A DNA stretch of 64,000 nucleotides from Octopus bimaculoides. Lineage: Eukaryota. Both the position numbers and the translations under genes were made by a program. Shown piece after piece: positions 1-64,000 of the stretch (positions are counted from its first letter, which is position 1; the number at the start of each line of letters is the position of its first letter). The notes below the pieces were generated by a model that was not told the origin of the DNA, made no database searches, and saw only the letters and a program-made list of their open reading frames with translations. The DNA lies in contig NC_068984.1 of assembly GCF_001194135.2 (NCBI RefSeq), forward strand, positions 147,566,840-147,630,839, read 5' to 3'.

Positions 1-45
<45 letters not shown>
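1..45. repeat. (CA)n microsatellite, representative of many CA, TA, GA, GAT, TAC and AAT tracts in the window (e.g. 7336, 12960, 14440, 15025, 20461, 31240, 43175, 51125, 52386)
   Basis: Directly visible. Confidence 0.99.
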
Positions 46-47
<2 letters not shown>

Positions 48-326
48 CTTGACACACAATTGTTTTATTTGTTTAATACTTTTACAAATATCATTTCCCC
101 TCTCCTTCCCACTCACCCTATCACCTACTTCACTGCATTTTTTTTTTTATTCATAACACTTTAACACAACCTCATGCTTTTCGGAGAAATTTTTCAAAGC
201 TTAACAACAAAAAAAGGGGGGAAAAAAGTGTGAAGAGATAGAGAGAAAAAAACAATCTTTTCTTTTTATTTTTCTCTTATTTAAACTTTACTGTCATTTT
301 GATTTCTTCATATTTTGACTGTGAAA

Positions 327-897
327 ATGTTTTGTTGTGCTGGTTGTAGGAAATCTAAATCAAAGAAGATTTTGCAAGTAACACCAGACAGCAAGAACTG
401 TGAAAATCCAATTTTCAAGTCAGGAAACGGAGTTGAGCCACCGATTGTTGAGAAAGTAGAACTTGACCTTCAGACAAAACCAGCCAGCGTAGAAACAACA
501 ACAGCAACAACAGACATCAAAAAAGAGACTGCAGCTGATCCAGTTGCATCTTCTAAAGAAAATACTTTTACCTCCGAAGCAAAGACGAAAGAATTTAAAA
601 AGGACATTGTTAAAAAGCCCAGCAGTGAGCAACCAGTTTCCTCTCTACCGTTTGCGAGTGAACTTATTAAAGCATCACAAAAAAGAGAAAAACGTGTTGC
701 CAGTGAGCTATCGAAAGCTCTTACCATTGCTGCAGAAGAAAGAGCTCGACTCAATTCTGGCGAAATGTCAGCTGAGCAAATGATAAAATCAATTGAGCGT
801 CTTGAGACAGCGGTGGTGAGCCTGGAACGGGTATCCACACGGCTTGAGAATATTGCCAACACTTCCGGAAAGTTAGTTAATACAGGCAACTCTGAAG
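327..897 (+). CDS. CAP1: CAP first coding exon 1a: long N-terminal extension followed by the RLE coiled-coil motif
   Basis: ATG at 327 follows an in-frame TGA at 300-302, with no AG in between. The C-terminal part MSAEQMIKSIERLETAVVSLERVSTRLENIA matches the CAP/Srv2 N-terminal RLE repeats. It ends at the donor GAAG|GTAAGA after 571 nt (phase 1), which fits exon 27832. Confidence 0.9.
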
Positions 898-2159
898 GTA
901 AGAAATTAAATTTTTCTTTTTACCCCCCTCCCCATCTACTTTCTTTATTATTAGGAAAAGACCAAGTGCTTCCAGTTGGCCTTAAAGAACTTTTCACACC
1001 TGTTGATTGCTTCATAGCTTCACAGCATGAAGTAGATGCAATATATCGCAGTTAAGATTCACTGAAGTTCTGACATCTCTTTCTAACAACTCGGTAAACT
1101 TCAGGATTACAGAAATAAGTTTTTGGTCCAAATATTCAACAGAACACCTGCAAGACATAAAAACTTGTAGATTTATGCCTTATCAGTTCAGCTATTTCAC
1201 TTCTATATTTGGTTGCACATCAACTTCTAGCAGGGCCTATGCCGTGGTTTCAACACGTTAGGCCAGCCCTGCAGTATGTGCCTCTTTTTCTCCTGGCCCT
1301 ACAATATGCACCCCTTCCCTTCTTAGCACTTCACTATGCAACCCCTTCTCATCCATACAATGTACACCCTCTTCCCTCAACCCTACCGTGTACTCCCTCT
1401 TCTCCCTGACCCATAGTGTGTACCCGTCTCTAATTTTTTCCTACAACTTCCCCCAACCATTACCCTCTATTATGCCAACTGGAAAGGGCACCTGGAAATT
1501 CTGATTAACTTGGAAACATGAGATCTATAGTTTTATGCTCATTTTGTGTATCACCAAGTAAGTTTCTGGCATAATTTGAAATGTTTCATGCCGTGACTGG
1601 ACACAACCTCATAAAAGCCTATTGTCTACTACAATCCACTAACCCAGTCGTGTGTCCTCTTGGGTTTCATGCTTTTAGTTAAATTAAGAAATTTTATGTT
1701 GGGTTGTTCAGAATTTGTATTCTTCCCCACCACCATTGCTGCATACTCTATTCAGGATTAAAAGTATCTAAACTATTAATCTGTCGCACTAGTGGAATTG
1801 CCTTACCATTTTCTAAGTAGTGCAATCCTGCTGTAAAACATCCAGTGTAGCTTCTTACTGATCAGGGGCAAATCAGATCTAAAATGGCTATATAGTGCTA
1901 GATAATTGATCTCCAGTTCTAATCCATTGTTGGCACTGTAATAATGTCTGGACACTTAGTTTTGGTCATTTCAGCTAAGTGATTGTTATCACTCAGTAGA
2001 AGTTATTTTTTTTCATATTACCAGGGATGGTCTGACATCCCTTTTCCAAAAGAGATATTTTCTTCTCATTTTTGCTCAATGCCCTGATATTGTAGCTGTC
2101 CCTTACGTTATTACATTTAACTACTCAGAAGTTTCCGTAGATGTGGTTGACAGCTTCTT

Positions 2160-2510
2160 TTAGCAAGGTGACCTAATTAGCTGCGGAGAAGAGGGTTTCA
2201 AAGTGTAGTAGCCGGAACAGGAATCACAGGGTGGAGTTTAGAAAGCTCTTGTCTCTATTAGCAACAAAAAAGAAACTCTGTCTCCAATTGAAGTTTGATA
2301 CTGCATGGAATCAAAAGATTAGTATTGAATGCAAAGGATTTACAAAAATTGGAAATAAATGAGGCACGCATGTTTTGCTAGACATGTAATTTGTGTGTGT
2401 TTGCATGATTGACGGATGACAAATAAATCAAGAGGAAAAACAAGGTGTGAGAGGAAAGTTCTTAGATGGATGTCAAGTGTTTGAAAGGTGACAGACGTGT
2501 AAAGAAGTGC
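2160..2510 (+). mobile_element. Old RTE LINE 3' fragment
   Basis: Degenerate EFRKLLSLLATK...FDTA motif paralleling the 32.3-kb copy. Confidence 0.45.
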
Positions 2511-5500
2511 CAACCAATTCCAAGGCAAAGACCAAAAAGTATGTTGTTGTAAGTCAATGGTACACCATTACACATCTTCACCACAATCTTTCTCTTCCAA
2601 GTGGGGGTAACCATGCATCATACCCATTCCTTTCATCTGGCATAAAAACCACCTCCCTCAATACTGCTCTCCTGCCTCTTGTTGACTTCACTAGTGCCAG
2701 TGCCAGATAAAAAGGACCCAGTACACTCTGTAAAGTGGTTGGTGTTAGGAAAGGAACGCAGCCATTGAAAACCTGCTAAGGCAGACATTGGAAATTGATG
2801 TGGTTCTCTGGTTTGCCAACTCCTGTCAAACTGTCCAACCCATGCCAGCATGGAGAATGGATTCTACATGATGATGAGGTAATAAAGGGTGATATCAAGA
2901 AACATTCTGGCTGGATTCCCAAAATATCACTGACTCAGACTATGGATATTATCCAAGTAACTTATTCCACCCTTAGATCTCCTGCCAGTTGGCTTGTCTT
3001 GAATCTGTTTTCTGATTCTTTCTTCTGACAGTCTAACCACATGGCCATAACTGTGATCTCTTATGTAATTCAATATTTCCAAAGAAGTTCACTAAAAACT
3101 AAGATTTTCTATACATCTTTGAATATTTTTTTATCCACTTCCAATCATTATAGCAACTATGAAAAAGAAATTGCATGGTTGTGTTAACGATGGACATATT
3201 ACATTTCATTCCTTATGCAACTGTTTCTGTTTGTTTATTTTCATTATAAATGTGGCTTTTCCAATGTATTGAATAGAAATGAATTATAGACTTAATATCC
3301 AAATTATTTATTTAAAAAAGCAAAATTTCAAAAGACTATCTTTCTTTTTTTCATAAACATACTGATTAAAAATAAATTGCACGATCATCAACTCATGTGA
3401 GTGTGGAGAATGGATATGATGAAGTGGTCATCATCATTGTTTTAATGTCCTTTGCATGGTTGAGATGGAGTTTATTGAGGCAGATTTTCTACTGCTGGAT
3501 GCTCTTCCTGTCATCAACCTGTGCCTGTTTCCAAGTAAGGTAATATTTCCCCGTGGCCAAACATATTTTCACAGGATATTGGAAATGAATGACACTGCTT
3601 GTATAACAAGGATAATCATTTACAACTTTCACACTATGCCAAGTCAAGGACACACACACATATTTAGCTTCCATCAACGAAATCCATTCTGAAGGCCTTA
3701 GTTGGCATGGGACTACTGTAGACACATGTCCTAAGTGCCAAGCAGTGGGACTGAACTTGGAATCATGTTGTTGGGAACCACACACCTGTGCCTGCCACTA
3801 TCTGAGTGGTAAAAAAACTGCCTCAAAAAATAAACAGATAAAAAAAACATGCAACCCATACCAGCATGGAAAAGCAAACTGAAAATGATGATGATGATGA
3901 TCTCCAGTTCCAGTAGTTTCTATGCTATCAGAGAGCAGACATTCAAGTAATCAGTGAAGTAAGCAAACATGATAAAAACAGTGGTTTCTAGTTTCTGTTT
4001 TGATTGTTGAATGTGTTGAGTTGGTGGGGGNNNNNNNNNNNNNNNNNNNNNNNNNNNAATAATGATTGGAACGGTGGGGTATAAAAATGGTCTGTGTCAT
4101 CACAGAAACCCTTCTGACATTTGTTGTTTACTATCTTCCATCACCTACAAATATAGACACTTCAGTAATATTGCAAAGGAATATTACTCCTTGGTTCTAG
4201 AGAATTCCATCCTTTCAAAAAAAAATAAATAAATAAAGCATAGAAAAAATATAAAACCTCACACACCTACCAAAACCACTGCTATGTTGACAACTTTGCT
4301 TGATTCAAATTCTCTGTTGAGTTGCCAATCAATTGCAGTTAATTGAAGAATTGACATTGGTACAAGCTAGTCCTGTCCATTATGTCTGTCTGTTGTCCGG
4401 CCATCATTACACAAATTATATGGGTATGAAATAGTTCCTGTGCTGAAGACGACAAACACACTGGTTGGTGCAGGACTGCTCTGTGCTGCTTCTTTGTAAA
4501 AGTGTTAATGTCTCTCTTAATTTCCCACGAGCTTCAAAAGTCAGTTCTTACCTGTGCATTTGTGCAGCCAGGTAGATAAACCTTGCTCACTCTCTACCAC
4601 TATCCCCACTTCTCTCCCTCACACATTATCACCACCAGCTTCTTTCTTTTCCAACTGGGTTAACTATGTGTCTCCCTGACGGCAAGACACCTGTTCTTGT
4701 CTCTCTATTGCACTTTGACCTCTCATCACCTGGCAAAAACTCTCCCACCTTCTTCTATGCTAATTGGTTTTGTCTTGTTAGTTACTTAGTGACTGTACTT
4801 GTGCCAGTGCTCTGTAAAAAAGTACACTCTGTGAAGTGGTTAGTATTAAAAAGGGCATCCAGCCATAAAAACCATGTCAAAGCACACTGGAACATGGTGC
4901 AGTCCTCTGGCTTTCCAGCTCTTGTCAGATTGTCCATTCCACATCAACATGGAAAGCAAATGTTAAAAATGAGGATTAAGATTGCTTACCTGTTTGCTAA
5001 ATGGATTGAGACAGTGTAGAATTAAGTATACTTGCCAACGATGCCTGCAGGGAGTTTGAACTTTGAGCAGTTTGGTCAGTGCCATATCTTAGATTATTTT
5101 GTTTTATTTATGTCAACAACACCGCCATACCATTCAACAATATCCTCTCTTTATTTGCCATCAACTCCAATGCACAGAGGAAATTGGCTGCACATAGAAT
5201 GTGTAGTCTTAATCTTTAACACCATGCAGAAGGAGCATGGAGTCTTAGTTCTTCACTGATATTGGTTAGAGAAAAGGGAACATGGTAAGAAACAGAAAAC
5301 ATGGTCCATTTACTACTGCAATGGAACTTGGAGTTTCTGGTAAATTTGTAAAGATTTTATACTTGTATAGTTTGAAGAACAAAAGTAATGATTTCAGACT
5401 CTCCAACTGGAGGCTATCAAAGATATGGCTACAGTACTAAAGGTAGTAAAAAAAGGTTGGTATGAGGAAAATTTGGCTATTGTTGAATAATAAATTGTTG

Positions 5501-5924
5501 ATAGTAATTATTTACTCAATAAATTTTCTGATGTCAGCCATTTAGAAATATCGGTTCTAAAGCTTCTACAATGCTCTTGGAGTTTATAGAATGTCTTGAC
5601 TGTTGAACCTGATTTGCAAGTTAGTAATCCATTTGCAAACTTCCTCAGATTTGGTTATCTTCAGTAAGTAGAGAGTACAAAAGTTGTAACTATTATTAGA
5701 TTTGTACATTTGGACTGTCAGTCCGCCCGTCTCAAAAATGACAATAATTCATACAGATTAGTACTTAATAGTTGTAGTCATCAAGTAGGTAGAAATATAA
5801 TCTCCAAATTTCCTGGAGTTCTGTCGAGTGGAAAAACTTCTCGCTTAAATATAGGTGCAGGCATGGCTGTGTGGTTAAGAAGTTTGCTTCTGAACCACTT
5901 GGTTTTGGATTCAATGTCAGTGTG

Positions 5925-7079
5925 TGAAATTATTCGAGTGAGTTCGTTGCCAGTGCCCCTGAACTGGCTCTTGTGTGGGACCGTCGTAGGATTTTCGAGC
6001 GAGATCGTTGCCAGTGCCCCTGGACTGGCTCTTGTGTGGGCGACACATGAAATCTTTCGAGCGGGATCGTTGCCAGTGCACCTGAACTGGCTCATGTGCG
6101 GGCGACACATGAAATATTTGGAGCAAGATCATTGCCAGTGTCACCCGCACAAGAGCCAGCCCAGGGGCACCGGCAATGATCTCGCTCGAAAGATATCATG
6201 TGTCGCCCGCACATGAGCCAGTCCAGGGGCACTGGCAACGATCNNNNNNNNNNNNNNNNNNNNNNNNNNNNNNNNNNNNNNNNNNNNNNNNNNNNNNNNN
6301 NNNNNNNNNNNNNNNNNNNNNNNNNNNNNNNNNNNNNNNNNNNNNNNNNNNNNNNNNNNNNNNNNNNNNNNNNNNNNNNNNNNNNNNNNNNNNNNNNNNN
6401 NNNNNNNNNNNNNNNNNNNNNNNNNNNNNNNNNNNNNNNNNNNNNNNNNNNNNNNNNNNNNNNNNNNNNNNNNNNNNNNNNNNNNNNNNNNNNNNNNNNN
6501 NNNNNNNNNNNNNNNNNNNNNNNNNNNNNNNNNNNNNNNNNNNNNNNNNNNNNNNNNNNNNNNNNNNNNNNNNNNNNNNNNNNNNNNNNNNNNNNNNNNN
6601 NNNNNNNNNNNNNNNNNNNNNNNNNNNNNNNNNNNNNNNNNNNNNNNNNNNNNNNNNNNNNNNNNNNNNNNNNNNNNNNNNNNNNNNNNNNNNNNNNNNN
6701 NNNNNNNNNNNNNNNNNNNNNNNNNNNNNNNNNNNNNNNNNNNNNNNNNNNNNNNNNNNNNNNNNNNNNNNNNNNNNNNNNNNNNNNNNNNNNNNNNNNN
6801 NNNNNNNNNNNNCCGCTCGAAAGATTTCATGTGTCGCCCGCACATGAGCCAGTCCAGGTGCACTGGCAACGATCCCGCTCGAAAGATTTCATGTGTCGCC
6901 CGCACATGAGCCAGTCCAGGGGCACCGGCAACGGTCTCGCTCGAAACATTTCATGTGTCGCCCGCACATGAGCCAGTCCAGGGGCACTGGCAACGATCCC
7001 GCTCAAAACATTTCATGTGTCACCCACACAAGAGCTAGTCCAGGGGCACTGGCAACGATCTCGCTCGAAATATATCATG
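5925..7079. repeat. About 62-bp minisatellite array that inverts orientation near 6140 (foldback-like)
   Basis: The unit CGTTGCCAGTGCCCCTGGACTGGCTCTTGTGTGGGCGACACATGAAATCTTTCGAGCGGGAT starts at about 5945, 6006, 6068 and 6130. Reverse-complement units occupy 6141-6243 and 6813-7079; 6244-6812 is a gap. Confidence 0.9.
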
Positions 7080-7323
7080 TGAATCTGATTAATGTCTAGC
7101 TTTGACTTATGTTGTCTCTTTAGCTCAAAGTAAATTCTTTTATGACTTGACTTTATTTAGCTTTTACTCTAAGGATAAATAATACATGCAAAATAGGATA
7201 GTTTGTGAGTATAATGACATATACAAATGGAAGTATTAAATTGTGTTATAATTACAAGAACTTGTAACTGTTGGCATAATTAATAATGTCTGTGTAATAC
7301 CTTATATGGTATTTGTGTGTTCA

Positions 7324-7383
<60 letters not shown>

Positions 7384-9379
7384 TTTATACAGACAGTCAT
7401 TGTCATTTTCCATCCTGTTTTTTTTTCCATGCTAGCATAAATACACGCACCAATCAACAATACATGTTACATACATCACAAACACATATTCCTACAATCT
7501 TGTTTTGTTTCTTTTTTAAACAAAACAATGGGAAAATACTCTCTCTACAGATGAACTTTGACTCCCCCTCCCTCTCTCCCTCCCTCCCCCCTTCTCTCCT
7601 TAATATTCCAATGGTAGAAATGAAAGTATGTTTCTGTTTTCAATCCTATCCTATAGGTTCTAATTACTGTTAAATGAAAACACGGGTTTGTCCCATCTTG
7701 ATAGAATTTTGAGTCATATTGGTACACTTAATCCAGAGACTCAACTTCAGTAACACCTGAGTGCTAATGTAAACAAAAGTTCTATATATGAATATATCAT
7801 CATCATCATCATTTCAATGTCTGCTTTTTTCATGCAGGCATGGATTAGATGGTTCAACTGGAACCTGCAAGCCAGAGTTCTGCATGAAGCTCCATAGTCA
7901 GCTTTAGCATGCTTTCTGCAACTGGGTGACCTTCCTGAATGCTTTTTAAAAGGCTTTAGCTCTAGTGAAGTCAAGTCTGGTGAGTGGAGGGAATGGTATT
8001 GAGGGAAGAGGCTTTATAGCAGGTAATGGGAGTTGTATAGAAACAAGTGGATTTCTGTGGAGGAGGTACATGGTTACCGCAGTTGGAAAAGAAAGAGGAG
8101 GGTGTTGAAGATGCGTTAAGGCATACCCTCAAGTTAGAGCAAGATCTATTTTCCTGTAAAACAATGTCAACCTCATAAGGATGATTTCAAGTCACAACAC
8201 TAAGAGTTGACAAATAACAAAGCATTTTATCAAATTCTACCAATCATCATCATCATTGAATGTCCGTTCCATGTTGGCATAGGTTGGACAGTTTGATCAG
8301 GGCTGACAAGCTGGAAGGCTACACCAGACTCCAGTCTGATTTGGCATGGTTTTCTACAGCTGGATGCCCTTTCTAACATCAACCACTTCAGGAGTGTAAT
8401 GGGTGCTTTAACATGCCACCAGCATGGGTGCCATTTGCGTGACGCCAGTATCTGTCACGACTGCGATTTTGCTTGGCTTGATGGGTCTTCTTCTCAAGCA
8501 TGACATAATGCCAAATGGTCTCAGTCATTGTCTCCGTGCGGCCCAACACTCGAAAGGAACTCAGCCACTTTGCCTCCATGAGGCCCAACACTTGAAAGGT
8601 GCTCTTTACATGCTCATCATTGTTTAACGTCTTCTTTCCATGCTGGCATGGGTTGGATGGTTTGACAGGAGTTGGCCAGGCAGAAGCCTGCGCCATACTT
8701 CTGTGTTTGTTTTGGCATGGTTTTTCACAGCTAGATGCCCTTCCTAACACCAACCACTCAATAGAGTGCCACTGCCTCAAAATATATTTAATCATGACAG
8801 TCTCAATTATATTTTGTAGTTGTTGAATGAAAGCATACTTAATGCATGGAGTAGTTGAACATTGAAGTGAAATATATAATGTGTCGAGGAAAAAGTCTTA
8901 GACCAGGACATCTATTTTCCAGTATTTATGGGTGACAACTTCAGACATGTTTCTGGATGTTTGAAACTTCTTAGCAAAAGTATGACCTTACTGCATCTTG
9001 ATAAACTGGTAGCAAACAAACTAATAAGTAAATGGACAGAAGTATAGTTTGAAGGTATTAAAAATAAATTTGTTTAGAAATTACATAATTTTGAGATGTC
9101 ATCTATTTGATGAACAATAAGGTAAGTGGGTTAATGGGGCATTAAAATGCTGAAGTAAACTAAAATAATGTAGTGAGAAAAATGGTGAAGAAGTTTGCTT
9201 CCCAAATACTTGGTTTTAAGTTCAGTCCCACTGTGTGGCACTTTGGGCAAGTATCTTCTACTTTTTGCCCTAGATTGCTCAAAGTTGTGTGAGTGGACTT
9301 GGTTGGTGGAAACAGTAAGAAGCTCACCACACACACACGCACACGCACACGCACACACACACACNNNNNNNNNNCACGC

Positions 9380-9429
<50 letters not shown>

Positions 9430-10249
9430 GTATGTGTATGAGTGTATCTCTTGATATCATAGTTGTAAATGAGTATTGCTGCTTTACAAGCAATGTTATT
9501 TGTTTCTGATATTCTACTGCACATGTCTGGCCATGGGGAAATATTACTTTACTTGGAAATAAGGTGAGGGTGGGTGACAGGAAGTGCATCCAACCATAGA
9601 AAATCTGCTTTGATAAATTGTGCCTAATCCATGCAAGCATGTAAAAGTAGACATTAAAACAAGAATAATGATGATGATGATGATGCTGATTTCTGAAATT
9701 ATTTTAAACTCATATTTTACAAAGGAAATTTTAAGTCAAGTTTCATCTACAAAATTCAGATTTTAACTTGAATGTGTGCATGTGTGTACTCATATATTTT
9801 ACCAACCCGATAACTTTGCATTTTGGTTGGAATAAGTAATCAATACTCCATAATTAATGTTGTTGTTGTTGTCATAGGCACAAACATGGCTGCAGTAAAA
9901 TCCAAACTCACTCTAAGGAAAATGCTGACAAGTCTACATTGGTATAAGAACAGTTTTCTTTTCTAACAACTGTTAATGCATCGAGCAGCTGTGAGATTTT
10001 ATAGATCCTTTCATATTTTATCAATTATATGTAATAGTAGCATACTTTTATGGGAGTTTCCAACCATCTGTGGCTTAGAGATTATTTACTCATTCACTAA
10101 GCAAAGAGTTTACAGGCAAAAGAGGCCACCGACCACTCAGACTTTTTTCTCTGAGCTCATTTTTGTGCAAATTGTACAAATTACGAATTACCTGGGGCAT
10201 AAATGTGTCTATTCCTTTTTTTTTTCTTTTTTTTTTTTTTGCATAAGTC

Positions 10250-10680
10250 TAAAGTCCATTGGCTGCTGGAGATAGGTTGTGTTGATGATGCATATTGAGG
10301 CAGAAACTTATGTCCACAACTGTCCTCTTATCTGCAGACAATAATCCAATTCTTTCTTTTCCTTAATGGTCTATCAAGTTCAGAAAATCTTTGATACTTG
10401 AGATTATCTCATGTGGAGCTGGTTTTAATTGCCATTTGGTAATTGATACATCTTCTTGAGGTGGAGATAATTTTAATAAATCAATAATTTTGTATGTTAT
10501 TTGATATATTTGTCTATCTCTAGTCCAAAGCCATAGGCAATAGTAAGCAGCTTTGGTTTGTTGGCATACAGTGAAGACTTCCTGTAGTAAAACTTACTTT
10601 CAACTGACCAGCAAGTAGACTCATTTCTCATCCAGAATATCAATCAAAAAGTTTGTCTTTAACCAACTCAGTACTATGGA
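10250..10680 (-). mobile_element. Possible pogo/Tigger transposase remnant
   Basis: Minus-strand fragments KPKLLTIAYG and INTTYLQQPMDFRLM resemble the pogo DDE motif PNTT..QPMD.G; heavily decayed. Confidence 0.4.
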
Positions 10681-11190
10681 AACCAGAGATAATCTCCAAT
10701 TTCATGGATCTAGGAGGTTTGGAAAAGGATTAACTTTATCATAAAAAGGTGTACTTGCTAGGATTAACTTTATTGTGAACAAGATTAGAAAATTTTGTGT
10801 TTTAGATATTACAAAGAACGTATATAAAAGACACACTGTCCTTTCTCAAGTGATTAAAAATCTTTTGAAATTATAACATAAAAATTCACATCATTATAAC
10901 CTTTAATCCTTCACCATTTTGTGGTGTGGAAGTGGTTTTGAATAGCATTGACCAGCCCTGTTTGAGTAAATTAATGGCTGGCCTAATAATAGCTACCATT
11001 ATCCTCAGCATCAGAGACATGCAGATAGGTTTAATACATTGTTTTGTCGACCTTTACCATTTAATCCTCTTTGTATGTATGGCTATGTTGTAATTTGGGA
11101 TAAATGCTTTCACCAGATTTAGAACTTTTGTTCTCTTATCAAACTAATTGAGAATTGAACATGTAACTGATTGGGAATCTACATAGGAAA

Positions 11191-11430
11191 GGCGCACAGC
11201 CTAATGGTTAGGTGGTTGCACTCATGGTCATGAAATTGTGGTTTCAATTCCTGGACTGGTTGGTGCATTGTGCTCCTGAATGAAACATTTCATTTCACAT
11301 TACTCCACTCCACTCAGCTGTAAATGAGGAACAACCCTGCAACAGGCTGGCATCCCATCCAGGGAGGGTGTTGTGACCTCGGTCATTTAAATGCCATGGA
11401 AACTGGGTAACCAGTCCTATGAGTCCTTAA
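11191..11430 (+). mobile_element. tRNA-derived SINE
   Basis: Starts GGCGCACAGCCTAATGGTTAGG (A-box-like) with GTTTCAATTCC at 11241-11251 (B-box-like), followed by a non-tRNA body. Confidence 0.65.
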
Positions 11431-12170
11431 ACTCAAGACAATAACACCCTGGGGGAGTGGGGTTGGCTGGGCTGTTAATGAAACTACATAGAAGCTTCTT
11501 GATTGCTTCACTGTTTCCATTGCTATCATGTTAAAGCAAAAAGGTTTACAGCCGCCACCGCTACCGCCACCGCCGCCACCGCTACCGCCGCCACCACAGC
11601 AGTGTTGAATTGAAGAAGAAGGAAAAACTGGCAGCATTTAATTTTCTCTGTCTGTATTTTATGTTCAGTCATGCATGGGTTGGTCGTTGGTCAATGAAAT
11701 AAATACCAAAAGGTTTTATCGATGAGATCAATCAATAAGCATGAGCAGTGTAGGTCATTTTATTATTTATTGGGAGGTTGACATTCAACAATCGATCACA
11801 GTTGGATTTGCAATCTCAACTCAGATCAATGCAATTCAATATTGTAAGGAATTTAGTCCAATTCTCTGTAGAATGATAAACTGTGTCCAGTGTCTATATT
11901 AAAAACTTACATGTGTACAATCCTATCAGTGTTGGAACAAAGTAAAATGGTAAATATTTTGTTTGCCTCTTCAATATTTGTGTTTCAGTCGTATGACTGC
12001 GGCCATGCTGGGGCGCAACCTTGATGGATTTAGTTGAACAAACTAACCTCAGTACTTGTTTTTTTAAGTCTTGGTACTTATTGTATTGATCTCTTTTGTA
12101 AAACTGCTAAGTTACAACAATGTAAACAAATCAATTCAAATGTTGCTGGTGGTGATGAAAGACAGTGACA

Positions 12171-12215
<45 letters not shown>

Positions 12216-12952
12216 GCAGGTTTCTCAGTTTCTACCTACTAAATTCACTCAGAAGGCATTTGTTGGCCTAGGGCTAATCACAGACACTTGCCCAGGGTGT
12301 CTCATACTGGGACTGAACCTGAAACTATGTGGTTAGAGAGCAAGCTTCTTAACCACTGCAGTGAACTCACATGGAACTATCAAATGTAATAATCACATAT
12401 TCACATTGTTTTGAATTTAATCCTGCATTATCTCATGGCTTGCAGATTTCAATGATGTGATTATTCATTTTTAGACTAACATTGTAAGGTATGTGCAAGA
12501 AGTTGGATCTGGCCAGTTTAAGTATTAAACTGATAGAATATTTGGGTCAGATATTACCGGTTTACTAAAGGGTTAAATTATATACTTTCACCAGGGGTTT
12601 CGTGTCATCTTTCATCACTGATAATAATTTCTCAGATTGGTAAAGCACATCCAGTCCCACGACATAGTCTTAGTTCCTCCCATGCAATTGACTGGGGTCC
12701 AGGTTTTGAATGTAGTTGCCAGCATCTTCTCAGGTGATACTAAATTATTTCAGATCTTCTTTGAAGGTGGGGCACCATGTTTTCTTGGCACTTCTATAGA
12801 ATACCAGCAGCATTATCTAAGAGATGTGCCATAGTTTACTTGTATAAAATTGTTTCTATTAGCGTTATTATTATTGTACAAAATGTGTAGATGTATGTAA
12901 ATATGCTTATTATATAATATAGACATAAATAAGCATGTTTATTATGCAATAC

Positions 12953-13005
<53 letters not shown>

Positions 13006-14438
13006 NNNNNNNNNNNNNNNNNNNNNNNNNNNNNNNNNNNNNNNNNNNNNNNNNNNNNNNNNNNNNNNNNNNNNNNNNNNNNNNNNNNNNNNNNNNNNNN
13101 NNNNNNNNNNNNNNNNNNNNNNNNNNNNNNNNNNNNNNNNNNNNNNNNNNNNNNNNNNNNNNNNNNNNNNNNNNNNNNNNNNNNNNNNNNNNNNNNNNNN
13201 NNNNNNNNNNNNNNNNNNNNNNNNNNNNNNNNNNNNNNNNNNNNNNNNNNNNNNNNNNNNNNNNNNNNNNNNNNNNNNNNNNNNNNNNNNNNNNNNNNNN
13301 NNNNNNNNNNNNNNNNNNNNNNNNNNNNNNNNNNNNNNNNNNNNNNNNNNNNNNNNNNNNNNNNNNNNNNNNNNNNNNNNNNNNNNNNNNNNNNNNNNNN
13401 NNNNNNNNNNNNNNNNNNNNNNNNNNNNNNNNNNNNNNNNNNNNNNNNNNNNNNNNNNNNNNNNNNNNNNNNNNNNNNNNNNNNNNNNNNNNNNNNNNNN
13501 NNNNNNNNNNNNNNNNNNNNNNNNNNNNNNNNNNNNNNNNNNNNNNNNNNNNNNNNNNNNNNNNNNNNNNNNNNNNNNNNNNNNNNNNNNNNNNNNNNNN
13601 NNNNNNNNNNNNNNNNNNNNNNNNNNNNNNNNNNNNNNNNNNNNNNNNNNNNNNNNNNNNNNNNNNNNNNNNNNNNNNNNNNNNNNNNNNNNNNNNNNNN
13701 NNNNNNNNNNNNNNNNNNNNNNNNNNNNNNNNNNNNNNNNNNNNNNNNNNNNNNACCATTTCGAGCGTGGCCGTTTTCGTGCGGGTGACACGTAAAAGCA
13801 CCCACTACACTCTCTGAGTGGTTGGTGTTAGGAAGGGCATCCAGCTGTAGAAACTCTGCCAAATCAGACTGGAGCCTGGTGTTGCCATCCGGTTTCACCA
13901 GTCCTCAGTCAAATCGTCCAACCCATGCTAGCATGGAAAGCGGACGTTAAACGATGATGATGATGATGATGATGATATATATATATATCATCATCATCAT
14001 CCATTGTCCATGCTGGCATGGGTTGGATGGTTTGAACAGAAGTGGCAAGCTGGGGAGCTGCACCAGACTCTAGTCTGTTGTGGCATGGTTTCTACAGCTG
14101 GATGCCCTTACTAACATGCCAACCACTTCACAATATGTGCTTTTATGTGGCACAAGTGCTTTTGGGGAACCACACAGGCACGTTTGCATGGCACCACCAT
14201 GAATACTTTACACAACCAAAGGGACTGATGTTAATGCTTCAGCATCCTGAGTTCAGCATCCTGAGTTCATCCTTCAGTACTTCATGCCATCTCTTCTCGG
14301 GTCTTCCACTTTCATGTGTTCCATCTACTTTGACAAATTGGCACTTCTTTATGGCGCTGTCAACATCCATCCACATCACATGACCAAACCAGTGCAGTCT
14401 TCTCTCTTGCACACAAGTAATTCCTCTTATTGCCTAAC

Positions 14439-14472
<34 letters not shown>

Positions 14473-14486
14473 TTCTCTCTCTTTCT

Positions 14487-14527
<41 letters not shown>

Positions 14528-15022
14528 AGGCTGTGAAAGATTTCAGAACATTTATAAAGAGAAGGTCTCGCTGTTTCCGGGATATTTTATATATCCCTTC
14601 AACAGAGACGGTGCGAGAAAATGGTTAAGCAGTTGTTATTCTAGAGAAGATATGGAATAGAGAGTGAAGTGGAGGAATGAAAACAGACGTGAGATATGCA
14701 AGGATGTTGTATCTGCAGTTCCATTATTTAAGCAGAATGGTATACATATAAGATTCCTGTACCTTGTGTGTAAGTTCCAACAGTATTTAAAATTGGTCAT
14801 TCCAAGCATAGAGTTTGTAACCCGTGTTATTGGAGTACAGCATGTCGTTTATCAAGTTTCTGGCACAGTAAATTATGTCATGGTGCTGTTTTTGTCACAG
14901 ACGATGCCCAACTGACCCCCTACTATTCAAACAATGTGCATGTATGAAGTTGAAAATATAAAATGGCAACAATTTACCCATTGCACCCTGTATGTGTGTG
15001 TGTGTGCGTGTGTGTGTGTGTG

Positions 15023-15090
<68 letters not shown>

Positions 15091-16580
15091 CTTAACTCAT
15101 TCCATCTCACAAGTGATAAGTAATGCACATTTATTTAGTATGAAATTACTGTTGATGTTCATGGTAGTGTAGCATAGACATTGCACCTGTAATTGTTGGT
15201 GTCTGTGGAGTGCCTTGAGTGCAGCCTGTGTTATTTTACCTGTGGCAACAAGCATGAAATTAAAGGTGTCGGGGATGGAGTTAGGGGTGGAATGTCTCAA
15301 ATTTATTTATTTTAGGTCGTTTGAAATTCCATTTCACCAAAGTTTTATCTATTTTCTCAACTTTTACTTGGATCTGTCATTGAAGCATGTAAAACAAATG
15401 AATGAACTGAACGTTTAAATTACCATATGTGTGTGTGTGTGTGTGTTTGTGCGTAACCTTGTCTTGACATTACAATGTTGTAAGTGAGCACCACCATCAT
15501 ACAAGCGATGTTCATTTTCTTCTGTAGTAAAATATTACCTTTCTTAGCAACAAGAAGAGCATCCAGCAATCTGCTGTAAATTCTGTTTGACCCATTACAA
15601 GAATGGAACAGTGTACGTTAAATGTTAACACACACACACACACACAATCTTAGCCGTTTTTTTGCTGCTTCTCCTTTCTTCTTTTTCTTGTCTTACAAGT
15701 CACATGGCAATCTCACTTGTGCCAGTAGCACAAAAAAAAAAAAAAATGACATTGGAACTCAGCACAGCCTTGCAATTCACTGGGCCTTGTCAAACCATTC
15801 AACCCATGCCAGCATGGAAAAACAGATGTTAAACGACAATGATTATATGTTTTTTGTAATTTAAGATTAGTGTATGATTTGAGCAGGGAAGATTTGGTTG
15901 CTATATCTAGTATGTTAAGCTACCATGTAAAGGCTTGTGCTTTGCTAGTTTGCAGATCTGGAATCAAATCCAGACTTGTAGACTTAACAGTATCCATGGA
16001 GAATCTTCCTCCACCCCATGTATTTTTCTTTGATTCATTCTGACGTTTGTCCTTCATATCTCTGAATATGAACAGATTGGTAGTTTTAATCTTTGTGGAC
16101 CCTGAGGTGACTTGGTTGAATATACGGTAACTTGAAGGAATTTCCAGTCCCCACAACCCCTGGGATGTGAGTTAAAACAACAAAAAGATTAAGAAAAAAG
16201 TTATCAGATTTTTAGAACACAGATTGCTGTGAAATCACTTCCCAGCAGTTGTAGGGGGTGAGGGCCACAGTGGAGAGGATGAAACTAAAGTAAATGGAAG
16301 TACAACTGTTTTGCATTAAATGTTAATAGAGATTAGATTAAGTGTTACAGGTGTGAGGTGGCTAGTTGTGGTGATGGTGGTGGTGGGGGGGGCAACTTAT
16401 ATTTATGATGTAGGATTACTGGAAAACCAACCAGACAGCCAACCAGCAAACCAGCCAGCCAGTTTGTCATAATCTGATGGGTGGTGCCTCTTGTATCTTC
16501 TAATTCAAGTTAATCAATTTGTTTATCATCATAGCGCTTTTACAATGGCACCATCGCACTAATGTCAGTCTCCCTGTGAC

Positions 16581-16615
16581 TATAAAATACCCATACATCT
16601 TCACTCCTGGCATTA
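16581..16615 (+). promoter_or_regulatory. Possible TATA box upstream of candidate exon 1c
   Basis: TATAAAA at 16581-16587 lies in non-repetitive sequence about 460 bp upstream of the ATG at 17045. This is a motif match only. Confidence 0.25.
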
Positions 16616-16959
16616 TCTTGCAGAATCATTTTTATTCAGGTTTTTTCTTTTGCTTGTTTTAATTTTCTTTGTTTCTTTCTTTTATTTCACAAATTATTTT
16701 GTTGAAGTCATTTGACCCATTTTGTCTGTGATCAATCATTCAAACTCATTTTATATTTATATTTCATTTCATTTCGTTTCTTAAAGTAGGAAATTTATTT
16801 AATAATAGCCGTTATGTAATTACAGAACAGCAATTTTAATTATCCACCTCACTTAATTGTGTTTACCGCTGAAGTTGTTGCAAATTTTCTGCCCAATTAC
16901 ACTCTTAGTATCCATCAAATTTATTTCTATACCAGTGTTTGGTGCCAAATAAGCTCCAC

Positions 16960-17006
<47 letters not shown>

Positions 17007-17044
17007 GAATCTTAAGAGTATTTTTTTTTTTATAAACTCTAAGC

Positions 17045-17147
17045 ATGTATGTAAACAATCCTAACAGCATGAATTGTTACTATCCCCCGCCATACAATTA
17101 TTCCTATCAGTATTACCAATCGCCAGTATATTATCAACCTGTCACAG
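17045..17147 (+). CDS. CAP1: Candidate alternative first coding exon 1c of CAP: MYVNNPNSMNCYYPPPYNYSYQYYQSPVYYQPVT
   Basis: ATG has A at -3. 34 open codons plus 1 nt end at a consensus donor CAG|GTGAGT in phase 1, the same phase as exon 1a. The composition (10 Tyr) is non-random. Confidence 0.65.
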
Positions 17148-17497
17148 GTGAGTTATCAATTTTTCTGTTTTATGGTAAATAATGCTGCCAGCCAAATATT
17201 CCAGTTGCAGTTTTTCTGTCTTATTCTGTTTCAAAGAGTGGTGAGGTGGGGTTCTATCAAATTTATTCACTGTATCTGTAACACAATATATTTAAGTAAT
17301 GCAGCACATGCAGGTACATATGGCAATATACGTATGTAGTACAATGTGTGAATGTAATACAATATATGCTGGTATATGATGCAATATATGTAATACAATG
17401 TATGACTCCTCTGATGTATATGCTTGATTTTCATGCCCTCCACCACCATCACATTCTGCAAGCACCTCCCCATGCTGAGGAGATGCTTGCACTGTGT

Positions 17498-17547
<50 letters not shown>

Positions 17548-19406
17548 TGCGTGCGTGTGTGTGTGTTGCTCAGCAGTTTTTAGCATACAATCAAAGAAGA
17601 AAATGATTTGCTTGACGCAACACAAAGGTTCTGATTTATGATAGGGTCCAAGTTCAAATCCAGCTGAACATTTTCAATATTGAATGCAATCACGACTCTT
17701 CCCAAACGTATGGTTTCAGGTTCAGTCTCACTGTGTGNNNNNNNNNNNNNNNNNNNNNNNNNNNNNNNNNNNNNNNNNNNNNNNNNNNNNNNNNNNNNNN
17801 NNNNNNNNNNNNNNNNNNNNNNNNNNNNNNNNNNNNNNNNNNNNNNNNNNNNNNNNNNNNNNNNNNNNNNNNNNNNNNNNNNNNNNNNNNNNNNNNNNNN
17901 NNNNNNNNNNNNNNNNNNNNNNNNNNNNNNNNNNNNNNNNNNNNNNNNNNNNNNNNNNNNNNNNNNNNNNNNNNNNNNNNNNNNNNNNNNNNNNNNNNNN
18001 NNAACACAGAAATGGAATAATTCAGGTGTGAAAGGTGATTTATGATTGTCAAGTGAAAAAAATGGCATCTTCACAAATAAATACATTCATTGCTTATATG
18101 GTGATGGTGATGGTAAGTGGTGGTGATGGTGAGGGTAAGTGGTGGTGGTGTAGTAGAAGCAATAATAGCAGCACTAGTGTAGTTAGTGGTGACTTGTAAC
18201 TTGTGCACTTTCTCTGCCTGTCATAGGAATGAATGTACAAGCTTGGCTGGGTGGTTAAGAAGTTTGCTTGCCAACCACATGGTTTCGAGTTCAATTTCAC
18301 TGCATCACATATAGCTTCTAGTGAAGTCTCGGATTAACCACTGTGGTTTTACCTGAGAAATTTGCTACACAGAAACTGTACTGAAACCTGTGTGTGTATC
18401 TTCACATTGACCCTGCTTGGGCAGCAGTGATGGGCTTATGACCCCACCACCACCGCCACCATCACCACACACTTAAATAAACAATAGGTTTGCTAATTTG
18501 ATGGTTCACTGGCGAGAAGACATGGAATAAAGTACCTTGGCCCCATCCACCTCTAGCTATTCCATTATACTTCCACCCCTAGCTATGCCCTAAACAAGGG
18601 GAGGGGACATGTTCATTCACACATCTCTAGACACACTTTGTTTCCACCAACTTCTGCTTTTCCTAGTATTTAGTACCTTTTTTGGGCAACTTTTTGTAGT
18701 TGTCACTTTTGGCTGGTGTTCTTGGGTGACAAGAACAGAATGACAGGTTGTGTGGTGACAGGGTGGGGAAGGTTGAGAAAAGGAATTATGTTGTGGTGGT
18801 CGTGGTGGGATTTTTGTAGTGTGAACTTATGTGATGATGGTGATAGTAATGGTGGTAATAAGTAATAATGGTGTTGAGGATAATGATGGTAGGTGGTTGC
18901 TGTCTGCTGTTGTTGGGGAATGGTGAGTGATCTGTTGATGATTGAATGGAGATGGGAACAGCGGTGAGAAAAGTTTGTTTTCTTTCTTTCTTTCTTTTTA
19001 GTAATCTACCCCTCTTCTGGGTGTCCCGTTGTTAGTGTTGGTGTTGAGGGGTCATAGCAATTCAAATAATGCTTGTTGGAGTAATGGAAGAGGTTGATTT
19101 AAGGTGCAGTTGCCCTAAAGGTAATGATTATGTTAGAGAGAAGGAGGGAGAGAAAAAGCAATTAAGTAACCTTCCTCATTTACTACATGAGTGGGGGACT
19201 GGAGTGGGGCTGGCCTAGAAAAGAAAGTAGGATTATCAGCCTGTAGCTGCAACAACACTAGTGTGTGTGTGTGTGTGTGTGTGTTGCTTGAGTACCACAC
19301 AAACCAACTAATCAGGAGCTTAGTGTCCTGGACTTGGTGTAAGGGGTCAGAGAAGTTTTGTGATAGTTTTGGTAGAGTTTTGAGTTTGTTTTCATGTCAC
19401 ATATAC

Positions 19407-19800
19407 ATGGGTACTTGTGTTAGTCACAGTCACAAAAAGCCATTGGTGGCTGTTGTGACACAGGACAGCAGTTGTACTGTAGGTGGTGGTGGTGGTGGTG
19501 GTGGTGGTGATGATGACAGTAGAGTTATTACAGGTAAAAGTGCTGTTTGTGTATCAGATTGCAATGAGGGCACTGAGACTACTTACTACGAGACTATCAA
19601 CAACTACCAGGAAAGCCACCACTACGTAAACAATTACCCCAACTACGATACTATCAAGGACCACTACTATGACAATAGCAAGAGCAGGACTTCTATCAGT
19701 GACGACGAGTATGACCTCTCCATTGATAAAATCTCACAACAAAAAGTGGGAATAGAAAAAGAGGAGGAGGAAGAGGAGGACAGCGATTATGCAGAAGTAG
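19407..19800 (+). CDS. CAP1: Candidate alternative first coding exon 1b of CAP: MGTCVSHSHKK... plus a Tyr-rich acidic tract ending DSDYAEV
   Basis: 131 codons plus 1 nt end at AG|GTAGGT (phase 1). The 3' part is rich in C-ending codons (TAC, AAC, GAC, CAC), unlike the surrounding intron. A phase-1 internal acceptor lies at 19557/19558. The 3' part is better supported than the ATG. Confidence 0.7.
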
Positions 19801-19932
19801 GTAGGTGTTAACACACTCTCTCTCCCATTGACCAACTTAACATCCGTAGCCCTCATCCTCTCTGCTCCAGAGATTCTGCTTACATGTAAATGTTGACTTC
19901 TTTGCAAGATTCACAATTTATAGTATTATCCA

Positions 19933-19965
<33 letters not shown>

Positions 19966-20460
19966 TTAACTGCATATGTATGTATGGAAGTGTCGAGAAG
20001 AATAATGTATGTGTCTGTGTGTGAGTATGTAGGGATGTCTATGTTTGTGTTAATGATAAAGGTGTTTGTGGATCAACTTCTTTCTGTATATGTATGCTTA
20101 CACACACACACACACNNNNNNNNNNNNNNNNNNNNNNNNNNNNNNNNNNNNNNNNNNNNNNNNNNNNNNNNNNNNNNNNNNNNNNNNNNNNNNNNNNNNN
20201 NNNNNNNNNNNNNNNNNNNNNNNNNNNNNNNNNNNNNNNNNNNNNNNNNNNNNNNNNNNNNNNNNNNNNNNNNNNNNNNNNNNNNNNNNNNNNNNNNNNN
20301 NNNNNNNNNNNNNNNNNNNNNNNNNNNNNNNNNNNNNNNNNNNNNNNNNNNNNNNNNNNNNNNNNNNNNNNNNNNNNNNNNNNNNNNNNNNNNNNNNNNN
20401 NNNNNNNNNNNNNNNNNNNNNNNNNNNNNNNNNNNNNNNNNNNNNNNNNNNNNNNNNNNN

Positions 20461-20502
<42 letters not shown>

Positions 20503-22239
20503 CATATGCATGTGTATGTATATGCATATGTGTATGTATATATATGTTCAATATGTTCAAGGTGATGCTCCAGCATGGCTGTAGTATAATGCATGAAACA
20601 AGTAAAAGATCAAATGTCTGTGTGTGTGTATGTATATACACAGGCATATATCTACTAGTCGTATGCGTGTGTGTGTGTGTGCATCTCTTCGTTTCTTAGC
20701 TCAAACCTTTCTCCTGACATCACCTGTTGTCTTTCAACAACCTGTACCTGTCTGAATCGTTGTTCTCTACACATTCCTGGAATACTAATCATGTGTTGTG
20801 CGTGACTCACACCAACTAAACTAGCTTAGTCTCTACTGTTGGAGCTATTTGGCTCTTCTGAAAACCGGAGGTAATTTAGTCATGATGCAGTCGCAACAGT
20901 ATTTAGCAAAATAACTTCTGCTTTTATACTTTCCAACCTATACTCAGTTGCCTTTCTCTCTCTCATGCCAGTATACTTCTTTCCTCCCAGTACTCTCTCT
21001 TCTCTCTCTCTCTCTCTCTCTCTCCTTGTCAAAGACACAATGTAATATGTACATTCTACCACAAACAGTGATACAAGGGATGTATTATATAATCAGTTAC
21101 TTTGCTCAGCAGCCTGAATTTCCTAAAACAAATGACCATTTTCTTTAAGAGGCCACTAGTTTTCCAACCCTTAATTGTAACATAGCTTGTCCCATAAATA
21201 AAATGGAGGCAAAAAAAAAAAAACACAGAAATCTGTTAAACTTTCCACCCAAAGAAAATTATGACAAAGCATCATGTATTGTAGCACCACATGAAACTGA
21301 ATGAAAGACTCTGCCTCTCCCTCACCCAATCTCCTATTCTCTCTTTTTTGACATTTCTGATTATTAGTACAATTGTCGTCAAAGTCCCTTAGAAACCCAT
21401 TGCTATTTTTAAATTAGTGATATTGTTTTAAATGCCTAAATAATTACAGTATGCTCCACCATAAAGTCAAAATAATGATGATGATGATCATCATCATCAT
21501 CTTAATGCCCATTTTTCCATACTTGCACAAGTCAGAGTTTAATGAGGAAAGTTCTCTATGGCTGGATGCCCTTCTTGTTGCCAACCTTCACCCGTTACCA
21601 AACAAGGTAATATTTCCCCATGGCCAGTTGTGTGTGTGACTGATTTGTCTTAGCATCACAAGATTGTTGTAAATGAATGCCATTCATTTCCAATATTCTG
21701 TGAAAGAGATTATTCTCCAGTTCTGCTGTCGGTTACACTGTATAACAAATTGACCATATTATCACAACCTTTGGACTGTCAAAAGCTGTTTATGTATTAT
21801 TTCTGCATCATCTTTTTCACTGCACGGTGTCTTGGACAAGTGTCTTCTGCTTTAGCCCCAAGCGAATCAAATCTGTGTGAGTGGATTTGATAGATTGAAG
21901 CTAAAAGAACCCAGTCTTGTGTGTGTTACTACCTCCTTGCCTTCACTTCACATGATAGCTGTAAATGAGTGTCACCATCATACAAGCTGTTCATTTCCAA
22001 TCTTCCATGAATACCTGTCTGATCATGGGGAAATGCTACCTGATTTGGAAACTGATGAGATTTAAAATGCAGGGCAACTGGCCATAGACAATCTTTCTCA
22101 ATAAATTCTGTCTGACCCATGCAAACATGGAAAATTGGGCAATATAAAGATGATGATGATGATTGCAATGATGGACTTTAATCAATGGGTATGACTCCAG
22201 CTGGTTCTGCCACATATCGTAGTTTCAATTCTTTGGAAT

Positions 22240-22340
22240 CTGATAATCTGATAATCTGATAATCAATAACCTATTGCTGAGCAAATATTGATATTGCTGA
22301 GCAAATATTGATATTGCTGAGCAAATATTGATATTGCTGC
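22240..22340. repeat. Adjacent short tandem repeats: about 3x TGATAATC, then about 3.5x of the 20-bp unit ATATTGCTGAGCAAATATTG
   Basis: Directly visible perfect tandem copies. Confidence 0.95.
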
Positions 22341-23062
22341 TATTTTGTTGTTTTGTGTTTGTTTTAGATAAAAAGGGAATAAATTTGCGCTTGTTAAAAG
22401 ATGTCTTAAATGCTGCAATTTTAATTGCTTTACTTTTTGCCAAATGCCCCAACATAGTTTTGGATCTTATCCAACATTTTCTATTTGTATTACTACATTT
22501 ATTAGGTTATAAGTTCCCAAACGCTCAAGAGTACATGCGCACACACACACACACACACACACTATATTTATATCTACATCTTTTAATCTTCAATCATCAT
22601 AATAGTAAGATTAGAAGAAAATTGTTCACTAATTGGTGAATGGCATTTTGAAATTACAATTGTTCTTACTGGGTCTTAAATTGAATGAATGAAGCTCCCT
22701 TTTTTTTATTTGGTTATGAAAGTCAACTGATAGCACCTTGGGCAAGTATCTTCTGTAGTCTTGGGCTGACCAATACCTGTAAGTGAATTTGGTAGATGGA
22801 AACTGTGTGGAAGCCTATCATGCACACACACACACACAAGTATGTGTGTGTTTGACCCTCACCCACCACTGTTTGACAACCGTTGTTGGTTTGTTTACAT
22901 TCTCGTAACTTAGTGGTTGAGCAATAGAAATTGATAGCATAAATACTGCCCTTTAAAAATAAATTACTGTTCGTGATTTGTCTGATTAAAACCTTCAAGG
23001 CAGTGCCCCAGCATGGCTGCAATCTAATGACTGAAACAAGTAAAAGAAAAGATAAACAAAAT

Positions 23063-23118
<56 letters not shown>

Positions 23119-24104
23119 TTAAATTTAAATGTTTTATAAGTTTGTATTCCTTGGTGGGGATGGGGCCAGTCTTCTTTCGAGAAGCAAGAAAAGTTTTACT
23201 TCATACTTAGTCGAAGGGAACAAGAAAANNNNNNNNNNNNNNNNNNNNNNNNNNNNNNNNNNNNNNNNNNNNNNNNNNNNNNNNNNNNNNNNNNNNNNNN
23301 NNNNNNNNNNNNNNNNNNNNNNNNNNNNNNNNNNNNNNNNNNNNNNNNNNNNNNNNNNNNNNNNNNNNNNNNNNNNNNNNNNNNNNNNNNNNNNNNNNNN
23401 NNNNNNNNNNNNNNNNNNNNNNNNNNNNNNNNNNNNNNNNNNNNNNNNNNNNNNNNNNNNNNNNNNNNNNNNNNNNNNNNNNNNNNNNNNNNNNNNNNNN
23501 NNNNNNNNNNNNNNNNNNNNNNNNNNNNNNNNNNNNNNNNNNNNNNNNNNNNNNNNNNNNNNNNNNNNNNNNNNNNNNNNNNNNNNNNNNNNNNNNNNNN
23601 NNNNNNNNNNNNNNNNNNNNNNNNNNNNNNNNNNNNNNNNNNNNNNNNNNNNNNNNNNNNNNNNNNNNNNNNNNNNNNNNNNNNNNNNNNNNNNNNNNNN
23701 NNNNNNNNNNNNNNNNNNNNNNNNNNNNNNNNNNNNNNNNNNNNNNNNNNNNNNNNNNNNNNNNNNNNNNNNNNNNNNNNNNNNNNNNNNNNNNNNNNNN
23801 NNNNNNNNNNNNNNNNNNNNNNNNNNNNNNNNNNNNNNNNNNNNNNNNNNNNNNNNNNNNNNNNNNNNNNNNNNNNNNNNNNNNNNNNNNNNNNNNNNNN
23901 NNNNNNNNNNNNNNNNNNNNNNNNNNNNNNNNNNNNNNNNNNNNNNNNNNNNNNNNNNNNNNNNNTTTTTTTTTCACCTTTACACCTCTCCTCCCTTATT
24001 TTACTTGTCAAAACTAAGATTAGAAACTTGCTGAAAATTTGGACTGGTGAATCTTCTCAAATAACTCCCTCCATGTTATTTTTTTAATTTTGTGTGCATA
24101 TATA

Positions 24105-24138
<34 letters not shown>

Positions 24139-27100
24139 ATGGTGTATTAAATGTGTTCCACAAGGCAGCAGTTAAATACTAGAAAACCTGACATACTTAT
24201 GGGACATGCGAAATTGAAATATAAACATATACATGCTCTTTCTCTCTCTCTCTCACCCCCACCCCTTCTCTCTCCAATTTTGTGTTGGTTTTCTGCACCA
24301 ATCACAGGTATTGCTGTGAAAAAATAGGGGTTTGTAGATGTAATGGCATGCGTCATTGAAACTGAATTAACAGAAGACTCTTGAAGGTGGAGCAATCTCG
24401 GTTGTTGTTGGGGAGGAGCATCTTAACTGAGGAGTTAGAGAAGATAATGGTAAAAAGATTATTCTGTGTAGCAGCTGCAGAGGTGGTGGTGGTGGTGCAG
24501 TGTTGCTATGTTTGCTATCTGTTCCCCTATCATCCCTTTATTTTCCCAACTCCAGATGCAAAACTGCTTCACAAGGTGGTGCTGCTGCTGCTGCTATAAC
24601 CTGAGGTGATAAGTTTAGTTATAGGGTCCCAAGTTTGCATTGATTTGGCAGAGTTGTTTCTGGTCAAAGGCTGAAACACTTTTGCTGATCGTTCAATATA
24701 TTGATAGGCCCAGGCATGGCTATTGTAGTTTAGAAGCTCACTTTGCAACCATCTGGTTTTCGGGCCAGTCCCACTGGGCAAATGTCTTCTATAGATACCT
24801 CAGGCCAACTTTTGAGTGAATTTGCTTAGACAGAAACTGAAAGAAGTCCACTGTGTGTGTGTGTGTGTGTGTGTGTGTTCTCACCCACTCTCACTGCTTC
24901 ACAACCAGTTTTTGTTTGTTTACATTCCTGTAACTTAGCAATTTGGAAAAAAGAGACCAATAGAATAAGTACCAGGCTTTAGAAGTACAAAGGTTAATTT
25001 GTTTGACTAAAAACCAGTGAATGTTGTGCCCACAGTCCAGTGACTGAAATAAATAAAAGAAACAGACAATATTCTCTTAATTTGTAGTAGTGTATGTTTT
25101 AAGTCACTGCAAAGTGGATCCCTTGTTGAGGCTCCCTTCTTGATTAATTCTAATTTTGACATAAGACCAACAATTTTTAGGGGTTTCAGTTAGTTGATTT
25201 CTTTGGCTCCATTACTTCACTGGTCCTTTGTTTTATCTGATCAACCCCAGTACTTGATTGCTATGATATTTTATTGACTCCAAAAGAATGTAAGGCAAAG
25301 TTGGCCTCCATGGGACTTAAACTCAGTGTATAATCTTTGGTAGCAGGCACCAAGGCCACTCACTGTTCCATTATAAGGACACTCTATAAAGACTTAGAAG
25401 ATAAATCTGAAGACACAGGAATCAGAAGCACTAAAGCCATCTCTGACTTTGAGGCAGCCAAGATGTACACCCTAAAAAAAGAAAAGGACCCACCACAGAG
25501 CCAAGCCCAGATGACAGAGATGACTATTGCAATGTCAGCCACTGAATTTGCAAATCCTGGATAAGTTTGAACTCCCACATGAGAGACAACATGATCAAAC
25601 AGTGAACTAAGGACACTATTCACATGTGTCTTGTTGTTGAACCCTCATTCATTGCATGTGACAAGAGAATCCAATATAATGGGTGACCTTATCAGCAATT
25701 TCTTTACAATATTTCATACATTTAAAATCGATCAGCCTGTTGTCTAGAATATTTTACAATGTAGATCAGGTCAGGTATTTGGAATGCACTGTTGCTGCAT
25801 CCATCATTTGTCAGCAATTCCTGGTGGATGATGTGTCTGCACCACTCAGGTAACAACCCTCTGACCCATGAATCTGTCTGGGGTAGTTGGTGATTTGTTT
25901 TACCATGTCACAGTACAAGTCCTATCCCAATCTCTTTTAATCACCTTTTGACATTCAGAGGAAATGTCAAATCTATTGTTTGGCATGCCATTCAGTACAT
26001 TACATTCAGGATATGACATGCCATTCAGTACATTACAAAATGTAGTTTTGGATAGAATGTGATCCTCAACTTTCCAACCTTAAATAAATCATTAATATAC
26101 GTAGCTCTTTGTTGTTCCCCTCATTTTCACCTTTTGATGGTTTCTACTAAACTTCTCACATTCACACAAGTAGGAATGGTATTGTTTATCCAAACTTAGA
26201 TTTCCTCATCAGTAATTATTCTGTGAAGCTGTGAAGACGACAAAGATGTCAAAAGTCTGTATGATGTCATCAGCCTTACTTAATGGAAGATGATGAAAAA
26301 ATTTTAATCATTGTTTAATATTATATTTTTCTAGTTTACATCATTAATTCTTTATACATTAATCACCACACCCTTATTATCTAGGTGTGTAGTTAAGAAC
26401 CTTGCTTCCCAGCCATGCGGTCTCCAGTTCAGTCCTACTGTTAGGCACCTTGGGCAAGCATCTTCTACAACTCTGGGCTAATCAATACCTCTGTGAGTAG
26501 ATTTGGGAGATAAAAACTGAAAGTCTATTGCGTGTGTGTATACCCTTTTCTTGTGATGAGTGTTCATTGTTTTTTTTTTTCCATCTTCCCTGAAAACCAT
26601 GTCTGGTTATGAGAAAATATCCCCTTGCTTGAAAATAGTTATGGTTTGGTGACAGGAAGGGCATCCAGCTGTAGGAAATCTGTCATAACAAATTCCATCA
26701 GAGCCATGCAAACATTGAAAAGTAGATGTTAATGCAATGATGATAGTGGTGATATTTATAGTTTAAACTTTTAAGACTCTTATAAACTGATGATGTTAAT
26801 TCCTGCTTAATTGTGATAGTTTGTAGTTGGGTTTTCTTTCTTTTTTTTCTTTTTTTTTTGCCTTCAGGGAAGAACTTGAAAGAACAAACTTCTCACTTTG
26901 CTCTGTCACAACTTAAAACGCCTTGTGTATTTGTGTGTGTATTGAAAGGATTATGGAAGTAGTGAGATTAGCATGGAATTAATACAGTGTGCAAGTGTAT
27001 GTGTAAGACTTACACCAAGCTGGACCACTGCTGGCTAGATTATATATTACATTTGTTTATCTAATCTTACTTCACCGATACTACTAACAAGAATTTGTTA

Positions 27101-27156
27101 ATTACTGCTTGACTAATGATTCTAGCTAGTATTTAATCATCCTTCTGACACAACAA

Positions 27157-27480
27157 TTATTGTTATTATTGTTGTTGTTTTACTTCTCAGAGCATTTGGT
27201 CTCGTTTGCTCTGGCTGATTTTGTGAGAGCAGACAGCAGCCTGCTGTCAGAGATCTCCCACGGTCTCTTTCTGCACATTATAAGCTTTGATAATTAGTTG
27301 TTAATTAATGTGGAAGATATTCAACACCCAAGTACCAATCTCAAAATCCTAGCTGTCCCCAGCAGAGCAGTTTTTTAGGCTTGTGCTGCTCTCATGTCAA
27401 TTGCGATTTCTCTGATATATTTCTTGAACTTGGTTGTTAGTGCTTTTCTCTGACATATTTCTCAAATTTGGTTGTCAGTG
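27157..27480 (-). mobile_element. Short 3' fragment of a third R4/Dong-like LINE
   Basis: Minus-strand TTKFKKYIREIAIDMRAAQA*KTALLGTARILRLVLGC*; TTA/TTG microsatellite on both sides. Confidence 0.75.
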
Positions 27481-27831
27481 CTATTATTGTTATTGTTATT
27501 ATTATTAGTTTTTCGTCATCTTTCAGTTTTGTTTCCATTTCTGGCCGTATCTTCCCCAACACTTAGGGCAATAAAGCTCATTGTATACATTGATTGGCCA
27601 TTTAAAGGCAAGTACCCCCTCCCTCATCGCCCTCTTTCGATCTATAGGCACATACTCAGAGCAGGCCCATTTGTCTGGACCATTCTTGCCACTCTCACCC
27701 ATCTCTCAACAAGTTTGTTAGAAGGCACTATTTTCCTCTCCATCTTCCCTTTCCACTTCAAGTTGAAGCTGTCTGTCTTCAACCGTTTCTTTATTAATAA
27801 TAATCTTTTTTTTTTCTTCTTTTCATTGCAG

Positions 27832-27935
27832 AAGTACTTTCACCGTTTGTAGTGGCTTACGATGACATTATCAAGGGACCCGTGGCAACATTTATTGCCC
27901 TCTCTTCCAAGATTAATGGCAATGTGAAGATCCAG
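27832..27935 (+). CDS. CAP1: CAP common exon 2 (start of HFD): (E)VLSPFVVAYDDIIKGPVATFIALSSKINGNVKIQ
   Basis: Long polypyrimidine tract and TTGCAG acceptor; CAG|GTAAG donor; phase 1 to 0. Aligns by eye with the CAP1 segment [32 protein letters not shown]. Confidence 0.95.
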
Positions 27936-28562
27936 GTAAGTATTGGCAAACAAAATCCCACACTCACTCAGTCATTGGATCGAGTGAGGCCATACTGGGG
28001 CACTACCTTATTTTATCCATCCATCTATTTTTCTCTGCCCACTGTTCTTGTTGAGTCCATAGCCACCACCTCCAACATTGAGGCCCACCAGAAGCAACCG
28101 TCATTAACACTTTCCAGTTGCATTCCCAAACATGACAAATGAGACTATGGATGTTATCTAACCATTTTCTTTTTAGTCTACCCCCCTCCCCTAGGACTGC
28201 TGCTGTTGCTGGTAAGGCTCAGCATGAAGAACATTTCTTGCAATTCTTTCCTCTGGCATTCCCATGACCATAGTGCCAGAGCTGTAACTTCTCAGTGCCA
28301 AGAAGTAAGGCATTTCATTGTTTTATTCTTTTGCTTCAGTTTCATTATTGTGATGGTACAAAACCTGTGATGAGCAAAGAAAAAAGTATGCTGTTACATG
28401 TGTCATTGTCTTGTTCTATGATAATGTCCAACCTTCATACAGGTGTGGCCAACTTATTGAAAACTGTAATGGTTGGAGAGTGGGTGGTGATGCTGATAGA
28501 AGTAATAGCGGTGGTGGTGGTGGTGATAGTTGTTGCTGTTGTTACTAAAAGCAATGGCTATG

Positions 28563-28940
28563 ACACAGGTGTGGCTGTGTGCTTAAGGAGTTTGCTTCCG
28601 AATTAGAAGGCTCTGGGTTCAGTCCCATTGCATGGCACTTTAAGCAAATGCCTTCTCCTATAGCCTCGGGCTGACCAAAACCTTGTTATATATGTGTGTC
28701 TTTGTGTGTCCTCTTGTCTAGACATCACGTGATGGTTGTAAATGAGCATCCCTGTCATACAAGCAAGGTTATTTTGCTTCTGGTCTTCCATGAAAAATAT
28801 ATCTAGCTATGGTGAAATATTACTTTGCTTGACAATGGATAAGGGTCAGTGACAGGAAGGGCATCCAGCCATAGAAAAGTCTGCCTCAATAAATTCCATC
28901 TGACCCATGCAAGCATGGAAAAGTGGACGTTAAATAATGT
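28563..28940 (+). mobile_element. tRNA-derived SINE, representative of the most abundant family (other copies or parts near 5862, 9180, 24712, 26380, 35875, 37305, 40573, 47690, 53040, 63070)
   Basis: Recurrent head GGTGTGGCTGTGTGGTTAAGAAG...GGTTCAGTCCCACTG..TGGCACCTTGGGCAA and tail GGAAGGGCATCCAGC..TAGAAA...GACCCATGCAAGCATGGAAAA.TGGAC.TTAAA, repeated across the window in both orientations. Confidence 0.85.
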
Positions 28941-29519
28941 TGACCAATATGGAATATAGTAATATACTCAGAAACACAAAAGACTCAGGATTTGCCCTGT
29001 GAAGAAGTCCTTCTCTACCTCACCCACTGTGCTATTTCATTTGTGTATAAATGCTAAAGTTACAAACATCAAAATAAAACCACTGTATTGTAAGCTTCCG
29101 TCTAGAAATTACCACTAACGAGATCGCCTAATTTTATTTCAATTAAAAACCAAATTAAATTAAACTAACGTTGAAATTGTGAGCAAGTGGAATAATTTTC
29201 AGAGCTTACTTATTTTTGTCATAAATTTCACTGGTTTACTGTTATTAATTATATTTAGACTTTCACCTGAGGTCAAGACAATTTAAAGAAAAATCTCGTT
29301 AAATGTTACTGTTATCTTGAAACGCAATTACTATTTTATCAAAACTTTAACATCAGTCTATCAAGAAATTTAGAATAGAAACTAAATGTAATAAACTCAA
29401 ACATAATGGAAAAGGAAGGCATCGTAGGGGGCGATGCATACCCTGCACACAGATAAATTTTTTCGCAAATTATAAGCTTGAGAAAAATGAAGTCGGTATG
29501 CTTCACTGGATATGCAATA

Positions 29520-29730
29520 TCAGTGTGCATGTTCAACAGAGTGTAAGCATCTTGAGAGAAAAGTTAGGCATAAGAGGTATTAGATGTGGTGTGCAGGAGA
29601 GATGACTGCACTGGTACGGTCATGTGATGCATATAGACGAGGACGGTTGTGTAAAGAAGTGCTGATCTGTAACTGTGGAGGGGATCAGTGGCAGAGGTAG
29701 ACCCAGGAAGACACAGGATAAGCTTTGAAC
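29520..29730 (+). mobile_element. RTE LINE 3' fragment
   Basis: Nucleotide similarity to 32550-32700 (GAGAGAAAAGTT.G.CATAAGA...TGTGGTGTGCA.GAGAG.TGACTGCA); LR..LGI...WYGHV motif. Confidence 0.7.
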
Positions 29731-30430
29731 CTCACAGAAGCAATGACTAGTGACTGAAACCTTTGGTGATGTACTCTGCTTAAGAGGAGTCATCGAGCCA
29801 GAGGCACCCGTGCTGGTGGCACATAAAAAAAAAAAATCAACCTTTGAATGCTGGGCCTCACGGAGGCAAAGTGGCTGAGTACCTTTCAAGTATTGGGCCT
29901 GACAGAGGCAGTGTGACCGAGTTCCTTTTTTAGTTTGGGGCTTCATGGAGGCAAAGTGGCTGAGCTCCTTTCAAGTGTTGGGCCTCACAAAGGCAATGAC
30001 CATGACCTTTGACATTGTTGTGCTTGAGAAGAAGACCCATNNNNNNNNNNACAAAGGCAATGACCATGACCTTTGACATTGTTGTGCTTGAGAAGAAGAC
30101 CCATCAAGCCGAGCAAGATCACAGTCCTGGCAGATACCAGTGACACATAAAAGCACCCATTATGTTCTTGGCGTGGTTGGCGTTAGGAAGGGCATCCAGC
30201 TGTAGAAACTCTGCCAGATCAGACTGGAGCCTGGCGCAGCCTTCCAGCCCAGCCAGGCCCTCCAACGCATGCCAACAGAGACAACAGACATAAAATGATG
30301 ATGATGGATATATGGTAAGGTGCAGGTGGGGGGGCTTGAATCTAATATAGTTGTTGATTTATTTATTAATGGAAATTCCATGCATGAAGTAGCCTGTGTG
30401 TTGATATGTTTTTTTTTTGTCTTCTTCCAG

Positions 30431-30508
30431 GCCGCTATGGTGCAGGAAGCTTTCAATGCTCAGCGAAGTTTCCTTGTTCAAGTATCTCGCAGCAAAAAGC
30501 CAGCAAAT
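30431..30508 (+). CDS. CAP1: CAP exon 3: AAMVQEAFNAQRSFLVQVSRSKKPAN
   Basis: TTCCAG acceptor and AAT|GTAAGA donor; 78 nt, phase 0-0; HFD helix similarity. Confidence 0.95.
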
Positions 30509-31243
30509 GTAAGAAGTTGTCTCTTTATTTTGTCGGTCACCTATACATTGGCCATTGTTTTACAAATAATAAAAATATATTGTTTCCTTGAAATATTTTT
30601 GTATATTTAAAGATGGAACATGTACAACAACGACAACACTAATCAAAACTAAAACAATCAATTTACTGAAAGAAAAGATTACTTCTTATCTTTATGTAGA
30701 ATTTGTCTACAACAGTAGATGTTTCCAAATCAGGTTTGTTGTGCCATCAATAGTTATTAAAACACCCTTGTTTAGAGAAGACCATTTTATGAAAAGAGGT
30801 GTTCAGTTACAAAATGCTCAGAACTGTTGCTTTGTGACCCCCTGTAGCAAATCACAGTGTCTAGTTTACAAAACTCTCAGCCATTTACTGCAAGCCAGCT
30901 TGCTGGGGAGTTCATAGGTTTCATTTGATGTTTACCCTGGCTGATAATTATCCTAAACAAGATGAAGTTAATATGTGTTGTCAATGTATTTGGTATTGCA
31001 AAGACATGCAGCCTAGTGGTGAGGATGTTGGGCTTATGATCATTACATCATTGGTTCAATTCTTTGAGCAAGATATTTCATTTTGCATTGCTCCAGTTTA
31101 CTGAAGAATAAGTACGAGCCTTCAGCTAGGAACACAAAGAGCTGCATTGAATACTGCTAAGCCTCCACTCCATCACTCTAGAATGATTTTTCTTTAACTG
31201 AAGGTTGATCTTCTATAAATAGCTGAGCCTTGGATCGTTCCTG

Positions 31244-31284
<41 letters not shown>

Positions 31285-31294
31285 NNNNNNNNNN

Positions 31295-31339
<45 letters not shown>

Positions 31340-31575
31340 GATGTCATGCTTAGTCAAAAACAGGATGATCAAGATTATGTCTATGTTTGTTCCTAACTTC
31401 ATACACACCTAAAACAGTGAAAGGACTATCCATGCTCTCAACTCATACTTGCCAGTGAGTTATGGCTCTGCTTTATTATTTGAAACTATTTTGCTAAAAA
31501 CTGAAAATAACATTTCTGAATTTATTCCATGACTGTTTAAATATTGTTTTTTGTTTGTTTTTTTCCTCTTCTCAG

Positions 31576-31629
31576 GAGCAAATGAACCACCTTTTGAATC
31601 CAACAAGCTCTAAACTGCAAGCTATTCAG
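31576..31629 (+). CDS. CAP1: CAP exon 4: EQMNHLLNPTSSKLQAIQ
   Basis: CTCAG acceptor and CAG|GTAAGA donor; 54 nt, phase 0-0; corresponds to the LSDLLAPISEQIKEV region of CAP1. Confidence 0.93.
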
Positions 31630-32139
31630 GTAAGATGTCTTCATGTGTTCATCAGGATTTTACTGAGACAGGTTTTATTATGTACACTGCCTTATATGGC
31701 ATATGACCTTCATTTTGTGTTAGTGAGAAAATGCTGCTGTGAAAATTGGTTCTGTGTTTTTAGACTTCAGGTTTGACTAAAGACACAGGCATGGTCATAG
31801 ATAGCTTGAGGTGTGGTTATGAATCCCCGTTATGTTAACCAGGGTGATTGATATTATACATCACTCAAGTAAAGATTTAACCTTATCACTTGGTGCCTTG
31901 GATTCCTTTAGCAAAGTCCACCCTCTTACAAACTTTTGGTTCAGGATTTCAGTTTCAGGATACCTTCATCTCTTCTCCACCCCATAATCTTGGAGAACCT
32001 GTGAAGAATCATGGATGCTACCTTTCCCCTTGAATAAACAAAAAAAAAAAAATAGCTGAGCTGAGGTTACACAATATCATTCTCTACCCAACACTATCTC
32101 CACCTAGTAGCCCCACCATAGTACCACCATCCTCTTTTT

Positions 32140-32720
32140 CACACATTACCGTGAAACTCTATTATACATTGCAAACCTATCAAAGGAAGGCTAACTGGCA
32201 AAATAGCTTTTGTGTGTGGCAAATGCACAGGGGCAATAAACCCTGAAAATGTGTAGAAAACAGCTTCTGTCACATGCCAGGGGAAAAAAACTGGAAGTAG
32301 TTGATAGCTTCTGTTACCTAGGTGACCAAGTCAGTAACTGGGGTGGATCTAGAATAAGAATAGGCTGCGCAAAGTACAGAGAGCTCCTACCTCTGCTGGT
32401 GACAAAGGGCCTCTTGCTCAGAGTGAACGGTAGACTGTATGACGCATGTGTGTGAACAACCATGCTACATGGCAGGGAAATATGGGCCGTGACTGTTGAG
32501 GACATGTGTAAGCTTGTAAGAAATGAAGCTAATATACTCCACTGGATGTGTAATGTTAGTGTTCATACATGACAGAGTGTAAGTGCCCTGAGAGAAAAGT
32601 TGGACATAAGAAGCATCAGTTGTGGTGTGCAAGAGAGATGACTGCAACTAGTATGGTCATGTGATGTGTATGGATGAAGACAGCTGTGCGAAAAGGTGTC
32701 ACACCCTAACAAGCCAAGTG
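32140..32720 (+). mobile_element. RTE LINE 3' fragment
   Basis: FVCGKC...LEVVDSFCYLGDQV...RIRIG.AKYRELLPLL..KGL.LRV.GRLYDACV; same family type as the element at 58-60 kb. Confidence 0.85.
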
Positions 32721-32759
32721 AGACCATAACCGTGGCCTATGCCAGTGTTGCATAACCAG

Positions 32760-33285
32760 CCAATTCAAGAATACCCTTCAATCATTGGGCAATAAACTAT
32801 GCTTGCGAAGACCTGTTCAGTCAAGTGAAATCATTGTCGCAGCCAATGCCTGTACCACCTGACTGGTATGTAAATAGCACCATTTGAGCATGATTCATGC
32901 CAGTCCCACCAGATTGGCTACAGTAGCCAATGTGCCATACGAATGTGGTTGATGCCAGTGCCACCTGACTGGTCCCATGCTGGTGGCATGTAAAAAGCAC
33001 CATTCGAGCGTGGTTGTTGCCAGTGCTGCTTGACAAGTTCCCGTGCCAGTGGCATGTAAAAAGTACCATTCGAGCATGGTTGATGCCAGGACCGCCTGGT
33101 GGCATGTAAAAAGCACCCACTACACTCTCAGAGTGGTTGGCTTTAGGAAGGGCATCCAACTGTAGAATCCTTGCCAGATCAGATTGGAGCCTGATGTAGC
33201 CTTCTGGCTTGCCAGTCCTCAATCAAACTGTCCAACCCATGCCAGCATGGAAAGCAGACGCTAAACGATGATGATGATGATGATG
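32760..33285 (+). mobile_element. SINE with internal tandem GGTGGCATGTAAAAAGCACC repeats and (GAT)n tail (related copies near 8230-8620, 13756-13975, 29770-30300, 35050-35420, 47390-47640)
   Basis: Shared segment AAAAGCACCCACTACACTCTC.GAGTGGTTGG..TTAGGAAGGGCATCCAGCTGTAGAAA and ATGATGATG tail seen in several copies. Confidence 0.8.
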
Positions 33286-33649
33286 ACCTTCATTCTTATT
33301 TTACAATTAATTTGCATTATGAATTTAAAAGGTAAAAATCTCTTTGGGGCAAAATTGACATCAATTCATTTACATCCTAAAGGATAGAGAGTTTCTTACA
33401 GACTGAAAACAGCGGCAATTGTGTCTTTTGATTCCATTCTAAGAATAGCTAGAGATTAAACTACAACCACAGTGGACAATGGCTAGTAGTAGTCCTGAAG
33501 AACTAGGTCATATTACTATTTACCCTCAATAAAATCTAGGTTTCTTTTTTCTTTCTTTAGAGGTTTATATATATATATATNNNNNNNNNNNNNNNNNNNN
33601 NNNNTATATATATACCTGTACATATATATGCATATACTCATTGATTATT

Positions 33650-33690
<41 letters not shown>

Positions 33691-35009
33691 TCCAGTATTT
33701 GTTAAAACAGTATAAGCCCACATCAAAAATAAGTAAATAAAACAAATGATTCTGATAAAATCCCCAACCAACACAATTATAACTCCAAATCTCAAAGGTT
33801 GAATTAAAATAATTAATGAAAGACCTATTATTAATATCATATTAAAATATGAAAACATTTTAATCTATAACTTCCGGTGTTATTATTTTACTCTTAAACT
33901 GTTTCTTGTCCTTTCACCAAAAGTAAATAACTTTTTCAAATTAAATATATTAATAAATCATAACAATCGCAAGAATAATCTGTGTGAACTCACATAAACC
34001 CCTCAACGGTCCAACCACCTTTGTTGTACAACATACATCATTCTTCTTGTTGCATTTGTCTAGCACACTCCTGTCTGGAATCTCCTGTCACTGAGGTATT
34101 ATTAAGATGACTGAAGTTCATGTGAAATACATTCGTAAAATGCTGGTTTCAATTGATTTAATACTGAAAACCTATCTGACTAGTTTAAATCCTCACACTG
34201 TATACAAATAAGAAAAACAGGTTAGCAGAAATAAACCACAGTTTATTTCTGTATCAAGCCATATGCTCTAATGTAACCTATCTGGCACTGATCGCTCATT
34301 AGCCCTGTCTTGTGTGTCTCTTTCAAATGGACTTCCCGAAGTGATTTTGTGTTGTTGTTTTGTAAGCAGCTCTTCTTATGATGGTCTCTGTCAACAAAAT
34401 CTTTATTATTTATATTATGAAGGTTTTTTTTATTACATTGTTGTTGTTGTAGGAGATGTTAGACAATCTTTTTTTAATGGTTATATTCCCACAATATATT
34501 TTTAGAAATGTATTGCATATGAGTGACAGAGAAGAGAAAGTAGTTTGTGAAAGTATGCTGTTTACGTTGAAGTATTGAGGGGACTCTATAAAGTAATTAT
34601 TCTTTGAAGCTCTAAAATTTGGGTTGTATGAGTCTTGGGGAGTGTTGTAACCCTGAGAAAGAAAATCTTACTTAAGAAGAGATTTTAGAATTTTTATTGT
34701 GTCACCATGTTTAATGCTGGTGAGACAATAAAACGGACAAAACCCACTGTAGAGCAGTTGGTAACAAGAGTATCCAACCAAAACCTTATCATATACAGCA
34801 ACAAAGATTGGCAGCTTTTTTTTTTTGCTGTTATTGTGTGCTTTAGATGAAGGACTACAGTAAGTGCTGGAAAAGACTCGTCCAACATACGTCAACATGG
34901 GAAAATGAACATAAAATGATGATGGTAATTACATGTGAATAAATGCATCCATCTAGATAGGTGCACAACACTCAGTCATATATGTATAAACATACATCTT
35001 GTATGTATG

Positions 35010-35051
<42 letters not shown>

Positions 35052-36837
35052 ATCATCATCATTTAATGTCCATTGTCTATCCTGGCATGAGTTAGACAGT
35101 TTGACCCGGGCTGGTAAGCTGGAAGGCTGCAGCAGACTCCAGTCTGTTTTGGCATGGTTTTCTATGGCTAGATGCCCTTCCTAATGCCCACCACTCCGAG
35201 AGTGTAATGGGTACTTTTAGGTGCCACTGGCAAGGGTACCATTTGCGTGGCACCAATATCTGTCACAAGTGCGGTTTTGCTGTGCTTGATGGGTCTTCAC
35301 AAACATGGCATAATGCCAAATGGTCTCAGTCCTTTTCTCCCTGAGGCCTAATGCTCAAAAGAGTGCTTTTACATGCCACTGGCACAGGTGCCATTTGTAT
35401 GACACCAGTATCTGCCATGACTGTGAATTTAAGTGTTGTGTATGTTCACTGTCTATGGCTACCTGGTATTATCCATGGTAATTGCACAATTGTCTTTGAT
35501 GCTACCTCAGGAATTCCTCAGTGTACATTGAGTATAAAAGAGACAGAAAATGGTATACAAGGGAAACTTAATTGTTCACGACGATTGTTTTGAGATGTCT
35601 TGTGTTGATCCGTTGTTGGTGGGGAAAGAACGCTAACAAAATGGTTTTATTAAATGTGAGCGAAACCAAGATCATTTAACAAGATAACGTTTATTACATC
35701 ACCTGACGAAATGCTTCTGCCCTGAGGGGGTCCACCACAACTAGTTGTATAGTTTCCCACCCGCAAGGGATCAATGCAGGGTGTCCAAACGATCATTGGT
35801 AAGCCAAGAAGTTTCCAGTGCATTCCATTTTCCATTTCTATCATCTGTTATATCTATAGACACACACACACACACACAGGCATGGTGTAGGCATAGATGT
35901 GTCGTTTTAGTTTCCTTCCTGACCATGTAGTTTTGAGTTCAGTCCCACTGCACAGCACCTTGAGCAAGTCTTTTCTACTATAGTTCCAGGCCAACCAAAG
36001 CTGAGTGGATTTGATAGATGGAAACTGAAAGAAGCCTGTCATATATGCATGCATGTGTGTGTGTGTTTGTGTTTCCTCTTGTCTTGACATCCTTTGGTGG
36101 TTGTAAACCAGTCCTACAAGTGAGGGTCTTCATTTCAAGTCTTCCATGAAAAATGTCTGGCTATGAGAAAAGACTTCCTTGCTTGGTAACGGGTGTTGGC
36201 AATAGGTAAGGCATCAAGCCATAGAAAATCCATCCCCCAAAATTCTGTCTGACCCATGCAAGCAAGAAAAAGTGGACATTAAATGTTAGTGAGGAGATGC
36301 AGTACTAATTTTTCTACATCACCGAGTAGACTTATTGACCTACATATAGAAGATAGTTATTGCATTTAACCTATTTATTTGTCTCTTAAATCCTGACTAC
36401 TTAGGGAAATCATTCCATGGCCAACAGCAGTTAGAACTTCCTGCTAACCCAATGACTTTTCATTGGAATTTGGTTGCATTAATTATGTTTTTTTTCTCCT
36501 TTCCTGTCCCTCATCATATCGAAGGGAAAAAGTGTGGGAATATGGGTCTCCATCTCAGGCAGAAAATTAATCATTTATCTCAAAATAGAATATTATATTA
36601 AAAATATAAATTAAAGACAAACTAAGAGTGCAACACTTTAGCATAGAAACTATTGTATTATTTTAGAATAGCTGATCAAAGCAAAAGCCACACTGTTAAT
36701 TGGGAAATTATTGAATCATTGTGTGTATATGGGAATGTGTCTACATAAACTTGTATATATAAATAAATAAAACAGAAATGTTATGTAAAAATTTCCAAGT
36801 AATTTTGTTTACCAGTTATATGTTCTGTCTCTTTCAG

Positions 36838-36927
36838 GAATTGCGTGAGAAAAACCGTAGAGATCCATACTTTAACCATTTATCAGCCATCAGTGAATCA
36901 ATCCCAGCGCTTGGATGGGTAACTTTG
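36838..36927 (+). CDS. CAP1: CAP exon 5: ELREKNRRDPYFNHLSAISESIPALGWVTL
   Basis: Contains the family signature REKNR...FNHLSA.SESI.ALGWV; TTTCAG acceptor and TTG|GTAAGT donor; 90 nt. Confidence 0.98.
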
Positions 36928-38147
36928 GTAAGTTCTCATTTTTTATTTTACTTTCACAGAAATTTAAGCAGAGTTTTGGGAGTAGCTTAACTTTCCTAGT
37001 TTGTTGTTTGAGTAATTTTTAATGCCGTTTCTACAACTTTTAGTAGTGATCTTGGGGTAATGTTTAAGATGTTAATTTAACCCCTTTGTTTCTATATTTC
37101 TGTTAAAATATACTGTTTTTGTTTCAATATAGAAATGCTGTATTTGCTCAAGTCGCTTCCCCTAATTCACTGTTAAAACTTGGTACAAAATTTTTTCCAT
37201 GCCAGTTTTTTCAGTTAAATTCTCATTGCCCTTTCTAGACTCATGGGAGAAATTGAAATTAGTGTTACACGTCGTCAAGAAATATTTGTACTAGGCATTA
37301 CCATGTTGTTAAGAACTATGCTTCCCAGCCACGTGCTTTTTGGCTCAATCTCAGTGTGTTGCACCTTGAGCAAGTGTCTTCTATGATAGGCCAGTGATGA
37401 CCAGAGCTTTGTGAGTGGATTTGGTAGGTGGAAACTGAAAGAAGTCCACTCTGTTGTGTATGTATGTATTTGTGTCTCCTTGTCTTGACATCATGTGACA
37501 GCTGTAAATGGAAGTCATTCATTTTCAAATATCCTGTGAAAACATGTCTGTTCGTGGAGGAATATTACCTTATTTGGAAACAGATAAGAGTTGACAATAG
37601 GATCGGGATCCAACTGTAGAAAACCTGCCTCAATAAATTCCTTCTGATCCATGCAAGCTTGCAAAAATGAACATTAAAACAATGAGGATAACTATTCCTA
37701 TAGGTTTAAGAGATGAACCCGACTTAAGGCATGTATTTACAGTTCAATCACCTCAGTCAGCTAGAATCAAGTATCTTGTTCATGCAATTAAAATGACACT
37801 GGAGTAAAATATACAAAGCCCAGTATACCCATCATGTATACCCAGTATACCCATCATGACTATCCGTCTGATAAGGGTACACCAGGCCCATGCATCATAA
37901 CCAAATGTGATATGTGGTGACATAGTGATCTGATACCAAAATAAACAGTGCACGACCTTGCAGGTGGGGCCCAGTTAGAATTTTCTTTAGATTAAGTAGC
38001 TCATCCGGTTCAAAAGGTCCCTGAATAAGGGTTGTTTAAGGTTGTTGAACGAAACACCCATGTTTCCAAAGGTAAATTATCCAAACCCCAAAGAATTCCT
38101 TTCGGCACATGGCTATGATTCTTCCCCAAAAGTTTGTTATTATTTAA

Positions 38148-38363
38148 CCCTTTGTTTGCCAACCTGGCTGAAACCGGCTCTGGCAATACAAATGTCTTGT
38201 TTTCATAAGTTTTGAATTAAAATCTTCCACCAAACCTTAGTCACAATTTATGTTCCTAACACCAGCTGAATGATAACCAAGTTATTTTACTAAATTCTTT
38301 GTTATATTTAAAGTAATTGAAAGAAACACAGAGCATCTCAACAGGAATATGGTAACGAAATGG
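38148..38363. mobile_element. piggyBac-like MITE
   Basis: TTAA on both sides (38144-38147 and 38364-38367); imperfect termini CCCTTTGTT...AACGAAATGG; about 216 bp. Confidence 0.5.
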
Positions 38364-39261
38364 TTAAGACAGCGAGCTGGCAGAATTGTTAGCAAAGCAG
38401 GCAAAATACTTAGAAGCATTTCCTCTGTCTTTACATTCTGAGTTCAAATTCCACCAAGGGCAATTTTGCCTTTCATCCTTTTGCTATTGATAAATTAAGA
38501 ACCGGTGGAACACCGAGGTTGATGTAATTAACTAGCCTTTAATAGAAAGGATTATTATTACTTGTAGTAGTAGCAGTAGTAGTAGTCCACCACAGTTGAC
38601 TTTGCCATTTGTCCTTTTGACATTGATGAAATAAGTTTGAACCCAAGATACCAAGAGCACTGGGGGGGGGCATTGTAATCGCCTCCCCACCTGCAAATTT
38701 CAGGCTTTGTGTTTATCATAGAAAGAAGTTTCATTATTACCCTGCATCTAACATACAGGCACAGCATCCTCCGTCCCAGGGCTAAGTTGACTTGCGAGCT
38801 TTATTGTGACCTAAGTAGTGCCAGTGGCACGGAAAAAGCACCAAGCACACACTGTAAAGGGGTTGGCATTAGGAAGGGCGTCCACCACCCATAGAAACCA
38901 GACAGCAGAGCACAATCCAATCCTTTCATTCATTGGATCCTTGTCAATGCATCCAACCCATGCCAGCATGGAATACAGATGTTAATGATGATGATGATTA
39001 TGAATAGATGTGAAGTAAAACTGCTGCAGATGGAATTCTCTTTCCACGACAGCAATTACCCACCAATCACTATACACATTAATGAGCTGATAGCAAATTA
39101 AATGTGAAACAGTGTTATTATGTTGAATAAATTTAGAACTAAATGAAGAGTGAAAAACCATCCTCTTCCTCTCTAACCAAAATTGGCAGCAAGTTACCAA
39201 AATGAAATAATGATTTCCTTGTGTCCTTGAGGTTTCATGAACTTAATTACTTTAATTGCAG

Positions 39262-39344
39262 AATACTCCGGTATCTTACATCAAGGAAATGTCTGATTCA
39301 GCACTGTTCTACACCAACCGTGTTCTCAAAGAATTCAAAGAGAA
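39262..39344 (+). CDS. CAP1: CAP exon 6: NTPVSYIKEMSDSALFYTNRVLKEFKE(K)
   Basis: Contains the signature KEM.D.A.FYTNRVLKE; TTGCAG acceptor and AA|GTAAGT donor; phase 0 to 2. Confidence 0.97.
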
Positions 39345-40255
39345 GTAAGTCTCCAGTTATTTTTATCCTCATCCACCAAATCATCATCATCATTTCATGC
39401 TACTTTCCATGCTTGCATTGGATTGGATGGAATTTGTGGGCATAGATTTTATCTGCCCATCCTGTTACTAAACCTCAGCTGCTTCCCCCAACGACCAGAC
39501 ATGTTTTCATGGAAGTCTGCAAATGGACACCATTTGCTTGATGGTGGCACTCTTTTACAAGGAGACAATAACAGACATGCACTCACTTACATATACACAC
39601 ACAAACATACCCATGTACACACACTCAATGGGGCTTCCTTTCAGTTTCCATCTACCAAATCCACCTGCAAGGCTTTGATCAGCTTGGAGCTAAAGTAGAA
39701 GACATTTTCCCAGTGTACCACTGTGTGATACACTAGACAAAGTTCTTACCCTTCTGCGTCAATAAATTTGATTTTCCTCCAAAGTAGTTCAATCATTTAA
39801 ATTCTTTTTTAATTGTCTTTAATTAAGGGTCTGCTCTCTCTCTTCCTTCTTTTCTGTCTCCCCTCCTTTATCTTAAAACACAAAAAAAAAAAACCATCTA
39901 CAAACATCAATGATGTTTGAGTCAATCCCGCTTAAATTACTCGTCCACCACTGCCAAATAAAAAGTCCAGTCTACTTAGAAATCTTGGAAACTACATATT
40001 ACATTGGATTCTCAGTGTGTGTGTGTGATGAAAATGTTGTTTAAATATAATCACAGGTGTTATCTTCTATCTTTCTTCACCAGAATTGATTGTTGGTTCA
40101 TGACATTATGTACATTAGCACCGACCTTATCATTAGACTAAAATATATCCTTATTGATGATGATGATGATGATGGTGGTGGTGGAGGTAATAATATAGGT
40201 GTTACTGTTGATTATGATGATGGTGATAACTATGATGATTTTGGTTTACTTGTAG

Positions 40256-40361
40256 AGATGCAACTCATGTTGAGTGGACCAAAGCTTGGATTAATGCCTT
40301 GAAAGAGCTTCAATCCTATGTCAAAGAATACCACACTACAGGACTCTCTTGGAATCCACAG
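40256..40361 (+). CDS. CAP1: CAP exon 7 (end of HFD): DATHVEWTKAWINALKELQSYVKEYHTTGLSWNPQ
   Basis: Contains the signature HV.W...EL..Y.KE.HTTGL.W; TGTAG acceptor and CAG|GTCAGT donor; phase 2 to 0. Confidence 0.97.
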
Positions 40362-43174
40362 GTCAGTATTTTCTTCTTGGTGTCCAGCAAGCGCTTCTAC
40401 AAGATCTCACCAATTTAGGCCAGTATCAGTTTGCAATAAAAGAAAACTGCCGAATACATCAGACAGGATTAGGTTGCCATAGGTTACAGCAGCATGAAGA
40501 TCTGAATTATTGATGCCAGGCCAAATATAAGAATGAAGTTGTTTTGAATTCATATTTATTGTGCAGCTAAGCACAAGTGTGGGTATGCGGTTAAGAAGCT
40601 TGGTTGGAAACCATGTGGTCATGGGTTCAGTCCCATGTGTGGCACCTTGCACTATAGCCCATGTCTAACCAAAGCAATATGAGTGAATTTGTTTATCACC
40701 ACCATTTAGCATCTGTTTTCCATGCTGGCATTTATTGTGTGTTTGTGTCTAAAGTTAATAGAATGATTGTAAACGAGCATCATCGTCACACAAGCAAGGT
40801 TGTTTGTTTCAAATGTGTAAAAAAAAACATTTCTGGCCAAGGAGGGGAAATATTACCTTGCTTGGAAACAGGTTGGGGTTGGCAACAGCAAGGACATCCA
40901 GCTATAGAGAATCTGTGTGAACCAGTTCGGTCTGACCCATGCAAGCATAGAAAAGTGGACATTTAATGATGGTGAGTGTGTTGCTGTAACCTATGGCAAC
41001 CTAATCCTGGGCCCTAAAACTGATGTATTAGGTAACAGTAACATCTTATACGGTATTTTTCTCCTTCTCTTTCTCTCTCTCCACTTTCTGTGTTTGAGGA
41101 TTGTGTGTTTATTTATATGTAAAGTAAACAGGATTACATGACTGTATTGAACCCTTTTTTTATGTTTTTATACCACAAAATAAACAAACTCTACATGTTC
41201 GTACTCACACATGCATGTAGAACTGGATAGACTCACCCTTCTTTAACAAATACAAGGGATAACCTCACCATATGTTGCAGTGATAAAGGGCATCTCCAAC
41301 CACTTCATCTCAACGTTTGTCATTCTCATGTTTTAGTTAATATTCCTGTAGCTCAGCTGACGATTGCCAACTGTCCCCTTTCTAGATGCAAGTCTCTTAA
41401 AGAAAATGTTTGAGGGGTTCAGCTACCATTTATCTGGTAGCTGTGACAAAGCTATTGAAGTTACTGTGTGGAAGCAAGGTTAGTTAGCATGGTGGAAAAG
41501 ACATTGACGTTTGGTGCTTTACTTTTCAATATATATTTTAACAATCCATTCACCCTATACAATCCTTGGTTTCACTTCTGTTCACTTTCCTGTAAGTTGA
41601 GTGTATCCTCTCCATCACATCTTCACCATCTCTCTCTCTGTCTCCCTCTCTCCCCAACCAAAGTATATCTGCTTTTCTGCAGTTGCCTAGTTTTTTCTCT
41701 CAACTCTCATCTGGCACAAACCACCTTCCTCAATACTATTCCCTCACCTCATCTCATTTCAGAGATCTGGTCTTTTAAATTATTCGGTGACCTCACAGCT
41801 GCTGTGAAGTGGTTGGCATTAGGAAAGGCATCAAGCCATAGAAACCATGCGAGAGCAGACTTAGCTAGGTACAGTCTTCTGATATGCCATCTTCCCTCAA
41901 ACTGTCCAGCCATGATGATGATGATGATGTTTGTTTTTATCTCAAGTTATAAAAACAATTTAACTTTGTACTAAAAAAAATGCTCAATACTTTTTTTGTT
42001 GGGTTCATTTGTTTTTACAAGAAGAGCTGTGACTGTCTGATGAGGAATATGTACCTGACAGAAATAAGTATTGAGGGTTGATCTGTTCAAATAAAACTCT
42101 TCATGACAGTAGCTGCAATCCAATGACTGAAACCAGTAAAAGATCATAGAATAAATGATGAAAAAAAACAACTCAGTAAAATGTAAAGCAAACATTGTAT
42201 GAATTTTAGCCCCCCCCCGCCTCCTCCTCCTCCCCACCATTCTGCTGCCACCAAATAAAACCTTAACTTGATAGGAATCTCTTAAATAAATTCCCCTTTT
42301 TCTTTCTTCTTTTTCCTCCGTTGTTGTTGTAGTGTGGAATCAGCTGTGTTATGGAGGGGTCTAAAGTAACATTTGGTGAGCCAGAAATGTGGGAGGCAGG
42401 CAATGTCAGCAGGAAAAGACCATTATCAGTTCTGCTTCAAAAGAATTCACTTTGATGTTGTCTTTTCATTCTGTTCTGGGAATTCACCTCTTTCCATTGA
42501 AACCCCTTTCTTCTCACATATCTATCCCAACAACAACAACAACAACAACATAACACTTCACTGTTGCTGACGAAGGACCATCTTTACAATTGCTCAGCTT
42601 GCTAGAAATACTGAAATAGCAGCCAAATCTCCCTCACGTTGCATTCCATTATATCATCTATATAAGAAAAAGGAAGGACACATTAGAACAATCATGGAAA
42701 AACTGTGGCTCATGGGTCACATGTGGCACTTGGGACTTTCTGAATGGCACACCTAATGAGAAATTACTTTGAATTTTTTTACTTGTGTGACCCAGCTGAT
42801 GATGAACCATCATGTCTCATGTGGCCCACTTCTCAAAAAAGGTGACCCAAGCCTGCATTAGAGAAAGCAATCCTAGATGTGTGAGAAAAGAAAAACAAAA
42901 ACTGTAGAATGGCCACAGTTGGAACACCTTTGGTGATGAGTCTATTTAATCCTGGCCAAACAGCAACAATAACTTACTTCTGAAGGAGGGAACCTCTTTG
43001 TAGTTACTCACCTGTCAAAATTAACCAAATTACCTTCAAATAACAGCCAAAATAAAGCCAGATACATTAGAAAATGTAGTGTCTGATGAACAAGAAACCA
43101 AGACGGTTATGGCTGTAAAAGTCTATAACATGATAGAGCTGCTCAGTTTAAGGCTGACCTGGAGTTAAACATTA

Positions 43175-43206
<32 letters not shown>

Positions 43207-45542
43207 CACTACTACCACCACCACCACCACCACCATCCACTTTTTACACTCACAGTATCAAACAGACCATCAGATACTTACTGTATACTGCTGGTCCCAA
43301 TGCACTTCTAATTCTCTCTTGATTGCATCATTCCTTTCCATCTTGTCCCAAATCCCTTAAATTGTCTCCCCATCGTTGTGGAGGCCTTCCATGTGGTCTT
43401 GGATGTCCCTCAGCATCTGTGCAGGTCCACTTTGCAAGATATTCAGCCCTGCAATCACATTGTTCAGTCTGCTGCGAAAAAACTGCTAAGAATTTCACTT
43501 TTTATATAATTAGAGTAATTGTTGGTCAACCTCAGTGTGGTGCACAGACTTGCAAGAAATAGCAGCTGAATCTCTGTCAAATCATAGATTGGCAATGTAG
43601 GCACTCGAGATAGAAGGCTCATGGCTAAAGCAACTTTGATCTCTTAGGACCAACCTGTTTGTTGTTGGCTTTTTTCTTTTTTCTCTCTACTTTTCTGGGG
43701 CTTCAAAAGATTTGTTTTTTTATGACAAGTCTATCCTAGTGTTTCTTCACTTCTATCATTGCAAAGACTGTCACCAAGGTTTCAAGGTCTTTCTTCCATT
43801 CCTCCTTCCCTCTCTCTCTCTCCTCTTCTTTCTCTTTCACCTCACTCTGTGTTCATTCATTCCCTGCCTCTTCCCTCTCCAATTTCTTACTCTCCATTCC
43901 TCCCTTTAATCAATTCTCCTGTTAAACTCTCATCAACCCCACACACAGCTGGCCTCCACTTCTCACCAATTTGTTGTCAGTCAGAGCTGCACCTTTTTCC
44001 AGACATGTTTATTTCACTTTCTCTCTCCTATTTTTCTTTACATTAACATAACATCTGTATGCATGTTCATGTATTTACACACACACACATATACATATAC
44101 GTTGGGCCCAGGGCTATAGTAGAAGACACTTGCCCAAGGAGGTACACTGTAGAACTGAGACCAAGACAACATGATTGGGAAGCAAACATCTTAACCACAC
44201 TGCCACACCTGTGTCTATCAGTGTATTAAGTTTTTTTTGTGTGTGTGTGTGTGTGTGTCCACCCAAATTATATTTGTCTTTGGAATTGTTACTTGCTTGG
44301 ATACCCCATTGTTTACTCCACATAAAAGGGATGCTTGTGACAGTCATAATTATCCATTCCACCCTTCAGTTTTTTTTATTATTATTAAACATGTCAGGAG
44401 TAACTAATAAACACACACATGCACACACACACACACACACTTCATCAATCTATCTGTTCCTATTTTTCTTTAGTGGACATCTATCTGACATGTACAAATA
44501 CAAACATAATGTACATACCAATCATCATCATCATCATCATGGAAAATGTGGGAAAATTGAAACAAAACAACTCCACAATCTTGCTTGTGCACACACACAC
44601 AATTGTTTTTTCCTCTCTCTCTTCTTATGAAGGCTAAAAAAAAAATGATGGAGGGGGTGGAATAGTTGATTACATTGACCCCCAGTGATCAACTGGTACT
44701 TATTTTATCAAACCCCAAAGGATGAAAGGTACAGTCAACCTCAGCAGAATTTGAACTCAAAGTGTAAACGCAGATGAAATGCTACTCAGCATCTTGTCCA
44801 GCATATGCTAACGATTCTGCCCACTTGATACCTTTTGGTGTTGCTGTAATAATAAAACACTTGAGTTGCCATAATACAGCAATCAGAGGAGGAGAGGAGT
44901 TGAGGTCTGTGCAAAGATTCAGGTGAATACTCAGGAGTTACTGCAATGTGTTGGGTCAAGGTGCATTGGAAATAACACAAGAGGGAAATATTTACAAGGA
45001 AAAAAAAAAAGAAACAAATATAGCCCCCCCCCCCCCTCATTGTTACGTATCCATCCACCTTCAACAGCTGAAGTGGTGAAGGCTGAAATGGCATGAAACT
45101 AGTGAAGTCAGTAGCAGCAGCAGCAACAATGTTGACAAGGATGAGAATGTTGCAGATTGTTTATAGTTAGTTTCTGAAAGAAAGAAAGAAAGTGCTTTTG
45201 TTAGATTAAAGACTTGCAAACATATATACACATACACATGGGGCCCTTTTAAAATAACCTTATTTTTGTTATGATGTACAGAGAAAATACACAGTGAAAT
45301 ATAAGACCCATGTTAAGAAAAGTAATTTCCTTTTTAGGGTCTCAAATGCAACAGTAAGTAGGAGGGGAACACAACTTTCCTTATTTTATGTATGTGTGAG
45401 TGGAGATATACATATGTGTGTGTGTGTGTGTGTGTGTATATACACACACATACACGCGCACGTAGAGATATATGTATGTGGGTGTGTATGAGTGTATGTA
45501 TGTGTATATGTAAGTGCATGTATGTGTGTGTGTGTATATATA

Positions 45543-45579
<37 letters not shown>

Positions 45580-47170
45580 TTGTATAGTAGATATTTTATC
45601 TCTTTACATACTCAAGTCAGCTCACTAATTGCTCTGCTGACGAGTTTTAGTAAGAGTGGTGAGGTAAAGGCAGGAAGAGGGGTGGGCAATGCTATCATCT
45701 TCATCATCATCATCATCCTCATCACCTCCTCCTCTTCTGGCTCACTGCCCCCTTCAAAAGACTGTATGGTTAACTTAGCTTTTACACATTTCTGCAAAAA
45801 TGTTTTATTTGTAACTATAGAAGGCAATTATCTTCTAAAATTATTTTTCTCTCCCACTTTTCCTCCTCCTTCTCCCCACCTTTTTTCTTGTTTCTTTTTG
45901 TCATTTTACCACTTTTGAGAAAAGGGGGAAAGAAAAAGGGGATAGTTGTATAATTAAAACACACGGTGTTACTTTTGCTGTTGTTGTTGTTACTGGTGCT
46001 GTAACAGATAGAATGGAAAGCTTATCAGCAGGTCTCATTGGCTGACAATTTAATTTGATATAAAAACAAAACAAATCTAGAGGACAAGGAACAAGGGCAG
46101 TGATTGCTGTAGGATTAATAGTAGTGGTGGTGGTGGTGGTATCAGAAGGGAACCAGAAATTCTTGACGCCAACTGTATGAAACTATTTGTTGCATCATTG
46201 CTATGATTCCTTATTAACAACAATACTATTACCACTACTACTACTACTAATAATAATAATAATAATGCTTTCTATTATAGGCACAAGGCCTGAAATTTGG
46301 GGGAGGGGTATAGTCGATTACATCAACCTCAGTACCTGACGGGTATTTATTTTATTAACCCTGAAAGGATTAAAAGCAAAGTTGATCTCAGCAGGATTTC
46401 AGCCCAGAATGTAAAAAAAACCAAAAGAAATGACAGAAAGCATTTTGTCTCAAAGACAGCTCTTTCCATTTGACAATGGTGGTAATTCTTTGTATGTTGT
46501 TGTTGCCGTCTCCCTCTCTCTCTCTCTCCTTTTCCTGTACTTCCTTCAGGTTGGGTAGCCATGTATTTCCTTTGCAGTAGTACACCTGTTTCTGTCTTCA
46601 TTCCTGATCTCTCTCTCTCTCTCGGGCCAGGTAACCTGGTACCTCCTCTACAGCAAGACACTCGTTTCTGTCTCTCTGGCCTCACTATAACCTTTCATCA
46701 TCTGACACAAAATCACCTCCTCCAAAACCCCCTCCCCTCTCAAAAGAGTTGTTTTCTTTTTGTTTGTTTTTTTGTCTTGCAAGGTACTTGGTGACCCCTG
46801 TCAGTGCAGGTGCCACTTAAAGAGCACCCAGTCCACACTGTGAAGTGGTTGGTGTTAGGAAGGGCATCCAGCTGTAAAAATCCTGCTAAAACAGTTAGAG
46901 AGGTCTGGTGCAGACTTCTGCCTGGCCAGCTCTTGTGAAACGTCCACCTTCCATGGAAGCTGGATGTTAAATGATGATGGTGATGATGTATATGTAGATA
47001 TATGTATGTATGTATGTATATGTGTGTGTGTGTGTGTGTGTGTATAGATCGGAAGAGNNNNNNNNNNATATATATGGTAAATTCCCAAAAATGAAAAGCA
47101 AACAAAAAAAAATGCAAGGACGTAGTACATGAAAAGTATTAGCAGATGCTCAGGGAAGGAAAGAAAGATG

Positions 47171-47206
47171 GTTTAACGTTTTGAGCAGATGCTCTTCTTC
47201 AGAAAC
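47171..47206 (-). ncRNA. Decayed minimal type I hammerhead-ribozyme-like motif
   Basis: Minus strand reads GTTT-CTGAAGA-A-GAGC-ATCT-GCTC-AAAAC-GTT-AAAC. Stem I is GTTT/AAAC and stem II is GAGC/GCTC. The core GAAA is changed to AAAA. Confidence 0.4.
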
Positions 47207-47290
47207 AGGAAAATCCAAAAGAAAAGGCAGAGGAAGAAAATTGCCAATGATTCACATGTGGTTACATTTTGAATATATATGTATATGTAG

Positions 47291-47325
<35 letters not shown>

Positions 47326-48799
47326 AACATGTGTATATATATGTATGTAGGTATATATATATGCATATATAGATATGTGTGTGTCGTCATCATCACCACC
47401 ATTTAATGTCCGTTTTCCATGCTGACATGGGTTGGACGGTTTGACTGAAGTCTGGAGAGCCAGTGGCTGCACCAGGCTCCTATCTGATCTGGCAGAGTTT
47501 CTACAGCTGGATGCCTTTCCTAACGCCAAGCACTCCGCGAGTGTAGTGGGTGCTTTTTATGTGCCACCGACACGGGAGCCAGTCAGTTGGTACTGGCAAT
47601 GGCCACGTTTGGATGGTGCTTTTTACATTCCACTGGCACAGGAGCCAGTCAGGCAACAAATACCTAACATACATATAAGTGCAGGTACCAACCACATGGT
47701 TCCGGGTTCAGTCCCACTGCATGGCACCTTGGGGAAGTGTCTTCTACTACAGCCTCAGGCTGGCCAAAGCCTTGTGAGTGTACTTGGTAGAAGGAGACTG
47801 AAAGAAGCCCATTGTATATATGTGTGTGTCGTGGAAAGAGAATTCCAACTGCAGCAGTTTTACTTCACATCTGTTAATAATCATCATTGGCAAAAGAAAC
47901 CGATAGAATAAGTTCTGGGGTTGATTAGTCCGACTAAAGGTGGTGCTCCAGCATGGCTGCAAATGACTGAAACAAAAGAGTATACAAAAAAAAAAAAAGA
48001 TAACTGGTTATATTTATCTGAAGTCACCGCCACCACCACAAACCAATTAGTGAAGAGATATTTATATTACTATATATAATAAACTAATTTTAACTATCAT
48101 GTTTGCCCCCGTCTCCATCCTCACACATCAATGGAGTGTCATGTACATTGTGTCATGTTACAACATCATCTGATAACTCTGATCTACTCGGTACCATTTG
48201 GTGACCCTGTAAGAAACCCTCATCTAGTTTTCTTTTCATGTGGTGGATATGTTATATCAGAGTATCTGTTGCAGGATCTGTGTGTGTGTGTGTGTGTCTC
48301 TGTCTGAATGTGTATGTTTCAGCTCATACTCTACATGAAATGCGATATATATCATTTGATAACTTTCAAGTTCCTTATTGTGCTGTGGATGTTTGGTGGG
48401 GGAGGTATATTGGAAATATGACTGTACTTAAATATTATCTTCTCTGAGAAATTTTTTTTTTTATTAGACTTCTGCATATTACTTTATCAATTCGTATTTA
48501 GTTTTGAACAATATTATTCAGAGGTCCATCTATATTTCTAGCCTTTCTCTTAGAAGAAATCTTTTTAAACTGGACAGAAATCATGGGAATGATGTGTTAA
48601 TGACAATAACATCAACACAAACGTTGAAACCACATTTCAGTCCATTAGGAAGCAGGGATGTATTTCAGGGGCTGATTTTCTGTGAGTGTTTTTGCTCAAA
48701 GTTATCTTTCATTCTCTTAGGGTTGAATTTATTTTCTTTTTTTATTTTGTAAATGGAACTCTGTCATCACTGAAGTGAGTTTCAGCAGAACACAATGTT

Positions 48800-49300
48800 T
48801 CTAGTTCAATGTTTTATGGTGTCATCTCATGTGAGAACTCAGACCTCTTTCGGATTTGCAGATCCAGTTGTTGCCATATTAAATGGCTAGACTCATTCCA
48901 TCTTCACTGTATTCATACAATTTGCAACATCAAATGGCAGGCCAGTGTCTCTAACACAGGCTCTTTCAAGATGTGACATTCTAGGCATAGGGAGTCCCTA
49001 CTAAAGTGAAACCGAGATGGGTTGGCCATGCAGTATGAATGAAAGACACTCACTTACCTAAAGCCCCCTTTTATGGTCAGTTCAGCTCTGATGCGAGGCA
49101 CTAAGGTTGCCCACTGCAGTTATAAGGACGTGCTCTAAAGATTTACTTGAAAATCTACAATATAAAACTGAACACATGCAAATTGCTAGCACTGAGTAGA
49201 GCTCAGTGCAGTGAAGTGCTTGCTATAAAGCCGTCTCTACCTTTGAAGCAACCAAGAGCAACGTCCTAATGGAGAGAAAAGGCCAGAGCTGGATCCATTC
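48800..49300 (+). mobile_element. Old RTE-type LINE 3' fragment
   Basis: Degenerate RWVGH...LPKAPFYGQ...YKD.LK-like motifs across frameshifts. Confidence 0.55.
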
Positions 49301-49952
49301 TACTTCCAAACTATCATGGAGACAGTGACAAACTTTGCTGCTGTATTATTGTTCTAAAATAAAGACAAAAAGACGACTAATATTAAGATAGGTGGCCCTC
49401 AATGGAAAAATGGGAAGACAGCTGTGTTTTCAATGACATGTTTGGTGTAAAACATCTTTACCATGTGTGTGTGTGTGTGTGTGTGTATAGAATATCTGCT
49501 TCTTCTTGCTTGCATGGATTGTAAATTTTCTAAAGCTCGATAATCTTCCTGTGGCCAACCTTTGTCCCTTTCCAGATGACTCTTTCACTTTGTTACACAT
49601 ATTTAAAGTTGGTGATCCACTTCTTTGCACTGTTTATGAAGCTAGGGACATAATCATTAAAATAGAGATGCTAGCATGTGATCTATTCAATTATCTTATT
49701 TACATGATACAGATATGTGACCTGATGATTTCATTATAAATGTATGAGGTACATGGATGTTTGCTTGCCTTCTTGGAGGAGGGGATCATCTTGTATATGG
49801 AAGGGGATTTCCAGTAGACACTCACTCACTCCATACACACATTCACACACACACACACATTATATTATGCATATTAATAATCAATTTTCCTGTTTGCATC
49901 ACCACCAAACTTATAAATACACACACACACACACACACACATACATACATAC

Positions 49953-49996
<44 letters not shown>

Positions 49997-51120
49997 TTTT
50001 ATTTGTATCAGACTGCAGCCATGCCGGAGCACCGTCTTTTAGTTGAACAAATTGACCCCAAGATTTATTCTTTGTAGGCCTGGTACTTATTCTCTCAGTC
50101 TCTTTTGCTGAACCACTAAGTTAGTGACATAGACACACCAACATCAGTTATCAAGTTATGGTGGGGGAACAAACACAAAGACACCTACATCCATGTGTGT
50201 GTGTGTGTGCATACACACAAAATCGAATAATATTTTGCCTTGTCTAAATACGGTTATTCCATTACACTATTTTTTTTCCTGTTTATCTTTGTGAGGTAGA
50301 GAGAAAGATGGATGTGTTAGATGACTCTTGTCATCTTTTCCTTTCTGCTTGGAGACAGGGAAAATGGAGAGAAGCTAGCTAAGATATCATTTGATAGCGA
50401 TGGCAACAATGATTTGATAACTTTGATGTCAGTTTTGTCTTATCTCTGAGAGCAAGAAACAAATAGACAATCCAACAGACATTAATTTACTTCTTTACTT
50501 TTTGTAGTTCTACTCCTTTCTATGCAATCTTTATCTTGTTAGATTTTTTTGATGTTGGTTTGCACGAGAGAAGTCTTCAGTACAATATCTCAATCACATC
50601 TGCCTTCACTTGTAAGGCCAAATATTTATTGAGGAAGACCTCTGTTCCAAGGTCTTCCTATTATTGTGCAATGTTCCAAATTACTCTTTCTGGCTCCTCT
50701 TGTAATTTTGTTGGTTCTATTCCTTATTAACTGTGTGGTAAACTGTTTGCTTCTTAACCACATGGTTTCAGCTTCAGTGCTCTGCTTGGCACAAGACAAG
50801 TGTCTCAAAGAAATTATCTTACTTGGGGAAATGTGAGGGTTAGCAACATAAAAGGCATCCAGCTGTAGAAAATCTGCTTTACTAAACACTTCCCAACTCA
50901 TATAAGCATGGATAAAGTGAATGGTAAATGATGCAATGATATATACTGATTGTTGTGCTAACTCACCCTCTCCTCCTCCCATCCTTAACACACTGTAAAT
51001 TTCTGTACTGTTTTTATTTATTTATTTTTTTTTTTTGTTTAACTAAATGTTCCACTTTTGTACAGCTCCCAACATCTTGGAACCTGTCGCTAATACAAAA
51101 ATTGTCTCTTTCTGCTATTG

Positions 51121-51169
<49 letters not shown>

Positions 51170-51354
51170 AAAACGATGGAATGTCAAGAATGGTAGTTTG
51201 GGATAAAATCTTATTTTCATAATTCTTTTAAATTCTGTAAATGTTGACTTTGTTGTCTTTCATCTTTGATTTAAAAAAACCCCCACTGTATTCCCCGCCC
51301 CCTTGTCCCACTATCAAAATATGTGGTCCCTGTATGAATGTATCATCAGGGTGG

Positions 51355-51403
51355 AGAATGGTAGAATGGTAGAATGGTAGAATGGTAGAATGGTAGAATG
51401 GTA
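51355..51403. repeat. 8-bp tandem repeat AGAATGGT, about 6 copies
   Basis: Directly visible. Confidence 0.95.
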
Positions 51404-52384
51404 AGTTCAGTAGAGCACCAAGCTGCCAGGTTGTATATAGTAACAGTTGTTCACAATCTGGGGTCTCTTCCCCCTCAGGTCACTGTTCACTATTTTTAGT
51501 GTTTTAGGGTTACTAAAATATGTAAGGGTCATGCACGAGATTGATATATAACTATTATAGCCCTTCTTCTCACCCAATAAAATGTGTGGTTCTGTACTGT
51601 TCCTGTGAAAGTTGTCGGGGTAGAGTTCTCAGTTGCCTTATCCATATTTTACACTTTTATGCTAGATTCCTAAGTGGGACCAACTCAAACTATGAACCAT
51701 CCAACCATCACATTCTTGTTCTAACCCTAGATCTCCTGCCATTCAGCCTGGTTTGAAGAATTTATCTTGTGATTCTTTCCTGCAAAATATAGGAGCTGTG
51801 ACCTCTCAGTGCAGAGAAATAATGGCTTATCCTGGAGAACACCCTTGATCTCTGAGCTTTATACCCTGTCAAGTAATGCCATTCCAGAGATCCTTCAGAT
51901 GCACCCCATTCTGGTCCCTTGTATTCACAATGATAGGGGAGGAGCAACACGGAAACTAAATTGAAAATAGCAAGTGTGTGACTGTGTTAGAATTTCTTAT
52001 CATGAAGATAGCAATTAATATGGCAAGTACGTTATCAACGTGACAGTGATAAAAAAAAAAAAACCAAAAAATGTCCTTTAACTTCCATCAATAGAATTTG
52101 AGACTAGTTTTAGATCTGGCATCCAACCATTTCTGTCACTACAGCATGATGATGAGGTTGATAATAACGACAATGGATTCAAGTTTTGGCACAAGGCCAG
52201 TAAGTTTGGAGAAGGGGGTGTTGATTACATCGACCCCAGTGATCAACTGGTATTTAATTTATTGACCCTGAAAGGATGAAAGGCAAAGTCAACCTTGGAA
52301 GAATTTGAACTCAGTACATAAAGATGAACAAAATGCTGCAAAGCATTCTGTCTGATGTGCTAACAATTCTGCCATCTTGCCACC

Positions 52385-52427
<43 letters not shown>

Positions 52428-53084
52428 TAGTTGTTGCTGTGTCATTATTAAATCTGCAACAGATGCAGTCTGTTTTAACGAGATAATTTGTTGGCAGCTG
52501 AAAGGATAAAAAAAAATCTGTTAACGAGGAAGGTGAAGGGATATGTGTGAGGTGCAGTTACAGTATATTCCCAACTATTATTTTTGAATTTTTTTTTTTA
52601 AAAGCTCTAACAAGAACAGCATGATGAATAATAAAACTAAGGAGCCAGAAGGGAAAAGATAATAACGATTTCATGCATTAGCACAGCCCCCCCCCCCCTC
52701 TGCTCTAATTGTAACGTTTGACTGTGCAGTTGATTCGGTTGGCTCCAGTACATGATTATTGCTTATTTGTTTACGGACTGGTGTGAGGATGAGCAATGAG
52801 AGAAGTCAACCCCAGCCAGATTTCACCCTGTTAGGTTTCAAATACATGACATAATGCAGTAACAACTATATACATCTTTTATCTTGTTTCAGTCATTAAA
52901 CTGTGGCCATGCTGGGGCATCACCTTGACTTTAATCAAATGAATTTTTTTTCTTTTCTAAAGCCTGGTACATATTCTATCAGTCTTATTTGCCAAACAGT
53001 TAAGGCACGGAGATATATATATATACACATGCATACGATGGGCTTCTTTCAGTTTCCATCTACCAAATCCACTCATAAGGCTTT

Positions 53085-53142
53085 GGTCAACCCAAGGCTT
53101 TGGTCAACCCAAGGCTTTGGTCAACCCAAGGCTATGGTAAAG
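53085..53142. repeat. 17-bp tandem triplication AAGGCTTTGGTCAACCC inside a SINE
   Basis: Directly visible. Confidence 0.9.
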
Positions 53143-54689
53143 ACACTTGCCCAAGGTGCCATGCAACTGGACTGAACCCAGAATCATGTGGTTTGGAAAT
53201 AAGCTTCTTACCACACACAGCCACATTGCTATCATTTCTGCCAGTCTGTCATCTGAATATCAATTAATAACAGCAAAAATTTCTTTTAATTACCACGGGA
53301 ACATTGGAGGATAGGGACCCGTTACCTCATTTCATCAGTTCATACTATTTTATGCTTGATTTTTACTTGAGGGACAGCTTGCACCCTGGGCAAAGCTAAA
53401 ACTTCGGAAAGGGAAAAGATTTTGTATCAAGATTTCACTCCATGGTTTGGGCGCAAGTCATCTTTACCATTTAATGTGCATTTTCCATGCTGGCATGGAG
53501 TGGGTGGTTTGACTGGAGCTGGTAAGGCCAGGGGCCACATCAAGCTCCATTCTCTGTTCTGACATGGTTTCTATGGGTGGATTCCCTTCTTAATGCCAAC
53601 CACTTGTTTGCCTTCTTTTCTATTCTCATGGCTTTCCTTTCCCATCTAATGTTGGTACTCTGCAGGGGTGGGAGGTAAAGTCTATCCTGACAGGGATTTG
53701 AACTCAGAATTTTAATGTTGAAACTCAAAAGTAAATAAATCCTCCAGAACATATTTTTCTGTTCTTCTGTTAAAACAAACAACTTTCTCTTCACACTACC
53801 ATCTCCTCCTTCAGACAGAGGCCTGCGCTAATATATGCATGAATTTTCCCACCACTTTACAAGTTTTCTGAGTTTCCAACTTCCCTAACTTACAAAGGGA
53901 AGAAGGATCCCTACCCCTACTTTTTTTATTTTTTCATAATGTATAAACTGTCTATGCCGCATGTGGGTTTACAATAGTACATAAGTGTGTGTGTGTGTGT
54001 GGTGCATAGGTATGAGAGTTTACAATAGTGAGTGTGAAGAACCAGTAATCTCTACCCTCATCTTTCACACACACACACACTCTGCCCTTGATTTCTTCCT
54101 ATGACTATTACTGTTGTTATATCATTAGACAGCCAGAGGACCATCTGTAGAGAAGTGTTTTCTTGCTCATAAGCTGCAAAGATGGGAGGAATGCCTTTTT
54201 TTTTTTTTTTCCCCCCCTTTTTCTCCTCTTTGCCTGTTTACATGTGTGTGTGTAAGTTCCCCATCCCCATTACAACATGCTTCTCTCTCTCTCCTCACTT
54301 AGCTATAGCAGAGGAGGGCAAGCATCTCAAATAGCAGTGCCCAAATAAGTTCCTCTAAACCCCATCATTTAACAAGAACAAGATACTCCAACTACAGCGT
54401 TTGGTGCACACCTCACAACAAATCACAACAAATCAGATGCAATAAAAAAGCTTCTCAGGTTCTTCTAATTTTATTATTGTTATTAAAACGGCAAAACCTG
54501 GCAAAATGTTTAGGGGTATTTCGTCCCTCTTTATGTTTTGAGTTCAAATTATGCTGTGGTTCACTTTGCCTTTCATCCTCTCAGGGTTGGTAAAATAGAT
54601 TCCAGTTGCATACTGGGCTTGATGTAATTAACTTACTTGCTCCCCCCCCTCCAAAAAAAATTACTGGCCTTGTGCCAAAATTTGAAACC

Positions 54690-57230
54690 ATTATTATTTT
54701 ATTATTGTGATTTGTCTCAGGTTCAGTCTTATTCCTTGTAGGATTTACATGGGTGGCGGGTTACTATCTGTAACCTTGGGTACCCACAAGTTTTCAGCAG
54801 TCTTTCAAGTGCTTAGAACCTTCCCGATAATCCTTGCTATCTCTAAGAGATAAACTTCTTGTAAGAGCTCTACCAGGCAGTCTATTTCAGTCTCCTTCAG
54901 TCGTTTGTCTATATCTTGGTATACTGTTCCCAATGCACCAATTATTATAGGTACAACCTTTACTGTTCACAATGCTCTAAATTTTAAGGGATTGTATTTT
55001 TTTGTTTTTCTTCCTCTTTCTTTGTGGTCCTGGAATCAAACAGGTATGATGGGTTGATAAGTAAATAACTTTGCTTTTCCTTATCTATAATTGTTAAGTC
55101 TAGTCTATTATTTTCTAACTTCTTGTCCGTTTTAATAGGAAAGTCCCACAAAATCTTACATTTCTCCTACTCTAGTACTCTTGCAACTCATGTGTTTCCA
55201 GCTTTAAATCTCCAATTTTGGTACAGTTTCCTGCGTAAAACTTTTACAACCTGGTCATGCCTCCATTCCTTATATTCTTCCTATGCCCACTTGGAGCATT
55301 CTGTCACAAAGTGTGCCACTGTCTCGTTCCAAGTTCCACGGGCTCTACATTTTTCTGGCACGTTCTCTCCATGTATATTTTTTCTCAAGTTGTTTGTTTT
55401 TATCGCTTGATCTTGGGATGCTATGATTAGGCTCCCTGTTTCTTTTTTTAACCAAGCTCAGGATTTTGTTCCACATACATCTTCAGTGACTCTCCAAAAT
55501 TGGCCATGAAGAGGTTTCTGTCTGATGTGCTCTCTTTGTATTTCGCTCTTGTCCTTTTCTCCTATTACATGCGTCAATTGTCTGTATTTAGTTTTTCTCT
55601 GCTGCTCTGTAAATACTCTACTAGACTTTCTCTTTCCATCTGCCCACATTCTTCTACTTCTATTAAGCCCCTTCCACCCTGGTCTCTCCTCAAGTACAGC
55701 CGGTTGATATCAGCTTTTGGATAGTGGGTTCCATACATCAACAACTTTCTAGTTTTTCTGTCAAGTTTCTTTATATCATTTCTGGTCCAGTCTATAATTC
55801 CAACTCTATATCTGATTAAAGGTATTGCTTCAATAAGATTTTTGGAATTCAGTTTGGACTGCAATAATTTTCTTACTCTCCTTGTGAACTCCCTACTGGT
55901 AATTTCATCATTTTTTATCTCGTCTGCTTCCAGTATTCCCAAGTATTTATACCACTGTCCTTTCTCAATTGCCCTCATTATTTTGCCATTTGGCATTTCA
56001 CTTTCTTGATTTCTTTCAAATCTTCCTTGTTTCATTTTCAATATAATGCATTTTTCTATCCCAAATTCCATAACTACGTCATTTGAGAAAATGCGGATAG
56101 TATGTAGAAGACTTTCAAGTTGTTTCTCATTTTCCACATAAATCTTTATATCATCCATGAAAAGGAGAGGATTATTTATCTGACCATTTCCTTTTCCCAA
56201 ATTGTAAGCTATTTTGACTTTACGTAGTATCGTAGTGAGCAGTGTCAGGGCCAATATGAATAGTAATGGAGATAAGCTATCACCTTAGAATATTCCCCAT
56301 CTAATGTTCACTTTTCCGAATTTTTGTTTCCCTCCGATTAATTCATTATTCCAATGTTTCATACTTTCATTAAGCATTTTCTCCATGTTTTTTGTTATTC
56401 CAAACATGCTCATTGTTTTACTTATCCAACTGCATGGTACCATGTCATTTGCCTTATTGTAATCTAGCCATGCTATATTCAGTCCTTTCAATCTGTGTAT
56501 CATCAATTTCTAATTATCATTTTATCAACCGATGAGTGATTTTTTTGTTGCCCTACTTTGTTTCTTGCATCCTTTCTGTTCTTCTGTTACTTTCCAGATG
56601 GTTGTATAAATCTGCCGATACACCGGTCATAAGCTTCCATGTTCTCTTTCAAGGGATTGTTGAAGCATAGCAGCGTTCGCTTGTCATCCAGGCAGGGACA
56701 TGACCTTCCTGCAGGCAGTCATCCAGCGATCCTTTCATGCAACTCTGTCAAGTTCTTCAGCTAAGAGGCTTGCACTCCATTCGGGCATTGTCCTTTCCAA
56801 TTTGCTATTTTTTAAAAACTTCTCTCTCACTGTATAGAGATTAATTCTGACGTCTCTTTGTCTTGGTACAGTTGCAAGTTTTCTTCCCACCTTTGTTCGC
56901 TGTTCTGTGCTTTCTATATGTCTCATCGGCCTGTTCCACAGCCTTCTCCAAAAATTCTTTACTTTCTTCCGCATCTGGAATCAGTTCCTGGTGTTGGCCT
57001 CCCTCTTTCTCCCTCAAATAGACACCTTCTATTTGATTGGAACAGTCTATTCTGTTCCCAGCCTTTGCATCTTGCATCATATATTTTCAATTTGGCCTTT
57101 TATGCTGGTCCCTTTACGTCAGTTCTTTCTGTACTGTTTGTTTTTCCTCATTCATTAATCAACTTATCCCCTCCCCTGAAATTGCTGGCTTTGTGCTAAA
57201 ATTTGAAATCATCATCGTCGTCATTATTAA
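54690..57230 (-). mobile_element. Decayed R4/Dong-like non-LTR retrotransposon (RT plus C-terminal restriction-like endonuclease region)
   Basis: Minus-strand motifs AWLDYNKANDMVP, LLFMDDIKIY, YKYLGILE, KPLHGQF and VPIIIGALGTV...ARIIGKVL; AAT-rich tail near 54690-54715; many stops and frameshifts. Confidence 0.85.
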
Positions 57231-57276
57231 GGCAGCAGACTGCCTAACATTTCTTTCAGCTGGTTATGACTGGAAT

Positions 57277-58069
57277 NNNNNNNNNNNNNNNNNNNNNNNN
57301 NNNNNNNNNNNNNNNNNNNNNNNNNNNNNNNNNNNNNNNNNNNNNNNNNNNNNNNNNNNNNNNNNNNNNNNNNNNNNNNNNNNNNNNNNNNNNNNNNNNN
57401 NNNNNNNNNNNNNNNNNNNNNNNNNNNNNNNNNNNNNNNNNNNNNNNNNNNNNNNNNNNNNNNNNNNNNNNNNNNNNNNNNNNNNNNNNNNNNNNNNNNN
57501 NNNNNNNNNNNNNNNNNNNNNNNNNNNNNNNNNNNNNNNNNNNNNNNNNNNNNNNNNNNNNNNNNNNNNNNNNNNNNNNNNNNNNNNNNNNNNNNNNNNN
57601 NNNNNNNNNNNNNNNNNNNNNNNNNNNNNNNNNNNNNNNNNNNNNNNNNNNNNNNNNNNNNNNNNNNNNNNNNNNNNNNNNNNNNNNNNNNNNNNNNNNN
57701 NNNNNNNNNNNNNNNNNNNNNNNNNNNNNNNNNNNNNNNNNNNNNNNNNNNNNNNNNNNNNNNNNNNNNNNNNNNNNNNNNNNNNNNNNNNNNNNNNNNN
57801 NNNNNNNNNNNNNNNNNNNNNNNNNNNNNNNNNNNNNNNNNNNNNNNNNNNNNNNNNNNNNNNNNNNNNNNNNNNNNNNNNNNNNNNNNNNNNNNNNNNN
57901 NNNNNNNNNNNNNNNNNNNNNNNNNNNNNNNNNNNNNNNNNNNNNNNNNNNNNNNNNNNNNNNNNNNNNNNNNNNNNNNNNNNNNNNNNNNNNNNNNNNN
58001 NNNNNNNNNNNNNNNNNNNNNNNNNNNNNNNNNNNNNNNNNNNNNNNNNNNNNNNNNNNGGGGGGGAGC
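57277..58069. other. Assembly gap (other large gaps at 6244-6812, 13006-13754, 17738-18002, 20116-20460, 23229-23965)
   Basis: Runs of N. Confidence 1.
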
Positions 58070-58074
58070 ATGTA

Positions 58075-59900
58075 TAGGACTGTGAGAATTGAAAATGGCA
58101 ATGTTCTGTCATAATGGAATCTGTTTTCTGAGCATCTGTGGTGTTTATTGTCCCTGTGCATCTGCCGCACATGAAAGCTATCCTCCCTGTTAGCCTTCCT
58201 TTGATGTTGCTGCACCTCTCATGTGTCCATAGCTTACACTGGGTACATCGTATGGAGTTTCTACCTGAAGGGGTTTGTGATGTGTTCACCTTCCTACTAA
58301 CTAGGACTTTGCTCTTTGCAACATTGACTCTAAGGCCGTTCAACTGAAAACCTTGCTTCCACACCTGAAATTTCTTCTCTAGTTCTGGTCGTGATTCTGC
58401 TGAGATCCAGGTCATCAGCACAGAGGAGCTCCCAGGTGCAACCTGTCTTGAATTCCTCTGTTATTGCCTGGAGGACTATGATGAATAAGAGGGGGCTGGG
58501 GGCTGATCCTTAGTGGACGCCTACCTCTACCCGGAATTCCTCACTATACTCATTGCCAATCCTAACCTTACTAATGGCATCTCTGTACAGCCCTTATTAA
58601 ACATTCGTCAATCCATAGTTTCCGCATCGCCCACCAGATAAGGGATCGGGGGACCCTGTCAAAGGCTTTCTCCAAGTCCACAAAAGCCAGGTATAGGGGT
58701 TTATCTTTGCCTAGGTATTTCTCCTGCAGTTGCCATATCAATGGTGCTTCTACCTGGCACAAAACCGAACTGCATCTCATCTAAGCAGACTCTCTCCCTA
58801 ATTAGTTGGGCTATGATCTTCTCCATGACTTTCATCACCTGATCCAGCAGTTTGATACTCCTGTAGTTATTTCTATCGAAAGCATCACCTTTACTCTTGT
58901 AGCAGTTGACTATGGTGCTGCTAAACTACCTGGTTTACAATATGGGTGACTAGGCCATAACCCACACCACCAGATATTTTAAGCATCTTAGCAGTGATTC
59001 CTACTGGGCCAGAGGCTTTTCCTGACTTCATACCCTTAATTGCTTTATCTACCAGGGAGATGTCTATTCGGATACCTGGTCCCTCTACTGGGTCAACATT
59101 TGGTAGGCTCTCTTCTTCCCATTCATTCTCCATGTTCAGCAGTCTTTCATAATGGCTCATCCAAGCCTCTTTCTTTTCAGAATCATTAAAAGCAAGTGCA
59201 CCATCATCCACCCGGGCACATTTCTCTCCTGTGACATCACAATTTTCTCTCACACACAATCTTGCAATCCGAAATACTTCAGTTCTTTGGTCCTAACATT
59301 GCTGAACATTGGCAAACTTCTTTTCTGCTTCTCCCATGGCTATGTATACCTGTCGCCCAGTCTCCCTTCTGGCTATCTGGTACAGTTCCCTGCTACCCCA
59401 ACTCTTCCAGGCTTTCCAGGCCTGTTTCTTTGCTCTAATGGTTTTCTCTACCATCTTATTCCACCACCATGTTACTCTAGGTCTGGAAGGGACTTTGAAC
59501 CATCTGCAGATTTGGTCTGTGGCACTCAGCAAGCTGTCCCGTAGGAATTTCCAGCTACCCTCTGTGTCTGAAGTCTGTAGCTCCTCCTCCCTCTCATCAA
59601 TTTCTTGATGAGGATGTCCCTAAATCTCTGACCATGTGAAGGGTTCTTTAGCTTCCAAATCCTTCTTTTCTGGATTGGTCTGCTTTTTGGCATCCTTCTG
59701 GCCTCAAGTCTAAAGTCACTAATGACTAGCCTATGCTGGGGTTACATTCTTCACCAAGGAGGGTCTTTGCATTTAAGAGCAACCATGCGTCCTGCTGTCT
59801 GGTGAGGATGAAATCAATCTGGCTAGCAGAGTCACCTGATTGGTAGGTTAATCAGGTGGCTGTTTGGTTACCTGAAGTTAGTGTTGCAGATTAAAAGGTT
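58075..59900 (-). mobile_element. Decayed RTE-clade LINE (RT region plus Cys-rich segment)
   Basis: Minus-strand YLAFVDLEKAFDRVPRSLIWWAMRK, VGVH.GSALSPLLFIIV-like and CADDL motifs, GLRVNVAKSKVL, and CTQCKLWTHERC...CGRC. Confidence 0.88.
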
Positions 59901-59931
59901 ACATGCATCACAGAATTCCAGTAGAACAGAT

Positions 59932-60460
59932 TATTATTATTATTATTGTTCAAGCAAATTTCTTCTGCATTGTCTGCCCACAGCTCTGTGTTGGTGGGGT
60001 GTGTGCAGCATTGTGTCCTTTTTTTATTGTTGGGCAAGTGCAAACTTTTTCCGGTATTGTTTTGCATCAGTTTCTTTTGTTAGGGGACCTGGTTGCAGTC
60101 TTTTCTTGTATTAGTGTTTATATTGCGTTGTGTGTGCAATGTGTAGGGTATCTAGCCTGTAGGTGGTAGTTTATTTTATTGGATATTTGCTATATAGAGT
60201 GTCTTGTGTTTGTGGATTCTTTTTGTTTGGATTGTATTATTAAATTGATAGTGTCTTGTGTAGGCTGTGGGCTGTTCCTAGCAGGGATATGTTTTAGATA
60301 GTGTGTAGTGTTGAGGGTCCAGGTATCACTTCTACATTTTTGTTCATATGTTTTTTATCCTGCCCAATTATTACAGGTATTGTTTTCACCTTCATGCCCC
60401 ACACCTTGAATACTTCGATTTTGAGGTCTTTGTACTTTGACAAAAACAACTTCTCCACTT
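59932..60460 (-). mobile_element. 3' fragment of a second R4/Dong-like LINE
   Basis: Minus-strand KYKDLKIEVFKVWGMKVKTIPVIIG...LLGTAHSLHKTLSI*, followed by a 3' UTR and a (TAA)n tail at about 59932-59947. Confidence 0.8.
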
Positions 60461-60579
60461 CTTTTTGGGCAATATTATTTTGCAGGCAGTGGGTTACTAC
60501 ATGTAACCTTAGGTATCCTCAAGTTTTCAGTTGTGTTTCAAGTGCTTAGAACCTTGTTTTTCATCCTTTTGGATGAATA

Positions 60580-60955
60580 GTTATGATGGGATTTTGTTCC
60601 ACCAGGGTTTGCAGGATGTCCTCGTCAAGCTCTACAGATCTTCCAGGATGAGGCTCATCTTCTAGGCTGTAGTTTCCGGCTCAGAATTTCTGGAACCACC
60701 GTAGACACTGGCTTACACTTATTGTCTGATCCCCATATACTGCATTAATATTCCTCGCACTTTCCGTTGCATTGTTGAGTTTATTGAACTCACAAAGCAA
60801 AATATGCTCCTTTGTCACTTCTATTATAACTTTGAAAAAAATAACTGTTAAAATCGAACTGTACTCTTCAGTACTTGCACTAGGAATAAGAACAAGGTAA
60901 TTACTTCCTGCAATTGAAAAAAACGCATTATTTAAGGGATGGCCCAATAATTTTC
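60580..60955 (-). mobile_element. Mariner transposase N-terminal (HTH) remnant
   Basis: Minus-strand EVTKEHILLCEFNKLNNATESARNINAVYGDQTISVSQCLRWFQKF, then R.GNYSLEDEPHPGRSVELDEDIL; typical mariner HTH pattern. Confidence 0.85.
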
Positions 60956-61289
60956 TTTATTGAAAGATTTTCTAGGAATATGTCATGGTAGATATGGCAG
61001 AATTAGAAGAGCGAGCGTGATAATTAGTTTAGGTGTTGAATTCAAATTTCAACTTTGGTTTATAATTCCAGATTTTACAAAAGACAAATGCTTGTATCCT
61101 TTGTGTTCCTACTCCATGCCTCCTAGGCTTGTTACTGTCTGGACTGGCACTGGGTGAAGGCTGCAATATATTTTTCAAATAGATTCTTCTACCTAGGGCT
61201 CAAATATATTCATAGTTAACCTATGTGATGGACGATGCCGTTTGTTAATTTTTTTAAAAAACTATTTTCATATTGAAAGAAACCTCTCC

Positions 61290-61570
61290 CTGCCAAGCTG
61301 TTACTCTCCACAACTCATATGTTATGGACATGGGAATAGAATGCTGAAGGAAATAATTGCAAGACTGATTGTTCAAGCTGAACCAACCAGGTGAAGACCT
61401 TGGGGTAAATCAAGAATGAGATGGTTGGATCCTTACTCTCAATTGGCCACTCTTGGGAATCCAGCTTGAAAGTGTAACAAGAATTGCTTTTGATAGGAAC
61501 CTGTGCAGGAGGTACTTGAGGACTCTACTGCCACAACCCTCTTATGAACGGGATGCAAAAAATGGATGGA
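61290..61570 (+). mobile_element. Old RTE-like LINE 3' end
   Basis: Degenerate LGIQLESVTRIAFDRNL..RYLRTLLPQPS terminal motif. Confidence 0.5.
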
Positions 61571-61740
61571 TACCAATAATCTACAGGCATACTTTCTCTA
61601 TAAATTTCTAGCTTTATGGCCATATGAGAAATTATTATAGAAAATGGAAGAATTAGTAGAAACCGAAGCGCTTTACATAAAAGAATCTGCTGTTTTTCGT
61701 CTCCTCAATGTCATGTCAACCTTTCTCTGCTCCCCAGCAT

Positions 61741-61779
<39 letters not shown>

Positions 61780-61803
61780 ATTTTAACTTTGCTTCTCTTT
61801 TAG

Positions 61804-61982
61804 GTCTAAAGAAAGTTTCTGATGACCAGAAGACCCACAAAAACCCAACCTTACGAAAGGATGGAGCATGCCCTGTGAAATCACCTGCCAACGCCAGCTC
61901 TAAGAAAACTCCTTCCTATGGTGGCAATGCTCCAGTGACAAATGTTCCTCTCATAGAACTGCAGGACAAGAAATGGATCATC
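61804..61982 (+). CDS. CAP1: CAP exon (WH2 C-terminal half, P2 linker, start of CARP): (G)LKKVSDDQKTHKNPTLRK...PLIELQDKKWII
   Basis: Contains LKKV...KTHKNP and EL..KKW motifs; TTTTAG acceptor and ATC|GTAAGT donor; phase 1 to 0. Confidence 0.97.
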
Positions 61983-62714
61983 GTAAGTAAACACACTTGG
62001 CTTGACTTTTTTTTTTACTTTGTTTCTAACCCTGATGTGTTGGGTGGAGAGGCAAAAGTGGATTGATGGTCAGACAAGAAGTCCAACTCCCAACAGTGGT
62101 CCTCTCATGCATTTTTCACCCAAACATAAAAGTCCACCACATATTAGAGAATAGTGTTGCTCATTGTTGTTAGTGATGAGTGATTCATTAGCTTCAGTTC
62201 TTCCTTGCATTAGAAAAGCTATTTACAATGTGACCTATCCAGGAGGAAATCTATCTCTCTTCTAATGAACATTATGGAAATAAAAGTTCTGGCCACACGA
62301 AACCTTGTGATTTGCAAAAAGGAAAGAATTTCCTTCCTTTCTTCCTTTAGTTGATCTAACCCTTTAAATTACTTTCATCCAGCTTCTTATGCTGGTGTGC
62401 GTTGCTTAAAACTTCTTCAAACCCTTTTTCTAACCAGATTCCTTTCCTTTCTTGTTTAAAGAATTTATTCCATGTCTTTGCATTTTGAACTGGTATTGAA
62501 TGTTTTGCTTGAGAGACATGACGACCATCATCACTGAAGCAGTGGCAACACACACACACACACACACAGGCTTCTATACAGTTTCTATCTACCAATTTCA
62601 TCCACAAGACATGTTGGTCAACCCATACATGAGTGAGAGAGAGAGATATATATATATTTATATAGGTTCGCCACTGATTCTCTTTCCTGGTAATTCCTTT
62701 TTCTTACCTTCCAG

Positions 62715-62838
62715 GAATATCAAAACAACAACCAAAACATCCAGTTGACAGACACTAGCATGAAGCAAACTGTTTACATCTACAAGTGTCGGAATTCAGT
62801 TGTCAAAGTAACTGGCAAAGTTAATTCTATTGTTGTAG
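62715..62838 (+). CDS. CAP1: CAP exon (CARP beta-helix): EYQNNNQNIQLTDTSMKQTVYIYKCRNSVVKVTGKVNSIVV
   Basis: Contains KQ.VYIYKC....V.GK.NSI; TTCCAG acceptor and G|GTAAGT donor. The gene continues past the window end. Confidence 0.97.
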
Positions 62839-63299
62839 GTAAGTGCATCATTTTCATATCTTCTGTTTCATGTTTGCATTAATTCAAAAAGCCATCGAAT
62901 CTTCCTGTTGCCAATCCTCACCACTTTCCAAGTAAGGTACTCGTTTTCATCTTTTATTTGTTTCAGTCGTTAGAGGTCATGCTGGGGCACCACCTTGAAG
63001 AATTTTAATTAAACAAATCAACTCAAATACTTTTTTTTTTTTAAGCCTAGTACTTATTTTATAGACAACACACACAGAGGCTTCTTTCAGTTTTCATCTA
63101 CCAAACCCACTCACAAGGCTTTGTTCAGCCCAAGGCTATAGTAGAAGACACTCGTCCAAGGTACCATGCACTGGGATTGAACCTAGGGAAGCAAACTTCC
63201 TACCATGCAAGCCACACCTGAGCCAATTTTACTATAACCAACAGTCCTGCCTGTTGCCTCTCCTCTTTCAACGCAAATTCATCTGACTGCAGTTAATTT

Positions 63300-63680
63300 G
63301 TTGGCCTCTCTCCTCAGCTACTAACTTAGACTGAGATTCTTCCATGCTGCAAACTCTTTCCTGTTTGGTCAATTTACTGCAATCCTTCCCGTTCCTATCC
63401 AACTTTGAATATCTGGCATCAGGTGTTCTTCGCCTGGCCCTCTTTCCATTCTGTGAGTGCCTCCATCATTTCATGCCAAGTAGCTGGCAGGTGCAGAATG
63501 ATTTGTTGGTTATTGAACAGATATAGTGCTGTAGATGAAGGAAAGTTGAGTACCAATGTCCAAGTTCTGTTGTACTACAGTGAACCCCATGCCAGACTCT
63601 GCCCCCACACTTTCCAGGAGATCATCATCATTGTATCTTCCGACATTTCCGTTATGTGCAGTTAACAATGTGTGGAAAGG
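63300..63680 (-). mobile_element. Old RTE-like LINE 3' fragment
   Basis: Degenerate minus-strand YLGH...GKR..GRPR-like C-terminal motifs with frameshifts. Confidence 0.45.
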
Positions 63681-64000
63681 GAGATAACCCCCTATCTACA
63701 AAAAACCACAGTGCATCTCGGACTACAATATTGTCTGGGATTTGCTTCACAGAACTGTTTCTTCATTTATAATTAGTCCAATGACTTCCTTATAGATACA
63801 CCCACTTTTCCATGTTCATATGAGTGGGATGGAATATTTTAAAGCAGATTTTCTACGGCCAAATACATTGCTGTCATTAAAACTCTCATCTCTTTCCAAG
63901 GAAGCTAATATTTCCTCATAACAAGAGTTTCCACAGAAAACTGGATGGACACTCGTTTACAACCATCACATGATGTCAAGGCTTGAAGACAGTAAGACAC

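What the first reader, a model, noticed from the sequence alone, without database searches (positions are those of the whole stretch)
327..27935. Three phase-matched alternative N-termini feeding one CAP core: a candidate modular targeting system
Seen in sequence: three ATG-led open exons (327-897, 17045-17147, 19407-19800) each end in a strong donor in phase 1, exactly the phase the acceptor at 27832 needs. Established: canonical CAP/Srv2 begins with a short RLE coiled-coil needed for oligomerization and, in yeast, cyclase binding. Inference: alternative promoters swap the CAP N-terminus among a Cys-cluster form with RLE, a myristoyl/Tyr-rich form without RLE and a PPxY form without RLE. This would redirect the same actin-recycling core to different membranes and partners. 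The supplied ORF track does not show exon 1c at all.
Basis: partly seen in the sequence, partly recalled or inferred. Interest (0 to 1): 0.88.

Follow-up and report, generated by a model that had tools for sequence, protein, structure and literature searches.

The report
Alternative first exons of CAP gene
An invertebrate gene for the actin-recycling protein CAP has, inside its first intron, a second start exon that a related species keeps as coding sequence; it would give a lipid-anchored CAP without its usual oligomerising tip, whereas the third proposed start exon remains unproven.

Summary
The gene is a genuine CAP/Srv2 homologue (Pfam CAP_N E=3.9e-64, complete) and runs off the window's 3' end.

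- **Exon 1a (327-897):** the canonical RLE coiled-coil exon, preceded by an open 146-codon extension that starts MFCCAGCRKSKSKK.
- **Exon 1c (19407-19800):** a real, conserved coding exon. Three Logan contigs from a related species align across it. All 7 indels inside the ORF are multiples of 3, against 1 of 16 in the flanks. dN/dS is 0.43. The ATG, the MGTCVS acylation motif, the tyrosine motifs and the donor are conserved, and frame conservation stops 9 nt into the intron.
- **Exon 1b (17045-17147):** it has the best donor-like site on the window's + strand and the correct phase, but it is only 34 codons long and no orthologous sequence could be found. It stays a candidate.

No transcript data were reachable, so splicing of 1b or 1c to exon 2 is inferred only. 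Each of the four exons lies on a different contig of the scaffold.

Verdict: partly supported. This is a two-form (possibly three-form) alternative N-terminus gene, a new variant of a known kind.

The parts
327..897 (+). Exon 1a, the canonical first coding exon. Codons 1-146 are an N-terminal extension starting MFCCAGCRKSKSKK (Cys3/4/7 plus a basic run). From the in-frame ATG at 765 (M147) it encodes the RLE heptad coiled coil (MIKSIERLETAVVSLERVSTRLE). Donor AAG|GTAAGA, phase 1.
   Evidence: The frame has 0 stops, against 7 and 20 in the other frames. The RLE stretch aligns to human CAP1 residues 8-22 (weak on its own).
17045..17147 (+). Candidate exon 1b, 34 codons: MYVNNPNSMNCYYPPPYNYSYQYYQSPVYYQPVT (10 Tyr, one PPPY). 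Donor CAG|GTGAGT, phase 1. Unproven.
   Evidence: Best donor-like site on the + strand of the window. Arises in 6-25 of 1000 simulations. A second frame is also open here. No orthologue found.
19295..19344 (+). 50-nt block upstream of 1c, 92% identical in the related species. Possibly core promoter or 5'UTR (inference).
19394..19423 (+). Out-of-frame upstream ATG with a 9-codon uORF (MSHIHGYLC*) that overlaps the 1c start codon. Conserved in the relative.
19407..19800 (+). Exon 1c, a conserved alternative first coding exon of 131 codons. It encodes MGTCVS (N-myristoylation consensus plus Cys4), an acidic Tyr-motif-rich low-complexity region (YYETINNYQES, HYVN, YDTI, EYDLS, DYAEV) and a Glu run. 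Donor TAG|GTAGGT, phase 1.
19801..19809 (+). Conserved donor GTAGGTGTT. The first frame-breaking indel between the two species follows directly after it. The window's in-frame stop (19809-19811) is not conserved.
27832..27935 (+). Exon 2, the common exon and start of the helical folded domain (EVLSPFVVAYDDIIKGPVATF...). The acceptor requires phase 1.
30431..30508 (+). Exon 3 (CAP_N).
31576..31629 (+). Exon 4 (CAP_N; EQMNHLLNPTSSKLQAIQ).
36838..36927 (+). Exon 5 (CAP_N).
39262..39344 (+). Exon 6 (CAP_N).
40256..40361 (+). Exon 7 (end of CAP_N).
61804..61982 (+). Exon with the WH2 motif (LKKVSDDQKTHKNP), P2-like linker and start of the CARP domain.
62715..62838 (+). CARP-domain exon (CAP_C profile 15-58 of 157). 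The rest of the gene lies beyond the window.

Best explanation
The window holds the 5' three-quarters of a CAP/Srv2 gene with at least two alternative first coding exons.

Exon 1a gives the canonical form. It has an RLE coiled-coil oligomerisation tip, here preceded by a 146-residue disordered extension whose first residues (MFCCAGCRKSKSKK) look like a palmitoylation/polybasic membrane anchor.

Exon 1c lies about 19 kb downstream in the scaffolded first intron. It is an independently conserved, ATG-initiated coding exon. It starts with an SH4-like myristoylation/palmitoylation motif and continues as an acidic region with conserved tyrosine motifs. It ends at a conserved phase-1 donor that fits the phase-1 acceptor of exon 2.

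The most likely mechanism is a second promoter or first exon that produces a CAP with the complete helical folded domain, WH2 and CARP domain but no oligomerisation tip. This form would be tethered to membranes by acylation and possibly dock SH2 proteins once phosphorylated.

Shown: the gene's identity, the exon anatomy, coding constraint on 1c, and conservation of its ATG, motifs and donor.

Inferred: splicing of 1c to exon 2, a separate promoter, acylation, phosphotyrosine docking and altered oligomerisation.

Exon 1b is a statistically unusual but unverified third candidate (my estimate is about 0.4 that it is real).
For: **Gene identity**
- CAP_N E=3.9e-64 covering profile 1-159/159; CAP_C E=7e-13.
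- Human CAP1 structures match at E=1e-42 (N half) and 7e-19 (WH2 plus CARP start).

**Boundary**
- Exon 2 aligns from human residue ~40, and CAP_N starts 9 residues into exon 2. Exon-1 swaps therefore leave the folded domain intact.

**Exon 1c is coding**
- An exhaustive HMMER search found one relative, P0001 (E=4e-39, 75% identity over residues 1-131). It is carried by three Logan contigs from runs SRR11869391/84/85.
- The DNA alignment runs through both flanks.
- Indels inside the ORF are 3, 3, 12, 3, 9, 3 and 3 nt. Flank indels are 1, 14, 3, 1, 2, 2, 11, 1 and 10, 1, 5, 2, 13, 1, 20, 2 nt. By my arithmetic a Fisher test gives p about 3e-5.
- dN/dS is 0.43 with dS 0.33.
- The other two frames carry 10 and 26 stops.
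- A candidate of this kind arises in 5 of 1000 simulations.

**Exon 1c ends at the donor**
- The 25 nt around the donor are identical between the species. A 1-nt indel follows 9 nt into the intron, and the downstream stop is not conserved.

**Exon 1c is a first exon**
- The sequence upstream of the ATG has 1-, 2- and 11-nt indels.

**Motifs**
- MGTCVS, all Tyr motifs and the Glu run are invariant in 4 sequences.

**Exon 1a extension**
- It is open for 146 codons while the other frames have 3 and 14 stops over the same span.

**Precedent**
- Toxoplasma makes a palmitoylated, membrane-bound long CAP and a cytosolic short CAP (PMC6785269).
Against: - No transcript evidence of any kind. The protein collections held no CAP protein from this species or its relative, whether spliced or genomic. 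The junction 19800>27832 is therefore unobserved.
- Phase compatibility alone has a 1-in-3 prior.
- 1c sits on a 2.1-kb contig bounded by gaps. Two further gaps lie before exon 2, so its placement and orientation inside the CAP intron depend on scaffolding, and unseen exons could lie in the gaps.
- The three Logan contigs carry 1c contiguous with its flanks. If those runs are RNA, that would point to an unspliced transcript.
- The 1c start has T at -3 and an overlapping conserved uORF.
- Nucleotide identity of the exon (84.6%) is only slightly above the flanks (75-82%).
- Only one related species was available.
Confidence: 0.6

Rival explanations
1. Exon 1c is the first exon of a different gene. 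That gene is either nested in the CAP intron, with partner exons in the unread or unrecognised sequence between 19.8 and 27.8 kb, or it is misplaced there by scaffolding. It never joins CAP exon 2.
For: Every link between 1c and CAP exons crosses assembly gaps. The 1c peptide has no similarity to any CAP or Pfam family. Phase match has a 1-in-3 chance.
Against: 1c has the same strand and the correct phase. No other convincing ORF or exon lies in the readable 19.8-27.8 kb. Most gaps are flanked by microsatellites, as expected for local assembly breaks rather than misjoins. A same-strand nested gene would need its own terminal exon and poly(A) site inside the CAP intron.
Confidence: 0.22
2. Exon 1c is a stand-alone, unspliced small ORF of 134 aa in the window and 153 aa in the relative. 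It encodes an acylated Tyr-rich microprotein and lies in the CAP intron.
For: In both species the ORF reads on past the donor to a stop. Three independent Logan contigs hold the ORF contiguous with its flanks, while no other part of the locus from that species is in the collection. That would fit transcript-derived contigs.
Against: The tail after ...DYAEVGRC is not conserved: a stop in the window, 19 unrelated residues in the relative. The frame breaks 9 nt after the GT, whereas the donor consensus is perfectly conserved. The nature of the Logan runs (DNA or RNA) is unknown.
Confidence: 0.1
3. The full three-way system as proposed by the first reader. 1a, 1b and 1c are all used from separate promoters, all splice to exon 2, and each redirects the CAP core to a different place.
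For: All three are ATG-led, open and in phase 1. The 1b donor is the top-scoring site on the strand. A 1b-like candidate arises in only 0.6-2.5% of simulations. 1b has A at -3 of its ATG.
Against: 1b is 34 codons long. A second frame is open over the same stretch. The surrounding 17.0-17.5 kb is TA-rich and gives Tyr-rich ORFs on the other strand too. Real-sequence controls yield similar-length candidates in 2 of 5 strand-phase combinations. There are no comparative data and no transcript data. The simulation thresholds were set post hoc.
Confidence: 0.25
4. Both 1b and 1c are chance ORFs in a long intron.
For: Long low-complexity ORFs of 130-170 aa occur elsewhere in the window.
Against: For 1c: seven of seven frame-preserving indels, dN/dS 0.43, conserved ATG and donor, and a uniquely open frame. 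The joint simulation probability is about 1e-4.
Confidence: 0.02

Closest known systems
Canonical CAP/Srv2 (human CAP1/CAP2, yeast Srv2, Drosophila Capulet)
   Same: The same domain order: N-terminal heptad (RLE) oligomerisation tip, helical folded domain, WH2, CARP (domain scheme from review PMC7543520).
   Different: Exon 1a adds about 146 residues with a Cys-cluster start in front of the tip. Exon 1c would replace the tip altogether. The review does not mention splice variants (0 occurrences of 'splice'). It states that CAP1 has no known membrane anchor.
Toxoplasma gondii longCAP / shortCAP (PMC6785269)
   Same: One CAP gene gives a membrane-bound form with N-terminal palmitoyl-cysteines and a cytosolic form. 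Localisation depends on those cysteines.
   Different: Toxoplasma uses two start codons in one exon and has a CARP-only CAP. Here the proposal is alternative first exons on a full-length CAP, with myristoyl-Gly plus Cys (1c) or a Cys cluster (1a). An in-frame ATG at 765 in 1a could also give a Toxoplasma-like short form (untested).
SH4 dual-acylation motif of Src-family kinases (Lck, Fyn) and acylated adaptor proteins
   Same: Met-Gly-x-x-x-Ser with a nearby Cys and downstream Lys, followed by a disordered region. This fits PROSITE N-myristoylation pattern G-{EDRKHPFYW}-x(2)-[STAGCN]-{P} (established knowledge, read directly).
   Different: No sequence homology. Acylation is untested. The attached module is CAP, not a kinase.
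GAP-43 / neuromodulin N-terminus (MLCCMRRTKQ)
   Same: Exon 1a starts Met-x-Cys-Cys followed by basic residues and a long K/E/T/A/P-rich disordered stretch. This is resemblance by eye, from my own knowledge.
   Different: No detectable homology and nothing was tested. This is a lead only.
CAP paralogue pairs (vertebrate CAP1/CAP2, C. elegans CAS-1/CAS-2)
   Same: CAP function is diversified within one organism.
   Different: Those arise by gene duplication with full-length proteins. Here diversification would come from N-terminal exon choice within one gene.

Membership tests
CAP/Srv2 family | Helical folded domain (Pfam CAP_N, PF21938) | tested here: met
   E=3.9e-64, one stretch, profile 1-159/159. 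Human CAP1 residues 40-208 match at E=1e-42.
CAP/Srv2 family | N-terminal heptad/RLE oligomerisation region of about 40 residues | tested here: met
   Exon 1a reads IERLETAVVSLERVSTRLE directly. The alignment to human residues 8-22 is 67% identical but not significant alone. It is absent from 1b and 1c.
CAP/Srv2 family | WH2 motif between proline-rich stretches | tested here: met
   LKKVSDDQKTHKNP aligns to human 271-284. The P1 proline exon was not located.
CAP/Srv2 family | C-terminal CARP beta-helix domain (Pfam CAP_C) with dimerisation strand | tested here: inconclusive
   Only profile positions 15-58 of 157 lie in the window (E=7e-13). The rest is beyond base 64000.
Gene with alternative coding first exons | Each first exon has its own ATG, an open frame and a donor in the phase of the common acceptor | tested here: met
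Gene with alternative coding first exons | Alternative exon under coding constraint in related species | tested here: met
   Met for 1c: 7 of 7 indels are multiples of 3, dN/dS is 0.43, and the ATG and donor are conserved. For 1b no orthologous sequence could be obtained, so that exon is untested.
Gene with alternative coding first exons | Observed splice junctions to the common exon, and separate transcription start sites | not testable with these tools
   No RNA data. No spliced product is in the collections.
N-myristoylated / dual-acylated (SH4-type) proteins | Gly2, permissive residue 3, small or Ser/Thr residue 6, nearby Cys | tested here: met
   MGTCVS is invariant in the window and three relative sequences. 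This matches the pattern only.
N-myristoylated / dual-acylated (SH4-type) proteins | Actual lipid attachment and membrane localisation | not testable with these tools
   Needs metabolic labelling or mutant localisation.
WW-ligand (PPxY) proteins | Functional PPxY motif in an expressed protein | tested here: inconclusive
   PPPY is present in 1b, but expression of 1b is unproven.

The most novel reading that the evidence does not exclude
A metazoan CAP gene uses alternative first exons to swap its oligomerisation tip for a dual-acylated, tyrosine-motif scaffold (1c), and perhaps for a PPxY/Tyr-rich head (1b). Even its canonical form carries a palmitoylation-type anchor. Actin-monomer recycling and cofilin-assisted depolymerisation would then be tethered directly to membranes and wired to tyrosine-kinase signalling. 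No such mode of CAP regulation turned up in my literature searches for any animal.
Probability: 0.3. Interest if true: 0.65.

Novelty: new variant of a known kind. Interest (0 to 1): 0.5.

Why it matters
CAP is a core, universally conserved actin-turnover factor. How it reaches membranes is an acknowledged open point: the 2020 review notes that CAP1 lacks any membrane anchor.

A conserved exon that would give CAP a myristoyl/palmitoyl anchor while deleting the oligomerisation tip offers a natural separation-of-function variant. It has the helical folded domain, WH2 and CARP, but not the tip that drives hexamer formation and boosts cofilin-mediated disassembly. It would also parallel the palmitoylated long CAP of Toxoplasma, which would suggest that membrane-tethered CAP forms arose more than once.

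If the junction is not used, 1c is still a conserved, unannotated acylated Tyr-rich small protein or exon worth naming.

Tried and rejected
1. **Protein search with 1a + exon 2.** No hit. The collection lacks CAP proteins from this lineage, so annotated isoforms could not be consulted.
2. **Search with 1c + exon 2 + the 1b read-through ORF.** Only the genomic 1c ORF of the relative was found. There was no spliced product and no 1b orthologue.
3. **Concatenated ORFs flanking 1b, plus exon-2 and exon-3 read-through ORFs.** This was meant to fish a contig of the relative that covers 1b. Nothing was found.
4. **Exact look-ups of the window's own 1c and 1a ORFs.** Neither is on record.
5. **Two metagenome scans for 1c relatives.** Nothing was found.
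6. **Idea that 1b and 1c are paralogous (YVNNPN versus YVNNYPN).** Rejected. 1800 of 2000 composition-preserving shuffles score as well.
7. **1b as an internal cassette exon via the AG at 17042-43.** Rejected by reading the sequence. The frame hits TAA and the exit phase would be 0.
8. **1c extending upstream as coding, since its frame is open from 19191.** Rejected. Frame-breaking indels of 1, 2 and 11 nt lie upstream of the ATG.
9. **1b or 1c as part of a repeat or transposon.** Rejected. Both are unique in the window, although two SINE-like families fill the introns.
10. **Tyr-richness of 1b as evidence of coding.** Weakened. The neighbouring minus strand gives a similar Tyr-rich ORF.
11. 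**Pfam on the 1b and 1c peptides.** Nothing significant.
12. **Rfam and tRNA scans of the window.** Nothing.
13. **Literature searches.** These covered alternative first exons, N-terminal extensions, myristoylation, capulet and cephalopod CAP. Only the Toxoplasma precedent and a general review were relevant. The SRR run numbers were not found in any paper.
14. **My human CAP1 probe for tblastn.** Its results were used only as a guide and were re-tested against Pfam and PDB.
Full report
**Observation.**
- 1a (327-897, 571 nt), 1b (17045-17147, 103 nt) and 1c (19407-19800, 394 nt) each begin with ATG, are open, are followed by GT and end in phase 1.
- Exon 2 (27832-27935) follows TTTTCATTGCAG and needs phase 1.
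- Joined to exons 2-7, each of the three reads through without a stop.

**Assembly gaps.** None of the gaps cuts an exon, so being in frame across a gap does not arise. However, every pair of these exons is separated by at least one gap: four between 1a and 1b, one between 1b and 1c, and two between 1c and exon 2. The last pair includes 23229-23965, which is not in the program's list. Each exon therefore sits on its own contig, and the order, orientation and intron lengths rest on scaffolding. Most gaps are bordered by (CA)n, (TA)n or (CT)n runs. That is the usual cause of local breaks in short-read assemblies and mildly favours local continuity.

**What the gene is.**
- The seven N-terminal exons (1a; 27832-27935; 30431-30508; 31576-31629; 36838-36927; 39262-39344; 40256-40361) have canonical YAG acceptors and GTAAG/GTCAG donors.
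- They match Pfam CAP_N over its whole length (E=3.9e-64, profile 1-159/159) and human CAP1 residues 40-208 (E=1e-42).
- Two further exons (61804-61982 and 62715-62838) carry the WH2 motif LKKVSDDQKTHKNP and the start of the CARP domain (human residues 271-372, E=7e-19; CAP_C E=7e-13).
- The proline-rich middle exons were not located, and the last ~100 residues lie beyond the window.
- Exon 2 starts at the first helix of the folded domain, and CAP_N begins 9 residues into it. Exchanging exon 1 therefore changes only what precedes the folded domain. In canonical CAP that is the ~40-residue heptad oligomerisation region (review PMC7543520).

**Exon 1a.** It contains the RLE heptads (IERLETAVVSLERVSTRLE). 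They sit 146 codons downstream of the first ATG. The frame is open throughout, while the other two frames have 3 and 14 stops over the same 438 nt. By my arithmetic the chance of that is about 1e-4, so the extension is probably translated. It begins MFCCAGCRKSKSKK, a cysteine cluster followed by basic residues. An in-frame ATG at 765 sits where canonical CAPs start.

**Exon 1c.**
- *The relative.* An exhaustive HMMER search of 1.84 billion representatives with the 131-residue peptide gave one true hit, P0001 (153 aa, 75% identical over residues 1-131, E=4e-39). It and two near-identical cluster members come from three Logan assemblies (SRR11869391, SRR11869384, SRR11869385), on contigs of 1.1-1.4 kb that I fetched. 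These contigs align to window ~18.7-20.07 kb across the ORF and both flanks. They are therefore the orthologous locus of a related species (dS 0.33).
- *Frame conservation.* Inside the ORF the seven indels are 3, 3, 12, 3, 9, 3 and 3 nt. In the flanks they are 1, 14, 3, 1, 2, 2, 11, 1 upstream and 10, 1, 5, 2, 13, 1, 20, 2 downstream. By my calculation a Fisher test gives p of about 3e-5.
- *Selection.* dN/dS is 0.43 over 125 codons.
- *Conserved elements.* The ATG, MGTCVS, the blocks YYETINNYQES, HYVN, NYD-I, HYY, EYDLS and DYAEV, and the Glu run are invariant.
- *Exon end.* The 25 nt spanning the donor are identical. The first frame-breaking indel lies 9 nt into the intron, and the in-frame stop that follows in the window is absent in the relative.
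- *Exon start.* Frame-breaking indels also lie just upstream of the ATG. Coding constraint therefore starts at the ATG and ends at the donor, which is the signature of a first coding exon.
- *Chance and repeats.* The 1c frame has no stop, while the other frames have 10 and 26. The exon is not part of any repeat. A candidate this long with such a donor arose in 5 of 1000 simulated introns.
- *Weak points.* The start context is poor (T at -3), and a conserved 9-codon uORF overlaps it.

**Exon 1b.**
- *For.* Its donor CAG|GTGAGT scores 9.0, the highest on the + strand of the whole 64 kb; the only other site at or above 8 is the real exon-2 donor. An ATG-led ORF of at least 103 nt in phase 1 on such a donor arose in 6 of 1000 simulations, or 25 of 1000 with donor >=8. 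It has A at -3.
- *Against.* It has only 34 codons. A second frame is open over the same stretch. The local sequence is TA-rich and gives a Tyr-rich ORF on the opposite strand as well. Real-sequence controls gave similar-length candidates in 2 of 5 strand-phase combinations, though with weaker donors. Its apparent YVNN similarity to 1c is composition only.
- *Missing data.* No orthologous DNA could be obtained.
- I put its chance of being a real exon near 0.4.

**What could not be tested.** No transcript or annotated protein from this lineage is in the reachable collections, and two metagenome scans found nothing. The junctions 19800>27832 and 17147>27832, the promoters and the lipid modifications are therefore all inferences. 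The odd fact that only the 1c locus of the relative is in the collection leaves open that those runs are RNA. In that case an unspliced 1c transcript would have to be considered.

**Mechanism proposed.**
- Shown: exon anatomy and conservation.
- Inferred: a second start exon gives a CAP that keeps the helical folded domain, WH2 and CARP domain but lacks the oligomerisation tip.
- Gly2 fits the N-myristoylation pattern, and Cys4 with Lys10/11 fits SH4-type dual acylation.
- The conserved YxN, YxxI and YxxV motifs in an acidic disordered stretch resemble SH2-docking sites.
- The 1a form keeps the tip but may be palmitoylated at Cys3/4/7.
- Both forms would thus be membrane-directed, one oligomeric and one not.

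**Comparison and novelty.** The nearest described case is Toxoplasma. There one CAP gene gives a palmitoylated apical long form and a cytosolic short form through alternative start codons (PMC6785269). My literature searches found no report of alternative first exons or acylated N-termini for an animal CAP, and the review notes that CAP1's membrane association is unexplained. Automated genome annotations, which I could not consult, may already list such isoforms. I class this as a new variant of a known kind.

**Verdict.**
- Confidence that 1c is a conserved coding exon ending at a splice donor is about 0.9.
- Confidence that 1c feeds CAP exon 2 is about 0.6.
- Confidence that all three exons work as proposed is about 0.25.
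- Interest is 0.5.

Noticed in passing
window 47046-47057: The sequence AGATCGGAAGAG (Illumina adapter core) sits directly against the 10-N gap 47058-47067. It is probably adapter contamination built into the assembly.
   Followed up: no
window 23229-23965: A 737-N gap lies inside the finding's range, between 1c and exon 2. It is missing from the gap list supplied with the finding.
   Followed up: yes
window 2683-2881, 4790-4982, 8243-8768, 13778-14153, 30055-30313, 33096-33286, 35029-35361, 46803-47011, 47365-47581, 53479-53605: A dispersed SINE-like repeat family (about 130-310 bp, 70-87% identity, both orientations) fills the CAP introns. A second family lies at 3416-3656, 9424-9684, 21475-21627, 28688-28934, 37514-37692 and 40767-40966. 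Neither family touches the exons.
   Followed up: partly
window 5925-7081: A tandem array with a period of about 62 bp (84-92% identity between copies) straddles the 569-N gap 6244-6812. It gives rise to several long spurious ORFs.
   Followed up: no
window 55574-56254 (-) and 57264-58421 (-): Retroelement remnants: a weak reverse-transcriptase match (RVT_1, E=8e-4, below cut-off) and a PHD-finger-like ORF (E=2e-4). They are interrupted by gap 57277-58059 and lie in a late CAP intron.
   Followed up: partly
window 19394-19423; L001-L003: An out-of-frame upstream ATG opens a 9-codon uORF (MSHIHGYLC*) that overlaps the 1c start codon. It is conserved in the related species and could control translation.
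   Followed up: partly
window 19295-19344: A 50-nt non-coding block upstream of 1c is 92% identical to the relative, which is better conserved than most of the exon. It is a candidate promoter or 5'UTR element.
   Followed up: no
window 765-767 within exon 1a: An in-frame ATG (M147) sits 5 codons before the RLE heptads, where canonical CAPs start. A possible acceptor (ccattgctgcag|A) lies at 735/736. A short cytosolic form by alternative initiation or an upstream non-coding exon is conceivable.
   Followed up: no
L001-L003 (Logan SRR11869391, SRR11869384, SRR11869385): Only the 1c locus of the related species is present in the protein collection. Exon 1a, exons 2 and 3, and the surroundings of 1b from that species are all absent. 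All three contigs end at the same base downstream. The type of these runs (DNA, RNA or enrichment) is unknown.
   Followed up: partly
window 40362-61803: The proline-rich (P1) middle exons of CAP were not found in this 21-kb stretch. It contains two gaps and many repeats, and poly-Pro ORF pieces at 42211 and 43215 are unconvincing.
   Followed up: partly

What the first reader, a model, noticed from the sequence alone, without database searches (positions are those of the whole stretch)
17045..17147. Exon 1c: 34-residue Tyr/Pro/Gln/Asn peptide with a PPPY WW-ligand motif
Seen: MYVNNPNSMNCYYPPPYNYSYQYYQSPVYYQPVT (10 Tyr) ends in CAG|GTGAGT, phase 1. It is too short for the ORF track and easy for annotators to miss. 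Established: PPxY binds group I WW domains (NEDD4-family ligases, YAP), and Y/Q/S/N-rich low-complexity segments can drive condensates. Inference: an RLE-less CAP isoform might gain WW-mediated regulation or condensate-based clustering in place of coiled-coil oligomerization.
Basis: partly seen in the sequence, partly recalled or inferred. Interest (0 to 1): 0.7.

Follow-up and report, generated by a model that had tools for sequence, protein, structure and literature searches.

The report
Candidate alternative first exon of CAP
A 34-codon tyrosine-rich reading frame that ends at a perfect splice donor sits in the first intron of an actin-regulator (CAP) gene and could give a variant protein without its oligomerising head, but whether it is ever used could not be tested here.

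Summary
Window 17045-17146 (+) reads MYVNNPNSMNCYYPPPYNYSYQYYQSPVYYQPVT. Base 17147 (G) precedes GTGAGT, and G+AA at exon 2 (27832) gives PVT-E-VLSPF in frame.

The host gene is an adenylyl cyclase-associated protein (CAP) gene (Pfam CAP_N, E=3.6e-52). The ORF lies in its 27-kb first intron.

It is unlikely to be pure chance, though chance is not excluded:
- The donor is the best-scoring GT on the + strand.
- Simulated introns yield 0.01-0.06 such phase-1 ORFs with a donor this strong.
- It is single-copy and not a tandem repeat.
- 10 of its 13 TA dinucleotides fall in codon positions 1-2.

No transcript or orthologue could be reached. The protein and metagenome searches also missed the genuine exon 2, so their silence says nothing.

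A second ATG-initiated, Tyr-rich, phase-1 ORF lies in the same intron ("1b", 19407-19800). It is frame-conserved in a related species: all 7 indels are multiples of 3. Arthropod CAP sequences in the database also show N-termini without the RLE motif. So CAP isoforms without the RLE motif are credible and not new in kind.

My estimate is about 0.42 that 1c is a real coding first exon and 0.40 that it is a chance ORF. The WW-domain and condensate ideas are untested speculation.

The parts
17045..17147 (+). Candidate exon 1c: ATG plus 34 codons (17045-17146) plus 1 nt (G, phase 1). Second in-frame ATG at 17069-17071 (Met9). PPPY codons at 17084-17095.
   Evidence: Single copy in the window. No tandem repeat. 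10 of 13 TA dinucleotides fall in codon positions 1-2.
17148..17153 (+). Splice-donor consensus GTGAGT. The full 9-mer is CAG|GTGAGT.
   Evidence: Top-ranked donor on the + strand, 9.12 bits. Only copy of this 9-mer on the + strand.
16957..17044 (+). Immediate upstream context: (CA)n at 16957-17005, T11 run at 17021-17031, TATAAA at 17031-17036, in-frame TAA at 17033-35, weak possible acceptor aAG at 17042-43, A at -3 of the ATG. No ATG between 16817 and 17044.
327..897 (+). CAP exon 1a: MFCCAGCRKSKSKK..., containing the RLE coiled-coil motif (IERLETAVVSLERVSTRLE). Donor GAAG|GTAAGA, phase 1.
19407..19800 (+). 'Exon 1b': a second ATG-initiated, Tyr-rich, phase-1 first exon (MGTCVSHSHKK...DSDYAEV). 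Donor GTAG|GTAGGT. The reading frame is conserved in a related species.
27832..27935 (+). CAP exon 2, the start of the helical folded domain: (E)VLSPFVVAYDDIIKGPVATFIALSSKINGNVKIQ. Acceptor ttgcag| in phase 1. It is the shared acceptor for 1a, 1b and 1c.
30431..62837 (+). Further CAP exons found in the window: 30431-30508, 31576-31629, 36838-36927, 39262-39344 (81 nt in frame to 39342 plus AA, donor gagaa|gtaagt, phase 2), 40256-40361 (first base A completes that codon), 61803-61982, 62715-62838 (123 nt in frame to 62837 plus G, donor gtag|gtaagt). The gene runs off the window end.
   Evidence: Pfam CAP_N PF21938, E=3.6e-52.

Best explanation
Window 17045-17147 is a genuine, probably lineage-restricted, alternative 5' coding exon of the CAP gene. 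A transcript that starts upstream of 17045 (promoter not identified) would be translated from ATG 17045, or from Met9 at 17069 if the TATA-like box at 17031 sets the start site. It would splice from the consensus donor at 17147|17148 to the shared phase-1 acceptor of exon 2 at 27832.

The product would be a CAP whose N-terminal oligomerisation coiled coil (the RLE motif, encoded only by exon 1a) is replaced by a 34-residue disordered Tyr/Pro/Asn/Gln peptide placed directly before the helical folded domain. Such an isoform should keep the HFD, WH2 and CARP actin activities. It should lose the coiled-coil-driven oligomerisation that boosts cofilin-mediated severing.

Shown: the ORF, the donor, the phase compatibility and the statistical rarity. 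Inferred: transcription, splicing, translation and every functional consequence. The PPPY motif as a WW-domain ligand is a possibility only.
For: - The ORF and donor are as described.
- Phase-1 junction: G|AA=Glu with exon 2, the same phase as exon 1a.
- The donor is the best on the + strand, ahead of real exon 2.
- The expected number of such phase-1 ORFs of at least 34 codons with a donor this strong is 0.01-0.06 per intron. Real-sequence decoys have donors of at most 5.9 bits.
- Only two phase-1 ATG-ORFs of at least 34 codons with a donor of 4 bits or more exist in intron 1, and both have 10 Tyr. The other one (1b) is independently validated as frame-conserved coding sequence.
- 1c is not a microsatellite or a dispersed repeat. 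It is the only open frame with at least 10 Tyr in 34 codons that is not a simple repeat.
- A at -3 of the ATG, and no upstream ATG for 228 nt.
- Local CpG o/e is 0.46-0.47 against a window median of 0.22.
- Arthropod CAP sequences in the database show N-termini without the RLE motif that join just before the HFD.
- The role of the oligomerisation domain is taken from PMC10638096.
Against: - No transcript, junction or orthologue evidence was obtained.
- There is no recognisable promoter. The 90 nt upstream are a (CA)n microsatellite and a T-run, and the TATA-like box lies only 9 nt before the ATG.
- One chance phase-1 ORF of this length is expected in the intron if donor strength is ignored (0.7-1.1).
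- An equally perfect donor occurs by chance on the - strand.
- Tyr codons are TAT-biased, 3 TAC to 7 TAT. This matches the intron background (36% C) rather than the other exons (14 to 6; Fisher p=0.056). Individual real exons do span the same range over all two-fold codons.
- The 3-periodic TAY pattern could be a decayed trinucleotide repeat; (TAY)n runs exist elsewhere in the window.
Confidence: 0.42

Rival explanations
1. It is a chance open reading frame in intron 1. A stretch of AT-rich, G-poor intronic DNA, possibly a decayed TAY-type trinucleotide repeat, happens to lack stop codons, starts with an ATG, and abuts a fortuitous consensus GT site. It is not transcribed as an exon and has no function.
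For: - About one phase-1 ATG-ORF of at least 34 codons with a donor of 4 bits or more is expected per intron by chance (0.7-1.1).
- A perfect CAG|GTGAGT also occurs on the - strand without any ORF.
- All three + frames are open for 25-37 codons before the donor, so the segment is stop-poor in general.
- Tyr codon choice (3 TAC to 7 TAT) matches the intron background.
- Many Tyr-rich open frames in this window come from TA-rich simple repeats.
- A microsatellite and a T-run lie directly upstream.
- No homologue was found in any database, although that is uninformative.
Against: - The joint occurrence of the top-ranked donor with the ORF in the one useful phase is expected only 0.01-0.06 times per intron.
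- Decoy ORFs in real sequence have much weaker donors.
- TRF finds no repeat in the ORF.
- C-rich codons (CCC CCG CCA, TCG, CAG) do not fit a simple decayed (TAT)n.
- The only other ORF of this class in the intron is a validated exon with the same unusual Tyr-rich composition.
Confidence: 0.4
2. It is a real exon, but not a protein-coding first exon. It would be a 104-nt cassette exon (17044-17147) that uses the aAG acceptor at 17042-43 behind the T11 tract. Included after exon 1a, it shifts the frame (G+CA, TGT, ATG, TAA) and gives a premature stop, so it would act as a regulatory 'poison' exon or belong to a non-coding transcript.
For: - A T11 polypyrimidine run lies 11-22 nt upstream of an AG at 17042-43, and the donor is very strong.
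- The length of 104 nt is not a multiple of 3. Reading the sequence, the frame entering from exon 1a hits TAA after 3 codons.
Against: - The acceptor has A at -3 (AAG), the least favoured base, and 5 purines lie between the T-run and the AG.
- This model does not explain the 34-codon ATG-initiated frame or its 3-periodic Tyr codons.
- There is no transcript evidence.
Confidence: 0.1
3. 1c is the first exon of a composite Tyr-rich N-terminus. Its phase-1 donor would splice to an internal acceptor inside exon 1b (cag|GT at 19533|19534 or cag|AT at 19557|19558, both in frame). The product would then run through the 1b donor into exon 2, or terminate at the stop 4 codons past that donor as a small nested protein.
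For: - Both candidate AGs inside 1b keep the frame for a phase-1 donor (coordinates).
- Both are conserved in the related species.
- Both segments are Tyr-rich.
Against: - Each AG has a 1/3 chance of being in frame.
- The conservation is explained by the coding constraint on 1b itself.
- The first acceptor has a purine-rich tract in front of it.
- The conserved MG... start of 1b argues that 1b is itself a first exon.
- 1c and 1b are not significantly similar.
Confidence: 0.05

Closest known systems
N-termini of arthropod CAP/capulet-type proteins that lack the RLE motif (database sequences P0016, P0022 and P0032 'MTLERSLQE...', P0018 and P0019 'MSFSAFNDILQGPF...', P0004 'MSDGALSSSVSEFDDIMSGPF...')
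   Same: The N-terminus lacks the RLE coiled coil and joins directly in front of the HFD motif x(Y/F)(D/E)D(I/L)xxGP. That is the position of the exon 1/exon 2 boundary in this window.
   Different: The N-terminal peptides are unrelated in sequence and are not Tyr-rich. Several of those database sequences are partial or come from uncurated assemblies. Here the exon is only predicted.
Exon 1b of the same gene (window 19407-19800)
   Same: Same intron, same strand, ATG-initiated, ends in phase 1 with G|GT, 10 Tyr, no Pfam match.
   Different: 1b is 131 codons with a weak donor (4.4 bits), and its reading frame is preserved in a related species: 7 of 7 indels are multiples of 3. 1c is 34 codons with a perfect donor, and its conservation was not testable. 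The two are not significantly similar in sequence.
PPxY ('PY') motifs, ligands of group I WW domains in NEDD4-family ligases and YAP (own knowledge, not tested)
   Same: The core P-P-x-Y is present once (PPPY, residues 14-17), in a segment that is probably disordered.
   Different: A PPxY string is not surprising in a peptide that is 29% Tyr and 18% Pro. There is no evidence for binding, for conservation of the motif, or for expression of the peptide.
Tyr-rich prion-like low-complexity domains, such as the FUS-type [G/S]Y[G/S] domains (own knowledge)
   Same: The composition is dominated by Tyr, Gln, Asn, Ser and Pro, with no charged residues.
   Different: It is only 34 residues, whereas such domains are typically well over 100. 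It lacks Gly and the [G/S]Y[G/S] spacing.

Membership tests
CAP/Srv2 (adenylyl cyclase-associated protein), the host gene | Helical folded domain (Pfam CAP_N, PF21938) | tested here: met
   Assembled exons 1a to 7: PF21938 E=3.6e-52, 177 bits against a cut-off of 27. 219 CAP homologues were found.
CAP/Srv2 (adenylyl cyclase-associated protein), the host gene | N-terminal coiled coil / oligomerisation domain with the RLE motif | tested here: met
   Exon 1a encodes IERLETAVVSLERVSTRLE, which aligns to the RLE motif in a human CAP1 sequence written from memory and used only as a tblastn probe and to the N-termini of the hits. Neither 1b nor 1c contains it.
CAP/Srv2 (adenylyl cyclase-associated protein), the host gene | WH2 region and C-terminal CARP domain | tested here: inconclusive
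   Only the stretch between the WH2 region and the CARP domain and the first CARP exon lie inside the window (61803-61982, 62715-62838). The rest lies beyond the window end.
Alternative first (5') coding exon | Start codon, open frame, functional donor, and frame compatibility with the shared downstream exon | tested here: met
   ATG with A at -3, 34 codons, CAG|GTGAGT, and phase 1 matching the exon 2 acceptor.
Alternative first (5') coding exon | Own transcription start or promoter, and junction reads in transcripts | not testable with these tools
   No transcriptome of the source species is reachable. Protein databases, the metagenome scan and the exact look-up contain no CAP sequence from this species. 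CpG o/e is only mildly raised.
Alternative first (5') coding exon | Conservation of the reading frame and donor in related species | not testable with these tools
   The related-species contigs found (L002-L004) end about 780 nt upstream of 1b and do not reach 1c. The same test succeeded for 1b.
PPxY WW-domain ligand | Pro-Pro-x-Tyr core | tested here: met
   PPPY at residues 14-17, nt 17084-17095.
PPxY WW-domain ligand | Demonstrated or conserved binding to a WW domain | not testable with these tools
   This needs expression evidence plus a binding assay.
Condensate-forming prion-like low-complexity domain | Polar, aromatic-rich and uncharged composition | tested here: met
   10 Y, 6 P, 5 N, 3 Q, 3 S and no D/E/K/R in 34 residues.
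Condensate-forming prion-like low-complexity domain | Sufficient length and valence (typically well above 60-100 residues) | tested here: not met
   The peptide is only 34 residues long. The length criterion comes from general knowledge.

The most novel reading that the evidence does not exclude
This cephalopod-type CAP gene carries a battery of three mutually exclusive first exons, all ending ...G|GT in phase 1 and all feeding the same HFD exon. They would swap the N-terminal module of an actin-turnover factor:
- 1a: a Cys-cluster plus polybasic head (MFCCAGCRKSKSKK) followed by the RLE oligomerisation coiled coil.
- 1b: an MGTCVS myristoylation-type head followed by acidic Tyr motifs (YETI, YVN, YD(T/N)I, DYAEV).
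- 1c: an uncharged Tyr/Pro-rich peptide with PPPY.

The same actin machinery would then be delivered as an oligomer, as a membrane-anchored phosphotyrosine scaffold, or as a WW-domain/NEDD4-addressable monomer.
Probability: 0.3. Interest if true: 0.55.

Novelty: new member of a known kind. Interest (0 to 1): 0.3.

Why it matters
The N-terminal coiled coil of CAP drives the oligomers that enhance cofilin-mediated filament severing (PMC10638096). If the exon is used, an isoform that replaces the coiled coil with a short Tyr/Pro-rich tail would be a natural separation-of-function variant: monomer recycling retained, oligomer-dependent severing altered, and possibly a new regulatory handle gained. 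It would also illustrate how very short first exons are missed by annotation in large, repeat-rich cephalopod introns. The practical value is modest. It is a precise, cheap hypothesis, with one junction sequence to look for. The work also turned up a better-supported sister exon (1b) in the same intron.

Tried and rejected
1. Word-indexed protein search with 1c plus exon 2 found no candidate at all. The genuine exon 2 also found nothing, so the database has no power here.
2. A CAP HFD query found 219 homologues, the best 47-52% identical over the full query, from arthropods and vertebrates. No close relative was found, and every listed hit is under 350 aa.
3. Exhaustive phmmer of the 34-aa peptide against 1.84 billion representatives gave 0 hits at E<=1e-3.
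4. A metagenome scan with back-translated patterns gave one locus (L001). It matches only YNYSYQYY at a contig edge and is otherwise unrelated, so it is a chance hit. No CAP sequence from this species or a close relative was found.
5. Exact look-up of the 45-aa read-through ORF found nothing on record.
6. Paralogy between 1c and 1b through the shared 'YVNN' was rejected (shuffle p=0.21 for DNA, 0.86 for protein).
7. 1c as a dispersed repeat or tandem repeat was rejected.
8. Codon usage as a discriminator gave Tyr TAC/TAT p=0.056 against the other exons, but individual real exons span 0.29-0.71 C-ending, so it is not decisive.
9. The search for a CpG island or promoter found only a mild local rise, partly caused by a (GCGT)n microsatellite. 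The sigma-70 promoter scan is irrelevant to a eukaryote.
10. The literature holds nothing on cephalopod CAP isoforms, and the SRA run identifiers are not mentioned in the library.
11. The related-species contigs L002-L004 were searched for a 1c orthologue and none was found; they do not extend far enough.

Full report
**Observation.** Window 17045-17146 on the + strand translates to MYVNNPNSMNCYYPPPYNYSYQYYQSPVYYQPVT. It has 10 Tyr, 6 Pro, 5 Asn, 3 Gln and 3 Ser, and no charged residue. An in-frame TAA at 17033-35 makes the ATG at 17045 the first start codon of the frame. A second in-frame ATG is at 17069. PPPY is encoded at 17084-17095. Base 17147 is G and is followed by GTGAGT, so the segment ends ACAG|GTGAGT in phase 1.

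**Host gene and geometry.** The + strand carries an adenylyl cyclase-associated protein (CAP) gene.
- Exon 1a (ATG 327, last base 897, donor GAAG|GTAAGA) encodes MFCCAGCRKSKSKK... and the RLE coiled-coil motif IERLETAVVSLERVSTRLE.
- Exon 2 (27832-27935, acceptor ttgcag|) starts the helical folded domain (HFD).
- Further exons lie at 30431-30508, 31576-31629, 36838-36927, 39262-39344, 40256-40361, 61803-61982 and 62715-62838. The gene runs off the window.
- The assembled exons hit Pfam CAP_N (PF21938) at E=3.6e-52 and retrieve 219 CAP homologues.

Exon 1a ends in phase 1, and G+AA gives Glu at the junction. It lies 16 kb into the 26.9-kb first intron.

**Is it more than chance?**
- CAG|GTGAGT occurs once per strand in 64 kb.
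- With a generic donor weight matrix, this is the best of 3790 GT sites on the + strand (9.12 bits). The real exon 2 donor is second (8.58). One equal decoy exists on the - strand at 43012.
- Markov simulations (orders 1, 3 and 5) of intron 1 give these expected numbers of phase-1 ATG-ORFs of at least 34 codons: 0.7-1.1 with any donor of 4 bits or more, 0.17-0.30 at 6 bits or more, 0.03-0.06 at 7.7 bits or more, and about 0.01 at 9.1 bits or more.
- In the real sequence, decoy ORFs of this kind on both strands have donors of at most 5.9 bits and at most 3 Tyr, apart from one YIYIYI microsatellite.

An ORF of this length alone is unremarkable. Its coincidence with the strongest donor, in the one useful phase, is unusual. 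The p-value is roughly 0.01-0.06, with thresholds chosen after the fact.

**Composition.**
- The segment is single-copy in the window and is not a tandem repeat.
- Ten of its 13 TA dinucleotides occupy codon positions 1-2.
- Among 966 open frames of at least 34 codons, it is the only one with 10 or more Tyr that is not an obvious microsatellite.
- On the other hand, all three frames are stop-free for 25-37 codons before the donor, because the DNA is G-poor.
- (TAY)n runs exist elsewhere in the window, so a decayed trinucleotide repeat could mimic the periodicity.
- Tyr codons are 3 TAC to 7 TAT. That resembles the intron background (36% C) more than the other exons (14 to 6; p=0.056).
- Individual genuine exons range from 0.29 to 0.71 C-ending over all two-fold codons, so codon usage does not decide.

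**Upstream context.** Directly upstream lie (CA)n at 16957-17005, a T11 run at 17021-17031 and TATAAA at 17031-17036. The TATA-like box is only 9 nt before the ATG, so a start site set by it would fall inside the ORF and favour Met9. The ATG has A at -3, and there is no upstream ATG for 228 nt. CpG o/e is 0.46-0.47 around the exon against a window median of 0.22 and 0.64 over exon 1a, but a (GCGT)n repeat contributes to this. An AG at 17042-43 behind the T-run could act as an acceptor. It has A at -3, and a 104-nt cassette after exon 1a would shift the frame to a stop within 4 codons. That poison-exon reading is kept as a minor rival.

**External evidence.** Nothing bearing on 1c could be obtained.
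- The word-indexed protein search with 1c plus exon 2 found no candidate at all.
- Exhaustive phmmer of the peptide against 1.84 billion representatives found nothing.
- The metagenome scan produced one chance hit, L001.
- The exact look-up failed.
- The literature is silent.

The genuine, conserved exon 2 was equally invisible. These negatives therefore carry no weight against 1c.

**A sister exon.** The only other phase-1 ATG-ORF of at least 34 codons with a usable donor in intron 1 is 19407-19800 ('1b', MGTCVSHSHKK...DSDYAEV, donor GTAG|GTAGGT). It also has 10 Tyr.
- The last protein search found P0121 (68% identity, full coverage) on Logan contigs from three runs.
- The contig aligns to the window through both flanks, so it is genomic DNA of a related species. 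Identity is 85% in the ORF against 75-79% in the flanks.
- All 7 indels inside the ORF are multiples of 3 (3, 9, 3, 3, 12, 3, 3). Only 1 of 18 indels in the flanks is.
- The ATG context and the donor are conserved.

Exon 1b is therefore a frame-conserved coding first exon. Its head fits the N-myristoylation pattern G-{EDRKHPFYW}-x(2)-[STAGCN]-{P} (own knowledge). This shows that the gene does use a Tyr-rich alternative first exon without the RLE motif, in this intron and in this phase. The contigs stop about 780 nt upstream of 1b and do not reach 1c. The apparent YVNN similarity between 1b and 1c is not significant.

**Comparison with what is known.** Arthropod CAP sequences returned include N-termini without the RLE motif that join immediately before the HFD (P0016, P0022, P0032, P0018, P0019, P0004). 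The N-terminal oligomerisation domain together with the HFD forms the oligomers that enhance cofilin severing (PMC10638096). An isoform starting with 1c would be expected to lack that property.

PPPY meets the string definition of a group I WW-domain ligand, but such a string is unsurprising in a peptide that is 29% Tyr and 18% Pro. At 34 residues the segment fails the usual length expectation for a condensate-driving low-complexity domain. Both functional ideas remain untested speculation.

**Verdict.** I put the probability that 1c is a genuine coding first exon at about 0.42, a chance ORF at about 0.40, a non-coding or poison cassette at about 0.10, and a composite with 1b at about 0.05. 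If real, it is a new member of a known kind: an alternative CAP first exon without the RLE motif. One junction sequence searched in transcriptome data of the source species would settle it.

Noticed in passing
window 19407-19800 (+); L002 437-898, L003 782-1243, L004 780-1241: A second alternative first exon ('1b') of the CAP gene: MGTCVS... (fits the N-myristoylation pattern), then YETI, YVN, YD(T/N)I and an acidic EEEEEE-D-x-DYAEV tail, ending in phase 1. Its frame is conserved in a related species: all 7 indels are multiples of 3, and the ATG and donor are kept. It has no Pfam match.
   Followed up: yes
window 327-770 (+): Exon 1a carries a long extension of about 145 residues in front of the RLE motif. 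The extension begins MFCCAGCRKSKSKK, a Cys cluster plus polybasic stretch that resembles a palmitoylation and membrane-targeting head. Typical CAPs start right at the RLE motif.
   Followed up: no
proteins P0016, P0022, P0032, P0018, P0019, P0004: Arthropod CAP sequences in the database have N-termini without the RLE motif that join just before the HFD. Every CAP hit listed was under 350 aa, so full-length CAPs appear to be missing from that database's listing.
   Followed up: partly
window, at least 14 sites on both strands (e.g. 8731, 13844, 30199, 33159, 35168, 46871, 47507): A dispersed repeat family whose translation contains FLQLDALPN(T/A)NHSESVVGAF-like motifs recurs throughout the introns. 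No tRNA-like gene was detected by ARAGORN.
   Followed up: partly
window 55574-59532 (-): Retroelement remnants in an intron: ORFs with sub-threshold RVT_1 (E=8e-4) and PHD-finger (E=1e-4) matches, interrupted by an assembly gap at 57277-58059.
   Followed up: partly
whole window: CpG depletion is strong (median o/e 0.22). One of the highest values (0.64, fourth of 196 windows) lies over exon 1a (301-900).
   Followed up: partly
window 17738-18002 and 11 other N runs: The window holds 3,539 N in 12 gaps. One gap lies between 1c and 1b, so any promoter of 1b, or further small exons there, cannot be read.
   Followed up: no
window 43012 (-): The only other perfect CAG|GTGAGT in the window lies on the opposite strand with no ATG-ORF of 25 codons or more in front of it. 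It served as a natural decoy for the donor statistics.
   Followed up: yes
L001 1-30 (JAAUXV010317476.1): A metagenome contig starts with TYNYSYQYY, encoded by DNA that differs from the window only at third codon positions. The remainder is unrelated. It is judged a chance match to the degenerate search pattern.
   Followed up: yes

What the first reader, a model, noticed from the sequence alone, without database searches (positions are those of the whole stretch)
19407..19800. Exon 1b: N-myristoylation consensus plus a phosphotyrosine-docking-like tract on CAP
Seen: the exon starts MGTCVSHSHKK (Gly2, Cys4, Ser6, downstream lysines), which fits the MGxxxS myristoylation consensus with an adjacent palmitoylatable Cys. 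The last 81 residues hold 10 Tyr in acidic context: YETI, YDTI and YAEV (YxxI/V type) and YVN, YPN and YDN (YxN type). Established: YxN is the Grb2 SH2 ligand, and lipid-anchored disordered Tyr-rich proteins act as kinase scaffolds. Inference: this CAP isoform could couple tyrosine-kinase signalling directly to actin monomer recycling at the membrane. I do not recall such a CAP isoform, but cannot verify novelty. Caveat: the poly-Gly is a (GGT)n microsatellite, and a short out-of-frame uORF starts at 19394.
Basis: partly seen in the sequence, partly recalled or inferred. Interest (0 to 1): 0.8.

Follow-up and report, generated by a model that had tools for sequence, protein, structure and literature searches.

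The report
Alternative lipid-anchor exon of octopus-like CAP
Inside the first intron of a cephalopod-like gene for the actin regulator CAP lies a real, conserved coding exon that could give the protein a fatty-acid membrane anchor and a tyrosine-rich tail, but no transcript data could be reached, so both its use as a first exon and its signalling role are unproven.

Summary
Bases 19407-19800 (+) read MGTCVSHSHKK...DSDYAEV and end at a GT donor. The myristoylation pattern, Cys4, the (GGT)9 poly-Gly, the uORF at 19394, 10 Tyr in the last 81 residues, and three YxN plus three YxxI/V motifs are all there.

The exon lies in a CAP gene, 18.5 kb downstream of exon 1a (327-897). Exon 1a encodes MFCCAGC... 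plus the coiled-coil oligomerisation domain. Both first exons end in phase 1 with a G and join in frame to exon 2 (27832). The spliced product gives a full-length Pfam CAP_N match (E 1.6e-64).

One other species (three Logan contigs) carries the same ORF:
- All 7 indels are in frame; 1 of 17 flank indels is.
- dN/dS is 0.50.
- MGTCVS, all 10 Tyr, 4 Cys and the donor are conserved.

So this is coding sequence. Two things stay open:
- 19558-19800 is exactly 81 codons behind an acceptor-like AG, so the Tyr tract could instead be a cassette exon after exon 1a, leaving the MG start unused.
- No transcripts or other cephalopod sequences were reachable.

Myristoylation, phosphorylation and SH2 docking are inference only. 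I rate it a plausible new variant of known CAP N-terminal isoform diversity, of moderate interest.

The parts
327..897 (+). CAP exon 1a. Encodes MFCCAGCRKSKSKK (Cys-rich, palmitoylation-like start), about 150 disordered residues, and the canonical N-terminal coiled coil (IERLETAVVSLERVSTRLENIA). Ends in phase 1 with G|GTAAGA.
   Evidence: sequence and frame. (weak match to the human CAP1 N-terminus). (gastropod CAPs start MFCCC and carry the same coiled coil).
19283..19360 (+). Conserved non-coding block just upstream of the exon (92% identity, against 69-72% in the neighbouring flank). Candidate 5'UTR or core promoter of exon 1b, or an intronic splicing regulator.
19394..19423 (+). Out-of-frame uORF (MSHIHGYLC*) overlapping the main ATG. 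Conserved in the orthologue.
19407..19800 (+). 'Exon 1b' open reading frame: 131 codons plus 1 base (phase 1).
   Evidence: Orthologous ORF. All 7 indels in frame. dN/dS 0.50. Single copy in the window.
19407..19427 (+). MGTCVSH: N-myristoylation consensus with Cys4. The first six residues are identical in the orthologue.
19482..19509 (+). (GGT)9 microsatellite encoding poly-Gly. Not conserved (GGDELSP in the orthologue).
19556..19557 (+). Acceptor-like AG (gctgtttgtgtatcAG|AT; 10 of the 20 upstream bases are pyrimidines), conserved in the orthologue. If used after exon 1a it gives G+AT=GAT, in frame.
19558..19800 (+). Acidic Tyr-rich tract: exactly 81 codons with 10 Tyr. It is the most conserved part of the exon (86% DNA identity overall, with a 96% peak at 19579-19628; dN/dS 0.36). 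Either the 3' part of exon 1b or a phase 1-1 cassette exon.
19585..19676 (+). Internal duplication. ACTACGAGACTATCAA... matches ACTACGATACTATCAA... at 83%, and ACCACTACGTAAACAAT matches ACCACTACTATGACAAT at 76%. This makes two YxTI...HYxN units.
19801..19806 (+). 5' splice site TAG|GTAGGT (7 of 9 matches to consensus). The surrounding 19 nt are identical in the orthologue.
27832..27935 (+). CAP exon 2 (acceptor ttttcattgcAG|AAGTAC). Start of the helical folded domain, (E)VLSPFVVAYDDIIKGP...
30431..40361 (+). CAP exons 3-7, which complete the helical folded domain: 30431-30508, 31576-31629, 36838-36927, 39262-39344, 40256-40361. All have AG...GT borders.
   Evidence: Pfam CAP_N positions 1-159 of 159, E 1.6e-64.
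61803..62846 (+). WH2-containing exon (LKKVSDDQKTHKNPTLR, 61803-61982) and the first CARP-domain exon (62715-62846). The gene runs off the window.

Best explanation
19407-19800 is a genuine, lineage-restricted coding exon of the CAP gene. It most likely serves as an alternative first exon.

Shown: transcription starting in the conserved block upstream would give an mRNA whose first in-frame ATG is 19407. The exon's phase-1 donor (19800|19801) joins in frame to exon 2.

The product swaps the 190 residues of exon 1a for a 131-residue disordered head fused about 9 residues before the helical folded domain. Exon 1a carries an MFCC palmitoylation-like start, a linker and the coiled-coil oligomerisation domain.

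Inferred from consensus only: Gly2 is N-myristoylated after Met removal and Cys4 is palmitoylated. This would pin to the membrane a CAP that can only dimerise through its C-terminus, not form the higher oligomer.

Inferred, weaker: the duplicated acidic YxTI/YxN tract is phosphorylated by Src- or Abl-type kinases and recruits SH2 proteins, or otherwise acts as a multivalent interaction tract. The overlapping uORF and the weak Kozak context would keep expression low or regulated.
For: 1. Coding status. An orthologous ORF is present in three Logan contigs of one other species.
   - All 7 ORF indels are multiples of 3, against 1 of 17 in the flanks.
   - dN/dS is 0.50, bootstrap 95% interval 0.27-0.99.
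   - All 10 Tyr and 4 Cys are invariant. P=0.03 for keeping all Tyr under random substitution.
2. Link to CAP.
   - Same strand, inside intron 1.
   - The donor is conserved.
   - Phase 1 ending in G, exactly as exon 1a does.
   - The spliced model is open through exons 2-7 and gives Pfam CAP_N at E 1.6e-64.
3. First-exon use.
   - 19407 is the first in-frame ATG after an upstream stop in both species.
   - MGTCVS is 6/6 conserved.
   - The three indels between the ATG and 19557 are all in frame.
   - A 92%-conserved block lies 50-120 nt upstream.
   - No conserved, frame-compatible acceptor lies upstream of the ATG.
4. The NMT pattern is met in both species and is rare at random ATGs, 0.6%.
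5. Precedents.
   - Many arthropod CAP isoforms start directly at the helical domain without the oligomerisation domain.
   - Toxoplasma makes a palmitoylation-dependent, differently localised long CAP isoform (PMC6785269).
   - Mollusc exon-1a-type N-termini start MFCC(C), so membrane anchoring of CAP may be a molluscan theme.
6. Disorder. AF2 mean pLDDT is 35.8. Mean hydropathy is 0.39, below the 0.46 charge-hydropathy boundary. There is no Pfam family.
Against: - No transcript, CAGE or proteomic evidence could be reached. The protein databases offered contain no cephalopod CAP at all, so they neither confirm nor deny the isoform.
- Only one, closely related, second species is available. Non-coding flanks are themselves 69-83% identical, so the excess conservation is modest.
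- The N-terminal 50 codons are barely constrained (dN/dS 0.72).
- The ATG has T at -3 and an overlapping conserved uORF.
- CpG o/e around the exon is 0.10, against 0.48 at exon 1a and a window median of 0.23. This argues against a CpG-type promoter.
- The exact 81-codon phase 1-1 geometry of 19558-19800 fits a cassette exon equally well.
- N gaps at 20116-20460 and 23229-23965 could hide further exons.
- The Tyr motifs partly reflect an internal duplication.
Confidence: 0.5

Rival explanations
1. Cassette-exon reading. Only 19558-19800 is an exon. It is a symmetrical (phase 1-1) 81-codon alternative cassette spliced between exon 1a and exon 2. It inserts the Tyr-rich acidic tract into the linker between the oligomerisation domain and the helical folded domain. 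The MGTCVS 'start' is an intronic extension of the ORF and is never translated. A hybrid exon used both ways is also possible.
For: - An acceptor-like AG at 19556-57 is conserved in the orthologue.
- 243 nt is exactly 81 codons.
- Exon 1a's terminal G plus AT gives GAT, the same codon as in the continuous ORF. The 1a+cassette+exon 2 model is open.
- Constraint is concentrated in this part (dN/dS 0.36 against 0.72; 86% against 82% identity, with a 96% peak).
- Conserved intronic flanks are typical of regulated cassette exons.
- Long variable linkers between the coiled coil and the helical domain exist in insect CAPs.
- The region is CpG-poor and shows no promoter signature.
Against: - The polypyrimidine tract is poor: 10 of 20, against 11-19 of 20 at the six confirmed acceptors of this gene.
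- The upstream 150 nt stay open with a conserved ATG, and their three indels are all in frame. On my rough estimate, not a computed value, that has about 1-3% probability for neutral intron.
- MGTCVS is 6/6 conserved.
Confidence: 0.25
2. Not part of any mature CAP mRNA. The ORF is either a chance-conserved stretch of a slowly diverging intron, or the exon of an independent small transcript nested in CAP intron 1.
For: - Flanking non-coding DNA is nearly as conserved as the ORF (77-83% against 85%).
- Mismatches are spread almost evenly over codon positions (16:19:21).
- The probability of staying stop-free under 56 random substitutions is a high 0.23.
- No homologue exists anywhere else among 1.8 billion representative proteins.
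- The strand is G+T-rich, which lowers stop-codon frequency.
Against: - 7 of 7 indels are in frame, against 1 of 17 in the flanks.
- dN/dS is below 1.
- All Tyr and Cys are retained.
- The GT donor is perfectly conserved, with the same phase and the same split-codon base as exon 1a.
- The sequence is single copy and not derived from a transposable element.
Confidence: 0.1
3. The exon is used, but the Tyr-rich tract is not an SH2 docking site. It would be an aromatic/acidic low-complexity 'sticker' region (Y/N/H/D-rich) that mediates weak multivalent interactions, clustering or autoinhibition of the adjacent helical domain. The YxN and YxxI matches would be by-products of an N/Y-rich duplicated repeat.
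For: - The tract is built from a duplicated unit and an (A)ACTAC-rich DNA motif.
- Asn is abundant (7 of 81), so YxN arises easily (shuffle P=0.036 for YxN alone, 0.16 for YxxI/V/L alone).
- There is no homology to any known docking protein.
- The YETI-to-YDTI spacing of 15 residues does not fit an ITAM.
Against: - The combined motif count exceeds shuffles (P=0.0066).
- The orthologue keeps or gains motifs: 5 YxN and 3 YxxI/V.
- DDEYD and EEDSDYAEV are classic acidophilic tyrosine-kinase contexts (established knowledge).
Confidence: 0.3

Closest known systems
Toxoplasma gondii longCAP / shortCAP (Hunt et al. 2019, PMC6785269)
   Same: One CAP gene makes two N-terminal proteoforms. The longer one carries N-terminal Cys residues whose mutation abolishes its membrane-proximal (apical) localisation, so a lipid-anchored CAP isoform already exists.
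   Different: It arises by alternative translation start, not by an alternative exon. It uses palmitoylation only, with no Gly2 myristoylation motif and no Tyr-rich tract. Apicomplexan CAP lacks the N-terminal half altogether. There is no sequence homology.
Arthropod CAP (capulet) short and long isoforms
   Same: Dozens of predicted insect isoforms begin MSV(N/L)G(Y/F).DI..., directly at the helical folded domain. They therefore lack the coiled-coil oligomerisation domain, as the exon-1b product would. Long isoforms carry variable disordered linkers.
   Different: None of the 119 N-termini inspected has an MGxxxS start or a Tyr-rich head. These are predictions from annotation, not tested proteins.
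Mollusc canonical CAP N-terminus (octopus-like exon 1a; gastropod CAPs P0002 Candidula, P0003 Bulinus)
   Same: It comes from the same gene and fills the same position in front of exon 2. It also begins with an acylation-like motif, MFCC(A/C), resembling the GAP-43 MLCC start (the GAP-43 resemblance is from my own knowledge).
   Different: Exon 1a keeps the coiled-coil oligomerisation domain. It has Cys-only (palmitoylation-type) chemistry and is not Tyr-rich. Exon 1a and exon 1b show no sequence similarity.
Lipid-anchored phosphotyrosine docking proteins (FRS2/SNT: myristoylated MGSCCS start with several YxN sites; PAG/Cbp and LAT: palmitoylated). Own knowledge, not tested here.
   Same: A works-like resemblance: an N-terminal acyl anchor, a disordered region, and several Tyr in YxN / YxxΦ contexts with acidic neighbours.
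   Different: No homology was detected. There is no PTB or transmembrane segment. The effector attached here is an actin-monomer recycling enzyme, not an adaptor tail. Phosphorylation is unknown.
CAP-ABL interaction (Freeman 1996; Wills 2002; reviewed in PMC7543520)
   Same: It already connects CAP to a tyrosine kinase pathway (Slit-Robo-Abl in growth cones).
   Different: That link runs through ABL's SH3 domain binding CAP's proline-rich P1 motif, not through phosphotyrosine docking on CAP.

Membership tests
Cyclase-associated protein (CAP/Srv2) gene | Helical folded domain (Pfam CAP_N PF21938) encoded downstream and in frame | tested here: met
   The spliced model 1b+exons 2-7 matches PF21938 over positions 1-159 of 159, E 1.6e-64, 217 bits against a cut-off of 27.
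Cyclase-associated protein (CAP/Srv2) gene | WH2 motif and CARP domain downstream on the same strand | tested here: met
   tblastn finds LKKVSDDQKTHKNPTLR at 61803-61982 and the start of CARP at 62715-62846. The rest of CARP lies beyond the window, and the P1 exon was not located.
Cyclase-associated protein (CAP/Srv2) gene | N-terminal coiled-coil oligomerisation domain | tested here: not met
   It is present in exon 1a (IERLETAVVSLERVSTRLENIA) but absent from the exon-1b product. That isoform would be an oligomerisation-domain-less CAP, like the arthropod short isoforms.
N-myristoylated proteins | Met1-Gly2; no charged, aromatic or Pro residue at position 3; S/T/A/G/C/N at position 6; not Pro at position 7 (PROSITE PS00008) | tested here: met
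   The regex matches in the window and in the orthologue. Background is 16 of 2699 ATGs.
N-myristoylated proteins | The ATG is the real translation start, and Gly2 actually carries myristate | not testable with these tools
   This needs 5'-end mapping and metabolic labelling or mass spectrometry. Against it: T at -3 and an overlapping uORF.
Dual-acylated SH4-type membrane anchors (Src-family, G-alpha-i, FRS2) | A Cys within a few residues of myristoyl-Gly2, plus nearby basic residues | tested here: met
   Cys4, K10 and K11 are present. Cys4 and K10 are conserved. This shows sequence compatibility only.
Phosphotyrosine docking scaffolds | Several Tyr in SH2-ligand contexts (YxN; Yxx[ILV]) with acidic neighbours, conserved between species | tested here: met
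   Six of 10 Tyr are in such contexts (shuffle P=0.0066). There are 7 in the orthologue, and all 10 Tyr are invariant. Caveat: internal duplication.
Phosphotyrosine docking scaffolds | Homology to a known docking family (FRS2, Dok, Gab, PAG, LAT) | tested here: not met
   No significant Pfam hit. No relatives other than the orthologue in the 5.8-billion and 1.84-billion protein searches.
Phosphotyrosine docking scaffolds | Tyr phosphorylation and SH2 binding demonstrated | not testable with these tools
   Experimental only.
ITAM | YxxL/I - x(6-8, up to 12) - YxxL/I | tested here: not met
   YETI (residues 61-64) and YDTI (80-83) are separated by 15 residues.
Alternative first exon | Own transcription start or promoter upstream, and no acceptor in use | tested here: inconclusive
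   For: a 92%-conserved upstream block; 19407 is the first in-frame ATG in both species; no conserved frame-compatible acceptor upstream of it. Against: CpG o/e is 0.10, and there is an internal acceptor-like AG with exact 81-codon geometry.

The most novel reading that the evidence does not exclude
Octopods evolved a lineage-specific CAP proteoform that is dually acylated, lacks the oligomerisation domain, and carries a duplicated phosphotyrosine-docking tract. Src/Abl/RTK signalling at the plasma membrane would then directly recruit SH2 adaptors onto the enzyme that recycles cofilin-bound ADP-actin. That would be a signalling scaffold fused to CAP, not described in any organism. Together with the MFCC start of exon 1a, it would mean that mollusc CAP is constitutively membrane-targeted through two interchangeable lipid anchors.
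Probability: 0.12. Interest if true: 0.6.

Novelty: new variant of a known kind. Interest (0 to 1): 0.35.

Why it matters
CAP is a core, universally conserved regulator of actin turnover. Its N-terminal oligomerisation domain is considered important for full activity.

An isoform that drops that domain for a lipid anchor and a tyrosine-rich tract would show how a housekeeping actin enzyme is retargeted and rewired by swapping one exon. It would also add an animal example to the single experimentally supported lipid-dependent CAP isoform (Toxoplasma).

The claim is cheap to test with existing octopus RNA-seq. If the exon turns out to be only a linker cassette, or barely expressed, the finding reduces to ordinary lineage-specific alternative splicing in a disordered region.

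Tried and rejected
1. Protein searches with the exon-1b peptide.
   - The word-indexed 5.8-billion database returned only one cluster: three genomic Logan contigs from SRR11869384, SRR11869385 and SRR11869391, apparently one species.
   - The exhaustive HMMER search of 1.84 billion representatives added only three bacterial-type repeat-protein matches, which I read as spurious.
2. A search with exon 1b plus the CAP helical-domain exons, to catch a spliced transcript product, found no protein covering both parts. No cephalopod CAP appears in that database at all, so its silence is uninformative.
3. The exon-1a peptide search, meant as an internal control for divergence, gave no hits.
4. Exact-sequence look-ups of the window's read-through ORFs, to identify the species or other assemblies, found nothing on record.
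5. A search for the SRA run numbers in the literature gave no papers.
6. Metagenome scans, one protein-guided and one with a degenerate YYETINNYQE pattern, found nothing.
7. Internal-exon hypotheses with an acceptor upstream of the ATG: the only frame-compatible AGs (19349, 19376) lack a pyrimidine tract and are not conserved. Rejected.
8. TE or repeat origin: the exon is single copy in the window. Rejected.
9. Structured RNA: no Rfam hit in the whole window. The 98%-conserved upstream block does not fold unusually (z = -1.66).
10. The AF2 model is uninformative beyond low confidence.
11. The search for core promoter motifs (TATA, Inr+DPE) was by eye only and found nothing convincing.

Full report
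**What is there**

Bases 19407-19799 on the + strand translate to MGTCVSHSHKKPLVAVVTQDSSCTVGGGGGGGGGDDDSRVITGKSAVCVSDCNEGTETTYYETINNYQESHHYVNNYPNYDTIKDHYYDNSKSRTSISDDEYDLSIDKISQQKVGIEKEEEEEEDSDYAEV. Base 19800 (G) starts a split codon and is followed by GTAGGT.

- The PROSITE myristoylation pattern, with Cys4 and K10/K11.
- A pure (GGT)9 microsatellite encoding the poly-Gly.
- A 9-codon out-of-frame uORF starting at 19394.
- Ten Tyr in the last 81 residues, with YETI, YDTI and YAEV plus YVN, YPN and YDN.

These features are uncommon by chance, but not extraordinarily so.
- The NMT pattern follows 0.6% of ATGs in this window.
- Six of ten Tyr lie in YxN or Yxx[ILV] contexts, which occurs in 0.66% of composition-preserving shuffles.
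- However, the tract contains an internal duplication of a YxTI...HYxN unit (83% and 76% DNA identity between copies). The motifs are therefore not independent events.

**The gene**

The window looks like a eukaryotic scaffold: N gaps, dinucleotide microsatellites and reverse-transcriptase fragments.

Its exons are:

| Exon | Coordinates | Content |
|---|---|---|
| 1a | 327-897 | MFCCAGC start, linker, coiled coil |
| 2 | 27832-27935 | start of helical folded domain |
| 3 | 30431-30508 | helical folded domain |
| 4 | 31576-31629 | helical folded domain |
| 5 | 36838-36927 | helical folded domain |
| 6 | 39262-39344 | helical folded domain |
| 7 | 40256-40361 | helical folded domain |
| WH2 exon | 61803-61982 | WH2 motif |
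| first CARP exon | 62715-62846 | start of CARP domain |

- Exons 2-7 all have AG/GT borders.
- Exon 1a encodes MFCCAGCRKSKSKK..., a long polar linker, and the canonical coiled coil IERLETAVVSLERVSTRLENIA.
- Exon 1a ends in phase 1 with G|GTAAGA.
- Exon 1b also ends in phase 1 with G, at TAG|GTAGGT.
- Both therefore complete the same GAA codon with exon 2.
- The spliced models 1a+2-7 and 1b+2-7 are both open, and both give a full-length Pfam CAP_N (PF21938) match (E about 1e-64).
- In the 1b product the helical domain starts about 9 residues after the junction. The oligomerisation domain defined in the CAP literature (PMC7543520) is missing.

**Is exon 1b really coding?**

The peptide has one relative in 5.8 billion proteins. 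It is a 153-residue ORF on genomic Logan contigs from three runs, which differ by a handful of SNPs and evidently come from one other species. That locus aligns with the window over 1.1-1.4 kb, including non-coding flanks. The second species is therefore close, and raw identity says little:

| Region | DNA identity | Source |
|---|---|---|
| ORF | 85% | |
| Flanks | 77-83% | |
| Flanks further out | 69-72% | |

The informative signals are these:
- All seven indels inside the ORF are multiples of three. At least four are outside trinucleotide repeats. Only 1 of 17 flank indels is a multiple of three.
- dN/dS is 0.50, with a bootstrap interval of 0.27-0.99.
- All 10 Tyr and all 4 Cys are invariant although overall identity is 75%. 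Keeping all ten Tyr has P=0.03 under random substitution, conditional on the frame staying open.
- The 19 nt around the donor are identical.

Staying stop-free is weak evidence on its own (P=0.23). The exon is single copy in the window. It has no Pfam family, and AF2 predicts no fold (mean pLDDT 35.8). This fits a fast-evolving disordered segment.

I conclude with fair confidence that this is coding sequence spliced to CAP exon 2.

**First exon or cassette?**

Inside the ORF, gctgtttgtgtatcAG|AT at 19556-57 looks like an acceptor. From 19558 to 19800 is exactly 243 nt, or 81 codons. Exon 1a's terminal G plus AT recreates the same GAT codon. A transcript 1a-cassette-2 is therefore also in frame. 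It would place the Tyr tract in the linker between the coiled coil and the helical domain.

For the cassette reading:
- Constraint is concentrated in the 81 codons (dN/dS 0.36, against 0.72 for the first 50 codons).
- The AG is conserved.
- CpG o/e around the exon is 0.10, against 0.48 at exon 1a.
- The ATG has T at -3 and an overlapping uORF.

For the first-exon reading:
- 19407 is the first in-frame ATG after a stop in both species.
- MGTCVS is identical in both.
- The three indels between the ATG and 19557 are all in frame.
- A 92%-conserved block lies just upstream (19283-19360).
- The pyrimidine tract of the internal AG (10 of 20) is below the range of this gene's real acceptors (11-19 of 20).
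- No conserved, frame-compatible acceptor exists upstream of the ATG.

I put first-exon use at about 0.5-0.6, cassette-only at about 0.25, and no use at all at about 0.1. The exon could also be used both ways.

**Function**

Nothing beyond sequence compatibility can be shown here. If Gly2 is exposed, the N-terminus is a good NMT substrate with a palmitoylatable Cys4 and downstream lysines. It would tether to membranes a CAP that lacks the oligomerisation domain.

The acidic Tyr tract contains plausible kinase and SH2 motifs: YETI resembles the Src-family pYEEI optimum, YxN is the Grb2 type, and DDEYD and EEDSDYAEV are acidophilic kinase contexts (all established knowledge). The orthologue keeps or increases them, with 5 YxN and 3 YxxI/V.

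An equally economical reading is an aromatic/acidic low-complexity interaction tract born from a duplicated N/Y-rich repeat. It is not an ITAM, because the spacing is 15 residues.

**Comparison with what is known**

- Alternative CAP N-termini are common. Many arthropod predictions begin at the helical domain without the coiled coil.
- Toxoplasma makes a long isoform whose localisation depends on two N-terminal cysteines that are predicted palmitoylation sites (PMC6785269).
- Gastropod CAPs begin MFCCC, like exon 1a here. Acyl-type N-termini may therefore be a molluscan CAP trait.
- CAP is already tied to a tyrosine kinase through ABL-SH3 binding to P1 (PMC7543520).
- Literature searches for cyclase-associated protein together with myristoylation or palmitoylation surfaced no myristoylated, Tyr-rich CAP head. 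None of the 119 homologue N-termini inspected has one.

I class this as a new variant of a known kind: N-terminal proteoform diversity of CAP.

**Limits**

- The databases offered contain no cephalopod CAP.
- Exact look-ups of the window's ORFs failed.
- Metagenome scans were empty.
- Two N gaps lie between exon 1b and exon 2.
- The decisive data, junction reads and 5' ends from existing octopus transcriptomes, could not be accessed.

Noticed in passing
window 327-368 (exon 1a start): The canonical CAP first exon begins MFCCAGCRKSKSKK, a Cys cluster followed by basic residues that resembles the GAP-43-type palmitoylation start (resemblance from my own knowledge). Two gastropod CAPs in the database (Candidula, Bulinus) begin MFCCC. 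A palmitoylation-like N-terminus therefore seems conserved in mollusc CAP. I did not see this discussed in the CAP papers I opened.
   Followed up: partly
window 18885-18934: This 50-nt block is 98% identical to the second species, the most conserved stretch in the aligned 1.4 kb. It contains ATG|GTGAGT, a consensus donor immediately after an ATG. It has no Rfam hit and no unusual RNA fold (z = -1.66). It could be a regulatory element or the end of an unrecognised upstream exon. It is out of frame with exon 2 if spliced directly.
   Followed up: partly
window 19533-19534: An internal donor-like site, ACAG|GTAAAA, also lies in phase 1 and ends in G. A short form of exon 1b (19407-19533, MG head without the Tyr tract) would also join exon 2 in frame. 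The site is polymorphic (ACA/ACC) in the second species.
   Followed up: no
window 55577-56284 and 58333-59292, minus strand: Long ORFs with reverse-transcriptase-like motifs (FMDDIKIY, LLCADDLDL) indicate retroelement fragments inside the large CAP intron. An N gap at 57277-58059 lies between them.
   Followed up: no
window 40362-61800: The exon(s) encoding the proline-rich P1 region of CAP were not found by a poly-Pro scan or by tblastn. They may lie in an N gap (47058-47067 or 57277-58059) or may be too divergent.
   Followed up: partly
L001/L002/L003 against window 19467, 19519, 19532, 19670, 19770: Five SNPs separate the three Logan samples inside the ORF (3 nonsynonymous, 2 synonymous). 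Four fall in the roughly 1 kb of flanks. The exon therefore shows no sign of reduced within-species diversity, though the numbers are small.
   Followed up: partly
whole window: The window is strongly CpG-depleted (median CpG o/e 0.23). The only windows near 0.8 are next to N gaps at about 5.5-7 kb and about 13 kb. Exon 1a sits at 0.48.
   Followed up: no
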